54,239 bases of DNA from NCBI GenBank assembly GCA_018716065.1, contig DVKJ01000037.1:1-54239 (forward strand), written 5' to 3'. Shown here piece after piece: positions 1 through 54,239 of the stretch. The position numbers and the translations under genes are program-made. How positions within the stretch are numbered: position 1 is the stretch's first letter; each line of letters opens with the position of its first letter. Source of the stretch: Candidatus Pelethosoma merdigallinarum. GTDB taxonomy: Bacteria > Bacillota_I > Bacilli_A > RF39 > UBA660. The notes under the pieces are model-generated. The model worked only from the letters and a program-made list of their open reading frames with translations, was not told the origin of the DNA and made no database searches.

Positions 1-132
1 TATACTTGTTCTTTCATATTGTTTTTTATAATTTGAATAGAATAAATAATCATCTCCATAGTTTGTATAAACTTCTTTTAAATATTTATTTATAAGTTTA
101 ACTAATTCATCACTAATAGGAACAACTCTAAT
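1..132 (-). pseudogene. Tyrosine recombinase fragment, 5'-truncated, runs off the window start
   Basis: Manual translation of the minus strand gives IRVVPISDELVKLINKYLKEVYTNYGDDYLFYSNYKKQYERTSI. This resembles the K-x-R-x-VP...YLF segment of phage-integrase-family recombinases. It is preceded directly by an in-frame TAA and has no start codon. Confidence 0.55.
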
Positions 133-170
133 TTATTATAACCTATCCACAATACAATTTTAACAAAAAA

Positions 171-252
171 TTATGTGGAACTTTTTATAATAAAAGTCTT
201 TATTTAAAGGACTTCTTTTTAAAAGTTCAACATAACTAAAAGTTCAACATAA
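171..252. mobile_element. Putative terminal repeat cluster of a RIT-like (recombinase-in-trio) element
   Basis: AAAAGTTCAACATAA occurs twice in direct orientation (221-235, 238-252). An inverted copy with one mismatch, TTATGTGGAACTTTT, lies at 171-185, next to the recombinase fragment. Confidence 0.5.
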
Positions 253-300
253 ACAAAAAAAAGAAGAAAATATCAATACCAGATACCCCCCCCCATGTAT
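253..300 (-). promoter_or_regulatory. G9-tract / -35 promoter motif, copy 1; -10 position occupied by the element end
   Basis: Minus strand reads CAT-G9-TATCTGGTA-TTGATA, matching the motif at 37899-37923. Confidence 0.45.
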
Positions 301-313
301 ATTGTTTTATTAA

Positions 314-338
314 AAAAGAGTTGAATTTCAACTCTTTT
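314..338 (-). terminator. Intrinsic terminator after tuf
   Basis: Inverted repeat AAAAGAGTTGAA-T-TTCAACTCTTTT, followed by a T-run on the minus strand, just downstream of the tuf stop. Confidence 0.8.
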
Positions 339-348
339 ACTTGTTTCA

Positions 349-1530
349 TTATTTAATAATTTCAGAAACGTTACCAGCACCAACTGTTCTACCACCTTCA
401 CGAATAGAGAACTTCGTTCCATTTTCGATAGCGATAGGAGCAATTAATTCTACTGTCATTTCAACGTTGTCACCTGGCATTACCATTTCAGTACCTTCTG
501 GTAATTCAATAACACCTGTAACATCTGTTGTACGGAAATAGAATTGTGGACGGTAGTTACTGAAGAATGGAGTATGACGTCCACCTTCTTCTTTCGTTAA
601 AACATAAACTTGTGCTTTAAACTTAGTATGAGGTGTAACAGTACCAGGTTTAGCTAATACTTGACCACGTTCTACATCTTCACGAGAAATACCACGTAAT
701 AATACACCAGCATTGTCTCCACTTTCTGCGTAATCTAATTGTTTACGGAACATTTCAATTCCAGTTACAACTGATTTTTGAGTTGGTTTTAATCCAACGA
801 TTTCTACTTCTTCATTTAATTTCAATTGTCCACGTTCTACACGTCCTGTAACAACTGTTCCACGACCTGTAATTGTGAATACGTCTTCAATTGGCATTAA
901 GAATGGTTTGTCTGTATCACGTTCTGGAGTTTGAATCCATGTATCAACAGCATCCATTAATTCATGAATCTTTTCTACATATTGAGGATCTCCTTCAAGA
1001 GCTTTCAATGCAGAACCACGAATAATTGGAGTATCTTCTTCATATCCGTATTCAACTAATAATTCACGAACTTCCATTTCAACTAAATCTAATAACTCTT
1101 CGTCATCAACCATATCACATTTGTTTAAGAATACAACCATACGAGGTACTCCAACTTGACGTGATAATAAGATGTGTTCACGAGTTTGAGCCATTGGACC
1201 ATCTGTAGCAGCAATTACTAAGATTGCTCCGTCCATTTGAGCTGCACCTGTGATCATGTTCTTAACGTAGTCAGCATGTCCTGGACAGTCTACGTGAGCA
1301 TAATGTCTGTTTGCAGTACTGTACTCAATATGAGCAGTGTTAATAGTGATTCCACGTTCTCTTTCTTCTGGTGCTTTATCGATATTAGCGAAATCAACTT
1401 TTTCGTTACCATAGTTTCCAGCTAAAACAGCACTAATAGCAGCTGTTAAAGTTGTTTTACCATGGTCAACGTGTCCGATTGTACCAATGTTAACATGTGG
1501 TTTCGAACGATCAAATTTTTCTTTTGCCAT
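349..1530 (-). CDS. tuf: Elongation factor Tu
   Basis: [46 protein letters not shown] motifs. Confidence 0.99.
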
Positions 1531-1616
1531 TTTAATTTCCTCCTCTTTTCATTATACATTCTTATTTTATATTATCTAACACAAAATAGCAAGCTTTTTT
1601 CTTTAAAATGTCATTA

Positions 1617-1652
1617 TTTTCCTAAGATTTGGATAACCAAACCCTAGGAAAA
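1617..1652 (-). terminator. Stem-loop between fusA and tuf, followed by a sigmaA-like tuf promoter
   Basis: Minus strand TTTTCCTAGGGTTTGG-TTAT-CCAAATCTTAGGAAAA; TTGCTA-N17-TAAAAT lies downstream, before tuf. Confidence 0.5.
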
Positions 1653-1660
1653 ATAATTTT

Positions 1661-3736
1661 TTATTTATTACCACCGTTACGTTTAATGATTTCTTCAGTG
1701 ATATTTTTTGGAGCTTCTTCATAATGGTCAAATTCCATTGTGAAGTTTGCACGTCCTTGTGTATTAGAACGTAAGCTTGTTGCATATCCAAACATTTCAG
1801 CAAGTGGTACCATAGCGTTAATTGCTAATGCATTACCACGAGATTCTTGTCCTAGAGGACGTCCACGACGAGAAGTAATATCTCCCATTACGTTTCCAAG
1901 ATATTCTTCTGGTGTGATAACTTGTACTTTCATGATTGGTTCAAGAAGTACTGGTTTACATTTCTTACCAGCTTCTTTTAAAGCTAAGCTAGCTGCCACT
2001 TTGAAGGCTGCTTCACTTGAGTCTACATCATGGTAAGAACCATCAAATAACGTTGCTTTAACGTCTACCATTGGGTATCCAGCTAAAACACCAGTTTTCA
2101 TAGCGTCTTGTAAACCTTTATCGGTTACTGGAATATATTCACGAGGAACCACTCCACCAACGATGGCATCAACAAATTCATATCCTTTATCTGGATTTGG
2201 TTCGAATTTGATCCATACGTGTCCATATTGTCCACGTCCACCAGATTGTTTAATGAATTTACCTTCACACTCTGCGGTTTGTGTGATGGTTTCACGATAT
2301 GAAACTTGTGGTTGTCCAATATTCGCTTCTACACCAAATTCACGTTTCATACGATCAACGATGATGTCAAGGTGTAACTCACCCATACCAGCGATAATCG
2401 TTTGACCTGTTTCATGGTTTGTACTAGCACGGAAAGTTGGATCTTCTTCTGCTAGTTTTTGTAAAGCAGTAGCCATTTTATCTTGATCTGCTTTTGATTT
2501 AGGTTCAACAGCAAGTTCAATAACTGGTTCTGGGAATTCCATAGATTCTAGAATACAAGCTTTCTTTTCATCACATAAAGTATCCCCAGTTGTTGTATTT
2601 TTAAGTCCTACAGCTGCCGCAATATCTCCCGTATAAACTTCTGTAATTTCTGTACGGTTATTGGCATGCATTTGTAGGATACGTCCAATACGTTCTTTTG
2701 TATCTTTTGTTGAGTTTAAGATATAAGAACCACTATTTAAATGACCTGAGTATACACGGAAGAAAGTTAATTTTCCAACATAAGGGTCCGTCATTACTTT
2801 AAATGCTAAAGCACTGAATGGTTCTGAATCAGATGGATGACGTTCAATTTCATTTCCATCCATATCTACACCTTTAATAGAAGGAATATCGGTTGGAGCT
2901 GGCATATAGTCAACAACAGCATCTAATAATAATTTAGTTCCTTTGTTTCCTAAAGCGGTTCCACACATTACTGGGAAGAATTCAACAGCAAGTACTCCTT
3001 TACGGATGGCACTCTTAATTTCTTCTACCGTAAGTTCTTCACCTTCAAGATATTTTTCCATTAAAGCATCGTCAAATTCAACAACTTTTTCGATTAATTC
3101 ATTACGTTTTTCTTCAGCAATATCTTTCAAATCTGCTGGAATTTCAATTTCTGTTGGATTTTCTTCTTGTTTACCATCATAGTGATAAGCTTTCATCGTA
3201 ACTAAATCGATAATTCCATCAAATTCGTTTTCAGCTCCAATTGGCCATTCAATTGGTGCATAGTTTACCCCTAAACGATCTCCAATCGATTTTAGTGACA
3301 TTTCAAAACTTGCCCCTAATTTATCCATTTTGTTACAGAAGATCATACGAGGTACTTTAAATTCATCTGCTTGACGCCATACGGTTTCTGTTTGTGGTTC
3401 AACTCCGGCATTAGAGTCTAAAAGGGCAACTGCACCGTCTAATACACGAAGGGAACGAGATACTTCAACCGTAAAGTCTACGTGCCCTGGAGTATCGATA
3501 ATATTTAAACGATATCCGTTCCAATAAGCAGTCGTAGCGGCAGATGTGATTGTAATTCCACGTTCTTGTTCTTGTTCCATCCAGTCCATTTGACTAGCTC
3601 CATCATGGGTTTCCCCAATTTTATGGATCTTATGAGTATGGAATAAGATACGTTCTGTCATGGTCGTTTTTCCGGCATCGATGTGAGCCATGATACCAAA
3701 ATTACGAGTTTTCTCTAAACTATATTCACGAGCCAT
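1661..3736 (-). CDS. fusA: Elongation factor G
   Basis: [23 protein letters not shown], str-operon position. Confidence 0.99.
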
Positions 3737-3757
3737 ATATTTATTTCCTTTCTTTTA

Positions 3758-4225
3758 TTACCAACGATAATGAGCAAATGCTTTATTAGCTTCTGCCATT
3801 CTATGTGTATCTTCACGTTTTTTAACAGCTCCACCTGTACCTTGACTAGCATCCATAATTTCGTTTGCTAGATTTTCAGCCATTGTGTGACCTCCTCTTA
3901 AACGTGAATAATTCACTAACCAACGAAGCCCTAAAGCTTGACTTCTGTCTGCTTTTACTTCAACTGGTACTTGATAGTTTGCTCCACCAACACGACGAGA
4001 TTTTACTTCTAATGCAGGTTTGATATTAGCCATAGCTTCTTCAAACACTTCCATAGGTTCTCTTCCTGTTTTTTCTTTGATCATATCAAAAGCATTATAA
4101 ACAATTGTTTGAGCTTTTCCTTTTTTACCATCTAACATGATTGTATTTACTAATTTTGTAACTAATTTAGAATTATACATAGGATCCGCTAAAACATCTC
4201 TTTTTACTGCACGTCTTTTACGCAT
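3758..4225 (-). CDS. rpsG: 30S ribosomal protein S7
   Basis: [14 protein letters not shown] and C-terminal [13 protein letters not shown]. Confidence 0.99.
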
Positions 4226-4260
4226 TTTCTATCCTCCTCTCTTCTTTATATTATTATATT

Positions 4261-4674
4261 TTACTTTTTAGGTTTTTTAGTTCCATATTTAGAACGTCCT
4301 TGACGACGAGCTTCAATTCCAGCTGTGTCTAATGTTCCACGAACAATGTGATAACGAACACCGATTAAGTCCTTAACACGTCCTCCACGAATTAATACCA
4401 CACTGTGTTCTTGTAAGTTATGTCCTTCTCCAGGAATGTAAGCAGTTACTTCCATACCATTTGATAAACGAACACGGGCATATTTACGTAAAGCTGAGTT
4501 TGGTTTCTTTGGTGTCATAGCAGCAACACGAGTACATACTCCACGTTTTTGTGGGGCATTTAATTTTGTTCTTTTTTTCTCACGGCTGTTATAACCAATA
4601 TTTAATACTGGTGATTTACTCTTTTTAGTTTTGCTTTTTCTACGGTTACGAACCAATTGATTCATTGTAGGCAT
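4261..4674 (-). CDS. rpsL: 30S ribosomal protein S12
   Basis: [17 protein letters not shown] motifs; Firmicutes-type N-terminal insertion. Confidence 0.99.
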
Positions 4675-4689
4675 CTTGTTTCCTCCTCT

Positions 4690-4796
4690 CTTTACACATA
4701 TCCAGGCGTTTCATTTTCTGTTTTAAGAAAAGATTTATTAAAATAAACCTTTTCAAACGCATTAATAATATACCACTAGTAACATATGAAAGTCAA
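4690..4796 (-). promoter_or_regulatory. str operon promoter and structured 5' leader
   Basis: TTGACT-N18-TATATT (4796-4767). The leader has GCGTTT/AAACGC pairing around an inner hairpin, then CCTGGATATGTG before the RBS. Confidence 0.5.
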
Positions 4797-4857
4797 CACT
4801 TTTTATTACAAAATTTAGAATATATAGAAAACATGATTCTTTATAGAACCATATTTA

Positions 4858-5361
4858 TTACTGATAATTTTCATTATAACCATTGGTAACGTAGTTACTT
4901 CCACATTTTAAATATGGTAAATAGGTATTTCCTTCTTTTTGATAGATGACATATCCTTCACAACTTGCACTGCTATCATTCGGATCGTGTAAACCAGAAA
5001 TCAATGCTTCTCGTTCTAATTCCTCATCTTTGATAATCACTTCCGATACCGAAGGATCACTATAATATTTTTTGACGTATTCTATGGCACTACCTTTTAA
5101 TAATTCTTCCATCTCACCATAAGTTAATGTAGAATCCACATCGATTTCCTTATCATCTTCTTTATTTTCTTCTTCTAATTCTTCTGGTTCTGATGGTGCT
5201 TTGGTTGGAGAAGTAACTTCCACTTCTCCTTCTGGATAATCTTTTGCGGATGATCCATTACCAAAGTTTTGATAATAAACTACCATAGAAACAAGTAAAG
5301 CGATTCCTAATATAGCTAGAATCCAAAACAAATCGGACATTCCCCATCCACGATTATTCAT
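4858..5361 (-). CDS. Membrane-anchored protein, possibly type IV pilin-like
   Basis: MNNRG|WGMSDL followed by a hydrophobic helix resembles a class III signal. An acidic linker and a C-terminal Cys pair (CEGYV...YLKCG) follow. Confidence 0.5.
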   Translation of the reverse strand: MNNRGWGMSDLFWILAILGIALLVSMVVYYQNFGNGSSAKDYPEGEVEVTSPTKAPSEPEELEEENKEDDKEIDVDSTLTYGEMEELLKGSAIEYVKKYYSDPSVSEVIIKDEELEREALISGLHDPNDSSASCEGYVIYQKEGNTYLPYLKCGSNYVTNGYNENYQ

Positions 5362-5369
5362 ATCATCAC

Positions 5370-6026
5370 CTATCCTATTTCTTGCAACATCTTATTTTCT
5401 TTAAAGCGATAAAGCTTGGCAGGGCGACCCATTTGTCCTTTTTCTTTATCCCCTGTTTCTTCGATTAATTCCTCATTTAATAAGCGTTTACGAAAATTAC
5501 GACGATCAATTTCACAATCAAATAACATTTCTAAGAAGTGTTGAAGTTCTGGTAATGTAAAATCTGCAGGATAAAATTGAGTTAACAACGCCTGTGTTTT
5601 TACACCCATTTGTAACATTTCTAAACTCTTTTCAATAATCTCACTGTGATCATAAGCTAATTTTGGAAGATTCGCAACTTCAAACCATTTTGCTTCTTGA
5701 TCACTTAAAGCTTCATTTAATTGCCAAGTAATAGTATCAACAATACCGACCAAAGAAACCCCTATGACACGTTCATCTGGATAACGATCTAATGCACTAA
5801 AGGTATGGTTTTGGTGCAACGGAACTTGATCACTAGATAGGAAGTTCTTTAATAATAAAGTAGCATTCTCTTCCAATGTTTGCGACGTTAAAACAGAGGA
5901 TGTTGGTAACATCCAGTATCCTTTATAAGGTTCTTCTTCTTTATGGATCAGCAGCACTTCTAAACGACCATCATGAGCCATAAATAGATTTAAAACTGTT
6001 TCTATTTGATTGGATTGATTTTTCAT
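5370..6026 (-). CDS. NrtR-family regulator (NUDIX-like domain plus winged helix)
   Basis: LLI..EEPYKGYWMLP, R.PDERVI, LAYDH, FTLPELQ, DRRNFRK, GRPAKLYRF motifs. Confidence 0.9.
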   Translation of the reverse strand: MKNQSNQIETVLNLFMAHDGRLEVLLIHKEEEPYKGYWMLPTSSVLTSQTLEENATLLLKNFLSSDQVPLHQNHTFSALDRYPDERVIGVSLVGIVDTITWQLNEALSDQEAKWFEVANLPKLAYDHSEIIEKSLEMLQMGVKTQALLTQFYPADFTLPELQHFLEMLFDCEIDRRNFRKRLLNEELIEETGDKEKGQMGRPAKLYRFKENKMLQEIG

Positions 6027-6120
6027 AATTTCTCCTTAAAATAAAATATATATAACCGAATACATTATAATTTCTTTTCCATTATTTGTCAAATGAATGA
6101 AAACTAGCAAGTATTATTTG

Positions 6121-8265
6121 CTAGTCTTCTTTTGATGATTGAATGGCTTCTTTACGAGAAAGATTTAAACGTCCACGTTTATCGTAACCGAGTGATTTTA
6201 CTAAAATTTCGTCGCCAACTTTAACCACATCACTTGGTTTTTCAACACGCTTTTTATCTAATTGGGAAACATGTACCAATCCTTCGGCTCCAGGCCATAG
6301 TTCCACGAAGCATCCGAAGTCTTCAACCTTTACTACTTTTCCAGTATATATCTTACCATCTTCTACTTCACGGACTACATCTTTAATCATCTGAGCTGTT
6401 TTATCGATAATTTCTTGATCCGTATGATAAATAATGACTCTTCCATCATCTTCAAGATCTACTTTAACCGCATTTACATCGTTAACAGCTTCGACATGAC
6501 TAGCTTCCAAAATAATTTTGGTAATCATCTCTCCACCTTTACCGATAACTTCTTTAATACGATTTGGATCAATCATGAAAGTCATCATTTTAGGCGCATA
6601 TTTACTTACTTCTTTACGTGGTTCTGGAATTTGTGTAGTAATAACATCTAATATTTCAAAACGTGCTTTTTTAGCTTGCGCTAAAGCTTCTTTCAAAATT
6701 TCTTTCGTAATTCCTTTTATTTTAATATCCATTTGTAGTGCACAAATACCTTCTTTTGTACCGGCTACTTTAAAGTCCATATCTCCTAAATGATCTTCCA
6801 TTCCTTGAATATCCGTTAAAATGGTATAATCATCACCATCGGTAATAAGTCCCATCGCAATACCAGCAACCGGTGCTTTTATAGGAACACCAGCGGCCAT
6901 TAAAGCCATACATCCAGCACAAATACTAGCTTGACTTGATGAACCGTTACTTTCTAAGATTTCTGATACCACACGAATGGTGTATGGAAACGCTTCTTCA
7001 CTTGGAATCACTTGTGCCAACGCACGTTCTCCTAAAGCTCCATGTCCAATCTCACGTCTTCCAGGAGCTCCATAACGTCCTGTTTCTCCTACACTAAATT
7101 GTGGAAAGTTATAATGTAACATAAAACGTTTGGAAGTTTCTAAATCAAGTCCGTCTAAAATTTGGTGTTCCCCTAAGGCACCTAGTGTTACTGCACTAAG
7201 AGCTTGTGTTTGTCCACGGGTAAATAAAGCTGAACCATGAGCACGTGGTAGTAAATCAATATCCGTTGATAAAGGACGAATTTCATCCATCGCACGACCA
7301 TCCGCACGCGTATGTTCTTTTACAACAATACTTCTAAATAATTCATATTCAATATCTTCTAATACTAATTTAACTCCCGTAATTAATTTTTTTAGTTCTT
7401 CACTTTCTAATTCTTTATTTTCTTCTTCGTATAATGTTACGATTTCTTCTTTAATTTGATCAATCGCCGCATATTTTTCTAATTTATCTTTAATACGTAG
7501 TGCTTGATCTAAACGTGTCGTTGCTAGTTCTTTTACTCTTTCCTTTACTTCTTCTGGAATTTCAAGAACTTCATATTCCATTTTTTCTTCTCCAATTTGA
7601 GCGACAATTTCATTTTCAAAAGCTACTAATTCTTTAATTGCTTCATGACCAAACATTAAAGCTTCTAACATATCATCTTCAGATACTTCTTTCGCACCTG
7701 CTTCTACCATGTTAATCGCATCTTTGGTTCCAGCAACGGTAAGATCAATATCACTCATTTCCATTTGTTCCACTGTTGGATTAATGATAAATTCACCATT
7801 TATACGACCAACTTTAACGGCCGCAACTGGACCATCAAATGGAATTTTACTAATAGAAGTTGCGAGTGATGACCCAAATAGCGCCGCCATTTCAGGAGAA
7901 TGATCTGGATCTACCGATAAAATGGTATTAACAATTTGTACTTCATGTTTAAAATCACTTGGAAATAAAGGACGCATTGGTCGATCAATCATACGAGCAG
8001 CCAACGTCGCATTTTCGGTTGGTCTTCCTTCCCTTTTAATAAATCCCCCTGGGATCTTACCTACAGAATATAATTTCTCTTGATATAATACCATCAATGG
8101 AAAAAAGTCCGCAAGTACATTTACATTCTTCGATACTACAACGGTAGATAAAACAACCGTATCACCAAAACGAACTAATACGGAACCACTCGCTTGTTTT
8201 GCAAGTTCGCCATGTTCCACGACTAATTTCTTTCCGCGAAAATCTAATTCAAATACTTTCTTCAT
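6121..8265 (-). CDS. pnp: Polyribonucleotide nucleotidyltransferase (PNPase)
   Basis: [30 protein letters not shown]; KH and S1 domains. Confidence 0.99.
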
Positions 8266-8338
8266 ATATACCTCCCACTATGAAATAAGATATCATTTTT
8301 CAAAAAAAATAGACACCAAAAATAAGTGCCTACTTTTA

Positions 8339-8608
8339 TTATTTTCTTAAACCTAAATCAGAAACGATTTTACGATATCTCGTAACATCAGTTTTGAATA
8401 AATAGTTTAACAAACTTCTTCTTTGCCCTACTTTCTTAAGTAGTCCACGTCTTGTATGGAAATCATGTTGGTGTTCTTTTAAGTGTTCTGTTAAGTTCTT
8501 AATTTCTTCAGTAAGAATTGCGATTTGAACTTCGGCAGAACCAGTATCATTCGCACCTCTTCCATACTTTTTAACGATTTCTGCTTTTGCTTCTTTTGTT
8601 AAAGCCAT
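8339..8608 (-). CDS. rpsO: 30S ribosomal protein S15 (start taken at MALTK after a GGAGG RBS)
   Basis: [24 protein letters not shown]; lies upstream of pnp. Confidence 0.98.
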
Positions 8609-8629
8609 AATTTTTTCCTCCTTATTCAT

Positions 8630-8690
8630 TGTATTCGCTTTTACTGAGTAGAATTCGGAGACTATTCAACTAAGTAAAAGTACAACTATA
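8630..8690 (-). promoter_or_regulatory. Probable S15 autoregulatory leader RNA
   Basis: Long hairpin CTTTTACT...GTTGAAT...ATTCTAC...AGTAAAAG directly upstream of the rpsO RBS. S15 leaders are known at this position in Firmicutes. Confidence 0.6.
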
Positions 8691-8743
8691 ATATACACTA
8701 GTTTTTATCTATTTACAAGCAAAAAAATACATTTTTATTATTT

Positions 8744-9082
8744 TTATCTTGTTTTCTGTAAAGTTTTTTCTTTTTTTCTTTCGAAATAAAGAGTTGGATA
8801 ATCTCCTTCCACTTCAACATTTGCAAAAAATCTTAAATTCAATTCCTTACATAATTTTTTTAAATAAACTTCATCAATTAAATTTCCATAACAAAGTTCT
8901 TGTACATAAAGACGTGTTTCCCAACTTTCAAAAGGATCAAACCAAATCAACTCTTGATTTGGGAATTGCTTCAATTTTTCAAGAGCTTTTTCCACTAATT
9001 CTTCCGTATAACGATGTTGTTTTTCCTTAAATGCTTGTTCTTGGATGGTACTTTCTTTTTGTTTCTTATTCCACCATTTCAT
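8744..9082 (-). CDS. Hypothetical protein (orphan)
   Basis: 112 aa ORF with GAGGTG RBS and an upstream TTGACA; basic C-terminus. Confidence 0.7.
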   Translation of the reverse strand: MKWWNKKQKESTIQEQAFKEKQHRYTEELVEKALEKLKQFPNQELIWFDPFESWETRLYVQELCYGNLIDEVYLKKLCKELNLRFFANVEVEGDYPTLYFERKKEKTLQKTR

Positions 9083-9172
9083 TTTAACACCTCAAGTTTC
9101 TATGGCTTTTATTCTAACAACAAAGCCAATTCTTGTCAAATTTTGTGATACAATGGGATGGGATGTGATTCT

Positions 9173-10087
9173 ATGAATTTAAATATTAGTGGGCGAACCG
9201 ATATTGTTGCGTTTTATACACCTTGGTTGATCCATCGCTTGAAGGAAGGATTTGTCGATGTACGTAATCCGTTTTATCCAAAATTGGTTCAACGAATTTT
9301 CTTTAAAGATGTCGATGCGATGGTCTTTTGCACAAAAAATCCATTGCCTATTCTTCCCTATCTCTCAGAAATTAAAATTCCCATCATTTTTCAAGTTACC
9401 TTAACACCCTATCACAAAGATTTAGAACCCCATCTTCCTCCTAAAGGGAAAATCATTGAAGGAATCAAAAAACTGGCAACCATCATTCCAAAGGAATTTC
9501 TCTATGTTCGTTATGATCCTATTTTAATCAATCCCACTTATACTTTAGATTATCATATTCGTTCCTTTCGCCATTTATGTCAAGCATTAGATGGCGTAGT
9601 TTCTAAAGTTATTGTTTCTTTTATCGATCACTACAAAAACGTAGAAAACCATTCATCACTTCTTCAATTAAATGAAATGACGGAAGAAGATTTAAAAATC
9701 ATTGGAACCCATTTTAGTCAGATTGCCAAGGAACACCACATGACGGTTCAAACATGTGTAGAAAAACACAATCTACAAGAATATGGTTTTGTAAAACGAG
9801 ATTGTGTTGATTTTACGACCTTGTTTCAGTTAACCGGAAAAACGCATTTTACAGAATGGAAAGCCCGTAACAATTCTTATTGTCATTGCGCAAAAATGAT
9901 TGATATTGGTGCCTATAATAGTTGCCCTCATCACTGTAAATATTGTTATGCGAATTTTAAAGAAGAAGAAATTGCTCAAAACCAGAAGTTACACGATCCT
10001 CATTCTTCTTTACTTTTAGGACATATCCAAGAAGAAGACGAAATAAAAGTTCTATCAGACAAACGAAGTCACTTTTATGTTGAGTAA
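9173..10087 (+). CDS. DUF1848 family protein (radical-SAM-like)
   Basis: SGRTDIVAFY, VRNPF, FCTKNP, RYDPI, DIGAYNSCPHHCKYCYAN (CxxxCxxC). Confidence 0.9.
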   Translation: MNLNISGRTDIVAFYTPWLIHRLKEGFVDVRNPFYPKLVQRIFFKDVDAMVFCTKNPLPILPYLSEIKIPIIFQVTLTPYHKDLEPHLPPKGKIIEGIKKLATIIPKEFLYVRYDPILINPTYTLDYHIRSFRHLCQALDGVVSKVIVSFIDHYKNVENHSSLLQLNEMTEEDLKIIGTHFSQIAKEHHMTVQTCVEKHNLQEYGFVKRDCVDFTTLFQLTGKTHFTEWKARNNSYCHCAKMIDIGAYNSCPHHCKYCYANFKEEEIAQNQKLHDPHSSLLLGHIQEEDEIKVLSDKRSHFYVE

Positions 10088-10477
10088 AATCGGTATCTTG
10101 TGTACCGGTTCTTCTTTTAAGAAACGAAGATACTCTTGATACAATTGAACTAAAAAATAATTTTTAGTAGGAATCTTTAACTTTTTAAGTGTTTCTACAT
10201 CTGTAGTTAATAATACTTGTAAGATAAAACAAATTTCTTCCCATTCTTGTCCTTTAGATAACTGACTAAAATCAATGGTTCTTTCTTGTTCAACTACTTC
10301 TAAAGAAGAACCTACTACCTCTTCTTCTCGTTCTTCCTTTAAAGACGCATAACGCTCTTCTAAATGGTGAAACCGATCTTCACCAATTCGTTTCTTCAAC
10401 TGATAAATATCTTCGTAAGAACAGCAACGTAATAATTCTAAAAAGTCAAACATTTCTTCTAATTTGTGTTGATACAT
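10055..10477 (-). CDS. Hypothetical protein (orphan)
   Basis: ORF with GAGGTGAGG RBS; its 3' end overlaps the DUF1848 gene. Confidence 0.6.
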   Translation of the reverse strand: MYQHKLEEMFDFLELLRCCSYEDIYQLKKRIGEDRFHHLEERYASLKEEREEEVVGSSLEVVEQERTIDFSQLSKGQEWEEICFILQVLLTTDVETLKKLKIPTKNYFLVQLYQEYLRFLKEEPVHKIPILLNIKVTSFV

Positions 10478-10606
10478 TTTCCTCACCTCTTTAACACCAT
10501 ACCAAAAAGAAAGAGGCTTGGCAAATGACAGATTTTAGATTTTTGTTTGTTTTTTTGTTACAAAAATAAGAAATCTGTATAGGCAGATTTCTTATTTTTA
10601 ACTCTT

Positions 10607-11476
10607 TTAAATAAACGTTTTCCATGGTTTTAGTAAATTTTCATTTTTTTCATATTTTTTATAAATACTTAATAAATGATCCTCTGAATCCACCATTACA
10701 ACAATTTCTTGGTGCGTTTCATTGGAAAAGAATTGACCATATTTTATTTTTTTGATTTCTTCTTCAGACACTACTTTCTTAGGATAATGAGAAACTAAAT
10801 CGAACATTGGTTGAATCTGAACCTCTCCTCTTTCTAATGCTTCTAAAGAAAGACAATCTTCCAGTTTAAAATCACCTTGTTTGGTTCGCACTAAATCGGT
10901 CATCATTCCATACGTGTGTAACGCTAAGGCAAGATCGCGAATTAAACTACGAATATAAGTTCCTTTACTGACTAAGGCACGAAACTGAAAATATGTTTTT
11001 CCATGGTGATACCAAGGTTCACCTTCTAAAGATAGATGATAAATTGTTACTTCTTTTTTAGGGAGCGTTACATTTTCTTTCGCACGCGCATATTCGTAAC
11101 ACTTTCTTCCCTTTACTTTTACTGCGGAATATAGTGGCACTTCTTGCATATAAGTTTTTTGGAAAGTGTGTAACGCATGTTCAATCTCTTCTTTCGTAAT
11201 CATCGCTTCTTGTTCATTTAATACCGTTCCTGTTTCATCCAATGTATCTGTTTCTACACCCAGACATACGGTTGCGACATATTCCTTTTCCGTACTCGTG
11301 ACTAACTCAACTAATTTAGTCGCTTTTCCAATACATAGTACTAATACACCGGACGCAATAGGATCCAAAGTTCCTGTATGCCCTACTTTTTTGGTTTGTA
11401 ACACTCGGCTTGCTATATTAACCACATCACGGCTTGTCATACCTTTTTCTTTATTCACTAACAAATAACCATTCAT
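10607..11476 (-). CDS. truB: tRNA pseudouridine(55) synthase
   Basis: KVGHTGTLDPIASGVL and VSKGTYIRSL; start taken at MNGYLLVNK. Confidence 0.97.
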   Translation of the reverse strand: MNGYLLVNKEKGMTSRDVVNIASRVLQTKKVGHTGTLDPIASGVLVLCIGKATKLVELVTSTEKEYVATVCLGVETDTLDETGTVLNEQEAMITKEEIEHALHTFQKTYMQEVPLYSAVKVKGRKCYEYARAKENVTLPKKEVTIYHLSLEGEPWYHHGKTYFQFRALVSKGTYIRSLIRDLALALHTYGMMTDLVRTKQGDFKLEDCLSLEALERGEVQIQPMFDLVSHYPKKVVSEEEIKKIKYGQFFSNETHQEIVVMVDSEDHLLSIYKKYEKNENLLKPWKTFI

Positions 11477-11563
11477 AATAACTTCTCGCTTTCTTTTTCT
11501 CTTTATCTGTATTATACTATAATTATCTAAGATTTGATGCATTTATTGAAAGATGGTGAATTT

Positions 11564-12040
11564 ATGAGTTTTAATGAATACCAAGACATGTACGAAAAGT
11601 GTCAAGATTATGCGCCTTATCACATGTTTCTATATGATTTAAAAAACAGTAAACAAATCACTGATCCCAGGCGTCAACAACAATTAAAAAACTTACTTTA
11701 CCACGTGTATCACAAAATAGAAAAACTTGAACAAAAAACACATCAAGTTATATTACATCGTTCTCCTCTTTTTTCTTCCCACTCATTTGGTTATTTACAA
11801 GAACCTTTTCTGATTGATGGTGATACGATTGGATTTACTGTACTAAGAGGTCAAATAAATGAAGAACTAGTAGATTTTATTTTTGAGGAAACGAAAAAAG
11901 AGTTACAAATTCCTTATGAGTTTCACAAAGCTCATGGATTTTATGAAACAGATGAGTACGCAGAAGGGAATCATCTCTATTTTCGAGGATATTTAATTCA
12001 ACAATTGAATACGAAACATAAGAAAAAATTCACAAAATAG
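11564..12040 (+). CDS. Hypothetical protein with SatD/cyclase-like D-x-x-x-S ... GD pattern
   Basis: MFLYDLKNSK and FLIDGDTIGF segments; GGTGA RBS. Confidence 0.6.
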   Translation: MSFNEYQDMYEKCQDYAPYHMFLYDLKNSKQITDPRRQQQLKNLLYHVYHKIEKLEQKTHQVILHRSPLFSSHSFGYLQEPFLIDGDTIGFTVLRGQINEELVDFIFEETKKELQIPYEFHKAHGFYETDEYAEGNHLYFRGYLIQQLNTKHKKKFTK

Positions 12041-12048
12041 TGAATTTT

Positions 12049-12744
12049 TTAGTTATCACGATTGTCTAAAATAATGATGAGACGAAGTAAGTTTAAGATT
12101 GTGGAAGCCAAGGCAGCTACATAAGTAAGCGCCGCAGCTTGTAACATCTGTTTGGATGAATTTTGTTCTTCTTCGTCTACTAAGGACAATTGTTTTAATT
12201 GTGCGAGCGCACGTTTAGACGCATCTAATTCCACTGGTAGTGTAACTAATTGAAATAACAAAGTCGCACATAATACTAAAATACTTAGTTTGATATATCC
12301 TGTAATTCCAGCAAAAATAGAAACGATTAATCCAAAATAACCTAAATAAGTTACAAAATTAACAAATGGAACTAAGGCACTTCGAATACGCATCATCGTA
12401 TAACCTACTTTATCTTGGATCGCATGTCCGCATTCATGAGCTGCGACACTAAGAGACGCAATACTGGTTCCATGAAACACTTCATGGGATAAACGAACCA
12501 CTTTACGACTTGGATCATAGTGATCCGTTAATTCACCGCGAACCTCTACAATATAAATATCCTTAAGTCCATTCTCATCTAAAATACGTCTTGCGACTTC
12601 TTGTCCAGATAAATTTCCTTTGCTTTTGACACGTTTAAATTTGTTATAAGCACTCGTGATTTTAGCTTGAGCCGCAACAACAACGATAAACGCAAGTATT
12701 AATAGTCCATATGTTAATAAATTATCTAATCCAAAATATATCAT
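12049..12744 (-). CDS. YugP-like membrane zinc metallopeptidase
   Basis: LTDHYDP, VAAHECGHAIQ, LVTLPVELDAS.RA, AAALTYVAA. Confidence 0.93.
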   Translation of the reverse strand: MIYFGLDNLLTYGLLILAFIVVVAAQAKITSAYNKFKRVKSKGNLSGQEVARRILDENGLKDIYIVEVRGELTDHYDPSRKVVRLSHEVFHGTSIASLSVAAHECGHAIQDKVGYTMMRIRSALVPFVNFVTYLGYFGLIVSIFAGITGYIKLSILVLCATLLFQLVTLPVELDASKRALAQLKQLSLVDEEEQNSSKQMLQAAALTYVAALASTILNLLRLIIILDNRDN

Positions 12745-12754
12745 TTATTCACCT

Positions 12755-14149
12755 CTATACTAATTCGAATATTGTTCCTTCTCTGGTATCTTTTATTTGT
12801 ACATGTTTTTTAGAAAGTTCCTCACGAATTTGATCGGCTTTGGCAAAGTCTTTATTTTGTTTTGCAAGTTTTCTCTCTCCAATCTTTTCTAAAATCCATT
12901 TTTCAAATTCTTCATCAATTTCTTGTTTATTCTCTTTTAATAAATCAAGAGATAAAACTTGGTCGAATTCTTCGATTAAAGAACGTTTTGTGTAATCATT
13001 TAATTCTGATTTCAATACATCATAGACAACGGTTAAAGCACTAGAAGTATTTAAATCGTTCTCTAAAGCTTGGCGAAATTTTTCTTGATAGGTCTTTCCT
13101 TCTTCTTGAAAAACATCTTTTTCTGATTTTAAATTTAAAACACGTTTACGTAACTTATAGTACTCATTTTGGGCACTACTTAGAGAATCATAACTAAACA
13201 CTAATTGATTACGATAATGACTCTTTAAACAAAAATAACGATAACTTAATGGATCATATCCTTTTTCTTCTAATAAAGAAACCGTTAAAAACTCTCCTTT
13301 TGATTTACTCATCTTTCCAGAACTGTCATTTAAGTGTTCTCCATGACACCAATATTTACACCAAGGATGTCCTAAATAAGCCTCACTTTGAGCAATTTCA
13401 TTGGTGTGATGCGGAAAGATATTATCAACTCCTCCACAATGAATATCTAAGTATTCTCCTAGATAAGCAATCGAAATGCAAGAACATTCAATGTGCCAAC
13501 CAGGGTAACCAACACCCCATGGAGAATCCCATTTCATCGCTTGATCATTAAATTTAGAGCTCGTAAACCATAAACCAAAGTCTGCTGGATTTCGTTTATG
13601 AATATCTTCTTCGACATCATCACGTACTCCAACCATTAAATCTTCCGGATTTTTACCAGATAATGCATAATAATCTTGAGCTTTCGAAACATCAAAATAA
13701 ATATTTCCACCAGAAGAATAAGCAATATCCTTTTTTAATAATACCTCAATCATGTGAATATATTCTGAAATATGATCAGTTGCTTTAGAAACTACTTCTG
13801 GCCACTTAATATTGAGCTTTTCAGTGTCTTTCTTGAAGGCTTCGGTATAAAATTCAGCAAGTTCCCAAACCGTTTTGTGTTCACGTTTCGCACCTTTTAA
13901 CATTTTATCTTCACCTTCATCGGCATCACTTGTCATATGACCAACATCCGTAATATTCATGACACGTTTTACTGGATATCCAATATAACGTAATGTTTTT
14001 TCTAAAATATCTTCAAAAATATACGTGCGCAAATTACCAATATGGGCATAGTGATACACAGTTGGTCCACAAGTATACATCGTAACTAACTCTTTATTAT
14101 GAGGGATAAACTCCTCTACTTTATTTCCTAATGTATTATATAGTTTCAT
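12755..14149 (-). CDS. cysS: Cysteine--tRNA ligase
   Basis: MYTCGPTVY, HIGN, PGWHIECS, KMSKS. Confidence 0.98.
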   Translation of the reverse strand: MKLYNTLGNKVEEFIPHNKELVTMYTCGPTVYHYAHIGNLRTYIFEDILEKTLRYIGYPVKRVMNITDVGHMTSDADEGEDKMLKGAKREHKTVWELAEFYTEAFKKDTEKLNIKWPEVVSKATDHISEYIHMIEVLLKKDIAYSSGGNIYFDVSKAQDYYALSGKNPEDLMVGVRDDVEEDIHKRNPADFGLWFTSSKFNDQAMKWDSPWGVGYPGWHIECSCISIAYLGEYLDIHCGGVDNIFPHHTNEIAQSEAYLGHPWCKYWCHGEHLNDSSGKMSKSKGEFLTVSLLEEKGYDPLSYRYFCLKSHYRNQLVFSYDSLSSAQNEYYKLRKRVLNLKSEKDVFQEEGKTYQEKFRQALENDLNTSSALTVVYDVLKSELNDYTKRSLIEEFDQVLSLDLLKENKQEIDEEFEKWILEKIGERKLAKQNKDFAKADQIREELSKKHVQIKDTREGTIFELV

Positions 14150-14181
14150 AATCCACCTCGTTTCAATTATAACACACTTTT

Positions 14182-15132
14182 CTACTTCGGTAAATGAACT
14201 TTAAAAGTCAAGAATGTAATATCGGAAACGATGGTTTGTTCTTTTCCCCTTTTAGTATAATCACCACTCAAATATTTCTTCTGATCATCTGGAAATACCG
14301 TAACTAGTTTTTGATGATCTTGATTTTCTAAAATAGTAGCCAACGCATTCGCACCACTAGAAATACCAACACCTAATCCTAATTCGCGAGCTAACTTACG
14401 ACTCATCTCTAAAGCTTCTTCATCTGAAATAGTAACGATCTGATCAATTTGTTTTGGATTCACTAAATCAGGAATAAAATCATCGCCAATTCCTTCAATC
14501 TTGTGTGATCCTTTGGTGTGTAACTTCAATAAAGACATGTTTTCAGGCTCTAAAGCAATTATTTTAGAACCATATTTTTTCTTAAAATACTCTCCCACTC
14601 CCATTAAAGTACCACCCGTACCGATTCCCGAAATAAAGCCATCTATAGAACCTAATACCTTCTCTATTTCCTTGGCAGTTGTGTGTATATGAGCCTCTTT
14701 GTTCCACTCATTGGAAAACTGATTCAATAAGAAGACTTGATGTTCTTCCGCATATTTTCTAGCTCGTTCAATACACTTTAGAAAACCACCTTCTTCTTTA
14801 GAAACTAAAACAACATTCGCGCCATAACTTTCCATTAAAGAGACACGTTCTCTACTCACCCAATCGGGCATATATATTTGAACCGGATGAGAAAAAAGCG
14901 CACCTAAAGCAGATAATGAAATACCGGTATTTCCACTGGTCGCTTCCACAAGTGGAACACCATCTTTTAATATTCCTTCTTCTTTTGCCTTCTTTAAGAT
15001 ATACCATACCACACGATCTTTAATACTTCCTGTAAAATTATAATATTCTAATTTTGCAAAAAAGCTTCTTTCTTGACCACGAAAACGATAAAAAATTTCT
15101 ACAAGAGGCGTATTTCCAATTAATTCATTCAT
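14182..15132 (-). CDS. cysK: Cysteine synthase family PLP enzyme
   Basis: IGNTPL, GSIKDR, EATSGNTG, GIGTGGT, HKIEGIG; start taken at MNELIGNTP. Confidence 0.9.
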   Translation of the reverse strand: MNELIGNTPLVEIFYRFRGQERSFFAKLEYYNFTGSIKDRVVWYILKKAKEEGILKDGVPLVEATSGNTGISLSALGALFSHPVQIYMPDWVSRERVSLMESYGANVVLVSKEEGGFLKCIERARKYAEEHQVFLLNQFSNEWNKEAHIHTTAKEIEKVLGSIDGFISGIGTGGTLMGVGEYFKKKYGSKIIALEPENMSLLKLHTKGSHKIEGIGDDFIPDLVNPKQIDQIVTISDEEALEMSRKLARELGLGVGISSGANALATILENQDHQKLVTVFPDDQKKYLSGDYTKRGKEQTIVSDITFLTFKVHLPK

Positions 15133-15193
15133 ATAATCACCTATCTTATCATATGATAGTATAAACAAAAATTAATCATTTTTACTATTTTTA

Positions 15194-15222
15194 TTGCACA
15201 TTCTTTTTATTTGTGATATGAT
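15194..15222 (+). promoter_or_regulatory. sigmaA promoter for the tRNA(CAT) gene
   Basis: TTGCAC-N17-TATGAT with a TG extension. Confidence 0.7.
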
Positions 15223-15234
15223 TTAAATGCATGT

Positions 15235-15311
15235 GGACCTTTAGCTCAGTTGGTTAGAGCATCCGGCTCATAACCGGACGGTCGATGGTTCGAGTCCATC
15301 AAGGTCCACCA
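15235..15311 (+). tRNA. tRNA-Ile2 (anticodon CAT, lysidine type; may be labelled tRNA-Met)
   Basis: GGACCTT acceptor stem, AGCTCAGTTGGTTAGAGC D-arm, CTCATAA loop, GGTTCGAGTCC T-arm and encoded CCA. The GGACCTTTAGCTCAG start is typical of the Bacilli Ile2 tRNA. Confidence 0.93.
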
Positions 15312-15395
15312 GATATGTTTAAAGAAATTTGTCTATCAAGTCTTTTTTATTTTCATCGACCGCCAAAAATAATTATGAATATTTTTCAAAAAATA

Positions 15396-15424
15396 TTGAT
15401 ATATCCACAAATTTGGTATATAAT
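15396..15424 (+). promoter_or_regulatory. sigmaA promoter for tRNA-Leu
   Basis: TTGATA-N17-TATAAT. Confidence 0.75.
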
Positions 15425-15436
15425 GTAATATGTAAC

Positions 15437-15521
15437 GCGGGTGTGGCGAAATTGGTAGACGCACTAGACTTAGGATCTAGCGCTTTACGGCATGGGGGTT
15501 CGAGTCCCTTCACCCGCACCA
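15437..15521 (+). tRNA. tRNA-Leu (TAG)
   Basis: GCGGGTG/CACCCGC acceptor stem, CTAGA-CTTAGGA-TCTAG anticodon arm, long variable arm, CCA end. Confidence 0.97.
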
Positions 15522-15631
15522 TTTGAAATGTAAAAACTTGATTTTTTCAAGTTTTTTTATTTATCTTTATAAATAAAACCTAGTCATTTGACTAGGTTTT
15601 ATAGATTGGCTTGCTTATATAAATCCAAACT

Positions 15632-16987
15632 TTATTTCTTTAGAACATAAGTTTTATGATTATTTTCTTCTTTCGGCTTATCTAAGGAAATACCTTTATA
15701 TTCTCCGGCAAAAATTCGAAATAAAGCTCCACTGATACACTCATCACACACTGTTTTTAAACTACGTGCACCACTTTTTTTCTGAACTGCTAAGTCTGCA
15801 ACATATTCTACAAATTCATCTGTAAAATGAAATTCTACATCTAACGTTTCAAATAATTTTTTATAAGTATTTAATGGGCTAAAATTAGACTCTTTTAATA
15901 TTTTAATAATATCTTCTTTTGTTAGTGGATTCATCGCAATGGTTTTTGAAAATCTTCCCATTAACTCTCTCATGATTCCATAATTCGTAAAATCTTCTGT
16001 TTTTAGATGTTTGTAATCGTCACCCTCTGTAATTCCTGTAAAGGCTCCAAGTCCAACAATAGTCAATTTAGACGTATCGAACTTTTTATTATCAAAATAA
16101 AATAAGGATCCATCCAATAACTTTAATAGTGATCGTTGAACACCTGATCTAGATACATGAGAGGTGTTATCTGATTTTTCAGATAATTTATCAAATTCAT
16201 CAATAACTAAAATTCCTTTTTCTGCTTTTTCTATATCTTTGTCAGCAGCAAGATACAAATCTTCCAACATATCGGTTATCTTTCTTCCCTGATATCCTGT
16301 TTCAGATAGCGAGGTAGAATCTTCGATCACAATAGGTACTTCATAAATACTAGCAATTCTTTTTAATATTTCAGTTTTACCGGTTCCAGTTGAACCATAA
16401 ATTAAAATATTTTCTTTTAATTTGGAGATTAAATCTAAGTCCAGATTAGAATTAATCACTTTTTGATTTTTATATAACGCTGTTAGTATCTGCATAATTT
16501 GTTCATCCTGTGAAATAATTGTTTCTTTAATTTTCTTATACATAACAGAAATATCTGTTTTAGTATTAAGTTCTTTTTCGTCAAAATCTGATTGATTTCT
16601 ATTATTATTTTCTATATATGTGATTAAATCTTTATTTGATAATGGAATTAGTGTAGTAGTACCCTCTCTTCTTGAATAAAATTGGGCCGTTGATTGAATT
16701 CGGTTTTGTCGAATTTGAGCAAAATTAACACTATTATTATTATCTTCTACAGCACTCATAATATCATCACGCAAAAAAACATATTCTCCCTCATCAGCTT
16801 TTTCATTAATTAAAGTTGCGTACGTTCCACTGTAATCTCCAGTTAATATGTGACATGCAACAACATTTATTCTAGTATCATATACAATACAAGCAGAATA
16901 ATCAATGAATTCAAAAATTTCATATTCCTTCTTTTCATATGTTACGTATTTTTTCTTAAATAAATAACCTGTTATTAAATTCATCAT
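15632..16987 (-). CDS. ClpX-like AAA+ ATPase, divergent paralog
   Basis: IISQDE, NILIYGSTGTGKT (Walker A), SETGYQG, GILVIDEFDK (Walker B), GVQRSLLKLLDG, ELMGRF, GARSL. No N-terminal C4 zinc domain. Confidence 0.88.
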   Translation of the reverse strand: MMNLITGYLFKKKYVTYEKKEYEIFEFIDYSACIVYDTRINVVACHILTGDYSGTYATLINEKADEGEYVFLRDDIMSAVEDNNNSVNFAQIRQNRIQSTAQFYSRREGTTTLIPLSNKDLITYIENNNRNQSDFDEKELNTKTDISVMYKKIKETIISQDEQIMQILTALYKNQKVINSNLDLDLISKLKENILIYGSTGTGKTEILKRIASIYEVPIVIEDSTSLSETGYQGRKITDMLEDLYLAADKDIEKAEKGILVIDEFDKLSEKSDNTSHVSRSGVQRSLLKLLDGSLFYFDNKKFDTSKLTIVGLGAFTGITEGDDYKHLKTEDFTNYGIMRELMGRFSKTIAMNPLTKEDIIKILKESNFSPLNTYKKLFETLDVEFHFTDEFVEYVADLAVQKKSGARSLKTVCDECISGALFRIFAGEYKGISLDKPKEENNHKTYVLKK

Positions 16988-17085
16988 AAAAACGTTCCTC
17001 CATGTATTTGATATTATATCACACCATTGGTAGAATTGAAATATAAAGTTAATACTAATGTGTGTATCAAAAAACAGTTAATTCA

Positions 17086-17514
17086 TTATCTAACCGTTTT
17101 TTTTACTAACGCTTTTTGCTTAGGGTGATTCTTTTCATCATGATTTATAACAGATTGAAATAAAGCATCTGTTTTCTTTTTAAGAATTTCATATTCTTTT
17201 GGATTGACATTAATATTCTTTGAAAAATCTTGTAAGACTACTCCTGTCATCGTTTCTACACGATAACGATGGTTAAAGTCTTTTAAATAATCTTCAATTT
17301 CATCTACAGGTAATTCATGTTCAAAAATAATTCTATATCTTTGTGAATGATTGATACCATGATCACTAAAATTACGAATGATTTTTCCATTCCACGTCTG
17401 AATTTGAATATCCACTAAAGGGCACGTAAAACACTCTTGAATATTACATGCGAAAAAATAATGACATTGATGACTCTCTTTTTCAGCTATGCTTACTATA
17501 CAACCTGGTTCCAT
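17086..17514 (-). CDS. Hypothetical protein (orphan)
   Basis: ORF with AAAGGAG RBS before MEPGC; basic C-terminal tail. Confidence 0.65.
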   Translation of the reverse strand: MEPGCIVSIAEKESHQCHYFFACNIQECFTCPLVDIQIQTWNGKIIRNFSDHGINHSQRYRIIFEHELPVDEIEDYLKDFNHRYRVETMTGVVLQDFSKNINVNPKEYEILKKKTDALFQSVINHDEKNHPKQKALVKKTVR

Positions 17515-17675
17515 AATACGTTCTCCTTTCTTTTTGGTACTGCTTATTGGTATCATAACAGATTTATTTTCCATTTGCAAATGAATTTACCCTTAGATAA
17601 GTTTAGATAACTTTAGTTAATTTCATTTACACATCAAAAAAGAATTTATATAATGCGGGTGTCAGGGGGGATTTT

Positions 17676-19499
17676 TTGAAAAAGACAAACATATTATTGT
17701 TTACTTCTGTGTTATGTTTGGGGTGCAGTGGAATTTATTATGCGAATCAGCCAAAAATTCAAATCTCAGATACACCTAGAAAACAACAGGAAGCAAAACA
17801 AGAAAAAAAGGTGGAAAAAGAAAAAGAAATAACGGCTCTCTTTCAATTAGAAAAAACAGAAACACCACAAAAACGTACGATTACGAGTATTTCTATGAAA
17901 GCTGGGTTTTATGATTTGAATGGGTCAATTTATTTCTTTGACGAATTAGGTATTCCACACACTGGTTTTATTACCTATCAAGGTAATACTTATTACTTGA
18001 TTGGCAAAGAAGGTTTAGCGCACGGTTTTCAAACGATTGATGATCAAATCTATTACTTTGATGATGAAGGAATTATGAAGACAGGTCTTCAAACGATTGA
18101 AGAAAAAAATTACTATTTTGATGAACAAGGAAAGTTGCAAACAGGATTTATTTCTATCGAAGACAAAATACGTTACTTTACCTCATCTGGAGAAAAAACA
18201 GGATTTATTACGATTGGAACAGATACCTTTTATGTTGATTCTAAAAAGGGACGACTAACTTCGTTTCAAACGATTCAAGATCACGAATATTACTTTAATG
18301 ACGATGGAGTGATGCAAGTAGGATTTCAAAATATGGATCAAAAAGATTATTATTTTGATGAAAGTGGAAAAAGAAAAACAGGTTGGATTGAAAAAGAAGA
18401 TGGTACTTACTATCTAAGTGATACTACACTAGCAAAAGGGTTTACAACCATTGATGATCAGACCTATTATTTTGATACGGAAGGAAAAAGACAGTCAGGA
18501 TTCCAAACGATCGATCAAAATACATATTATTTTAAAGAGGATGGCACAATGACAAAAGGATCACTTATTTTAGATGATAAACATTATTATTTTAATCAAG
18601 AAGGTATTAGTCAAATTGGACTGATTAAAGAGAACGATCGTACCTATTATATTACCGAAGATCACTTATTAAAAACAGGATTTCAAGAGATCGATGGAAA
18701 GACTTATTATTTTGATGATTCAGGCAATATGATGACCGGTTTTCAGACGATTAATAATCAGACCTATTACTTTCACACAGATGGAATGATGGCTACAGGT
18801 GAATTACAATTAATTGATAAAAAATATACCTTCAATGATCAAGGAGTACTTATTAAAGAAGAAGAATTAGGGAAAACATTCTTTCATTCTGATGGTAGTA
18901 TCCTAGCAACCAATGCGAAAAAAGTAATCGATGTATCAAAATTCCAAGGTGATATCGATTGGGAAGCCGTTAAGAATAGTGATGTGGATGGGGCGATTCT
19001 AAGACTGGGTTTTGGTAGTTATTCTTTAGATAGTAAATTTGTTCAAAATCTAAATGAAGTCAAAAGACTAGGCATTCCATATGGAATCTATTTGTATAGT
19101 TATGCGGTGGATTCCGCAGGCGCTATGAGTGAGGCAGACTTCGTCTTATCGATGTTAAATCAGTATCAAATTGAACCAGATCTAGGAATCTATTATGATA
19201 TTGAAAGTAATGATATTACATCTTATTTAACCATCATGCATTACGAAGAAATCATTCCAACTTTCTTACAAAAAGTACGTACTTCAGGATACAAGACACA
19301 AGTATATACGTATAAGAGTTTAGCCAATGAAAAATTATATTCTGATAAACTAAAAAAAGAAATCACTTGGATTGCTCAATACAATGATCGTTGTACTTGG
19401 GATGGATATTATGAAGGATGGCAATATACTTCTTCTGGCAATGTTCCTGGTATCTATGGAAATGTCGATATTAGTATTTTTGGAAATTTTGTTCGCTAA
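17676..19499 (+). CDS. Secreted GH25 muramidase with cell-wall-binding (choline/glucan-binding-type) repeats
   Basis: N-terminal hydrophobic segment, many ~20 aa TGFQTIDxxxYYFDxxG repeats, and C-terminal IDVSKFQG, YYDIE, WIAQY, WQYTS and VDIS motifs. Confidence 0.92.
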   Translation: MKKTNILLFTSVLCLGCSGIYYANQPKIQISDTPRKQQEAKQEKKVEKEKEITALFQLEKTETPQKRTITSISMKAGFYDLNGSIYFFDELGIPHTGFITYQGNTYYLIGKEGLAHGFQTIDDQIYYFDDEGIMKTGLQTIEEKNYYFDEQGKLQTGFISIEDKIRYFTSSGEKTGFITIGTDTFYVDSKKGRLTSFQTIQDHEYYFNDDGVMQVGFQNMDQKDYYFDESGKRKTGWIEKEDGTYYLSDTTLAKGFTTIDDQTYYFDTEGKRQSGFQTIDQNTYYFKEDGTMTKGSLILDDKHYYFNQEGISQIGLIKENDRTYYITEDHLLKTGFQEIDGKTYYFDDSGNMMTGFQTINNQTYYFHTDGMMATGELQLIDKKYTFNDQGVLIKEEELGKTFFHSDGSILATNAKKVIDVSKFQGDIDWEAVKNSDVDGAILRLGFGSYSLDSKFVQNLNEVKRLGIPYGIYLYSYAVDSAGAMSEADFVLSMLNQYQIEPDLGIYYDIESNDITSYLTIMHYEEIIPTFLQKVRTSGYKTQVYTYKSLANEKLYSDKLKKEITWIAQYNDRCTWDGYYEGWQYTSSGNVPGIYGNVDISIFGNFVR

Positions 19500-19523
19500 A
19501 AAAGAGAATTTTTTCATTCTCTT

Positions 19524-19943
19524 TTATTTTTGAATCATATTTAATAAATTAATTTTGAAGATATCTTTATCGGCATGTTCTTTAGAAACCATAACTCCTT
19601 TGTAGGTTACTAATTCTGATTGATGTCCCTCTGTTAAAATATCTTCTGGCGTTATTTTATCTAACATAATTACTTTATCATTTTCATAAACGTGATAGTG
19701 TAACTTAATATCACCATGAACTTTAGAGAACATTACGTCTGTTGGTAATTTTAACTCATACGTTGTTGTTCCTTTTGTTTTATTTGTAGAAATGACTTCA
19801 CCTAAGAATTGTCCATCTTTTAATTTAGGGTAATAATCAAAATATAATTTTTTATACGCTAACATATTATATTTTTTTAATGAACGCTCTAATTTGTGAA
19901 ACTCATTCTCATTGATATAATCAAAGACATATGTTCCTTTCAT
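19524..19943 (-). CDS. Conserved-looking hypothetical protein
   Basis: 139 aa ORF with AGAGGGG RBS; no recognised motif. Confidence 0.75.
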   Translation of the reverse strand: MKGTYVFDYINENEFHKLERSLKKYNMLAYKKLYFDYYPKLKDGQFLGEVISTNKTKGTTTYELKLPTDVMFSKVHGDIKLHYHVYENDKVIMLDKITPEDILTEGHQSELVTYKGVMVSKEHADKDIFKINLLNMIQK

Positions 19944-19979
19944 AAAATCCCCTCTTGCTATAGCGTCAGTGTGTACAAC

Positions 19980-19995
19980 TTTATGATATCATAAA
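19980..19995. promoter_or_regulatory. 16-bp perfect palindrome, candidate operator
   Basis: TTTATGATATCATAAA upstream of the 19524-19943 gene. Confidence 0.35.
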
Positions 19996-20047
19996 TCCAA
20001 AACAAACGCAACGAAATTACTCATATTCCTTGAAAAAAGAGAGGTCT

Positions 20048-20320
20048 TTACACTAAATCAATAAGTACAATAGTACAACCATCATTATAATAATTTGTTT
20101 TATATTCTTTTACTACTTTACTACGTCTTAAGGTTTCATGAACAGCTTGTTTCACAACTCCACTCCCTCGTCCATGAACAATAGTAAAAACTTCATTCTT
20201 TAACTTTTTATTTTCTCTGATAAAATCCTCTGTTGCAACACGGGCGGTTTCACGATCATATCCATGTAAATCAATGCTAGGATAGCGATCGACAAACATC
20301 ACACTATTTAGATTTTCCAT
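20048..20320 (-). CDS. Stand-alone Smr/MutS2 domain protein
   Basis: IDLHG, IVHGRGSGV, NDGCTIV. Confidence 0.92.
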   Translation of the reverse strand: MENLNSVMFVDRYPSIDLHGYDRETARVATEDFIRENKKLKNEVFTIVHGRGSGVVKQAVHETLRRSKVVKEYKTNYYNDGCTIVLIDLV

Positions 20321-21197
20321 ACTGCATCACTTCTTCTAATTCTGGAACGGAATAACGACCACCGATTTTAGTTACAGATAAAGCTCCAGTAATGGTCGCA
20401 ATCTGTAACGTTTGTTCTAAACGATATCCTTTTGCTAGGGCATAAACAAAGGCACCATGAAAAATATCACCAGCTGCGGTAGTATCTACAGCTTTCATCT
20501 TTAAAGATGGCATTCTTTTTAACACCCCATCACTTTCATAAAGACAACCTTTTTCTTCTAAAGTGACAATCACACGTCCTGGAAAGATTTTTTTCATTTC
20601 ATCCATCAATTGTTGATAGTGATGATTACTATCTTCTTTGGTTAAATTTGTTACACTCAAAGCAAAATTATAAGAACAAACGACAAAATGGCAGTGTTTC
20701 GATAATTCAATAATTTCTGGTGTTGGTCTACTGGCATCAATAACGCGTACAGCATTTGGAAATTGTTCAAATAAACGATTGGTTTGTTCAATCTCTTGAC
20801 CATCAGTCAAAATAATGTCTGGTTTAAAATCCAAATCTACAGGTTCCATTTTAATTTCTTCTGGTCGATATGTTAAGGTTGTTCTTGATCCTGTTTGGGT
20901 ATTTACAATAATCATACTATTTGTTGTTGTTACACGATTATTGACTTCTAAATAAGTAGTGTTAACTCCTACTTCTTTAAATTCCTCTCTAATCACTTCC
21001 CCATATTCATCGTTTCCAACGATTCCTAAAAACCAAGTTGGCATTCCCCACTTTCCTAACAGATAAGCAGCATTAGAAGCAGGTCCTCCCCCACATTCTA
21101 CTCGTTTTTGAATACGATTCTTGGTATTTTCTTTTGGATATTCTTCTACTGGGAACGTGATATCATATGAGGCATGTCCAATACATACAATTTTCAT
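20304..21197 (-). CDS. PfkB family carbohydrate kinase
   Basis: GGGPASNAA, VGNDEYG, VDTTAAGDIFHG. Confidence 0.95.
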   Translation of the reverse strand: MKIVCIGHASYDITFPVEEYPKENTKNRIQKRVECGGGPASNAAYLLGKWGMPTWFLGIVGNDEYGEVIREEFKEVGVNTTYLEVNNRVTTTNSMIIVNTQTGSRTTLTYRPEEIKMEPVDLDFKPDIILTDGQEIEQTNRLFEQFPNAVRVIDASRPTPEIIELSKHCHFVVCSYNFALSVTNLTKEDSNHHYQQLMDEMKKIFPGRVIVTLEEKGCLYESDGVLKRMPSLKMKAVDTTAAGDIFHGAFVYALAKGYRLEQTLQIATITGALSVTKIGGRYSVPELEEVMQYGKSK

Positions 21198-21292
21198 ATT
21201 ATCACCTATTATAATAATATCATATTTTTTATCATCATGAACTTTTTTTCGTTGGTTTCACAAAATTTTAATTTTTAAATTTCTAAACGAAA

Positions 21293-21318
21293 AGACTAAG
21301 ATCGCAAAATCTTAGTCT
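21293..21318 (-). terminator. Terminator after the type III toxin gene
   Basis: Hairpin AGACTAAGAT-CGCAAA-ATCTTAGTCT with a T-run on the minus strand. Confidence 0.7.
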
Positions 21319-21357
21319 CATTGATCATGAAACGTTAATTTTAAATCTATTTGTAAT

Positions 21358-21825
21358 TTACTTTATTTCTTCTAACATTCTTTCTTTAATTTTATCTATA
21401 TCTGCGAAAAACAAATTAATTCCTTGTTTTTTCAGTGCCAATAATGAATGAAAGTTTTCTAATATTTCATCTCTCAAATTATCAGCGACTCTAACAGGAG
21501 CACCATTAATTGTGTGTACATGATCTATATATTTTTCTAATGTTGGAAATGCATTTTGTAATAATATGACAGATGGTTTATTTGCAATTTCTCTTATCAT
21601 TATAGATTTACAACTTCTATACTTTTTTATTTTTTTATCTATTATTGGCTTGTATTTGGATATTTTACTACTTAATGGTATAAACCATAATATATCTTTG
21701 TCTTTAATTGTAAAATATGTGGGTCTAGATCGCCCATTTTCATGATTTATCATTAGTCCTTTATCATTTATTTTATCGAAAAATTCATCTTTGATATGAT
21801 AAATATATCCTGTTTGTACTTGCAT
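21358..21825 (-). CDS. cptN: Type III toxin-antitoxin endoribonuclease toxin, CptN family
   Basis: GYIYHIKDEFF, LMINHE..RP.Y, LWFIPLSSK..KYK, LLQNAFP..KYI motifs; preceded by tandem repeats and a terminator. Confidence 0.85.
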   Translation of the reverse strand: MQVQTGYIYHIKDEFFDKINDKGLMINHENGRSRPTYFTIKDKDILWFIPLSSKISKYKPIIDKKIKKYRSCKSIMIREIANKPSVILLQNAFPTLEKYIDHVHTINGAPVRVADNLRDEILENFHSLLALKKQGINLFFADIDKIKERMLEEIK

Positions 21826-21871
21826 AACATCATCCCCCCAGTTCCTAAAATAATTTTATCATAAAGCAAAA

Positions 21872-21901
21872 GAAAACTCTATCAATTAAGATAAAGTTTT
21901 C
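21872..21901 (-). terminator. Terminator between antitoxin repeats and toxin
   Basis: Minus strand GAAAACTTTATC-TTAATT-GATAGAGTTTTC-TTTT. Confidence 0.8.
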
Positions 21902-21902
21902 A

Positions 21903-22011
21903 AACATTTTCGACCGAGATCATTTATAACTCGCACCACTCGGAAGCGACTAACATTTCGCGATTGGAATCATTTATACCCCGCACCATCCATAAGCGGC
22001 TAACATTTTCG
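21903..22011 (-). ncRNA. cptI: CptI-type antitoxin RNA, about 2.2 tandem 49-50 nt pseudoknot repeats
   Basis: Units at 21903-21951 and 21952-22001 plus a partial unit at 22002-22011. Both full units fold as H-type pseudoknots with compensatory changes. Confidence 0.85.
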
Positions 22012-22039
22012 TATTACTGCATTTCTTCAATGCAATAAT

Positions 22040-22068
22040 AATATACTATATTTTCCTAAAAATGTCAA
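22040..22068 (-). promoter_or_regulatory. sigmaA promoter of cptIN
   Basis: TTGACA-N17-TATATT on the minus strand. Confidence 0.75.
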
Positions 22069-22229
22069 TAAGTATACATTTATAGTATATTCAATTATTA
22101 CTTTTTTATTACCACTTGTAACTAATTGTTTTCATGTTCGCGAATCGCTGCTTGTGTCCTATAATACATAGGAAAACTTATTGGAACGACTTGTCGTTCT
22201 ATTAGACTAAGATTACTTATTTTTTCACT

Positions 22230-23579
22230 CTAATTTGATGCCCAATATTGAATTTTTGCCAATGCCAATCCTATTTTATATCCAACACCAAATTTTATTG
22301 TTAGTTGTTCTTCTAATTTTTTAATAACATAATCTAGGTATTTATCTTGATTTTGATTTAAAACACCTAATTCCTCATTAGTTAACTCATTATGAAATCC
22401 ATAATGTAAATTATCTCTACATTTTCTATTAACAGGAAAAAATTCTTCACATATTTCCTTTGGATAGTTTTCTAAAATTAGATTTAAAAAAGGAATATTA
22501 TTTTGTTTTTTATCATTCCATAACATTTCAATTAAAGCTGCTTTAACCTTAAGTAAGAAACTATCAAAACTCACTTTAATGTTTTTTTCTTCGGATATAG
22601 TAATAAAATTGTTTTTGTTAAAAAGTTTTGAAAAAAACATGGTAGTTTTTAATAAACCTATTCTTTGTAAAATATATATTTTTTCATCGTTTGACAAATC
22701 ATTATTAAATATTTTTTTAGACGAATATGATTTATATGTCGTTTCTTTTTTGTCAAATCTTTTAATGAATTCATCAACGTAAGGTTTTCGTAATTCTTCA
22801 AAAAATTCATTTAGTTGCGGATGAAAATTTTTAATCCATCTTCTCGGACTTAATATTATTCCGTTATATAATTCAAAATTTTCTTTCTTTCTATTAAGCC
22901 AAGTGCGACTATTTATATCTATTAATTCATCATCAATATAAAATAATACATTATCGAAAACATAGTTTTCAAAATCAATTCCCATTTCTTCAATTATATT
23001 TTTTATAGTTTTAGAATTATATAATGGACATTTTTTAAAATAATTTTTTCTTAAATCTTTTACTTGCTTATCAGAAACATAATTTGGATCTTTTAATTCA
23101 CCAAATTTATAAGTAATAACTTCCTCGCAAAATGATGATGAAGAAAATAATAAAAAGTCTGTTAATAAAGCTTTTAATATTTCATTCTGAATTTTATCTG
23201 CTGTTGTTAAAATTATACCAAGCCAAAATGAATCATTAAGTATTTCAAATTCAATTAGTAATGACATATTAAAAAGCAATTGATAATGAAGCTCATTTTT
23301 AATAAGAGGCATAATCTCGTTTATAACTCCTATTTTATATTGTTTTTTATCTTCCAACTTTGTATTTAATAAACATTTAACAAAAATATATTTAGTTGTT
23401 TCTTCTATTATAGTAATATCTCTTATACCATGTTTAAATTTGTTTTGATATTTTTCACAAATAATATCTTCATCATAAATATTTTTTGTTGTAATTAAAG
23501 AAGGTAATTCCCAGCCATTATTATTTATTATTAAAAATTTGCTATTACTTGTATCAACTAAAAATATTATTTTTTTCAT
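22230..23579 (-). CDS. Hypothetical protein, possible C-terminal HEPN-like motif
   Basis: 449 aa very AT-rich ORF with AAGGTG RBS; RKCRDNLHY near the C-terminus. Confidence 0.75.
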   Translation of the reverse strand: MKKIIFLVDTSNSKFLIINNNGWELPSLITTKNIYDEDIICEKYQNKFKHGIRDITIIEETTKYIFVKCLLNTKLEDKKQYKIGVINEIMPLIKNELHYQLLFNMSLLIEFEILNDSFWLGIILTTADKIQNEILKALLTDFLLFSSSSFCEEVITYKFGELKDPNYVSDKQVKDLRKNYFKKCPLYNSKTIKNIIEEMGIDFENYVFDNVLFYIDDELIDINSRTWLNRKKENFELYNGIILSPRRWIKNFHPQLNEFFEELRKPYVDEFIKRFDKKETTYKSYSSKKIFNNDLSNDEKIYILQRIGLLKTTMFFSKLFNKNNFITISEEKNIKVSFDSFLLKVKAALIEMLWNDKKQNNIPFLNLILENYPKEICEEFFPVNRKCRDNLHYGFHNELTNEELGVLNQNQDKYLDYVIKKLEEQLTIKFGVGYKIGLALAKIQYWASN

Positions 23580-23645
23580 AATACGTCACCTTTATTTAGA
23601 TATATTATACCATATTAACACTTAATATTTTTATTATCTTAATAT

Positions 23646-25265
23646 TTAATTATTATTTTTATGTTCTTTTAATAGACAATCATATTTACTCTTTCCACTA
23701 ATTTTTAATTTTATTGTGTCATTCATAAAATTTAATTTCCATTCAAAGAAATCTTTATGAACTATGATTTTATCTATAAATTCTTCTATTATTTTTTCAT
23801 CAACACCACTATAATTAATATCTAATAATTTTCGAATACTCATTTTCGCTTTTTCTATTCTTACATCTAATGGTTCTATTGATTCATATTTTTTCTCTAA
23901 TTCATTTATTTCTATTTTGTATTTCTCTATTCTACTAGATAATTTCTTTTGAAAAATATCATACATTGTTAAATCAATTGTTTGATCTAAATAATTATCA
24001 ATTAATTTATCTAGTTTTAATGTTTCTGTTTCTACTAATTGTGTTAATTTATCAATTCTTTGTTTTATTTTTTTCTCGGGATGTTCATCAATTTTCACTC
24101 CTTTCATTAATCTATCATATAGTTCTTTTCTATTACCTACATCCTGTGTAAGATTTCTAAATATTGCTTCAGCCATGTATTGTAACTTCCATTCTTGAAC
24201 TTCTTTAACTTCACATAATTTATAATCACTATTTTGATATCTATTTTTTGGATGCGTTTTTCTGTTATAGCAAACATAACAAAACGTAGTACTATTTTTA
24301 TTTCTATGATAAACTTTTCGATTAAAATTAGATCCACATTCACATATTAGTTTCTTACTCCAAATATTTTTAGCTACACCATTTACTTGTCTTCTACCTA
24401 TTTTTATTGGTTTAGAATGACTATCCATTATTTGCTGAACCTTTTTAAAATCTTCTTTGGATACAAGTGGTTCATGTTTACCTTCCACTATTACTTGTTC
24501 TACTTCGCCATAGTTCATTTTAGGTTTTTGTTCTAAATAATCAGGTATATACGATTTTCTATAAACTATAGTACCCGAATAAAACGGATTTCTTAATACT
24601 CTTGATATATATGCAGGACTCCAATTGGTTAACCCAGTTGATGTTTTTGCTTCTCTTCTTGTCAATTCATTAGCAATTGAAACAGTACCTTTACCATTTA
24701 AATATTCTGAATATATAAATCTTACTATTTCAGCTTGTTCTTCATTAATAATTAAATCTTTACCAACTTTATCATATCCAAGTATATTGCCTGTTCCATA
24801 GAATACTCCATTTTGAAATGATATCATTTGACCAGCTTTAACTCTTTGAGAAGTCTTCTTACTCTCATTTTGAGCAATTGTTGCCATTATAGTCAGTTTT
24901 AATTCTCCATCTTCATCATTAAATGTCCAAATATTATCTTCTGTAAAATAAACTTCTACTCCAATCTTTTTTAGCTTTCTAGTTTCTTGCAGAGCATCGA
25001 CTGTGTTTCTTGCAAACCTTGATAATTCACGGGTTCCTATTAAATCAAATTTACCTTCTTTAGCGTCCTCTAACATTCTTATAAAATTTTTTCTCTTCTT
25101 AGTAGAAGTACCCGTAATACCTTCATCAATGTATCTATCATAAAGAATCCAATTAGATTGTTGCTTTAGAATACTATCATAATATTGAATTTGATTATCT
25201 AACGCAGACAATTGAGCTTCATGTTCGGTTGAAACTCTGGCATATATTGCTACTTTTCTTTTCAT
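23646..25265 (-). CDS. Large serine recombinase (integrase)
   Basis: VAIYARVST, YIDEGITGT, SRFARN, recombinase domain ending in GKHEPLVS, zinc ribbon CECG...YVC, coiled coil. Confidence 0.95.
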   Translation of the reverse strand: MKRKVAIYARVSTEHEAQLSALDNQIQYYDSILKQQSNWILYDRYIDEGITGTSTKKRKNFIRMLEDAKEGKFDLIGTRELSRFARNTVDALQETRKLKKIGVEVYFTEDNIWTFNDEDGELKLTIMATIAQNESKKTSQRVKAGQMISFQNGVFYGTGNILGYDKVGKDLIINEEQAEIVRFIYSEYLNGKGTVSIANELTRREAKTSTGLTNWSPAYISRVLRNPFYSGTIVYRKSYIPDYLEQKPKMNYGEVEQVIVEGKHEPLVSKEDFKKVQQIMDSHSKPIKIGRRQVNGVAKNIWSKKLICECGSNFNRKVYHRNKNSTTFCYVCYNRKTHPKNRYQNSDYKLCEVKEVQEWKLQYMAEAIFRNLTQDVGNRKELYDRLMKGVKIDEHPEKKIKQRIDKLTQLVETETLKLDKLIDNYLDQTIDLTMYDIFQKKLSSRIEKYKIEINELEKKYESIEPLDVRIEKAKMSIRKLLDINYSGVDEKIIEEFIDKIIVHKDFFEWKLNFMNDTIKLKISGKSKYDCLLKEHKNNN

Positions 25266-25439
25266 TTTATCACCTCTACAAATAAATTAACATTTTTTAT
25301 AATAATAGTTTAGGGTGCGATTTTTTTCAAAAAAAAGAAGTACTTCTACTTCTTTAAATCACTAAATTTCAAACTATTATGAGTTTTTTTATTTTTTTTC
25401 TACTCAAGAGTTCATAATATCAAAAAATTACACTCATTT

Positions 25440-26276
25440 TTATTTGCTAAGCAACTCTTTTTTCTTTTCTTCAAACTCATCTTTACTGATTATTCCATCA
25501 TCCAACAGTTCCTTATACTCCCTTATTTGTTCTGGAATAGATTTTTCACTTTTTATTTTTACATCAGTCTTAGCATCAGCTTCGTAATTTAAAATAAAAT
25601 CTCTTGCCTTCTCAAAATCTTTTAAAACCACTTTATTTAAAGATATACAATTTGGTTGCTTGGCAGGATCCTCATTTGCATTATTAGACCAATAATTTAA
25701 TTTTTTATTTTCTAATCCACCTGTAGAAATTTCAAAGTAACCAGATAATAAATGCATATCAATTTCTACATTTGTTATTTTATTATATGGAATATGAAAA
25801 TTACCTTTTCCTAAAAAATGTCCTGTCATAAAACCTTTTTTTGCTATATATACACTTTTGTTTGTACAGATTAAATACTCTCTAAAAGCTCCTTTTATAG
25901 CAATGAGAACTTTTTCACCGCTTTCCTCAATTGAACCAATAAGGTCGCTTAATTCAGTGGTAAGTTGTGAACATAAAATCATGTCTTTATTATCAATAGA
26001 AGCTTGGTTTGAATCGTCACGAACAATTGTATATTTAAATCCATTACATGAAATATTAAAAGCTATCAGTTCATCTTCATCAATATTCAATTCTTGATCC
26101 TCTGATTTTTTAAATGCGCCACTATCTTTTATTTGAAAAACATGTTTTCCTTCATCAACTTCAAAAACTTCACTTGAATTTTGTTTAATTTTGCCAACAT
26201 TTTCTCCATCAATATAAACACTAAAACTACACAGTAAACCACTTGCCGTTTTTGCATTAAATTTAACTTTTCCCAT
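25440..26276 (-). CDS. Hypothetical protein with PH-like domain and C-terminal SHOCT
   Basis: C-terminal IREYKELLDDGIISKDEFEEKKKELL is SHOCT-like; central IPYNKITNVE..LLSGYFEI segment is PH-like. Confidence 0.8.
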   Translation of the reverse strand: MGKVKFNAKTASGLLCSFSVYIDGENVGKIKQNSSEVFEVDEGKHVFQIKDSGAFKKSEDQELNIDEDELIAFNISCNGFKYTIVRDDSNQASIDNKDMILCSQLTTELSDLIGSIEESGEKVLIAIKGAFREYLICTNKSVYIAKKGFMTGHFLGKGNFHIPYNKITNVEIDMHLLSGYFEISTGGLENKKLNYWSNNANEDPAKQPNCISLNKVVLKDFEKARDFILNYEADAKTDVKIKSEKSIPEQIREYKELLDDGIISKDEFEEKKKELLSK

Positions 26277-26355
26277 TTTAATCACCAACCTATTACCATT
26301 ATAACATAATTTTCTAAAATTAGATTATTTGTGATATTATTTATTTTGCAAACTA

Positions 26356-26817
26356 TTAATCTTCTATCCTAAAATTTAATTTCCATTCAAGATATTCGTC
26401 ATCTGATATTTCTAGATTTTCTCTTTTTTCTTTCATTTTTTGCCATTCTCTAATAGCATTTAAAACCACCTCATTATATTCAGTATCTTCATGACTGTCA
26501 CAATCAAATTTTATCTCATAATATGGGAACTCCTCTTCTAACCACATATGAAAATAAATAACATCTATTGGATTGTTAAAATCATATTTCTTTATGGCAT
26601 CAACACTTACTTCATATAACTCTGCTATTTCTTTTAGTCTTTCTTTACTTGGTTCTCTATAGTTGTTTTCATAACTATTAAAAGTTTTATGTGGATCTTT
26701 ACCTCCGAAACCAAAATATTCTGCCACATCGTGTTGCTTCATATGTCTAAGTCTCCTTATATACTCAAGTCTGGCTCCTTGAGATAAATTTTTTAAAGTT
26801 GGTTTAGCATAATACAT
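26356..26817 (-). CDS. XRE-family helix-turn-helix regulator
   Basis: GARLEYIRRLRHMKQHDVAE...SYENNYREPS..RLKEIAELYEVS. Confidence 0.88.
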   Translation of the reverse strand: MYYAKPTLKNLSQGARLEYIRRLRHMKQHDVAEYFGFGGKDPHKTFNSYENNYREPSKERLKEIAELYEVSVDAIKKYDFNNPIDVIYFHMWLEEEFPYYEIKFDCDSHEDTEYNEVVLNAIREWQKMKEKRENLEISDDEYLEWKLNFRIED

Positions 26818-26977
26818 TTTCATCATTCCTTTCTTATTTGTATATTTACCCAACAAAAAAATAGTCGTCCGAACTATATTGCGACTATCTTTTATTAAAA
26901 CATAACCTTTTTATCACTATACTAGCTAACACTTATTTATTCTTTTATTTATCAACTATTTCTTTTTATTACAACAA

Positions 26978-27000
26978 AAAAAGAGCTTTTCAGCTCTTTC
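26978..27000 (-). terminator. Terminator after ppdK
   Basis: AAAGAGCT-TTTC-AGCTCTTT hairpin with a T-run on the minus strand. Confidence 0.75.
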
Positions 27001-27031
27001 ATATTATTTTATTTTAGTACGCTTATGCGTT

Positions 27032-29662
27032 CTATTTTTCACCCGCTTTTAAAGCAGCTTGCGCTGCAGCCAATCTTGCGATAGGTACACGGAATGGACT
27101 ACAAGATACATAAGTAAGTCCTAACATGTGACAGAACTCTACACTAGATGGTTCTCCACCATGTTCTCCACAAATACCAAGTTTGATATCTGGACGTGTT
27201 TGTCTACCTTTTTCGGTTGCAATCTTCATTAATTGTCCAACACCTTCACGATCGATTTTAGCAAATGGATCGGATTCAAAAATACCTTTCTTATAATAGT
27301 CTTCTAAGAATTTACCGGCATCATCACGACTAAATCCATAAGTCATTTGTGTTAAATCGTTCGTTCCGAATGAGAAGAATTCAGCTTCGGTTGCGATTTT
27401 ATCTGCTAAAAGAGCTGCTCTTGGAATTTCAATCATGGTTCCAACTTTATATTTGATATCTGCACCAGATTCTTTAATGATTTCATCTGCAGTTGTAACC
27501 ACTTCATTCTTTACATATTGTAACTCTTTTAAGTCTCCAACTAATGGAATCATAATTTCTGGTTCAATATGAATTCCTTCTTTAGAAACATTAATTGCGG
27601 CTTCAATGACAGCACGTGTTTGCATACGAGCAATTTCTGGGTAAGTAACTGCTAAACGGCATCCACGATGTCCCATCATTGGGTTAAATTCTTTTAATGA
27701 TTCTACACGTGCTTTTAAAGCTTCAAAAGTCATTCCAAGGCTTTCAGCAAGTGGTTTAATTTCTTCGTCTGTGTGAGGTAAGAATTCATGTAGTGGTGGA
27801 TCTAAGAAACGAATCGTTACACCATAGTCTGACATTTCTCTAAATAATCCTTCAAAGTCTTCACGTTGATATGGTAATATTTTTTCTAAAGCTTCGGTAC
27901 GTGATTCTTCGGTTTCAGCAGTAATCATACGACGGAAATTGAAAATTCTTTCTTCGTCAAAGAACATGTGTTCCGTACGGCATAAACCAATTCCTTCTGC
28001 ACCAAAGTTACGAGCTGCACGAGCATCTTTTGGTGAATCGGCATTCGCACGAACTTGTAATTTACGCGTATCATCGGCCCATTTCATGAAAGTTTCAAAG
28101 TTTCCACTAATTTCTGGATCTACCGTTTTAATTTGTTTTCCATAAACATTTCCAGTAGAACCATCTAAACTCATATAATCACCTTCATGGAATTCTTGAC
28201 CATCTTTGGTCATTAAAACTTTCTTTTCTTCATCAATGCGTAGTTCTCCACAACCAGATACACAACAAGTACCCATACCACGAGCAACTACAGCCGCATG
28301 ACTAGTCATTCCTCCACGAATGGTTAAAATACCATGTGCGACATTCATTCCTTCAATATCTTCTGGGCTCGTTTCTAAACGAACTAATAAGATATCTTCT
28401 TCTCCATTTTTATGAGCTTGTAGTACATCATCAGCTGTAAAATAAATTTTACCTGTAGCTGCACCTGGAGAAGCGGCTAAACCTTTAGCAATTGGTTTTT
28501 CTGCTTTTAAAGCTTCATTATCAAACGTTTTATGTAACAATTGATCTAATTGTTTTGGCTCTACCATAAGAAGGGCTTGTTCTTTTGTGATCATTCCCTC
28601 TTCTACCATTTCTACGGCAATACGAAGAGCCGCATGAGCAGTACGTTTTCCATTACGTGTTTGTAACATATATAATTTACCATTCTCAATCGTAAATTCC
28701 ATATCTTGCATATCACGATAATGATCTTCTAGTAAAGCACAAATTTTAACAAATTGATCATAACATTCTGGCATAACTTCTTTTAGGGTATCAATTGATT
28801 GAGGTGTACGAATACCCGCAACTACATCTTCTCCTTGGGCATTCATTAAATATTCACCAAATAATTTCTTTTCTCCTGTAGCAGGATTACGTGTAAACGC
28901 AACACCAGTTCCTGATGTTTCTCCACGGTTTCCATAAACCATTTCTTGAACATTAACCGCAGTTCCCCAAGAACCTGGAATATCATTTAAACGACGATAA
29001 GTAATCGCACGATCATTATTCCAAGAACGGAATACAGCTTTTACCGCTTCTAATAATTGAACTTTTGGATCTTGTGGGAAATCCACACCTGCATGTTTTT
29101 TGTATTCATTTTTATAAATTTCCACTACTTCTTGTAAATCTTCAGTTGTTAAGTCCGTATCAAACTCTACACCTTTTTGTTCTTTAATACGATCAAATTG
29201 ATGTTCAAAGTCTTCTTTAGGAAAAGACATTACAACATCCGCAAACATTTGAATAAAACGACGATAACTATCGTATACGAAACGAGGGTTATTCGTAGCT
29301 TCTACAAATCCTTTTGCGACTTCATCATTTAATCCTAAATTTAATACGGTATCCATCATACCTGGCATACTTGTTCTTGCCCCACTACGAACAGAAACAA
29401 GTAAAGGATTATGAACATCTCCCATTACTTTTCCTGTAATTTTTTCTAGAGCGGCAAGTTGACTGAAAATTTCATCTTCAATCTCTTTACTGATCTTTTT
29501 ACCATCTTCATAATATTTGGTACAAGCTTCTGTTGTTACCGTAAAACCTTGTGGAACAGGTAATCCTATTTTGGTCATTTCGGCAAGGTTCGCACCTTTA
29601 CCACCTAATAGATTACGCATATCTTTATTACCTTCACTAAATAGGTAAACATATTTTGTCAT
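27032..29662 (-). CDS. ppdK: Pyruvate, phosphate dikinase
   Basis: LLGGKGANLAEM, SMPGMMDTVLNLG, GGMTSHAAVVARG (phospho-His), GICGEHGG. Confidence 0.99.
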   Translation of the reverse strand: MTKYVYLFSEGNKDMRNLLGGKGANLAEMTKIGLPVPQGFTVTTEACTKYYEDGKKISKEIEDEIFSQLAALEKITGKVMGDVHNPLLVSVRSGARTSMPGMMDTVLNLGLNDEVAKGFVEATNNPRFVYDSYRRFIQMFADVVMSFPKEDFEHQFDRIKEQKGVEFDTDLTTEDLQEVVEIYKNEYKKHAGVDFPQDPKVQLLEAVKAVFRSWNNDRAITYRRLNDIPGSWGTAVNVQEMVYGNRGETSGTGVAFTRNPATGEKKLFGEYLMNAQGEDVVAGIRTPQSIDTLKEVMPECYDQFVKICALLEDHYRDMQDMEFTIENGKLYMLQTRNGKRTAHAALRIAVEMVEEGMITKEQALLMVEPKQLDQLLHKTFDNEALKAEKPIAKGLAASPGAATGKIYFTADDVLQAHKNGEEDILLVRLETSPEDIEGMNVAHGILTIRGGMTSHAAVVARGMGTCCVSGCGELRIDEEKKVLMTKDGQEFHEGDYMSLDGSTGNVYGKQIKTVDPEISGNFETFMKWADDTRKLQVRANADSPKDARAARNFGAEGIGLCRTEHMFFDEERIFNFRRMITAETEESRTEALEKILPYQREDFEGLFREMSDYGVTIRFLDPPLHEFLPHTDEEIKPLAESLGMTFEALKARVESLKEFNPMMGHRGCRLAVTYPEIARMQTRAVIEAAINVSKEGIHIEPEIMIPLVGDLKELQYVKNEVVTTADEIIKESGADIKYKVGTMIEIPRAALLADKIATEAEFFSFGTNDLTQMTYGFSRDDAGKFLEDYYKKGIFESDPFAKIDREGVGQLMKIATEKGRQTRPDIKLGICGEHGGEPSSVEFCHMLGLTYVSCSPFRVPIARLAAAQAALKAGEK

Positions 29663-29770
29663 CATATTCCTCCTCACATTGTCCCAATTTCATTATATCA
29701 TGAATTAGACTTTTTTAGGCAAAAAAAGAAGAAATCATTCTTCTTTACAGTATATGTATTAACTATTTTC

Positions 29771-30658
29771 TTATGACTTCGCACGCGGATGAGCATGTAG
29801 GTAAACTTCTCTAAGATGGGCATTAGATACATGAGTATATACTTGCGTCGTTGAAAGATTCTCATGACCTAACAACTCTTGAACACTTTTTAAATCAGCA
29901 CCCTCATTTAACATATGCGTCGCATAAGTATGACGAAACGTATGGGGGGTAACATGAATTTTTAAACCACTTTTACGAACAACTTGTTCAAAAATAAGTT
30001 CTACTCCTCGAACACTAAGAGGTTTCCCATTTTTATTTAAAAATAGGAATTGCACACTAGGATCTTTGATTAACTTCCCACGACCGTTCTTCGCATAATC
30101 AATTAATTTTTTTTCACACATTTTTCCATAATAGACAATACGCTCTTTATTTCCTTTTCCCACTACCCTAATTTCTCCATGACTGACATCAGATAACTTT
30201 ATATGAACTAATTCACTTACACGAATTCCCGTAGAATAAAGCATTTCTAAGATCAACGCATCTCTTTTTCCTAAAGGAGTACTTGTATCTACACTATTCA
30301 TCAGTTGATCTAATTCTTCATAATTGACATAATTCGGTAATTTCTTATCTAATTTCGGATTCGAAAGTAATACACAGGGATCGGAATCAAGTTTGTTTTC
30401 ACGTACTAAATATTTGAAAAAAGAACGAAGAGAACTAATAACACGAGAAATGGTTTTCTTGCTATATTTTTTTTCATATAAAGACATTAAATACATACGT
30501 AAAATCGAATAATCTACCTTTTTTAAATGAGAAATATTTTCTTGTTTTAAAAAGGAGTGAAACAAAAGTAAATCACGTTCATAACTCTTTACCGTTTCTT
30601 TTGAATACCCTTTTTCTACTTCAATATATCTTAAGAAAGCGACAATATCCTGATTCAT
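29771..30658 (-). CDS. xerC: Tyrosine recombinase XerC/XerD family
   Basis: LYSTGIRVSEL, GKGNKER, TPHTFRHTYATHML, LLGHENLSTTQVYTH. Confidence 0.88.
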   Translation of the reverse strand: MNQDIVAFLRYIEVEKGYSKETVKSYERDLLLFHSFLKQENISHLKKVDYSILRMYLMSLYEKKYSKKTISRVISSLRSFFKYLVRENKLDSDPCVLLSNPKLDKKLPNYVNYEELDQLMNSVDTSTPLGKRDALILEMLYSTGIRVSELVHIKLSDVSHGEIRVVGKGNKERIVYYGKMCEKKLIDYAKNGRGKLIKDPSVQFLFLNKNGKPLSVRGVELIFEQVVRKSGLKIHVTPHTFRHTYATHMLNEGADLKSVQELLGHENLSTTQVYTHVSNAHLREVYLHAHPRAKS

Positions 30659-31542
30659 TATAAATGTCTACCTTTTTCTAAATCATCTAAATCATACGTT
30701 TCATAGTATTCATCGAGATCCACTGAATGATCTTGATTTTCATGCTCAATCTTTTTAAAATATTGATTTAAATCTCGGTTTAAAGAATCTAATAATGTAT
30801 CACAATAGATTTCATTATATACTTTTATTTGAACCGTTAAATTACGAATATTTTTATAAGTTAATATTTGTTGTTCCAAGATTTTTTGAGATGCACAATA
30901 GAAATTAAGATCATTTTCGCGAATAATATCATTCTTCTTCTTACGATATTGATACATGACATAATTATTCATGTGTTCTTTTAAAAAGGGATTAATTGTT
31001 GCATTTTGATTCAAAAACTCTCTAAATTTTTCATTATATTCTAAGGCTTGTAAAAATTCTTCCTTATATCGTTGATAAACAGGATCTTGTGAAACATTAC
31101 GTTCTACTTCATCAGTTTGATCATCAAACTCTCGATAAAATTCTTTAAATATTTCCATAAAATATTGCATCAATTCTGTTGGATTAAAATTCATAGGTAA
31201 ATATTTTGTTTTTTTATCGCTTTTATAAGAAATTTTAAAACCTGCTTGCGTAGAAAGTTCGTTAAGCGCACGAATTTCTTTGCGATACATTTTTTGTATT
31301 TCTTTTACTTTTCTGGTTTGGTTCTTTTTTGATAAATGCGTCACAATACTCTGATAGTACTCTTTTAATCTTTCTTTTAATTGTTCCTTATCTTGGGCTT
31401 GTAACTCATTAACGACAAAATAATCAATATTCATTAATTTATGTTTCTCGTATCCTTTTATATCATGACCATCAATAAAAGGAAAAACATGTTCTTCTTT
31501 GGTGTTAGGGTCTATCGCTACCAGTGAATATCTACGTCTCAT
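30658..31542 (-). CDS. Hypothetical protein
   Basis: ORF with AGGAGG RBS; its stop overlaps the xerC start. Confidence 0.75.
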   Translation of the reverse strand: MRRRYSLVAIDPNTKEEHVFPFIDGHDIKGYEKHKLMNIDYFVVNELQAQDKEQLKERLKEYYQSIVTHLSKKNQTRKVKEIQKMYRKEIRALNELSTQAGFKISYKSDKKTKYLPMNFNPTELMQYFMEIFKEFYREFDDQTDEVERNVSQDPVYQRYKEEFLQALEYNEKFREFLNQNATINPFLKEHMNNYVMYQYRKKKNDIIRENDLNFYCASQKILEQQILTYKNIRNLTVQIKVYNEIYCDTLLDSLNRDLNQYFKKIEHENQDHSVDLDEYYETYDLDDLEKGRHL

Positions 31543-31568
31543 TCTATACCTCCTATACAAAAAGAGTC

Positions 31569-31982
31569 CTACTTAGACTCTTTGTTTTCTAATTTTTCAA
31601 CGACTTTATTAGCCGTATCGATGCATACTTCCTTTACTTTATTAGCAGCTTCTTCTAAAACGGGAGTCCCTTTTTCTACCGCATAACTAGCAAACTCACT
31701 TGCCATATCTTGTAGTTTTTTAGCTTGTTTTTTTGCAGCTTTTAATACCGTTTCTTGATCAAGTTGTTCTAAAGCATCTTTTAAATCATATAATCTAGAT
31801 TCTAATTCTGCTTTTACTTCTTCTTTGTCTAAATCTTTAACTTTGATCATAAAGGCATCAAAACTAGACTTTAATTCTTGTCTCGTTTCACTTCCTTTTT
31901 TAGGAGCAAACAAAATTCCTAATCCAGCTCCAACCGCTGCTCCCGCTAAAAACTTTTTCCATCCATTATTTTTCTTGCTCAT
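31569..31982 (-). CDS. YtxH-like protein
   Basis: FLAGAAVGAGLGILFAPKKGSETR. Confidence 0.9.
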   Translation of the reverse strand: MSKKNNGWKKFLAGAAVGAGLGILFAPKKGSETRQELKSSFDAFMIKVKDLDKEEVKAELESRLYDLKDALEQLDQETVLKAAKKQAKKLQDMASEFASYAVEKGTPVLEEAANKVKEVCIDTANKVVEKLENKESK

Positions 31983-32265
31983 CTTTCATTTCCTCTTTTC
32001 TTTCTTTTTTGTGAATAATATTCGTAATACTATTGGTAATAAAACCGACTGCTAAATCACTGATGTTCGACACCATATCAGTCGTACGATCAATCACATC
32101 AAAAAGTCCATTTAATTTAGTTGCCTTTTGATTATAATCGTCAATCGCACGATCTACTTTATCTAATGTGTTCATCATTTTCACAATGAACATAATTAGT
32201 ACAATTAATAGTATGAACAATAATACATACAATATGACTGGAAATACTACATCAAAACACGTCAC
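31966..32265 (-). CDS. YtxG/DUF948-like membrane protein
   Basis: N-terminal TM helix plus coiled coil, directly upstream of the YtxH-like gene. Confidence 0.7.
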   Translation of the reverse strand: MTCFDVVFPVILYVLLFILLIVLIMFIVKMMNTLDKVDRAIDDYNQKATKLNGLFDVIDRTTDMVSNISDLAVGFITNSITNIIHKKERKEEMKDEQEK

Positions 32266-33083
32266 TATTCATCATCCCTTTTCTCGTACATAGAATCAAT
32301 TAAATCAAATAAATCGTCTTCTTTTAATTCATCATGTTCTACTTGTGCTTGCTCTTCTTTTATTGCTTTTTTAGTTTGTCTTTTTCTCGTTGCTCTTTCA
32401 TCTGCTTCCTCTAACGTTAAAGATGGATCTAAAGGTTCTTCTTCTTTATCTAAACCAAATCCTAAATCATCAAAGAAATCGTCTTTTTCTTTGGATTCTT
32501 CTTTTTCGTTAAAAAGAATCGAATTCTTACCAAATAACGTTGTTTCTAAATCATCTTCTAAAGTACCAAACGCTTTATTACGAACATCATCTACAGTAAC
32601 TTTACTACTTGTATGTGAAATAATAGGCGTTGGTTCTTCATTCTTATCTGTAATATCTTCCTTGTGATAATTCTTATCCAATACACCATAAACAGGTGAA
32701 ATAATTGGTGATGGTGAGAACGTTTTTTTACGTTTTACTGGTAAATCCACAGATGATTTAACGGTTGCCCCTTGATACGGTTTACGACCACTATAAGGTT
32801 CTTTACTACGTGTTGTAGAACGTGTTTCACGTATTTCTCTTTTTGGTTCTACTTTAGGTTCTTCTTTTGGTTCCGATTTTAACTCATCAAAATCTTTATC
32901 GTCAAAATAAACTGGAAATTTAAACTTTTCTTCTTCTTTTTCTACTGGTACTTCCTTTTCTTCTTCTTTTGGTTTCACCGGAGCTGGAATATCAACATGA
33001 ATCACTTCTTTTTTGACAGGAGTTTCTTCCATTTCCTCTTCTTCTTCTGTAAATAAGTTCTTTAATTTGTCTACAAATCCCAT
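32265..33083 (-). CDS. Acidic, largely disordered hypothetical protein with FSPSPIISPVYG motif
   Basis: Amphipathic start MGFVDKLKNLF, E/K-rich low-complexity sequence, GAGGTG RBS. Confidence 0.75.
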   Translation of the reverse strand: MGFVDKLKNLFTEEEEEMEETPVKKEVIHVDIPAPVKPKEEEKEVPVEKEEEKFKFPVYFDDKDFDELKSEPKEEPKVEPKREIRETRSTTRSKEPYSGRKPYQGATVKSSVDLPVKRKKTFSPSPIISPVYGVLDKNYHKEDITDKNEEPTPIISHTSSKVTVDDVRNKAFGTLEDDLETTLFGKNSILFNEKEESKEKDDFFDDLGFGLDKEEEPLDPSLTLEEADERATRKRQTKKAIKEEQAQVEHDELKEDDLFDLIDSMYEKRDDE

Positions 33084-33094
33084 TTTTCTACACC

Positions 33095-33736
33095 TCAATC
33101 TTTGTTTTCTTCTTCTTTTGCTTTCTCATTATCTTGATCTGAGTATTGCAAAAAGTTATCTGTTTCTACTTCACTCTTCTTCGATGTAAACTCATCATAG
33201 TTTTCTTCTTTATTTGTGAAGTAATCTTCATTTAACATGAGCTTAATCACATTCGGATTAAATTTAACCGTAGATAGAATATAAGAAGCATTCATGACCG
33301 CATCATTGATATCCTCTTTATCTACTAATGTTTCAATTCGCGCATAATTATACATAAATTCAATAAAATATTTATCTTTTTCTTGATTAATCTCTAAATA
33401 TGCGATTTTGTCATTAATTTCAAACTTCTTACTGTAGTACGCTTCTTCGTTTTCTTGATATTCTAATTCTTTCTCATGATAAAAACTAACCGCATCGACA
33501 TAAAGATAATAATAGTTCCCATTCGAATACAATTTTTCATTAAATTCATTCGTGTCAATATAGGTTACACCACGGGGAACATAATACTTATATCCCTTTC
33601 CTACATGATTATACAAATCATTATCTTTAGAAAGAATAACACTAACCATATTATCAATATTTTGTGTATCGATACGAACTGCCGTACAGCCTGTAAGCAT
33701 GAGACAACCGAGTAATATTAGTCCTACTTTCTTCAT
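33095..33736 (-). CDS. Lipoprotein of unknown function
   Basis: MKKVGLILLGCLMLTGC lipobox. Confidence 0.85.
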   Translation of the reverse strand: MKKVGLILLGCLMLTGCTAVRIDTQNIDNMVSVILSKDNDLYNHVGKGYKYYVPRGVTYIDTNEFNEKLYSNGNYYYLYVDAVSFYHEKELEYQENEEAYYSKKFEINDKIAYLEINQEKDKYFIEFMYNYARIETLVDKEDINDAVMNASYILSTVKFNPNVIKLMLNEDYFTNKEENYDEFTSKKSEVETDNFLQYSDQDNEKAKEEENKD

Positions 33737-33823
33737 ATTTCACCTACTTAACTAAATTATATCAAACTTTGTTATAAATTCCAAAAAACAGCTTAACTTT
33801 ACATGTAAAGAACATGTATACAG

Positions 33824-34450
33824 TTATTTATAAACCTTTATTTTATAAATAGGAAAACCTAAATCGTGAAACTTTTTCTCATATTCTGTAGCTACATTAT
33901 CTGTCAAGTCATCATGATACAAATCTAAAGATATTTCTTCAAAATGATAACCATATTCATTAAAACTGATCAAAGAATACTCAAATAATTTACGATTATC
34001 AGTTTTCATCACAATCTCTTTTTGATGACAAAATAAAGAATCATAACGTTTTAAAAACTCGGGACTGGTTAAACGACGATGTGCATGTCTCTTTTTAGGC
34101 CATGGATCTGAGAAATTCAAATAAATTACATCGACTTCATGATCAAACATCTCTTCAATATAAGTCGCATCCGCGCGAATAAATTTTAAGTTCGGAAGTG
34201 GTTCCTCTACTTTCTCAATCGCACGAACCAACACACTATCGTATTTTTCGATACCAATAAAATTAATCATAGGATATTTCCTTGCCATTCCAATAATAAA
34301 ATCTCCCTTACCTGTACCAATTTCAATATGAATCGGATGATCATTTAAAAATAACTCTTGATACTTTCCTTTATAATCCTCAGGATTTTTTATTACAATT
34401 TCAGAAGCTTCTATTTTTTCATGCGCTCCTTTTACATGTTTTAATCTCAT
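33824..34450 (-). CDS. trmB: tRNA (guanine-N7)-methyltransferase
   Basis: IEIGTGKG, LNFSDPWPKKRH..RRLT, KTDN, TEYEKKF. Confidence 0.97.
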   Translation of the reverse strand: MRLKHVKGAHEKIEASEIVIKNPEDYKGKYQELFLNDHPIHIEIGTGKGDFIIGMARKYPMINFIGIEKYDSVLVRAIEKVEEPLPNLKFIRADATYIEEMFDHEVDVIYLNFSDPWPKKRHAHRRLTSPEFLKRYDSLFCHQKEIVMKTDNRKLFEYSLISFNEYGYHFEEISLDLYHDDLTDNVATEYEKKFHDLGFPIYKIKVYK

Positions 34451-34521
34451 TAAAATCACCAAAGTTATTATACACTAAATAAGACAAAAATCATATACTG
34501 TTAGTGAAAAGGAGTGAAAAA

Positions 34522-34827
34522 ATGAAAAAAGATAGAAACTGTATGATGAATCAACCATTCATGATGTCCTTCCCTACCCCAATGCCTGCGATGGGACCTA
34601 TGATGGGTGGACCTATGATGGGAAATCCAATGATGGGAATGAATACAACTTCCACATCTAGTTGTGGTTGTGGAAATAATCTAGCAAGTGAAGTTGCAGC
34701 TTTAAGACAACAAGTAAATCAATTAGAAAGACGTGTTTGTATGTTAGAAAACAAACCAATCGCAACGCCATATACAACAAATTCAAATACCACTAATAAC
34801 TATGACACCAATGTTCAAATGATTTAA
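34522..34827 (+). CDS. Small Met/Pro/Gly-rich protein, spore-coat-like
   Basis: AAGGAG RBS, PMMG repeats and a short coiled coil; CATATACT -10-like element at 34492-34499. Confidence 0.6.
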   Translation: MKKDRNCMMNQPFMMSFPTPMPAMGPMMGGPMMGNPMMGMNTTSTSSCGCGNNLASEVAALRQQVNQLERRVCMLENKPIATPYTTNSNTTNNYDTNVQMI

Positions 34828-34831
34828 TAAG

Positions 34832-34860
34832 AAAACCATTGCCTAAAAACAATGGTTTTT
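34832..34860. terminator. Bidirectional terminator
   Basis: AAAACCATTG-N8-CAATGGTTTT between convergent genes. Confidence 0.75.
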
Positions 34861-34886
34861 ATTTTACCCTACTACTCAACAAACAA

Positions 34887-37826
34887 TTATTCAACCACAT
34901 ATGGATCTTGCATCGTTCCTGTTCCTGTGAATGTAATCTTTGATGGATCGATATTTATAACTGGACGAACACCGAAAGCATAATCCACGTTGTTGCTCGT
35001 AAGCACGCCCGGCGACGACACGTAGAACTCGCTCGCACGAAACCAGTAGCTGAATCCGGACGGTGACATGGTCCAATAGTTAGTTCCACTATATAAATAA
35101 TAAAGTCGATTCTGGGCATTTGTCCTTCCACCAGCTATGTTCACTTCATCTGCAGTGATTAATCCAATTGGGTTGGTTAACTTCCCATTACCACTGGTAC
35201 TTGATACACTGAATTGATCATTGTTCCGTGAACAAATCAAGTTTGGTCCTTTTCTGGTTCCTTGCCAGTCCCAGAATTTGTCATAATCATAAATTGTTGA
35301 ATGGATTCCGTATCCTTCTTGTGTGTATGGATAAGCTACTTTTGTTGATGGAACACGATTATTACAGTAAATTGCCTCTTTTGAAATCTTATTATCATAA
35401 CTTTTTAAATTGTTGTTATACCAATTTTCTAGATATGTCTTCATGGTACTATTAGCATCATTTTTATGGGCACTTTCATAACTCGTAGATGAATATTCAA
35501 TTCCTTTCACTCGTAGTGTTGTATCATTCACTCCACTCGTTACATGTAACAATCGTTGACAAGTTGCGGTCTCATTACTACTGATACAGGTATAATAATT
35601 ATTTGTATTATACTTTTCTCGATATTCTTTTGGCGTTGCTTGTACTAAATCTCCACTTAATTTAAAACTTCTAGTTGATGAATCATATGTATAAGTGGTT
35701 CCGAAATAGTATTTTGTTGTTGGCGACAATCCATTATAATCGAAAGATTGAATTGATTCTGTTATTTGATTATTAGAAGTATCTCCATACATATACCCAA
35801 CATATGCATTATCTGCCCAATAACTATTAAACGCACTCGTTCCTACTTGACGATCACTACTTGATTCTCCATTCTCATGTGGTGTCTTTCCATCATAAAT
35901 CATACGAATACTTCCATCACCATTAATTCGAATAATTCGCCAATAGTAATCTCCAAACTTGACATAGTTTCCTCCCACTGCTCCTCTGTAATAGAAGGTA
36001 TCTCCGGCATTGTCCGTACTTGCATACATTCCCGTTCCACTATTGTCATATCCTTTAATTCCTGCGGTATAATTATATACAGTAGCCGTATAAGTTGTTC
36101 CCCCATTACTATTGGTACTCGTTGTTACTTTTGTTATTCTTCGCATCACTGTACAAGATGAATTTGTACTCGTACAAGTGTAATAGTTTCCATTTGAGTA
36201 ATCGATACTACTTGGATCTTGTAAACTTGAACCTGTTAAAGTATAGTATCCTGTTGATGAATCGAATGTATATCCCGTTCCTATTTGCCAATAAGTTGTA
36301 GTTGAAACAGTACTTGTATTCGTACTGGCTACTTCTTCATAAGTAATTGCAGGCGCACTTACTTTAAAGTCTGGTGTTCCTTTATCCTTAATTGTTTGTT
36401 TTGCTTCTTCTATGTTTGTATTTTTAGTTTCTGAAGCAAGTAAACAGTCTGCTAGATCGGTGACTCCATTCTTTTCACACCAACTCTTATGTTTGATCGT
36501 TGTTGATTTGGTGTTGATTTCTGATTTGTTTCCTGCCTTGTCCTCTACATATACACTCATTAAGTAATCTTTTTCTTCTAAGCTAGTAAAAGTATAGTTA
36601 GAGTTATTACTTTCTACAAAACTTTGTCCTCCATCTTTACTGTAAAAATATTTATTAACTCCACTTTCATTATCTACTCCAGTTACTTCAAGAGTAACCG
36701 TGTCATCATTTGGTGTAACATTGAAATTATAAATCGTTGGAATCGTAGAGTCTACTTTATACAAGTCTGAACACTTTGTAGTCTCATTATTAGAAGTATC
36801 AATAGCTTTTACACATAGTCTAGTTGGTAATGAGTTACTACTTAGATTCACACTATAAACATTCTCTTGACCTTCTAGTGGAGTTGTAGGTTCACAACTT
36901 GTTTCTGTTGTCTCACAATATTTGACTTCTTTTATTCCTACATTATCTGTAATGGTACTATCTAAGGTAAGACCCTTATACCACCCATTGTTTCCCATTA
37001 CATTATTACCTAATGTAATAGTTACTTTAGGATCAGTTTCATCCGTTGTACTGACTTTTCCGGATGAAAATACAACATTACCTAAAGAATCTTCTGCTTT
37101 TACGTAGATGGTATATTCTTTATGAGTATCTAGTTGATAAATGGTATATTCATTACTTGTTGTTTCATACCATTTATTATTATCTAAAGAATAATAATAT
37201 TTTATCGCATTCGTTGCGGTTATAATAGTCTTTATTGAATTTTCACTTGGTTCAAAAGTTAAATTAGTGATAGAAAGTTCATCTACATTTCCTTCTTCTG
37301 TAGCTTCACTAAAATTAGAACTATTTCCACTTTGTAAATAATTTAAGTTCATACTGAAATCAAAACTTTGATTACTTGGTATATCTGGTATATTCTCACT
37401 CAGTTTCATGATAAGTTGAAAGGTAATATCTTGATCTACAATGAGTTCTTCTCGTGCGGTAATTCCTTCTATCTTAAAATCAATATATTCTTGTTCTTCC
37501 ATACTCATCTTTATAGAGTCTAATACGGCATCGATATTACCTAGATTGGATACAGTAATATCATACGAAATACTATCGCCTGGCTTTTCAAATGACGCAC
37601 TCATATTAGCTGTTAGTTTGTCAAAACTTGGATCTGTAACATTCTTAGCATTACCTACTATTTTCTTTGTTTCTACATTGGTAATTTCAATTCTCCAATC
37701 AGTAGTAATCCCACCAGTTCCTTGAATATTTAAAGTTTGACTTAATACCGCATAGCCTACAGTTAGTCCAATCACAATCGCACATAGTGTTCCTATAATG
37801 ATTCTCTGTTTCTTTCTCGTTCTCAC
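34887..37826 (-). CDS. Large surface protein, putative DGR target adhesin
   Basis: GTG start after an AGAGGTGG RBS (the ORF-track ATG overlaps the -10 box). It has an N-terminal hydrophobic segment, a PGD..Y.I.V.N.G..DA domain, Ig/FN3-like repeats (YYYSLD, YFYSKD), WRIIRINGDGSIRMIY, and a C-terminal IGLITADE..YWTMSP...GVRPVI...GTGT..DPY domain of probable C-type-lectin-like fold. Confidence 0.85.
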   Translation of the reverse strand: MRTRKKQRIIIGTLCAIVIGLTVGYAVLSQTLNIQGTGGITTDWRIEITNVETKKIVGNAKNVTDPSFDKLTANMSASFEKPGDSISYDITVSNLGNIDAVLDSIKMSMEEQEYIDFKIEGITAREELIVDQDITFQLIMKLSENIPDIPSNQSFDFSMNLNYLQSGNSSNFSEATEEGNVDELSITNLTFEPSENSIKTIITATNAIKYYYSLDNNKWYETTSNEYTIYQLDTHKEYTIYVKAEDSLGNVVFSSGKVSTTDETDPKVTITLGNNVMGNNGWYKGLTLDSTITDNVGIKEVKYCETTETSCEPTTPLEGQENVYSVNLSSNSLPTRLCVKAIDTSNNETTKCSDLYKVDSTIPTIYNFNVTPNDDTVTLEVTGVDNESGVNKYFYSKDGGQSFVESNNSNYTFTSLEEKDYLMSVYVEDKAGNKSEINTKSTTIKHKSWCEKNGVTDLADCLLASETKNTNIEEAKQTIKDKGTPDFKVSAPAITYEEVASTNTSTVSTTTYWQIGTGYTFDSSTGYYTLTGSSLQDPSSIDYSNGNYYTCTSTNSSCTVMRRITKVTTSTNSNGGTTYTATVYNYTAGIKGYDNSGTGMYASTDNAGDTFYYRGAVGGNYVKFGDYYWRIIRINGDGSIRMIYDGKTPHENGESSSDRQVGTSAFNSYWADNAYVGYMYGDTSNNQITESIQSFDYNGLSPTTKYYFGTTYTYDSSTRSFKLSGDLVQATPKEYREKYNTNNYYTCISSNETATCQRLLHVTSGVNDTTLRVKGIEYSSTSYESAHKNDANSTMKTYLENWYNNNLKSYDNKISKEAIYCNNRVPSTKVAYPYTQEGYGIHSTIYDYDKFWDWQGTRKGPNLICSRNNDQFSVSSTSGNGKLTNPIGLITADEVNIAGGRTNAQNRLYYLYSGTNYWTMSPSGFSYWFRASEFYVSSPGVLTSNNVDYAFGVRPVINIDPSKITFTGTGTMQDPYVVE
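34956..35078 (-). other. Putative DGR variable region VR1
   Basis: 62 of 110 nt are G/C at 34961-35070 by manual count. Only 1 of 33 consecutive codons ends in A, and residual AAC AAC codons are present. Confidence 0.7.
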
Positions 37827-37872
37827 AAAACCACCTCTACTTCTATTATGGTTTATTCTATTATCTTTATTC

Positions 37873-37927
37873 ATTATACAAAAAGAGAGGGTTTATTGTC
37901 AATACCAATAACCCCCCCCCGTGGACG
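37873..37927 (-). promoter_or_regulatory. sigmaA promoter preceded by a G9 tract, copy 2
   Basis: Minus strand CAC-G9-TTATTGGTA-TTGACA-N18-TATAAT. Confidence 0.7.
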
Positions 37928-38084
37928 TCTAAAAAGTCACCGGATTTCACTTAGACCTTATTTTTAAAGGTCTAATAGATTAACAGAAACTTGTAAATTA
38001 TTGCCATTTGCTAACTAAAATTATTTATTCTTTTATATATTTAGTAAAAAAGAGACTACTTTTCATTTCTTAAAGTAGGCTCTT

Positions 38085-39152
38085 TTATTTTCTTTTGAGT
38101 ATAACTGGTACATGATTTAGAAATTGGTAATAAGGTTCTATATGATGATAATAGAAATCATATTCACCATTTTGATAGTAATAAACTTTTAATTGCTCTA
38201 AATAATCACAAATGATTTTTCTCTCTTCTATATTATTTTGATAGTATAATAATTGATTGGTCTTTTGGTTTAATAATTGTAAGTAAAAGGAAAGATTTGA
38301 TTCACCAGGCTTAATATAGTTTTTGAATAATGTAATAATATCGTCTAAAAGATCTTCTCTAGAACATCTTTTAAAATTTTCAATATAAAGAATAACGTTT
38401 TCTAATCTTGGATCATAATTTCCCTTTTGTTGTTCTGTATGTAAAATTTGAATATTTTCAACCATTGTGTGATAGCGATTTTCTTTTGTTAGTTGATGAA
38501 ATAATGGTGGAGCAAGTTCTGGATTCTCCTTTTTCACACACAAAGCTTTATATAATTCTAATTGTGCGATACTGATCATTTCTTTCTTTCCATCGATAGG
38601 ATAAAACGTCATAAAATGTGGATTATAAGCGACATTGTTGGTCACGATCTCTCTATATTGTTTCATAACACGATCCACTACAGATCGAGGTAATTTTTTC
38701 TTTTGTTTTATCTCTTCTATCTGTGATAAAGCATATTGATGAGCCTCGTATTCCGAAAAGTAATGATTATGAAGAAGTTCATCCTCTGGTTCTAAAGCTG
38801 TCGCATCACAAGTATAAAAATAACGATAAAATTTATTGATCGGATCTTTTTCTTCCTTATAAGTCTTGTGTTGAATAAAATGCTTACATTCATGAAGAAA
38901 TAAAAGAAGGAAAAATAAACGGTATTCGAAATTTTGCAAAAATTCGTTTACAACAAAAACATTAAGAACTATTTCTTTTTTCCCTGTGTCTATATACATT
39001 GGACAATTGGGGTCTAAGCGTTGAACAGCTATTTTTCTTACATAATCTTTATTAGGGTTCCCTGTAATTTGTTGGTTCGCAATTCTCTTAAACAATTTTA
39101 AATATTCATAAATGGTATGTTTTTGTTTCAAAAAATTCTCAATATCATTCAT
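38085..39152 (-). CDS. Hypothetical protein with HExxH zincin-like motif
   Basis: FLHECKHFIQ followed by SEYEAH. Confidence 0.75.
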   Translation of the reverse strand: MNDIENFLKQKHTIYEYLKLFKRIANQQITGNPNKDYVRKIAVQRLDPNCPMYIDTGKKEIVLNVFVVNEFLQNFEYRLFFLLLFLHECKHFIQHKTYKEEKDPINKFYRYFYTCDATALEPEDELLHNHYFSEYEAHQYALSQIEEIKQKKKLPRSVVDRVMKQYREIVTNNVAYNPHFMTFYPIDGKKEMISIAQLELYKALCVKKENPELAPPLFHQLTKENRYHTMVENIQILHTEQQKGNYDPRLENVILYIENFKRCSREDLLDDIITLFKNYIKPGESNLSFYLQLLNQKTNQLLYYQNNIEERKIICDYLEQLKVYYYQNGEYDFYYHHIEPYYQFLNHVPVILKRK

Positions 39153-39176
39153 ATTCTTTTTCCTTTCTCAAACTTA

Positions 39177-40316
39177 TTATTTCTTTAATAATGATTTTGG
39201 TTCTCCATCTATTAGATTCATGTCTTCTTGAGATAACTCATAAAGACTCCATTCATCATCCCTCTTAATAAAATAACAATCATCGGACTCTTTAGAAGTG
39301 AAATATTCGGTATCGTAATAAATCTCAGGAATTGTTTTAATCAATCCAAAGGATTTTGTTTCATAAAGTTTCATAATCCTATTATTTTGGTAAGATTGGC
39401 CATACTGTTTGGTATAGGCAACATCAATATCTTGTAAAGCTAGTTCTTGTAGAGTTTTTATGTGTTTTAAAATGTTTGAATTATGAACCGTATTTTCTTT
39501 GACAACATCTGGATAAATAGAAGCTAATTTTTTTGCTCTACTTACATTATCATAAGATAAATATAATTCGTGAATTCTATTTAGTCGTTGAACGATCGAA
39601 TCTACTTGTTTTTCTTGAATTCCTAATTGATTTAACGTGTGATAAAAAGTATCTAAAGAACCGGTTGTGCGCATTTTGTAAAAGACATCTTCTCCTAACG
39701 TTTCAATCCACATTTTGGCTAAGTTTCCTTCATACTCATAGATAGAATAATTTTCAGATGGATATTCTGTAGTAATAATATGAGTGAGTGTTTCTTCAAA
39801 AAATGAGGAATCGTCAATCGTTGGAAAAAGGGCGTGAATCATTTCGTGATAATACGTACTTGCAAAACTAGGATCTTCTTGATTAGAATGTAAATAAATA
39901 TTACTGTGAGAAAAAAGCCCAAAAAAATCTTGTTGCGTTTGAGTTTCTCCTGTGACTGTTCCCTCTTTTGGTTCATAATATACTTTTGTACCAGCGATGG
40001 ATGTTGCTAGGTTCTCATAATCGATATAGGGATTATTTTGACAATATAACAATAATTCATTTAACATAGAAGGATCAACTTTATTTGCCACTTTAAATAA
40101 TGGAGTGTCAGACATACGATCGATAAATTCCATAATAAATTCGTTTTTATCTTCATCTGGAAGCTCATTCACTTCGACTTCTAAATGATTATATGGGTGG
40201 GTATGTGCTTGAGTTGCCATTTGTAGAACTTCATAAGCTCTTTTATCTAGCCAGATGAGTTCTGATAAAATAATTAATTTGGATAAGATAAGTAAGGATG
40301 GTTTCTTTTTCGTCAT
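39177..40316 (-). CDS. Hypothetical protein with HExxH zincin-like motif and N-terminal hydrophobic segment
   Basis: YYHEMIHAL then FFEETLT; own TTGACA...TATAAT promoter. Confidence 0.75.
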   Translation of the reverse strand: MTKKKPSLLILSKLIILSELIWLDKRAYEVLQMATQAHTHPYNHLEVEVNELPDEDKNEFIMEFIDRMSDTPLFKVANKVDPSMLNELLLYCQNNPYIDYENLATSIAGTKVYYEPKEGTVTGETQTQQDFFGLFSHSNIYLHSNQEDPSFASTYYHEMIHALFPTIDDSSFFEETLTHIITTEYPSENYSIYEYEGNLAKMWIETLGEDVFYKMRTTGSLDTFYHTLNQLGIQEKQVDSIVQRLNRIHELYLSYDNVSRAKKLASIYPDVVKENTVHNSNILKHIKTLQELALQDIDVAYTKQYGQSYQNNRIMKLYETKSFGLIKTIPEIYYDTEYFTSKESDDCYFIKRDDEWSLYELSQEDMNLIDGEPKSLLKK

Positions 40317-40382
40317 ACATTCGCCCCTCTTTTAATCATGCTTATTATAGTCCTTTTTTTATTTTTGTCAATAAAAAAACCT

Positions 40383-41456
40383 CTATGAGGCTTTTTCTTC
40401 TTTGTTATCTTTAATATCTTTCCATTTATCGACAATATCTTCTTTAAAATATTTAAGGGTACTGATGATTAAAATCGCAACTGGTAAAGAAATAATAATA
40501 CCTACAACACCAGCGAGGATTCCACCTGCAAATACGGATAAGATGACAATGATGGGATGAACACTATTTGTTTTTCCGTATACAAATGGATTAATGACAT
40601 AACCATCTAAATTAGATAAAATAAAGAAGGCAATGAGTGTTCGAATAAATAAGGCTGGACTAATCACAAAGGCCGTTATACTGGCAATACAGTTGGTGAT
40701 AATCCCCCCAAAATATGGGATTAACGTTGCCACTGCAGCTAAGAATCCGAGTAATAAAGCATTTGGATGTCCAATGATGTAAAAGGCAATGGTATATTCA
40801 AATAGAGTAATTAATACAATCTTGAAGAATCCATTGAAATAATTGGTCATTTCATGATCTAATAATTGTACATAACGATATGTTTTTTTGGAACGAAGGC
40901 GTAAGAAACGTTTGACTCCATCACGAATTTTTCCCATGTCAATTAAGAAATAAATGGCTGCGGAAAAACCAATGACAATCATGGAAATTGCATTCATTGA
41001 TACACCTATAAAGTTCATGGCTCCATCGGAAATATACTTACTTAAGCTTTTGATAATATCATTGAACGCAGCCGAAAGATCGGCTTGTAATGGTCCAATA
41101 TTTAAATCATAATCTAAAGATAACTCTTTAAGGAAAGCAATAATACTATTAAATAAACTACTTAATTGTTCAAATAATAATGGAGCGATTAAACCAATGG
41201 TAATGGCTAAAAGTCCTAATACAAGTCCAATCACAATAAAGACCGCAATTCCTTTTGGAATCTTTTTGCTTTCTAAATAATGAAGAAAAGGATATAAAGC
41301 ATAGGCAAAGGCAAAGGCAAATAAGAAAGGTCCCACAATAGAGAAAATCTTACTTGCTACTCCTGTCCATAAGTTTCCTGTTTGATACATTAAGAAAACA
41401 ATACCAGTTAATAATAAGAAGTTTAATAATTTATAATTGACTTTATTTTTTAACAT
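40383..41456 (-). CDS. AI-2E family (PerM/UPF0118) transporter
   Basis: Multiple TM helices, LIPYFG, DGYVINPFVYG...VHP motifs. Confidence 0.92.
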   Translation of the reverse strand: MLKNKVNYKLLNFLLLTGIVFLMYQTGNLWTGVASKIFSIVGPFLFAFAFAYALYPFLHYLESKKIPKGIAVFIVIGLVLGLLAITIGLIAPLLFEQLSSLFNSIIAFLKELSLDYDLNIGPLQADLSAAFNDIIKSLSKYISDGAMNFIGVSMNAISMIVIGFSAAIYFLIDMGKIRDGVKRFLRLRSKKTYRYVQLLDHEMTNYFNGFFKIVLITLFEYTIAFYIIGHPNALLLGFLAAVATLIPYFGGIITNCIASITAFVISPALFIRTLIAFFILSNLDGYVINPFVYGKTNSVHPIIVILSVFAGGILAGVVGIIISLPVAILIISTLKYFKEDIVDKWKDIKDNKEEKAS

Positions 41457-41457
41457 A

Positions 41458-41901
41458 TTAAGACCTACTTTCTAACATAAAAGTAGCTGGTCCATCATTA
41501 GTAATGGATACTTTCATGTTTGCACCAAAGATTCCTGTCGCATATGGAATTTGTAGTGCGCTCAATTTTTGATTAAAAAGTTCATAAAGTTGACTACTCT
41601 CTTCCCCTCGTAAGGCATGGATGTAGCTAGGACGACGTCCTTTTTTGGTATCCGCATACAAAGTAAATTGCGAAATACTTAAAACACTTCCTCCTACATC
41701 TAATAAAGAACGATTCATAACTCCTTCTTCATCATCAAAGACACGAAGATGAATCATTTTATCGATTAAATAATCGATTTCTTTTTCTGTATCTCCCTCA
41801 GTAAAACTAACTAGGGCAACAAATCCGAAAGGAATTTCTCCAACTACGTTTCCATCTACTTCGACACTGGAATGAAGGGAGCGTTGTAATAATAAACGCA
41901 T
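41458..41901 (-). CDS. dtd: D-aminoacyl-tRNA deacylase
   Basis: MRLLLQR, SQFTL, GRRPS, NDGP; downstream of relA. Confidence 0.97.
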   Translation of the reverse strand: MRLLLQRSLHSSVEVDGNVVGEIPFGFVALVSFTEGDTEKEIDYLIDKMIHLRVFDDEEGVMNRSLLDVGGSVLSISQFTLYADTKKGRRPSYIHALRGEESSQLYELFNQKLSALQIPYATGIFGANMKVSITNDGPATFMLESRS

Positions 41902-44090
41902 TATTGGATCACCCTTTCTACATCGATAACATCAGGGATAGAACGTATATCAGTCATGAACTTCTCTAGGTGTTCTACATCGGGAACGGTAACAATTAAT
42001 TCAATGGTTGATCCATCCACATTCGTTGTTAGTGTTCGAATACTTTGAACCATAATCGTAGAGTTCGCTGTTTTGGTAATAATCTTTAGTAATACATCTT
42101 TTTGATTCATTGTGTGAACCAATATCGTAGTTGGATATTTTTTGTTAATTTCTGAATTCCATGAAACATCAATGATTCGTTCTTCAACGTCTTTCATATT
42201 AGGACAAGATAGACGATGAACCATAATTCCATTCCCTTTGGTAATAAATCCTACAATCGGATCTCCTGGAATTGGTTTACAACAAGCCGCTACATTGACT
42301 TTAATTTGATCAATTCCTCGAACGATAATATCATTCTTTATATTAGGAGAAGTAATATTCTGATGAGAGGTTGCTTTCTTTAAGATAATATCTTCTTTGG
42401 TATCTGCTTCATGATAAATCAAATTCATTAACGTTCCCATTGGTAATTTATTATTTCCTAAATTTTTGTAAACTTCATCCATATCTTTATATTTTAATTC
42501 TTGTAAAATTTTATCGATATTTTCCGTACTCAAGAATTCATTAAATGGAATTTTACGTTTACGTAATTCTTCTTTTAAGAGTTCTTCTCCTCTTTTTAAA
42601 TATTCCTCTTTATCAATCTTGTTAAAGTAGGAACGTATTTTATTTTTAGCTTGGGTTGTATGTGCAATATTTAGCCATTCTTTACTTGGTCCTTTAGAGT
42701 GTTGATTGGTTTTAATTTTAACGACATCATTATCTTGAAGTTGATAATCTAATGGGACAATATTTCCATTGACAATCGCACCAACCATTTTATTTCCAAC
42801 ATTGGTGTGAACACGATAAGCGAAATCAATGGGTGTAGAACCTTTTGCTAGTTCAATGACATCGCCATTCGGTGTAAACACATAAACGGATGTATTTAAA
42901 ACATCTTCTTTTAAGGTATTTACGACTTCATCATCACTCGCATCTTGGGCTTGTAATTCCATAATTGCTTTAAAGAATTGAAGTTTTTGTTCCATGGCAT
43001 TTTGTAAAGAAGCTTTGGTATTACTTCCTTTTTCTTTATAAGACCAATGGGATGCGATTCCGTTTTCCGCAATTTCATCCATTTCATATGTACGAATTTG
43101 AATTTCAAAGAGTTCTCCATGTACCCCAAATACCGTGGTGTGAAGAGATTGATACATATTAGCCTTTGGCATCGCAATATAATCTTTAAATCTTCTTGGC
43201 ATTGGTTTATAAACCTCATGAATATACCCTAGTGCTTGGTAACATTCTTCTTTGGTTTCTACATATACACGAAGAGCAAGTAAATCATAGATATCGGAAA
43301 ACTTCTTTCCTTTATCCAATTTCTTATAAATACTATAAATACTCTTAGAACGTCCTTTTATTTTATGTTCTATCCCTTTTTCATTTAAAATCTGAGAAAC
43401 ACTTTCAATCATATCCGATACATTGCGATCACGTTCGGCTTTCGTTTGATTTAACATTTCTACAATGGAAAAATAAATATCTGGTTTATAGTAACGAAGG
43501 GATAAATCTTCTAATTCACTTTTTAAATGACCAATACCTAAACGATGGGCAATCGGCGTTAAAATATCTAAAGTTTCTTTTGCTTTTTCTTTTTGTGCCT
43601 TTTCAGGAATCGCCCAAAGCGTACGCATGTTGTGTAAACGATCAGCGAGTTTTAGAATAATAATTCTTACATCCTCTGTTAAACCTACTAAGATTTTACG
43701 ATTAGAAGCAATCACAGACTGATTATCTCCTTCAAAATTTAAACGATTAATTTTCGTTAATCCTTGAACTAAATCGGCAATCGTCTCACCAAATTCTTCT
43801 TTTAAATGATCGTATTCTTCTTCATGATCTTCTAAAAGATCGTGTAAAAGACCCGCACATATCGTCTCATAATCGGCACGAACATCGGTTAAAATGATAG
43901 CTACATTTAAAGGGTGGACCATATAGTCCTCCCCTGTTAAACGTGTTTCTCCGGCGTGTTTTTCACTCGAATATTCATAGGCTTTTTTGATTAAATCTAT
44001 TTCTTCTTCCGAAGTGATATAAGAAGAAACTTTTCCTAATAATTCTTCATAATAACCATTTAATTTTTGTTGAACCAATGGAATCACCAC
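41901..44090 (-). CDS. relA: Bifunctional (p)ppGpp synthase/hydrolase Rel
   Basis: LLHDLLED (HD), KLADRLHNMRT, RFKDYIA.PK.N.YQSLHT, EIQIRT; TGS and ACT domains. Confidence 0.97.
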   Translation of the reverse strand: MVIPLVQQKLNGYYEELLGKVSSYITSEEEIDLIKKAYEYSSEKHAGETRLTGEDYMVHPLNVAIILTDVRADYETICAGLLHDLLEDHEEEYDHLKEEFGETIADLVQGLTKINRLNFEGDNQSVIASNRKILVGLTEDVRIIILKLADRLHNMRTLWAIPEKAQKEKAKETLDILTPIAHRLGIGHLKSELEDLSLRYYKPDIYFSIVEMLNQTKAERDRNVSDMIESVSQILNEKGIEHKIKGRSKSIYSIYKKLDKGKKFSDIYDLLALRVYVETKEECYQALGYIHEVYKPMPRRFKDYIAMPKANMYQSLHTTVFGVHGELFEIQIRTYEMDEIAENGIASHWSYKEKGSNTKASLQNAMEQKLQFFKAIMELQAQDASDDEVVNTLKEDVLNTSVYVFTPNGDVIELAKGSTPIDFAYRVHTNVGNKMVGAIVNGNIVPLDYQLQDNDVVKIKTNQHSKGPSKEWLNIAHTTQAKNKIRSYFNKIDKEEYLKRGEELLKEELRKRKIPFNEFLSTENIDKILQELKYKDMDEVYKNLGNNKLPMGTLMNLIYHEADTKEDIILKKATSHQNITSPNIKNDIIVRGIDQIKVNVAACCKPIPGDPIVGFITKGNGIMVHRLSCPNMKDVEERIIDVSWNSEINKKYPTTILVHTMNQKDVLLKIITKTANSTIMVQSIRTLTTNVDGSTIELIVTVPDVEHLEKFMTDIRSIPDVIDVERVIQ

Positions 44091-44100
44091 TTTCTATAGT

Positions 44101-46362
44101 TTATGCATTAATTCCCTTTATTTTCTTTTCTTCTGGTTCATTATCTTCTTCATACCATTTTTTCTTTCTTGGTTTTCCAATTTTTTTCTTTTCGATATCA
44201 AACCATAATTGACTGGCAATACAAATCGAAGAATAAACTCCAGATACTAATCCAAATAATAAGGCAATATTAAAGTTTAAGATTTCATGACTACCTAAAA
44301 GAATCAATGAAACAACTGGAATTAATGTTGTTAAAGTTGTTACGATACTACGATCTAAGGTTTGTCTTAAACTAGTATTGACAACATTTTGAAGTTGTTC
44401 TTTCTTTTTAATTCCATTTGGATATAAAACTTTTTTATTTTCACGAATACGATCAAAAGTAACAATCGTATCGTTAATAGAATATCCAATGATAGAAAGA
44501 ACAGCGGCAATGAAAATACTGGTTACTTCTAAATGAAGAATACTGAATAGTGCGACAATGAAGAATGTGTCATGTAGTAAGGCTACAATCGCACTGATCG
44601 CATAACTAAAGCGGAAACGGAAAGATAAATATAGAACAATTCCAATACTAGCTAAAACAAGAGAAATAATCGCATTTTTAATTAATTCTTGTTTTACCAT
44701 ATTAGAAATTACACCAATATCTGTTTGCGCTTGATACTTATTTGTAAAATAATCTTCCGTTTCTATAACTTGTTCTTTTGTTAAAGAATCTTCAATTTTT
44801 GCTTGAATGCTTTGATCATTTAACGTATCTACACTTGCGATTTCATATCCTAATTCTTCTAAATCTTTCGTAACTGTTTTTTCCGTCATTTGATTTCCTG
44901 CACTCAGAGTAATCGAAGTTCCCCCTTTAAAATCGATTCCTAATTGTAATCCTTGAGTAGCTAGAGAAACAACTCCAACCACAAGAAGAATCACACTGGC
45001 AATATAATACCATTTACGAGTTTTAATAAAATCAAGTTTTTCATAACGTGTTTTTTCACCACGAGCAAGTTGTTTTTTGTTACATCCGATAAATAAATTA
45101 TATTTATCATCAAAATATCCAGTATCGACAAATTTTTGTAGTAACCAACGAACAAATACAACCATAATTAACATTGTTGTAATAATACTAATAATTAACA
45201 TCGTTGCAAATCCACGTACACTACTCTCTCCAAAGATAAAGAGAATAACCGCCGTAATTAATGTCGTAAAGTTAGAATCAAAAATAGACATGAAAGAGTT
45301 TTTATTTCCTTCTTTATAAGCCATTTTTAATTTCGTTCCTTTACACAATTCATCACGAATACGGGAAAAGTTAATCACATTCGCATCGACAGCCATTCCA
45401 ATACCAATGACTACTGCCGCAATTCCTGGTAATGTAAGGACACCCCCAAATAGCCAGAATATTAAGAAGGTAAAGAAGGTATAAATAACCATTCCAACAC
45501 TTGCGATTAATCCACTAAAGCGATATAACGCAATTAATAGAACCATAATAAGAACAATTCCAACGACTCCAGCAACAAATGTTTTTTCAAGTGAATTTGC
45601 CCCAAAAGAAGCGGCAACTGTTTTCGATGAAACTTCTGTTAACTGTGTTGGTAAACTTCCTGAATTTAGTGAATTTACTAACTCTTCTGCTTCTTTCTCA
45701 GTAAAGTTTCCTTGAATAATGACATCATCGGCAAATCCTTGAGAAACAGTCGCAGCAGATAAACAACGACTAGATTCTAAGTTTCCACAAGATGCACTTT
45801 CACTACTAAAAGAATCTACGCCTTCTTCAAAGTCTAACCAAATAACAATGCGATTATCACTACTTTCACTAATACGCTTTGTTACTTTATAAAACTTATC
45901 TTTGTCGGCAACACTTAAGGCAACCGCAGGTTTCCCGCTAGCATCTTGGCTTACTTTTGCCCCACCACTACGTAGTACCGTACTATCCATAAGTAATTCA
46001 TCATCGGTATCACGGAAGGTCAAACTAGCTACACGGCCAAGGGTATTACGAGCCGTTTCAGGATCCGTTACTCCGGCAAGACCAACACGAATTTTATCGT
46101 CTCCTTCAACCGTAATTTCTGGTTCTGATACACCTAACCCATCAATACGTTTTTGAATTACTTTATATGTTCCGTTTACTTCTTCTGTGGTTGCTTTACT
46201 TCCATCAATTCCTTTTACTTGATAAAGAACTTCAAATCCCCCTTGTAAATCAAGTCCAAAATTTAAATTAGAAAATAATGGTTCAAATAAAAATCCAAAG
46301 ATTGCGACCATAATCGCACATAAAAACAATCTTTGAATGACTTTATTACGTTTCTTTTTCAT
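44101..46362 (-). CDS. secDF: Protein translocase subunit SecDF (fused)
   Basis: LNFGLDLQGG, GMAVDAN, GIDFKGG, GYSINDTIVTFDRIRE. Confidence 0.97.
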   Translation of the reverse strand: MKKKRNKVIQRLFLCAIMVAIFGFLFEPLFSNLNFGLDLQGGFEVLYQVKGIDGSKATTEEVNGTYKVIQKRIDGLGVSEPEITVEGDDKIRVGLAGVTDPETARNTLGRVASLTFRDTDDELLMDSTVLRSGGAKVSQDASGKPAVALSVADKDKFYKVTKRISESSDNRIVIWLDFEEGVDSFSSESASCGNLESSRCLSAATVSQGFADDVIIQGNFTEKEAEELVNSLNSGSLPTQLTEVSSKTVAASFGANSLEKTFVAGVVGIVLIMVLLIALYRFSGLIASVGMVIYTFFTFLIFWLFGGVLTLPGIAAVVIGIGMAVDANVINFSRIRDELCKGTKLKMAYKEGNKNSFMSIFDSNFTTLITAVILFIFGESSVRGFATMLIISIITTMLIMVVFVRWLLQKFVDTGYFDDKYNLFIGCNKKQLARGEKTRYEKLDFIKTRKWYYIASVILLVVGVVSLATQGLQLGIDFKGGTSITLSAGNQMTEKTVTKDLEELGYEIASVDTLNDQSIQAKIEDSLTKEQVIETEDYFTNKYQAQTDIGVISNMVKQELIKNAIISLVLASIGIVLYLSFRFRFSYAISAIVALLHDTFFIVALFSILHLEVTSIFIAAVLSIIGYSINDTIVTFDRIRENKKVLYPNGIKKKEQLQNVVNTSLRQTLDRSIVTTLTTLIPVVSLILLGSHEILNFNIALLFGLVSGVYSSICIASQLWFDIEKKKIGKPRKKKWYEEDNEPEEKKIKGINA

Positions 46363-46366
46363 CAAA

Positions 46367-46651
46367 TCATCTCCTACTTTCGTTGTCAAAATATACAGTG
46401 CGGTTTTTTAAATTTAACTTATCTTTAACATAATCCTCAATGAATTCATCTTCACAATTTAAGATATCATCTACCATCTCATGAAGTTGTAAACCATAAG
46501 CTGTTTTCCATTTCTTTTCTTTAAAGTAATTCCATATATCTTCTTCTTTGATATAGGTAAAACCATGGCGACGCATTTCTTCTTTTTTCGTTCGTAACGC
46601 TGGTTTTAAGCGTGTATATAATTCTTCTAAAGAATGAAAAGCTATTTCCAT
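46367..46651 (-). CDS. ComN/YrzD-like post-transcriptional regulator
   Basis: LKPAL..K.EE....G...I.EEDIWNY...KWK...LHEMVDDIL; lies upstream of secDF as in Bacillus. Confidence 0.8.
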   Translation of the reverse strand: MEIAFHSLEELYTRLKPALRTKKEEMRRHGFTYIKEEDIWNYFKEKKWKTAYGLQLHEMVDDILNCEDEFIEDYVKDKLNLKNRTVYFDNESRR

Positions 46652-46737
46652 ATTTACCCTCCTTGTTACCTACATATCCATTATACCAGAAATACTAGAA
46701 TTTGAAAGCAAAAACGAAAAAAACGAGAGTTTTCTCG

Positions 46738-47700
46738 TTAATTTGAAAGGGTTTGCTTTTTTACTTTGTTATTTTTTATTAGTGGTAAAAATTTTTCAAT
46801 TTCGTCATAGACTGGATAGTCTTGTGGAATATTCTTCCGAATACTTTCATAAATCCACGATAAAGCTACATCTATACTGATAGCTTGACCATCTGGAAAC
46901 TGTTTATTTTGATATAAACTGTTAATACTGTGATTCGTATCAATCTTAGCTGTAAAGCGATCTTCTTTCCCATCGAGAAAAACACAGATGTTTTCAAGTG
47001 TTTGCCCTTGATAATTAAAGAATAAATGAAAATCATTTTTTTCATCACTACGATAAAATTGACAAAAATATTTTCCTTCCTTATCCCTATATTGACCAAC
47101 CATATAGTTTAAGCACAACTCCTGAAGTAAATCGCACTGCGTAAACATTAAATAATCATAATTTTCTTTTTCTTCATAATCGGACTCTAAAACTAGTACA
47201 TACCCATAAGAAGTAGTTTTTAACATGTTATTGTTCGGTGTTGAAATGGGAAGTAAATTCGCTTGTAATTCCTCCTCGTTCTCTATCCCAATCAGTTCAC
47301 TTTTTCCTAGATATTCGGAATAGATCGAGAAATTAAAACGAGGCATCCATTCTTGTAAGAGACCAAAAAGAGGAGAATTTTGTATTTCACATTGTGAAAT
47401 ACGATTCAAAAAACGAGTACGTAAGGTTGACACCTCTTTATTTTCTTCTTTTAGTTTCTCTAAATAATTTAATTTGGAATCAAACCCTTGGTATAAAATA
47501 GGCGCACGAAGATGAATTTCAACATCTGACTCTAAGTACCTTTCAAAATCAGATTGTAAAATTTTAAAAAGTTCATCAAACGAATAATTTTCGTTTTGAA
47601 TAAAATCTACTGCCAAACTATTACAGTCCGTAAAACAGACACAATCATTCATGAGTAATAAAGATTCGATAAACCAATCGGTCACACTTTGATAAGTCAT
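46738..47700 (-). CDS. Hypothetical protein (orphan, probable paralog of the next gene)
   Basis: 320 aa ORF with GGGGG RBS. Confidence 0.75.
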   Translation of the reverse strand: MTYQSVTDWFIESLLLMNDCVCFTDCNSLAVDFIQNENYSFDELFKILQSDFERYLESDVEIHLRAPILYQGFDSKLNYLEKLKEENKEVSTLRTRFLNRISQCEIQNSPLFGLLQEWMPRFNFSIYSEYLGKSELIGIENEEELQANLLPISTPNNNMLKTTSYGYVLVLESDYEEKENYDYLMFTQCDLLQELCLNYMVGQYRDKEGKYFCQFYRSDEKNDFHLFFNYQGQTLENICVFLDGKEDRFTAKIDTNHSINSLYQNKQFPDGQAISIDVALSWIYESIRKNIPQDYPVYDEIEKFLPLIKNNKVKKQTLSN

Positions 47701-47712
47701 ATTTATTTCCCC

Positions 47713-48642
47713 CTATACTACTTTCTTTTTAACATAAGGTGTAATATCTAATTGTTGTTGTAAAAAAATACCCATAGGTGTAGTTAAATCGATATTGTCC
47801 TCAACTGTTTTTACTAAATCGCGATACAAAAGTTGAGGATCTAACGTTTGTGTACAATCTTGAGGAGCCTTATGAACCGTTAATACAGGATTACGATGTT
47901 CTTCAAAATAACATAAAAGATCCCAATCAGGTGATTGAACTTGAATGATAAATTGTGAAATGTGATCCGGTGTACCTAAAAAAGTAAATGTCATATTTTT
48001 ATTTTCTATTCCATCTATCCATTCATAACCAAATACTTTATCTTTTTGATCATACTGGGATAAAGTATAAATTTCTTGAATACAACCAGGGATATCTATT
48101 TTCGTACACTGAATTCCTTTGCTTTCTTCTGTTTGTGTATTACAAATATAATAAAATCCTTCTTCTTCCATACCAACCATTCCTCGCTCTTCTAAGAGAA
48201 AGAGAGAATATAACGGAATATTTTTTCTTCCCACACATTCTATACAAGGAATTGATTCCTCTGTTATTGTAAAATCAAATTGTTTTAACCATACGTTTAA
48301 CTCTTCCATCATAGGATATACATCCTGCGTATTTTGTTTCATTACAGAAAGAAGAGCGTGATAAAACTTTTCAAAACTATCATGATTTTCCTTCTTCCAA
48401 AAAGATAAAAAGTTATGATTCTCACATAGTAACTTTCGAATATTTTTTAATTCTTCTGAATCTCCAAAATGCTCATTCATTACCCTTTCACCTAAAAAAC
48501 TTTCTTTTATCTGATAAAACAAAGAATCAAAACTCACAATTTGTTTGTTTAATAATTTGGTCAATAAACTTTCCTTTTGTAAAAACAAAACATGTTCCGC
48601 AAGAAGGAAGGAATAGATGGTCTCGTTACAACTATTCTTCAT
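47713..48642 (-). CDS. Hypothetical protein (orphan)
   Basis: 309 aa ORF with AGGAGTGGTG RBS. Confidence 0.75.
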   Translation of the reverse strand: MKNSCNETIYSFLLAEHVLFLQKESLLTKLLNKQIVSFDSLFYQIKESFLGERVMNEHFGDSEELKNIRKLLCENHNFLSFWKKENHDSFEKFYHALLSVMKQNTQDVYPMMEELNVWLKQFDFTITEESIPCIECVGRKNIPLYSLFLLEERGMVGMEEEGFYYICNTQTEESKGIQCTKIDIPGCIQEIYTLSQYDQKDKVFGYEWIDGIENKNMTFTFLGTPDHISQFIIQVQSPDWDLLCYFEEHRNPVLTVHKAPQDCTQTLDPQLLYRDLVKTVEDNIDLTTPMGIFLQQQLDITPYVKKKVV

Positions 48643-48733
48643 GATTCACCACTCCTACTGGTATTGTATCACTTTTTCTCTTTATTTGAAATAATAATCA
48701 ACTTGTAACATATAGTTTTAGTGGTGAAGATCC

Positions 48734-50032
48734 GTGATAAGAAAAAGTACTTTTGTGAAATCAACGATTATTTTATTAATTGGTGGCGGCATTACTAAAT
48801 TACTTGGCATGGTAATTAAAATTGTCATGACACGAGCCATTGGAACAGAGGGAATTGGTCTTTATATGTTAATTTCGCCTACGTTTATGTTACTGATTGC
48901 GATTGCTCAATTAGGTTTTCCCATTGCCATTTCTACTTTAGTTGCCACCGAAAAAAAGAATAATAAAAATTTAGTTTTTTCTATCATTCCAATCGCTTTA
49001 CTCATTAATACTTTTCTATTAGTCTTTGTTTTTTTAATTAGTCAAACCCTAGCCACTCATTTATTACATGAAGAACGTGTTTATCTAGGAATCTTATCCA
49101 TGGCTTTTGTATTACCTTTTACCAGTATTTCTAGTATTCTTCGTGGATATTTTTTTGGCAAACAAAGAATGATTCCACACGTTGTTTCTAATATTACCGA
49201 AGATTTAGTACGTCTTGTCGTACTAGCTATTGGAATTCCTTATTTTCTAGGATTTGGATTAGAATACGCCGTAGCTTTTATCATCCTATCCAATATTTTT
49301 AGTGAATGTTCTTCCATTCTCGTTCTTTTCTTCTTTCTTCCCAAACACTTTAAATTATCCAAACAAGACTTTATTCCCAATAAACAAAATATAAAAGATA
49401 TTTTTAGTATTAGTTTACCTGCGACAGGAAGTCGTTTAATCGGAAATATTGGAGCCTTTTTTGAACCCATTATTTTATCTTTTATTTTACTACGAATTGG
49501 TTATTCCAATCATTTTATGGTTACCGAATATGGAATCTTAAATGGTTATATTATGCCTATTTTATTAATGCCTTCTTTCTTTACCACGGCCATTTCACAA
49601 GCTTTAATTCCCACGATTAGTAAAGCTTATAGTCATGGACATTTTAAGTATGCGAAAGGTAAAATTAAGCAAGCCATTGGTTTTTCCTTACTAATTGGAA
49701 TTCCCATGACCATCTTATTTGAATTAATACCAGAATTTGCTTTACAGTTTATTTATAACACCACCGAAGGTGTCACTTATTTACGTGTCCTCGCACCTGT
49801 CTTTCTTATTTTTTATGTTCAAGCACCACTAACCGCTGCCTTACAAGCAATGGGAAAAGCAAAAGAAGCGATGGCAGGTACCTTACAAGGTATGATTTTA
49901 AGAACGGTCCTCCTCCTCTTTCTCTCCACCCTTCACATTGGAATGTATGGACTGATTATTGCCAGTAGTGTGAATATTTTATATGTAACTTTCCATCAAT
50001 ACAAATATGTAAAAAAATACTTAAATGTGTGA
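48734..50032 (+). CDS. spoVB: Stage V sporulation protein B-like MOP flippase
   Basis: IGTEGIGLY, LG.PIAIS.LVA, ILRGYF.G.Q.M.P, ALIPTIS, Q.PL.AALQAMG; same neighbourhood as in Bacillus (yrbG, comN, secDF). Confidence 0.85.
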   Translation: MIRKSTFVKSTIILLIGGGITKLLGMVIKIVMTRAIGTEGIGLYMLISPTFMLLIAIAQLGFPIAISTLVATEKKNNKNLVFSIIPIALLINTFLLVFVFLISQTLATHLLHEERVYLGILSMAFVLPFTSISSILRGYFFGKQRMIPHVVSNITEDLVRLVVLAIGIPYFLGFGLEYAVAFIILSNIFSECSSILVLFFFLPKHFKLSKQDFIPNKQNIKDIFSISLPATGSRLIGNIGAFFEPIILSFILLRIGYSNHFMVTEYGILNGYIMPILLMPSFFTTAISQALIPTISKAYSHGHFKYAKGKIKQAIGFSLLIGIPMTILFELIPEFALQFIYNTTEGVTYLRVLAPVFLIFYVQAPLTAALQAMGKAKEAMAGTLQGMILRTVLLLFLSTLHIGMYGLIIASSVNILYVTFHQYKYVKKYLNV

Positions 50033-50059
50033 TATAATAGTACATTAGGAGTGAACACT

Positions 50060-51205
50060 ATGGAACAAAATATATATGAAGTCATGAATGACTTTGAAAA
50101 AATTATGGAAATTGCTCAAAAACATGCGGATCCATCTCATTCAAAATTTATCAAAAAAGAATATAAATATTTAGAAGAATCTTACCGTTATTATAATCGT
50201 AAATATAATCTTTCTTATTGTCCATTTGAAAATAACTTAAATCAAATCAATGGAAATTATAAACAAGGTACCAAATATATCGCAAGACACTTCTTTTATC
50301 CTATTAGTAGAAAATATGTTGGTACTATACTTACACAATTTCCATATCTCACAAAAAAAGAGGAAAAAGCATTAACCACAACCTGTTTTCAAAATATTGC
50401 TCATACGAAAAAAGGTTGGGAAATCAATCCCTACACCAGTTATATAAAAGAAACAAAAGAATTTTGTTCTTTGAGCGATCCGTTAGATTTTTTGGGTTCC
50501 GATGTCTTTTTATACGAAATGAGACAAACTCCTGTGGGAAGTGTCGCAATGGATCGTGTGTTATTAAAATATCAAACAAAATTAATTAAAGACATGAACG
50601 ATCACGGATTTATCAATCTTCTTCTTTCTCATGAACAAAAGAAGCATCATGTTCCGATTGTAAAAGAAAATCTCTGTCAATCTTTTCTTCAATTAAATAC
50701 AAACACAAGTGATTCACTTGCCCTATTTATCTTTTGGTTAAACAAATACATCAAATACTTAACTCTTCATCACCAACATGCACTACCAACAAAATTCGAA
50801 GAATGTCTCTTTCGAAATAAAAGACCCCCAAGATATTATCCTCGTCTCTTTATGGTAGTGACAGGCAAAAGTATGAAAGACTATCAAAAGACATTAGATC
50901 AACACCTAAAACTTCAACGAAAAATTAATGAATTATATCGTTTAAAAGATACTTGTCTTAATTTACTACTTAGAATGGAATATGAAAAGGATCGTTTATA
51001 TTTATCGGATAACAATGATTTAGTTTTAAATTATGTCAATATTTCTACTAATATTCAAGTATCCTTTCACATAAACGCAGAGAAATTAAATCGTAAATAT
51101 CTTGAACAAGTCCCATTTAAAGAAAGTGAACAAACCTCTCAATCTTTACCTTCTAAAACATTAAAAAAGGAATATAAACAATCGAAATTTGAACATCTAA
51201 TTTAA
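50060..51205 (+). CDS. Hypothetical protein (orphan)
   Basis: ORF with AGGAG RBS and upstream TGATATAAT; QVSFH near the C-terminus. Confidence 0.75.
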   Translation: MEQNIYEVMNDFEKIMEIAQKHADPSHSKFIKKEYKYLEESYRYYNRKYNLSYCPFENNLNQINGNYKQGTKYIARHFFYPISRKYVGTILTQFPYLTKKEEKALTTTCFQNIAHTKKGWEINPYTSYIKETKEFCSLSDPLDFLGSDVFLYEMRQTPVGSVAMDRVLLKYQTKLIKDMNDHGFINLLLSHEQKKHHVPIVKENLCQSFLQLNTNTSDSLALFIFWLNKYIKYLTLHHQHALPTKFEECLFRNKRPPRYYPRLFMVVTGKSMKDYQKTLDQHLKLQRKINELYRLKDTCLNLLLRMEYEKDRLYLSDNNDLVLNYVNISTNIQVSFHINAEKLNRKYLEQVPFKESEQTSQSLPSKTLKKEYKQSKFEHLI

Positions 51206-51214
51206 AAGTGAGTT

Positions 51215-51853
51215 TTATTGTAACTCACTTTTTTTAATAATATAAGTTTTATTCTTTGTATAAAACGCATAAAATACATCGTTTAAGGCAACATGATTCT
51301 TTTCTAATAAACGCGAAATCCATCGTTCGTCCTTGTTTAATTCTTTTAAAACCAATTGATCAATCACACCATCTACAATAAGAGGAAGTGGATAATCCTT
51401 ACATTGTTGAAATACTGATAGCTTCCCATTATTCTCTAATACGGCATAATCAACTTCTTCAATACTTTTAATTTGTTGTTCACGTAATTGACTCATTAAA
51501 TCATCTAAACTATATCGTAATTTTGTCATACGGTGAAACTGGATCTTTCCATTTTTAATTACGACTGTTGGATCACCATCAATAAACTTTCTAATCTTGG
51601 AATTTTTTAAAGATATAAAACTTAATACAACTTGAACGAATACTAAAGTAAGAATCGGAATAACCGAAACTAAAATTGATGAATTTGGTCGTTCAATAGA
51701 CATCGCTGCTAGTTCCGCAATTAAGATCGAAACAATTAAATCAACAATACCTAACTTTCCTACTTCTTTCTTTCCCATAATTCGATAAACTAAAATAATA
51801 AAAAAATATAGAAATAATGTTTTAAAAAACATGATCCCGTACATATCCATCAC
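51215..51853 (-). CDS. DUF421 (YetF/YrbG) family membrane protein
   Basis: RIMGKKEVGKL...DL, IDGDPTVVIKNG, LREQ, YAVLENNGKLSV. Confidence 0.92.
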   Translation of the reverse strand: MMDMYGIMFFKTLFLYFFIILVYRIMGKKEVGKLGIVDLIVSILIAELAAMSIERPNSSILVSVIPILTLVFVQVVLSFISLKNSKIRKFIDGDPTVVIKNGKIQFHRMTKLRYSLDDLMSQLREQQIKSIEEVDYAVLENNGKLSVFQQCKDYPLPLIVDGVIDQLVLKELNKDERWISRLLEKNHVALNDVFYAFYTKNKTYIIKKSELQ

Positions 51854-51948
51854 CTATTAAATATTGAACAACCTTTTTCTTTTTATACAAGAAATTTTTA
51901 CTTCTTTTTAAAATATATAAAACATATAGTATAACAGGAGGAATTCTC

Positions 51949-52323
51949 ATGAACATTATTTATTTAAAAAACTTTATGAAAACGTTAGGTTTATGTATTG
52001 GATTATTTTTAGTCATCACTCTATTAGCAACGGCATTAAACTTTTTTAATGTGATTACTACTAATACCATGGGAATTTTTAAAATGATTATTCCCGTGAT
52101 TGCATTGTTAATTAGTGGAATTTACTTAGGAAGTAAAGCCAAAAATAAAGGTTGGAAAGAAGGATTAAAATTAAGTGTCTTTATTATTCTTCTTCTCCTC
52201 TTCTTCCATCTTGTTTGGATGAATGAAACCTTTGGAATGAAAAACATTCTCTATTATGCGATTCTTTTAATATCAGGAATGGTTGGAAGTATGGTAGGAA
52301 TCAACATAAAAAGGAAAAACTAA
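51949..52323 (+). CDS. YrzE-like (TIGR04086-type) four-TM membrane protein
   Basis: Four hydrophobic helices, G...G.K...KGW..G and GSMVGIN; divergent from the DUF421 gene as in Bacillus. Confidence 0.8.
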   Translation: MNIIYLKNFMKTLGLCIGLFLVITLLATALNFFNVITTNTMGIFKMIIPVIALLISGIYLGSKAKNKGWKEGLKLSVFIILLLLFFHLVWMNETFGMKNILYYAILLISGMVGSMVGINIKRKN

Positions 52324-53757
52324 CTATTTTTCCTTTTTGTATACTTTATTAGTCGTAATATTCATTACTTCATCCGCATAAACAAAATGATAATTTCCCA
52401 TTTGTAACTGTTCTTTCACATCATCATTCATGATATCCAACAAGTGATACGGTACATAAGCTTTTATTTTTAAATCTGTATCTTCTTCTGAAGAAAGTGA
52501 AGAAAAACGCTTATAAATATCTGATTCTTTCATCTGATATTCTTCCGCTAAAGTTTGAAACAATTGTTTCGTTATTTTTTCTAAATATATCAAATAATCA
52601 GAACTATGAATATCTATGTTATCTTGATAAGTAACATAATAAGATTGATAAAAAGACTCTAACTGACCCAAATACCACTTATAAAAGAATAAAATATCAT
52701 CTAATGGAATATCTTTATTTTTAACATAGTTTAATAGATGAATCGTATAATTTTTTAATAAACTAGAACTAAAATCCCCATACATTTCTCTTCGGATATT
52801 CGCACGATCTGTCGCATCGATATTTTTACCATGAAGCTTTTTATAATATCGGTTTAAATCATCATTTTGTTTAAAAGATAAAAATTCCATCGTATTCATG
52901 ACATCGTATAACTCTTTCGATTCTCCTTCAAACAAATGAATCATCTTTTTCAAATCGTTGTGTAAAATGGCATCTTGAATTGCGATGGTTCCCTTTGAAT
53001 TCGAAAATAAATACGAATTAATAAATAAGCGATATAAATCTTCTTCTAAAGGATAACTACTAAATTCACTTTCATAATTAGTAGATGCAAAAGCTTCTTG
53101 AATGACATAATTACCAAATCCTGGCTGACATTCCAAAGAATGACATGGGCATGGATTTTGTTCCATATGTGATAATTCATGAAGAAAAGAATTTTGAGCA
53201 AGTGTTTGAAAATACATTTCTTCTCCCATAATTTGTGAACGAATCACAGAATCGTAAACCGTAATCATATTATAAGCTGTATTATAAGACATTAAGGCAT
53301 CCGAATCTTCTTTCGTTTCGACGATTGCTAAAGAAGATAAAGAATGAGAAAAAGCTTCTAATTCTTCATGATCACAACGTTCTTTCATATCCGTAATCAC
53401 TTCTTTTAAAGAATATTCAAAAGCATCTAAATATTCTTCACCCAATTCTTTATATTCAGGAAGAGCCTTTAAAAAAGGCTTAGAATTTTCCAAAATCATA
53501 TCAGTAATATTCGATACATCCTGATCTAAAACAGAAGTATGATTCTCAGAACAACTATAATCAACACCTTTATAATCTTTCCAGTCTGAATACGATTGAC
53601 TTAATTCATAAATTCCTTCGTATTCATATTCTATTTTAACGTTATTAATTGCTTTTTCAAATGCGGATTGATCTTCAATCGTCGCACTCATGGTTGTCAT
53701 CGTTCCGCCTGTTAATAATATTAAGAGAGAAGCTTTCGCTTTCTTCGTTAGTTTCAT
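52324..53757 (-). CDS. Putative exported protein with HExxH zincin-like motif
   Basis: Basic/hydrophobic N-terminus, FLHELSHMEQ, then IQEAFA. Confidence 0.75.
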   Translation of the reverse strand: MKLTKKAKASLLILLTGGTMTTMSATIEDQSAFEKAINNVKIEYEYEGIYELSQSYSDWKDYKGVDYSCSENHTSVLDQDVSNITDMILENSKPFLKALPEYKELGEEYLDAFEYSLKEVITDMKERCDHEELEAFSHSLSSLAIVETKEDSDALMSYNTAYNMITVYDSVIRSQIMGEEMYFQTLAQNSFLHELSHMEQNPCPCHSLECQPGFGNYVIQEAFASTNYESEFSSYPLEEDLYRLFINSYLFSNSKGTIAIQDAILHNDLKKMIHLFEGESKELYDVMNTMEFLSFKQNDDLNRYYKKLHGKNIDATDRANIRREMYGDFSSSLLKNYTIHLLNYVKNKDIPLDDILFFYKWYLGQLESFYQSYYVTYQDNIDIHSSDYLIYLEKITKQLFQTLAEEYQMKESDIYKRFSSLSSEEDTDLKIKAYVPYHLLDIMNDDVKEQLQMGNYHFVYADEVMNITTNKVYKKEK

Positions 53758-53850
53758 AGTTTTCACCCCAGTAGACCTATTGTATCACTTTTTATGGTTT
53801 TGTCAATTTCTTTTCTCACAAAAAAGACACTTCATTTTGTGCCTTTTTGA

Positions 53851-54239
53851 TTATATTTCATATGGATTATCATAACTCCCATTTCCATCAAGAATTTGAA
53901 CATCAGGACCAATCATAATCACTGGGCGCACACCGTTCGCATCCGACACGCCATAATTAATCACAAAGCCATCGATGCTCACGAGCCACGCATTCGATGC
54001 ACTATATGGCGTAGTTGTCCAAAAATATTGTGAATTTAACAAATAACTTGAACTGCCACTTGCCAGATTATATTCATCCAATGATAATAAACCAATAGGT
54101 TTCTGTATACTTGATAAATTACTAGTACAGGTTGTTCTTGATGAAGATGAAGAAGTTGTTGTTTCACTACACCATGTTTGATTTACAAGTAAATCTTTAT
54201 GTTCTAACTTTGGATAAAAATAATTATTTAACCAATCAT
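53851..54239 (-). CDS. 3' end of a surface protein, second putative DGR target (5' part outside window)
   Basis: The frame is open to the window edge: DWLNNYFY...PIGLLSLDEY...YFWTTTP..AWLV..G.V....V....GVRPVI...GNGSYDNPY. This is the same C-terminal domain as in the 34887 gene. Confidence 0.85.
   Translation of the reverse strand, partial: DWLNNYFYPKLEHKDLLVNQTWCSETTTSSSSSRTTCTSNLSSIQKPIGLLSLDEYNLASGSSSYLLNSQYFWTTTPYSASNAWLVSIDGFVINYGVSDANGVRPVIMIGPDVQILDGNGSYDNPYEI
53915..54025 (-). other. Putative DGR variable region VR2
   Basis: 53 of 100 nt are G/C at 53921-54020 by manual count. None of 24 consecutive codons ends in A, and the region reads as an adenine-mutated AAY-rich template. Confidence 0.72.

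What the first reader, a model, noticed from the sequence alone, without database searches (positions are those of the whole stretch)
34956..54025. The two variable regions appear to come from different templates, implying a multi-template, multi-target system
Seen: VR1 and VR2 align without gaps from A/S through GVRPVI but differ at synonymous positions of scaffold codons (GCT/GCG, GTT/GTG, CGT/CGC, GTT/GTG) and at TTC versus TGG. One template would keep non-adenine positions identical. Inference: at least two templates serve dispersed adhesin genes 19 kb apart in ordinary chromosomal context. That would be a genome-wide surface-diversification network rather than a compact DGR cassette, possibly combined with the G9 promoters.
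Basis: inference. Interest (0 to 1): 0.75.

Follow-up and report, generated by a model that had tools for sequence, protein, structure and literature searches.

The report
Orphan DGR variable regions, two families
The two variable stretches are real and belong to two different families of surface-protein genes that sister species rewrite with two different retroelement templates, but this genome assembly holds no template and only a broken reverse transcriptase.

Summary
VR1 (34962-35067, minus strand) and VR2 (53923-54003, minus strand) are the A-poor, G+C-rich C-terminal stretches of two homologous DUF6273 domains. They differ at 43 of 81 aligned bases, spread evenly over codon positions (14/14/15), so one template cannot explain both.

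- The genome (1.32 Mb, 30.6% GC, 66 contigs, 91% complete) has about 28 such domains in three families: A (includes VR1), B (includes VR2) and C.
- Two sister species of the same genus carry complete diversity-generating retroelement (DGR) cassettes. Each has a target gene, a template repeat (TR), a MutS_I-like ORF, a bAvd-like ORF and a reverse transcriptase (RT).
- One cassette's TR matches family A and the other's matches family B. In G001 the TR and a remote VR differ at 15 of 26 TR adenines and 2 of 80 other positions.
- This assembly has no TR, no Avd and only a 5'-truncated B-type RT on contig C54.

VR1 and VR2 are therefore orphan variable regions of two template classes. They are either fossils or are served by cassettes that were not assembled.

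Multi-target and multi-TR DGRs, DUF6273 targets, and TR-less genomes that keep remnant targets are all in print. I rate this a new member of a known kind, of moderate interest. One sister genome has a second, RT-less TR unit, and some relatives have 3-4 tandem TR units.

The parts
34887..37874 (-). Family-A surface protein gene (995-aa ORF). It has an N-terminal membrane anchor or signal, weak Ig-like domain matches, and a C-terminal DUF6273-like domain that carries VR1. The true start is probably the in-frame GVG-type start GTG at 37826, which follows an AGAGGTGG ribosome-binding site, because the listed ATG overlaps the -10 box (inference).
   Evidence: The paralogs C2:1-1414 and C41:13660-14311 are both cut by contig ends.
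34962..35067 (-). VR1: 106 nt homologous to the family-A template repeat of sister genome G001. The last codons read GGT GTT CGT CCA, where the TR and the paralogs C2/C41 read GGC GTC CGC CC-.
   Evidence: Against TR_A(G001), 13 of 26 A positions and 15 of 80 non-A positions differ.
53851..54237 (-). 3' part of a family-B DUF6273 surface protein gene, cut by the contig end. The sequence upstream of VR2 is like the first domain of the two-domain B proteins (96% identical to C7). The tail after VR2 is like their second domain.
53923..54003 (-). VR2: 81 nt homologous to the family-B template repeats of sister genome G002. The last 13 nt (GGTGTGCGCCCAG) are identical to the end of G002's TR1.
   Evidence: Against TR1(G002), 9 of 22 A positions and 15 of 59 non-A positions differ.
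37873..37920 (-). G9 tract (37912-37920), then TTGACA (37902-37897), an 18-nt spacer and TATAAT (37878-37873), all upstream of the VR1 gene. This is context and is not shown to be part of any DGR.
   Evidence: A similar G9-TATCTGGTATTGATA element lies at 286-294.

Best explanation
VR1 and VR2 are the variable regions of two paralogous families (A and B) of DUF6273 (C-type-lectin-like) ligand-binding domains. These domains sit at the C-termini of surface proteins in a small-genome gut Bacilli bacterium.

In this genus such regions are written by diversity-generating retroelements (DGRs). A non-coding template repeat (TR), rich in AAY codons, is transcribed and reverse-transcribed with errors at adenines. 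The copy then replaces the VR. Family A and family B each have their own cassette type (TR, MutS_I-like ORF, bAvd-like ORF, RT), seen intact in two sister species. A third TR class fits family C.

The two VRs therefore descend from different templates. In this assembly they are orphans, because no TR or Avd is present and the only RT is a 5'-truncated B-type remnant.

My estimates of the current state (inference):
- VR1 is probably a frozen, slowly decaying copy (about 60%).
- For VR2 and the most A-poor copies, either recent activity or an unassembled cassette is about as likely as loss.

Shown: the homology, the composition, the codon-position pattern, the sister cassettes and the absence from the assembly. 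Inferred: that these particular VRs were written by retrohoming, and when.
For: 1. About 28 DUF6273-type sites in 1.32 Mb. 26 of the 34 motif hits look like the domain, plus 2 stop-containing copies.

2. A-poor, G+C-rich VR segments in a 30.6% GC genome. A falls to 0.14-0.15 in C26:786 and C4:9283. Four of the 21 copies are not depleted (A 0.30-0.34: C47, C54:36831, C54:25257, C19:14184).

3. Among family-A paralogs, flank differences fall mostly on third codon positions while VR differences fall on positions 1-2.
- C2 vs C41: flank 14/9/39, VR 9/6/1, p=4e-5.
- C20 vs C41: p=2e-5.
- C20 vs C2: p=3e-4.

4. G001:C96 carries the end of a family-A target, then TR_A, a MutS_I-like ORF, bAvd-like (40.2 bits, cut-off 40) and a 371-aa RT. 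TR_A and a VR on another contig differ at 15 of 26 A and 2 of 80 non-A positions.

5. G002:C77 carries a two-domain family-B target, then TR_B, a MutS_I-like ORF, bAvd-like (38.4 bits) and a 333-aa RT. The RT's best solved relative is 8ub7_A, E 5e-29, against about 1e-8 for retron and group II RTs. TR1 and the VR on G002:C18 differ at 15 of 22 A and 3 of 59 non-A positions.

6. Best-fitting TR among 44 TR-like units.
- All 3 family-A VRs fit TR_A(G001) best.
- VR2 and 11 of 15 other B copies fit one of G002's two TRs best.
- Family C fits a third TR class: C26:785 at 22/28 A vs 10/49 non-A (p=7e-7), and C4 at 21/29 vs 12/48 (p=5e-5).

7. The own RT remnant at C54:12206-12610 matches only RVT_1 positions 135-205. 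It is 67% identical to the G002 RT and 51% to the G001 RT.
Against: - No TR exists in the assembly, so the defining TR/VR adenine test cannot be done for VR1 or VR2.
- Against the sister-species TRs the adenine bias is weak. VR1 differs at 9/20 A vs 13/61 non-A (p=0.04). VR2 differs at 9/22 vs 15/59 (p=0.14).
- Several B and C copies show no bias at all, for example C31:26787 (p=0.9) and C47:20226 (p=0.4).
- B-family paralog pairs gave weaker codon-position contrasts (p=0.05-0.18).
- The striking contrast for VR2 (96% identity in the flank, 64% in the VR, against C7) may reflect a hybrid first-domain/second-domain gene rather than hypermutation.
- VR2 lacks the 9-bp inverted repeat found about 30 nt downstream of the first-domain B VRs and of G002's VRs.
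- The fold of the domain was not tested here.
Confidence: 0.7

Rival explanations
1. The genome does run an active multi-template system. Two or three cassettes, or one RT with several detached TR units, sit on short repeat-bounded contigs that were not assembled or binned, and they currently diversify VR2, the family-C copies and perhaps VR1.
For: - Sister cassettes lie on tiny contigs that end in VR/TR repeats: G001:C96 is 3105 nt and G004:C27 is 1030 nt.
- The own assembly has no contig under 2600 nt and is 91% complete.
- A falls to 0.14-0.15 in some VRs.
- The 3' end of VR2 is identical to that of G002's TR1.
- G002 has a second, RT-less TR unit, and relatives have 3-4 tandem TR units before one RT.
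- In run X3, two contigs align on both sides of 34974-35065 but not across it.
Against: - No TR, spacer or Avd, and no second RT fragment, appears anywhere in 1.32 Mb.
- The one RT is truncated in the middle of a 55-kb contig.
- The G+C-rich 3' end of VR1 has three synonymous C-to-T differences from the TR and from its paralogs.
- There are pseudogene copies on C26, C28 and C61.
- The X3 signal can equally come from paralogs, because reads were laid at 80% likeness.
Confidence: 0.3
2. No retroelement was ever involved. VR1 and VR2 are ordinary diverged paralogs whose loop residues evolve fast under selection.
For: - There is no TR in the assembly.
- The adenine bias against sister TRs is weak for VR1 and VR2.
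- Flank divergence is high between many B and C copies, at 46-69% identity.
Against: - Selection on amino acids does not explain G/C-ending synonymous codons and A depletion confined to about 100 nt in a 30.6% GC genome.
- It does not explain conserved third positions beside variable first and second positions.
- It does not explain cognate AAY-rich non-coding TRs with Avd and RT in sister species.
Confidence: 0.07
3. A single template with adenines at all differing positions wrote both VR1 and VR2.
For: None found. Formally such a template can always be imagined.
Against: - It would need A at 43 or more of 81 positions, including 15 third codon positions.
- The three control TRs have 20-24 A in 81 nt.
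- VR1 fits TR_A with 13/61 non-A mismatches but TR_B with 31/59. VR2 fits TR_B with 15/59 but TR_A with 30/61.
- Upstream of the 81-nt stretch compared here (the family-A TR homology runs to 106 nt), family A has five more residues between the W-T-x-x-P motif and GVRP.
Confidence: 0.02

Closest known systems
Treponema denticola DGRs with remote targets, and isolates that keep target genes but lack RT and TR (PMC4891356; passages read)
   Same: There are several paralogous C-terminal-VR surface proteins dispersed over the chromosome. Some genomes have targets but no core cassette. A remote VR can fit another strain's TR type better, which the authors read as a leftover of a lost cassette.
   Different: Here there are about 28 domains in three families in a 1.3-Mb genome. 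The targets are DUF6273 rather than the T. denticola target type. The host is a reduced-genome gut Bacilli bacterium. A truncated RT remnant is still present.
Gut-phage DGRs that hypermutate DUF6273 domains ('tentaclins', PMC10743442; passages read)
   Different: Those are phage receptor-binding proteins with one compact cassette, and one of their VRs is at the 5' end. Here the genes are chromosomal, anchored surface proteins with C-terminal VRs, and no cassette lies nearby.
Multi-VR and multi-TR DGRs from survey work (PMC6642488; passages read)
   Same: The survey found that 271 of 948 non-redundant DGRs have several VRs and about a fifth of those have more than one TR. One Stenotrophomonas DGR has two TRs and six VRs in lectin-like (DUF1566) proteins. 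Several templates and several targets in one genome is therefore a known arrangement.
   Different: In the two sister cassettes each template class has its own RT. The RT-less TR unit on G002:C16 and the 3-4 tandem TR units in L122, L127 and L142 are arrangements I did not see described in the passages I read.
Bordetella phage BPP-1 DGR (Mtd, TR, Avd, bRT); my knowledge of its mechanism is recalled, not read here
   Same: The sister cassettes have a bAvd-like ORF and an RT whose best solved relative is 8ub7_A, E 5e-29. I recall that entry as the Bordetella bRT complex, but the tool names it only 'Reverse transcriptase'. They also show adenine-specific TR/VR differences and a G+C-rich VR 3' end.
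   Different: The gene order is target-TR-MutS_I-like-Avd-RT. The TR with about 230 nt of downstream sequence ends in a terminator-like hairpin before the protein genes. The targets are DUF6273 domains. None of this machinery is in the present assembly.

Membership tests
Diversity-generating retroelement (complete system in this genome) | A DGR-clade reverse transcriptase gene | tested here: not met
   Only C54:12206-12610 was found: 134 aa, covering RVT_1 positions 135-205 of 205, with homology starting inside motif 4. A second hit, C54:53320-53547, scores 17.2 bits and has 5 stops. tblastn with three sister RTs finds nothing else.
Diversity-generating retroelement (complete system in this genome) | A non-coding template repeat homologous to the VR | tested here: not met
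   - blastn (word 7) of 21 VR segments gave 29 places. 27 are DUF6273 sites and 2 are short matches of 48 and 25 nt.
- Sister TR_A and TR_B hit only VR sites.
- An AAY-codon detector scored at most 6 at 42 sites, in a gene remnant, against 8-11 for the three control TRs.
- The assembly is 91% complete.
Diversity-generating retroelement (complete system in this genome) | TR/VR differences confined to TR adenines | tested here: inconclusive
   There is no own TR. Against sister TRs, VR1 differs at 9/20 A vs 13/61 non-A (p=0.04), VR2 at 9/22 vs 15/59 (p=0.14), C2 at 12/20 vs 9/61 (p=2e-4) and C41 at 9/20 vs 9/61 (p=8e-3). The feature is met in sister genomes: 15/26 vs 2/80 and 15/22 vs 3/59.
Diversity-generating retroelement (complete system in this genome) | Accessory variability determinant (Avd) | tested here: not met
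   tblastn with three sister Avd-like ORFs gave a best E of 0.4 to 1.3. In the sister genomes, Pfam bAvd scores 40.2 bits (G001) and 38.4 bits (G002) against a cut-off of 40.
Diversity-generating retroelement (complete system in this genome) | Target-recognition elements at the VR 3' end: a G+C-rich end matching the TR, and a nearby inverted repeat (a requirement I recall from the Bordetella work) | tested here: inconclusive
   The VR2 end is identical to the TR1(G002) end over 13 nt. The VR1 end differs from TR_A at 3 synonymous sites. A 9-bp inverted repeat lies downstream of G002's VRs and the own first-domain B VRs, but not downstream of VR2.
Pfam DUF6273 (PF19789) | Score at or above the gathering cut-off | tested here: met
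   - The VR2 protein scores 23.7 bits against a cut-off of 23.5.
- The G002 target scores 25.6 bits.
- The nearest ESM Atlas clusters are named DUF6273.
- The VR1 protein does not reach E<=0.1, but it is homologous to the VR2 domain at E 2e-13.
C-type lectin fold of DGR targets | Predicted or solved fold with the VR on the ligand-binding face | not tested
A profile search of PDB sequences gave 0 hits at E<=1. The fold assignment rests on PMC10743442 only.
Multi-template DGR (two or more TRs, each serving its own VRs) | Two or more distinct TRs in one genome, each with better-fitting VRs | tested here: not met
   The own assembly has 0 TRs. The feature is met in sister G002, which has two TR units, 92% identical to each other over the 116-nt TR stretch, and one RT. 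The C18 VR fits TR1 (3/59 vs 6/57 non-A). The C16, C77-b and C12 VRs fit TR2 (5/57, 8/57, 7/57 vs 11/59, 14/59, 11/59). G002 has 7% contamination, but its 707-aa neighbour gene is single-copy.

The most novel reading that the evidence does not exclude
In this clade of reduced-genome gut Bacilli the template RNA gene (the TR plus its roughly 230-400-nt spacer and terminator) may be a free-standing module. It can be duplicated away from the RT (G002:C16) or arrayed 3-4 times before one RT (L122, L127, L142). A few RT/Avd genes would then drive, in trans, dozens of DUF6273 surface-protein VRs of three families scattered over a 1.3-Mb chromosome. The present genome, with about 28 such domains, would be one node of such a genome-wide network, with its cassettes simply missing from the assembly.
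Probability: 0.25. Interest if true: 0.65.

Novelty: new member of a known kind. Interest (0 to 1): 0.4.

Why it matters
The case shows how a tiny gut genome can devote some two dozen surface-protein domains to retroelement-written binding sites. It also shows that such variable regions remain recognisable after the machinery is lost or missed by assembly, through A depletion, G/C-ending codons and variable first and second codon positions.

There is a practical point for annotation. DGR finders that require RT, TR and VR on one contig will miss these systems in metagenome-assembled genomes, because the cassettes fall on short contigs bounded by repeats.

The detached and tandem template units in relatives would be worth an experimental look. 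They suggest that one RT/Avd pair may choose among several template RNAs.

Tried and rejected
- Metagenome scan with a degenerate family-A VR/TR motif: 0 matches. I did not use the second scan.
- Laying Logan contigs of four runs on 34800-54239 at 80% likeness. The output was dominated by paralogs and other strains. Depth over the VR1 gene was 5-10 times that of neighbouring genes. The X3 contigs that skip 34974-35065, and the X3 contig that ends at 53925, are compatible with VR variability but equally with paralogs. There were no raw reads, so within-population variation could not be seen.
- Sister-species TR-flanking ('spacer') DNA against the own genome gave only noise (best E 0.01). Against 201 family genomes it gave 2 short matches. 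These sequences are not conserved beyond the genus.
- C26:1000-1170 was considered as a possible TR, because it is non-coding, has 6 AAY codons and follows a family-C gene. I rejected it because it continues into the normal B-type C-terminal tail and stop codon, so it is a gene remnant.
- The C13:16106-16684 homolog of G001's orf211 (35% identity) was considered as a cassette trace. I rejected it because it sits among housekeeping genes.
- Structure prediction was tried four times and never accepted because of the queue. A PDB sequence-profile search found 0 hits.
- The search of earlier findings returned nothing for this genome.
- The VR2-against-C7 contrast (flank 96%, VR 64%) is not used as proof of hypermutation, because the VR2 gene looks like a hybrid of first-domain and second-domain sequence.
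Full report
**1. What is at the coordinates**

The window is contig C20 of a 1,324,942-base, 66-contig assembly. It is 30.6% G+C, 91.4% complete and 2% contaminated.

The DNA motif that encodes V-R-P-V occurs twice in the window, at 34960-34970 and 53921-53931, both on the minus strand. The chance expectation is 0.25.
- The first site ends a 995-aa ORF (34887-37874). The protein has an N-terminal hydrophobic anchor and weak Ig-like domain matches.
- The second site ends an ORF that runs off the contig end (53851-54237). Its product passes Pfam DUF6273 at 23.7 bits against a cut-off of 23.5.

The two C-terminal domains are homologous (32% identity, E 2e-13).

In the gapless 81-nt alignment ending at the Pro codon the two regions differ at 43 positions, 14/14/15 by codon position.

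Both regions are A-poor and G+C-rich against their own upstream sequence: A is 0.20 and 0.24 against 0.34. The 19 kb between them holds housekeeping genes, including RelA/SpoT, SecDF and Dtd.

**2. A large gene family in this genome**

A six-frame motif search gave 23 hits. I dropped 2 (C1, and C47 plus strand) because they did not look like the domain. A looser search gave 34 hits, of which 26 look like the domain. Two further copies carry stop codons. That makes about 28 DUF6273-type sites. They fall into three families.
- Family A has three large paralogs: VR1, C2 and C41.
- Family B has seven proteins with two domains each, plus the VR2 gene and a 3' remnant on C26.
- Family C has six short C-termini, two of them broken.
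- Three sites are odd ones that fit none of these.

Seventeen of the 21 measured segments have A below 0.30, with a minimum of 0.14. Four have A of 0.30-0.34.

Among family-A paralogs the flanks differ mainly at third codon positions, while the VR differs at first and second positions with third positions kept.
- C2 vs C41: flank 14/9/39, VR 9/6/1, p=4e-5.
- C20 vs C41: p=2e-5.
- C20 vs C2: p=3e-4.

The B and C pairs gave weaker contrasts (p 0.01-0.19).

**3. No template and no working RT in the assembly**

- blastn with 7-base words of all 21 VR segments found 29 places. 27 are the domains themselves and 2 are short matches of 48 and 25 nt.
- A Pfam RVT_1 search of the whole assembly found one hit at the cut-off, C54:12263-12475, and one sub-threshold hit with five stops.
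- The first hit is a 134-aa ORF that matches only RVT_1 positions 135-205. It lies between an EzrA-like gene and a ThiI-like gene (my reading of the translations). Upstream, homology stops inside motif 4 and no other frame continues it.
- tblastn with the RT, Avd-like and MutS_I-like proteins of three sister cassettes found only that fragment: 67%, 51% and 44% identity to the RTs of G002, G001 and G003.
- A detector for AAY-rich stretches that end in the G-x-R-P codons scored at most 6 at 42 sites, against 8-11 for three control TRs.
- The three family-A genes are followed by housekeeping genes.

**4. Sister species carry the machinery in two kinds**

RVT_1 hits occur in 25 of 41 genomes searched, counting G000. 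All four other genomes of the genus have one.

G001:C96 is a 3105-nt contig. It starts inside the end of a family-A target, then carries a 106-nt AAY-rich TR, a MutS_I-like ORF, a bAvd-like ORF (40.2 bits, cut-off 40), a 211-aa ORF and a 371-aa RT. Its TR compares with VRs as follows.

| VR | A positions differing | non-A positions differing |
|---|---|---|
| G001:C5 (another contig) | 15/26 | 2/80 |
| G001, second copy | 13/26 | 8/80 |
| G001, third copy | 14/26 | 15/80 |
| Own VR1 | 13/26 | 15/80 |
| Own C2 | 15/26 | 10/80 |
| Own C41 | 13/26 | 9/80 |

Seven of the non-A differences are shared by C2 and C41. That is what a slightly different TR in this species would give. The last codons of VR1 differ from the TR, and from C2/C41, at three synonymous C/T sites. 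One G001 copy shares exactly these three letters. This suggests an old, no-longer-rewritten copy (inference).

G002:C77 carries a 610-aa target with two DUF6273 domains and two VRs, an 81-nt TR, a MutS_I-like ORF, a bAvd-like ORF (38.4 bits) and a 333-aa RT. The RT's best solved relative is 8ub7_A at E 5e-29, against about 1e-8 for retron and group II intron RTs.

Distribution in the genus:
- TR_B DNA was found in G002 and G003 but not in G001 or G004.
- TR_A DNA was not found in G002, G003 or G004.
- Of the five genomes of the genus searched, only this one has both family A and family B.

**5.

A scan of species-representative genomes with the G002 RT found 408 relatives. The best 80 loci were kept. 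They are labelled mostly as uncultured Bacilli, Tenericutes or 'Mycoplasma sp.' gut genomes.

A crude filter (6 or more AAY codons in the 75 nt before the G-x-R-P codons) found TR-like units in 34 of the 80 loci: 31 with one, 1 with three and 2 with four. The other 46 loci had none by this filter. That may reflect short flanks or other target types, so these counts are lower bounds.

Against the 44 TR-like units (these plus G001's and G002's second), best fits were as follows.
- All 3 family-A VRs fit G001's TR best.
- VR2 and 11 of 15 other B copies fit one of G002's two TRs best.
- Family-C copies fit a third class: C26:785 at 22/28 A vs 10/49 non-A (p=7e-7), and C4 at 21/29 vs 12/48 (p=5e-5).

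For VR1 and VR2 themselves the adenine bias against these foreign TRs is weak (p=0.04 and 0.11-0.14), and several AT-rich copies show none. The family-to-template assignment is clear. The claim that each individual VR was written recently is not.

**6. Templates per RT**

In G001 I saw one TR and one RT.

G002 has a second TR unit on contig C16. It is 92% identical over the TR and nearly identical over about 230 nt downstream, up to a terminator-like hairpin. It lies right after another family-B target, with no MutS_I-like, Avd or RT gene in the 5.6 kb that follow.
- G002's VRs split between the two TRs. The C18 VR has 3/59 non-A mismatches to TR1 and 6/57 to TR2. The VRs on C16, C77-b and C12 have 5, 8 and 7 of 57 to TR2, against 11, 14 and 11 of 59 to TR1.
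- G002 is 7% contaminated, which is a caveat. Its 707-aa neighbour gene is single-copy in that genome.

In L142, four TR units with a period of 385-400 nt lie in 2 kb without long ORFs, upstream of an Avd-sized ORF and the RT. L122 and L127 were seen only through the filter.

Several genomes have two or three separate RT loci in the 80 kept. Both 'several cassettes' and 'several templates per RT' therefore occur in the clade.

**7. Active or fossil here?**

For loss:
- the truncated RT inside a 55-kb contig;
- the decayed 3' end of VR1;
- broken copies on C26, C28 and C61;
- AT-rich copies.

For an unassembled cassette:
- sister cassettes sit on contigs of 3.1 and 1.0 kb bounded by repeats;
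- no contig here is under 2.6 kb;
- some VRs are very A-poor;
- VR2's last 13 nt are identical to the end of G002's TR1.

The species occurs in 19 listed runs from 11 studies, many labelled chicken gut. Only contigs were available, and laying them was inconclusive. A metagenome motif scan found nothing.

**8. Comparison with what is in print**

- DUF6273 domains as DGR targets with a lectin-like predicted fold are described for gut phages (PMC10743442, passages read).
- Remote targets, and isolates that keep targets without RT or TR, are described for T. denticola (PMC4891356, passages read).
- Multi-VR and multi-TR DGRs are counted in a survey (PMC6642488, passages read; supplements not opened).
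- Seven papers hold the word DUF6273, and I read passages of one. I make no claim that tandem or RT-less TR units are unpublished.
- The roles of the G+C-rich VR end and of a downstream inverted repeat in homing, and the identity of 8ub7 as the Bordetella enzyme, are recalled and were not read here.

**9. Verdict**

The inference 'different templates' is right as a statement about descent: there are two, and indeed three, template classes. The inference 'a multi-template system in this genome' is not shown, because the assembly contains no template and no working RT. This is a new member of a known kind, of moderate interest. The detached and tandem template units in relatives are the part most worth following.

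Noticed in passing
window 37873-37920 (-) and 286-294 (-): Two G9 tracts, each followed by a near-identical element (G9-T(T)AT(C/T)TGGTATTGA(C/T)A) that includes a -35-like box. The first precedes TTGACA, an 18-nt spacer and TATAAT upstream of the VR1 gene. Four G8 matches were found against 0.10 expected. This could be a slippage-prone promoter element, but no length variation was tested.
   Followed up: partly
G000:C54:12206-12610 (locus L017:1444-1848): A 5'-truncated DGR-type RT remnant (134 aa, 67% identical to the G002 RT) sits between an EzrA-like gene and a ThiI-like gene. A 166-aa ORF of no known family overlaps its start on the other strand.
   Followed up: partly
L067:5400-5830 (G002:C16) against L039:2990-3420 (G002:C77): A second template unit in a sister genome. 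It comprises the TR plus about 230 nt of nearly identical downstream sequence and a terminator-like hairpin. It lies behind another family-B target, with no Avd or RT gene in the 5.6 kb that follow.
   Followed up: partly
L142:150-2050; also L122:540-2230 and L127:2540-3080: Three or four tandem TR-like units (period 385-400 nt in L142) lie in non-coding DNA upstream of one Avd-sized ORF and one RT, in relatives labelled uncultured Mycoplasma sp./Bacilli. Only L142 was checked with ORF and repeat tools.
   Followed up: partly
About 30 nt downstream of first-domain B VRs (own C7:10764 and C19:14829; G002 C77, C16, C18): A perfect 9-bp inverted repeat with a 3-nt loop lies inside the codons for T-I-T-G-G-N-G-T. 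It is conserved across species at VRs that fit a TR well. It is absent downstream of VR2 and of the second-domain VRs of this genome. It may be a target-recognition hairpin.
   Followed up: partly
window 53851-54237 (-) compared with G000:C7:10460-11430: The VR2 gene looks like a hybrid. Its sequence up to the start of the VR is 96% identical to the first domain of the C7 protein. The VR start and the C-terminal tail resemble second domains. Possible causes are recombination between the two VRs of a two-domain gene, or an assembly join.
   Followed up: partly
G000:C26:1000-1170 (locus L053): A non-coding 3' remnant of a family-B gene (VR plus tail and stop, with stop codons upstream) lies directly after a family-C gene and before TrmH-, RimM- and TrmD-like genes.
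   Followed up: yes
L039:3409-3810 and L040:511-939: Both sister cassettes encode a small protein (133 and 142 aa) that matches Pfam MutS domain I (21.3 and 32.5 bits, cut-off 20.6), between the TR and the Avd-like gene.
   Followed up: no
L041 (G003:C7:3000-10000): A third cassette type in the genus. A 560-aa target ends in a glycine-rich lectin-like C-terminus of a different kind, followed by a 151-aa ORF, a 118-aa Avd-sized ORF and a 350-aa RT. It sits upstream of the ortholog of the 707-aa gene that follows the RT-less TR unit in G002. No homolog of that 707-aa gene was found in this genome at E<=1e-10.
   Followed up: no

What the first reader, a model, noticed from the sequence alone, without database searches (positions are those of the whole stretch)
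53915..54025. Second DGR-style variable region, readable as a mutated AAY template
Seen: TCG AAT GCG TGG CTC GTG AGC ATC GAT GGC TTT GTG ATT AAT TAT GGC GTG TCG GAT GCG AAC GGT GTG CGC CCA. Restoring adenines at variable codons gives ...AAT GCG TGG AAC GTG AAC AAC AAT GGC AAT GTG AAT AAT AAT AAC GTG..., the N-A-W-N-V-N-N-N-G-N-V-N-N-N-N-V pattern typical of DGR templates. That predicted template can serve directly as a search query.
Basis: partly seen in the sequence, partly recalled or inferred. Interest (0 to 1): 0.8.

Follow-up and report, generated by a model that had tools for sequence, protein, structure and literature searches.

The report
Orphan, frozen DGR-type variable region
The flagged stretch is the hypervariable tip of a lectin-like surface protein of the kind rewritten by diversity-generating retroelements, but this chicken-gut bacterium's assembly holds no template and only a broken reverse transcriptase, and the allele looks frozen.

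Summary
The quoted sequence is real. It lies on the minus strand at 53923-53997, inside the 3' end of a gene (53851-54239, -) that runs off the contig. The gene encodes a DUF6273 domain that models as a C-type-lectin-like fold. A 79-nt GC-rich island (53922-54000; 56% GC, genome 31%) has the DGR variable-region signature. A same-genus genome carries a full cassette of target, TR, MutS-like gene, Avd and RT. This genome's assembly has no TR and no Avd, and its only RT is a 134-aa remnant. The allele is identical in contigs of four chicken-gut metagenomes from four studies and in six database proteins, while flanking positions differ. The gene's 5' part, on contig C29, carries a frameshift. Verdict: a DGR-derived variable region, orphaned and static here. 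It is a new member of a known kind, of modest interest.

The parts
53851..54239 (-). 3' part (128 codons plus stop) of a surface-protein gene with a DUF6273 domain. The gene runs off the contig end; its 5' part lies on contig C29.
   Evidence: ORF list. Pfam PF19789 E 4.9e-5, 23.7 bits against a cut-off of 23.5. 82-nt overlap with the ends of C29 and C64. Database protein P0357 equals the C29 tail plus the window's 128 aa.
53922..54000 (-). 79-nt variable-region-like stretch, co-linear with DGR template repeats of related genomes. GC-rich island whose hypervariable codons are of NNY type.
   Evidence: The G002 TR aligns to 53922-54002. Codon alignment. GC 0.557. GC island 53922-54002. Entropy profile.
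53922..53934 (-). GC-rich 13-mer at the 3' end of the stretch, identical to the 3' end of the TR in same-genus genome G002. After it, TR and target sequences diverge, so it sits where an IMH-like boundary would be.
   Evidence: The same element, with 0-3 mismatches, ends the other modules of the genome. Its role as an initiation-of-homing site is inferred, not tested.
53779..53806 (-). Promoter-like site of the next gene downstream (52324..53766, -). It marks the end of the finding's gene unit.
   Evidence: TTGACA-16-TACAAT, 11 of 12 matches. No terminator-like site was found in 53700-54239 by the same scan.

Best explanation
The stretch is the ligand-binding variable region of a membrane-anchored surface protein. 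It lies at the C-terminal end of a DUF6273 domain with a C-type-lectin-like fold. Its sequence was written in the past by a diversity-generating retroelement (DGR). In that process an RNA template repeat rich in AAY codons is copied by an adenine-error-prone reverse transcriptase, and the cDNA replaces the region up to a GC-rich 3' boundary.

In this lineage the region is now orphaned and static. The assembly holds no template repeat, no Avd, and only a truncated RT. The allele does not differ between independent samples, and the gene itself carries a 5' frameshift. It is one of about 20 such modules in the genome, and these now differ as a fixed paralog repertoire.

Shown: the anatomy, the fold, the family-level hypervariability, complete DGR cassettes in relatives, the lack of machinery in this assembly, and the allele's invariance. 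Inferred: that a DGR wrote this particular allele, and that the machinery is truly lost rather than unassembled.
For: 1. Class.
- DUF6273 match.
- AF2 model of the full-length homolog P0088, whose last 128 aa are identical to the window. Mean pLDDT is 83.9, and about 96-99 for residues 190-393.
- Structure search: Z 17.0 to the DUF6273 domain of 9qa6_A, Z 7.7 to the Legionella Lcl C-terminal domain, Z 6.5 to Treponema TvpA (2y3c_A), and many C-type lectins at Z about 6.

2. DGR signature.
- Among six modules of this genome, 20 of 22 columns that are A in the congener's TR vary, against 24 of 57 non-A columns (Fisher p 9e-5).
- Paralog pairs differ at codon positions 1/2/3 by 8/6/1 (C19) and 9/9/2 (C7).
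- Entropy is 2.15 bits in the region and 0.68 bits in its flank.

3. Machinery in kin.
- 23 of 61 genomes searched match the RT remnant, including 20 of 36 other genomes of the same family.
- G002:C77 holds a target gene, a TR, a MutS_I-like gene, a bAvd-like gene and a 333-aa RT.
- TRs also lie beside RTs in G010, G022 and G005.

4. No machinery here.
- One PF00078 match, a 134-aa C-terminal remnant with stops upstream. It aligns to residues 186-292 of a 328-aa RT, 8ub7_A.
- No Avd or accessory gene, and no TR.
- No full-length RT more than 66% identical to the remnant among 87 longer homologs.

5. Static allele.
- Contigs of runs X2, X3 and X5 span the region with differences only at 53353, 53512, 53641 and 53643. 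X8 covers it with 0 differences.
- P0088, P0089, P0090, P0091, P0356 and P0357 share the region. P0088 and P0089 differ at 11 residues outside it.
- After the four 100% hits, the next homolog is at most 79% identical, so no same-backbone allele with another variable region was found.

6. Frameshift in the 5' part on C29, also seen in P0090 and P0357.
Against: - The genome is a 91%-complete bin of 66 contigs, none shorter than 2.6 kb. Public contigs that carry related RTs are often only 1-3 kb. A cassette broken by its repeats could therefore have been dropped.
- The runs were ranked by shared 31-mers, which favours samples with the same allele. Only 4 of 19 holders were laid. Logan contigs hide minor variants.
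- In run X8 the contig carrying the window's allele has depth 2.3, against 7.57 for the flank contig that stops at 53916. Another allele may therefore co-occur there.
- No cognate TR was found anywhere. Against the G002 TR the window mismatches 9 of 22 A positions and 14 of 57 non-A positions (p 0.17). The DGR origin of this allele therefore rests on class-level evidence.
- The GC-rich 3' boundary is intact, so the region could still be a substrate.
Confidence: 0.65

Rival explanations
1. An active DGR serves this region from a cassette that is missing from the bin (an unassembled or unbinned short contig). The genome would then have many remote targets, and this allele merely looks stable in the few samples examined.
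For: The bin is 91% complete and has no contig under 2.6 kb. Related RTs sit on very short public contigs. Three of four same-genus genomes have full-length RT frames. The GC-rich 3' boundary is intact and identical to a congener's TR end. In run X8 depth drops at the region.
Against: The allele is identical in four runs of four studies and in six database proteins, while flanks differ. The modules of C7, C19 and the window imply at least three different templates, because their third codon positions differ. Even in G002, which has a cassette, no module differs from the TR at adenines only; the best has 9 A and 6 non-A mismatches. An exact 19-mer scan of metagenome contigs found no TR.
Confidence: 0.22
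2. No DGR was ever involved. The pattern comes from ordinary divergence and gene conversion among paralogous lectin-like domains, under diversifying selection on the binding loops.
For: The modules are mosaic. The window's gene has a domain-1 body and a domain-2 tail. A paralog's region in run X8 shares its 3' half with C7 domain 2 but not its 5' half. Non-adenine differences from every available TR are common.
Against: Selection does not explain a 56% GC island in a 31% GC genome that coincides with the TR-homologous segment. It also does not explain differences confined to codon positions 1 and 2 with a fixed third base. Nor does it explain the AAY-rich non-coding TRs beside Avd-RT genes in relatives, next to orthologous targets.
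Confidence: 0.06
3. The single-domain gene with this region is an assembly chimera made at the repeat. The allele would then not exist as such.
For: The contig ends inside the gene. Two other contigs end in the same 82 nt. P0088 and P0091 have different N-terminal halves and sit on 1.4-1.5-kb contigs.
Against: Other assemblies carry the same joined gene on contigs of 14-45 kb. An 815-nt contig of run X2 spans 53442-54239 with one difference.
Confidence: 0.04

Closest known systems
DGR variable proteins with a DUF6273 domain in gut Firmicutes phages (Faecalibacterium prophages; 'tentaclins')
   Same: The Pfam domain is the same, with the variable region mapping to its C-terminus and a C-type-lectin-like fold (passages read in PMC11792537 and PMC10743442; here).
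   Different: Those targets lie in phage DGR cassettes with a cognate TR and RT. This one is chromosomal and sits in a family of about 20 modules, with no TR or intact RT in the assembly and a static allele.
Treponema denticola TvpA and its DGR with several remote targets
   Same: The fold is related (2y3c_A, Z 6.5, 122 residues aligned, rmsd 4.5). It is a cellular DGR with many dispersed targets: the passage read in PMC5758913 gives seven non-adjacent targets as the most found.
   Different: TvpA is an FGE-type lectin-fold protein with an HRDC-containing cassette (same paper). The relatives here use a MutS-like plus Avd cassette. This genome lacks the cassette.
MSL-type DGR cassettes ('Architecture D' of Wu et al. 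2018, which includes the Legionella DGR)
   Same: The congener's cassette has a small MutS domain I-like gene next to Avd and RT. The paper's passage says MSL genes always accompany avd.
   Different: This was seen only in relatives (G002, G010). Nothing of it is found in this genome except an RT tail.
N-terminal DUF6273 domain of the Thomasclavelia ramosa IgA peptidase (PDB 9qa6)
   Same: It is the best structural match (Z 17.0, rmsd 2.5, 183 residues, model residues 183-393). The domain is named DUF6273 in PMC12402451 (passage read).
   Different: There the domain belongs to a multidomain M64 peptidase and is not reported as DGR-diversified in the passage read. Sequence identity is 19%.

Membership tests
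DGR variable region (part of a working DGR) | A cognate template repeat in the same genome or element that differs from the region only at template adenines | tested here: not met
   No TR-like sequence was found in the 1.32-Mb assembly by BLAST of the region, an anchor scan, an AAY-density scan, or BLAST with a congener's TR. The congener's TR mismatches at 14 of 57 non-A positions. Caveat: the bin is 91% complete.
DGR variable region (part of a working DGR) | An intact DGR-type reverse transcriptase | tested here: not met
   There is one PF00078 match in the genome. It is a 134-aa C-terminal piece with stops upstream, aligned to residues 186-292 of a 328-aa RT and to residues 207-314 of the G002 RT.
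DGR variable region (part of a working DGR) | An accessory protein (Avd, or MSL with Avd) | tested here: not met
   PF22296 gives 0 matches at E <= 1. tblastn with the G002 Avd and MutS-like proteins finds nothing credible.
DGR variable region (part of a working DGR) | The region lies at the C-terminus of a C-type-lectin-fold (or Ig-like) ligand-binding domain | tested here: met
   DUF6273 match ending at the region. High-confidence model. Matches to a DUF6273 domain (Z 17), Lcl (Z 7.7), TvpA (Z 6.5) and many C-type lectins (Z about 6).
DGR variable region (part of a working DGR) | Variation confined to codons derived from AAY (first two positions vary, third fixed) | tested here: met
   This holds at family and paralog level. 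20 of 22 TR-A columns vary against 24 of 57 others. Differences by codon position are 8/6/1 and 9/9/2 in paralog pairs. See also the entropy profile. For the window against its nearest paralog the pattern is less clean, at 7/8/5.
DGR variable region (part of a working DGR) | A GC-rich 3' boundary shared between TR and region (initiation of mutagenic homing) | tested here: inconclusive
   The 13 nt at 53922-53934 equal the 3' end of the G002 TR, and TR and target diverge after them. Function was not tested, and this genome has no TR of its own to compare.
DGR variable region (part of a working DGR) | Hypervariability of the region within and between populations | tested here: not met
   There are no differences in the region in contigs of 4 runs from 4 studies, while 1-5 flank differences occur. 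Six database proteins share the allele. Limits: contigs rather than reads, 4 of 19 holders laid, and runs ranked by shared words.
Pfam DUF6273 (PF19789) | A match to the family model above the curated cut-off | tested here: met
   The window fragment scores 23.7 bits against 23.5. The full-length homolog P0088 scores 28.0 bits. The genome has 21 matches at E <= 0.01.

The most novel reading that the evidence does not exclude
This lineage of small-genome gut Bacilli may run, or may recently have run, a chromosomal MutS-like/Avd/RT DGR that rewrites a dozen or more dispersed DUF6273 surface-protein genes. That would exceed the seven non-adjacent targets reported as the maximum. The genome's GC-rich modules would record successive homing events, with GC decaying toward the 31% background after each module is orphaned. 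The window's one-domain gene could itself be the product of a homing event whose cDNA 5' end recombined with the upstream of two tandem variable regions, deleting the sequence between them. Expression of the repertoire would then be governed by the conserved G9 promoter cassette.
Probability: 0.15. Interest if true: 0.55.

Novelty: new member of a known kind. Interest (0 to 1): 0.3.

Why it matters
DGR targets with DUF6273 domains are already described, so the region itself adds a new host and context rather than a new mechanism.

Three points are useful:
- A first-pass reader could correctly predict a DGR template from a variable region alone.
- A 1.3-Mb uncultured chicken-gut bacterium devotes about 20 modules to this lectin-like family.
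- Here the variable regions outlive the retroelement. Surveys that require an adjacent RT would miss such orphan targets. Conversely, a DGR-like codon pattern alone cannot be read as ongoing hypermutation.

Tried and rejected
- **Template in this genome.** I ran BLAST of the region at word size 7, an anchor scan allowing 3 mismatches, an in-frame AAY-density scan (29 windows, none TR-like), and BLAST with the G002 TR. Only paralogous modules came back.
- **Template in public metagenome contigs.** An exact 19-mer of the window gave 10 loci. Nine are chance matches in 56-71% GC DNA and one is a module of another low-GC organism. None is a TR. Exact matching would miss a TR with one changed base.
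- **Intact version of the RT remnant.** None is above 66% identity among 87 longer homologs.
- **First structure model.** With 38 close homologs it was too poor to search (pLDDT 60.5). A 69-sequence alignment fixed this.
- **Profile search of PDB sequences.** The family alignment gave only one weak, unrelated hit. Foldseek gave one clear hit, 9qa6.
- **Earlier scan notes.** None exist for this genome or protein.
- **Literature.** A search for DGRs together with 'RF39' found no paper. Supplementary tables of the DGR surveys were not seen and may list relatives of these cassettes.
- **Terminator.** No terminator-like site was found after the gene.
- **Assembly chimera.** Rejected, because other assemblies and a run contig carry the same join.
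- **G002 TR as cognate template.** Rejected because of the non-adenine mismatches.

Full report
**What is there**

The window is the whole of contig C20 of a 1.32-Mb, 66-contig genome bin with about 31% GC (91% complete, 2% contamination). They lie in frame in a minus-strand ORF (53851..54237, 128 codons) that is open at the contig end.

The fragment matches Pfam DUF6273 (E 4.9e-5, 23.7 bits against a cut-off of 23.5). The last 82 nt of the contig are repeated at the ends of contigs C29 and C64, and both ends carry the 5' part of such a gene. A database protein from another assembly (P0357, on a 45-kb contig) equals the C29 reading frame followed by the window's 128 residues. The gene is therefore C29:10693 onward joined to C20 down to 53851.

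In C29 the N-terminal signal-anchor (MRTRKKQRIIIG...) is in a different frame from the rest of the gene. One base is missing after about codon 38 relative to the C64 paralog. The same shifted reading is seen in P0090 and P0357. In this lineage the gene is therefore probably a pseudogene, or is made without its anchor.

The closest named records to a housekeeping gene of the window are uncultured Bacilli, Mycoplasmatota or Tenericutes bins. 19 of the 23 runs listed hold the stretch, and most of those with a recorded source are chicken-gut metagenomes.

**Is it a DGR-type variable region?**

Five independent lines of evidence say yes, by class.

1. Composition. The 79 nt at 53922-54000 have 55.7% GC. 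Only 29 islands of that size and GC exist in the genome. One is exactly this stretch, and at least 12 are C-terminal DUF6273 modules.

2. Position of variability.
- In 38 homologs the mean column entropy is 2.15 bits over residues 345-368 and 0.68 bits over residues 200-344.
   - Within the genome, the two modules of the C19 gene differ at codon positions 1/2/3 by 8/6/1, and those of the C7 gene by 9/9/2.
   - Across six modules, 20 of 22 columns that are A in a congener's template vary, against 24 of 57 other columns (p 9e-5).

3. Fold.
   - A model of the full-length homolog P0088, built with 69 diverse homologs, has pLDDT of about 96-99 over residues 190-393.
   - It matches the DUF6273 domain of 9qa6_A at Z 17.0 (rmsd 2.5, 183 residues), the Legionella Lcl C-terminal domain at Z 7.7, and the Treponema DGR protein TvpA at Z 6.5.
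   - It also matches a long series of C-type lectin domains at Z about 6. The middling Z values alone would be weak; their consistency and the top hit carry the point.

4. Literature. The passages read state that DUF6273 domains are DGR targets, that the variable region lies at the domain's C-terminus, and that the fold is C-type-lectin-like (PMC11792537 and PMC10743442).

5. Relatives.
   - 23 of 61 genomes searched have a match to this genome's RT remnant, including 20 of 36 other genomes of the same family.
   - Same-genus genome G002 (contig C77) holds a 611-aa orthologous two-domain target, a non-coding template repeat, a MutS-domain-I-like gene of 133 aa, a bAvd-like gene of 119 aa and a 333-aa RT.
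   - The template ends in the same 13-nt GC-rich word as the window's stretch, after which template and targets diverge.
   - Templates also sit next to RTs in G010, G022 and G005. The MutS-like accessory class is described by Wu et al. (passage read in PMC5758913).

**Is a DGR working on it here?**

The evidence says no, or at least not detectably.

- The genome has a single RT match. It is a 134-aa C-terminal piece on C54:12206-12610, with stop codons just upstream and an opposite-strand ORF where the N-terminal two thirds should be. It aligns to residues 186-292 of a 328-aa RT in the PDB (8ub7_A) and is 67% identical to the G002 RT over residues 207-314.
- No intact relative above 66% identity turned up among 87 longer homologs.
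- There is no Avd and no MutS-like gene.
- There is no template. BLAST of the region, an anchor scan, an AAY-codon density scan and BLAST with the G002 template returned only paralogous modules.
- The G002 template is not cognate. It mismatches the window at 9 of 22 A positions and 14 of 57 non-A positions (p 0.17).
- The modules of C7, C19 and the window imply different templates, because their third codon positions differ.
- Even in G002 no module differs from the template at adenines only.
- An exact 19-mer scan of metagenome contigs gave no template.

**Allele variation**

Logan contigs of four chicken-gut runs from four studies were laid on 53300-54239.

| Run | Span covered | Differences from the window |
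|---|---|---|
| X3 | 53300-54084 | four letters: 53353, 53512, 53641, 53643 (all in the neighbour gene) |
| X5 | 53300-54084 | the same four letters |
| X2 | 53442-54239 | one difference |
| X8 | 53921-54084 (164-nt contig) | none |

No difference lies in 53915-54025.

Six database proteins from other assemblies carry the same region. P0088 and P0089 differ at 11 residues elsewhere, and P0356 has one substitution in the 128-aa part, outside the region.

After the four 100% hits, the next homolog is at most 79% identical. No allele with the same backbone and another variable region was found among the 120 listed of 235 hits. Likewise, the two-domain alleles P0093 and P0094 differ at five residues, none of them in their variable regions.

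Limits of this evidence:
- The runs were ranked by shared 31-mers.
- Only 4 of 19 holders were laid.
- Contigs hide minor variants.
- In X8 the window's allele has depth 2.3, against 7.57 for the flank contig that ends at 53916. A second allele may therefore be present there.

**Context in the genome**

DUF6273 gives 21 matches in the genome. A motif scan finds 20 C-terminal modules, and 13 of them have at least 50% GC in their last 26 codons, against 27-40% in the 300 nt upstream. The GC values run from 0.64 down to 0.33. I read this, as inference only, as different ages since templating.

The window's gene is a mosaic:
- Its first 254 nt are 96% identical to domain 1 of the C7 gene.
- Its tail (VIMIGPDVQILDGNGSYDNPYEI) is that of domain 2 of two-domain alleles such as P0093.

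It looks like a deletion between two tandem variable regions. Whether recombination or a homing event caused the deletion cannot be told.

**Verdict**

I put 0.65 on 'DGR-derived, now orphaned and static', 0.22 on 'active DGR on a missing contig', and small odds on non-DGR divergence or assembly chimera. The finding is a new member of a known kind, of modest interest (0.3).

Noticed in passing
window 286-294 (-) and 37912-37920 (-); also G000 C29:10623-10631 and 14 other sites: The genome has 17 G/C homopolymers of 8 or more bases, where about 0.6 per strand are expected. All are exactly G9. All sit in one conserved cassette (CAT-G9-TATNTG, then TTGAYA, a spacer of about 15-17 nt, then a TAYAAT-like box), which in the 16 copies with a visible start codon precedes genes that start MRTRKKQR... 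or MKLKRK.... At least 9 precede genes with DUF6273 matches, and others face contig ends. Same-genus G001 has three such sites (two of G9 or longer, one of G7); G002-G005 have none. This may be a phase-variable or regulator-bound promoter of the surface-protein family.
   Followed up: partly
window 34887-37874 (-), variable-region-like island 34958-35087: This is the other DGR-style region of the window, in a 995-aa protein behind a G9 promoter. It belongs to a different module subfamily (...EFYVSSPGVLTSNNVDYAFGVRPVINIDPS) with paralogs on C2 and C41. GC is 0.58-0.61.
   Followed up: partly
G000 C54:12206-12610 (L001:1444-1848, +): A 134-aa C-terminal remnant of a DGR-type reverse transcriptase lies between an opposite-strand 166-aa ORF and a 394-aa ORF that starts 25 nt downstream (not identified). 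No template or Avd is beside it.
   Followed up: yes
L003:112-146 (G002:C77, just upstream of the MutS-like gene): The DGR operon of the congener is preceded by TTGACA, a 23-nt spacer made largely of a GT dinucleotide repeat, and TATAAT. Repeat slippage could switch the cassette on and off. The spacer as assembled is too long for a standard sigma-70 promoter.
   Followed up: no
G000 C29:10693-10830: The 5' part of the finding's gene has a one-base frameshift after about codon 38, which separates the signal-anchor from the body. Database proteins from other assemblies show the same shifted reading.
   Followed up: yes
G000 C28, about 44540-44620 (+): A module of the YWTDSA...GVRPVVRILK subfamily has TAG where its paralogs have the conserved TGG (W) codon. 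It is a likely pseudogene near a contig end.
   Followed up: no
alignment A2 (69 diverse homologs of P0088): The consensus N-terminus of the wider family is FTLxE, and several homologs match the prepilin N-methylation motif PF07963. In other lineages these lectin-like proteins are therefore pilin-like. The window's own lineage has a plain signal-anchor instead.
   Followed up: no
window 53916-53921, run X8: In one metagenome the contig from the neighbour gene (depth 7.57) stops at the 3' edge of the variable region, and the window's allele continues at depth 2.3. This suggests a co-occurring strain with another allele or the two-domain form at this locus.
   Followed up: no
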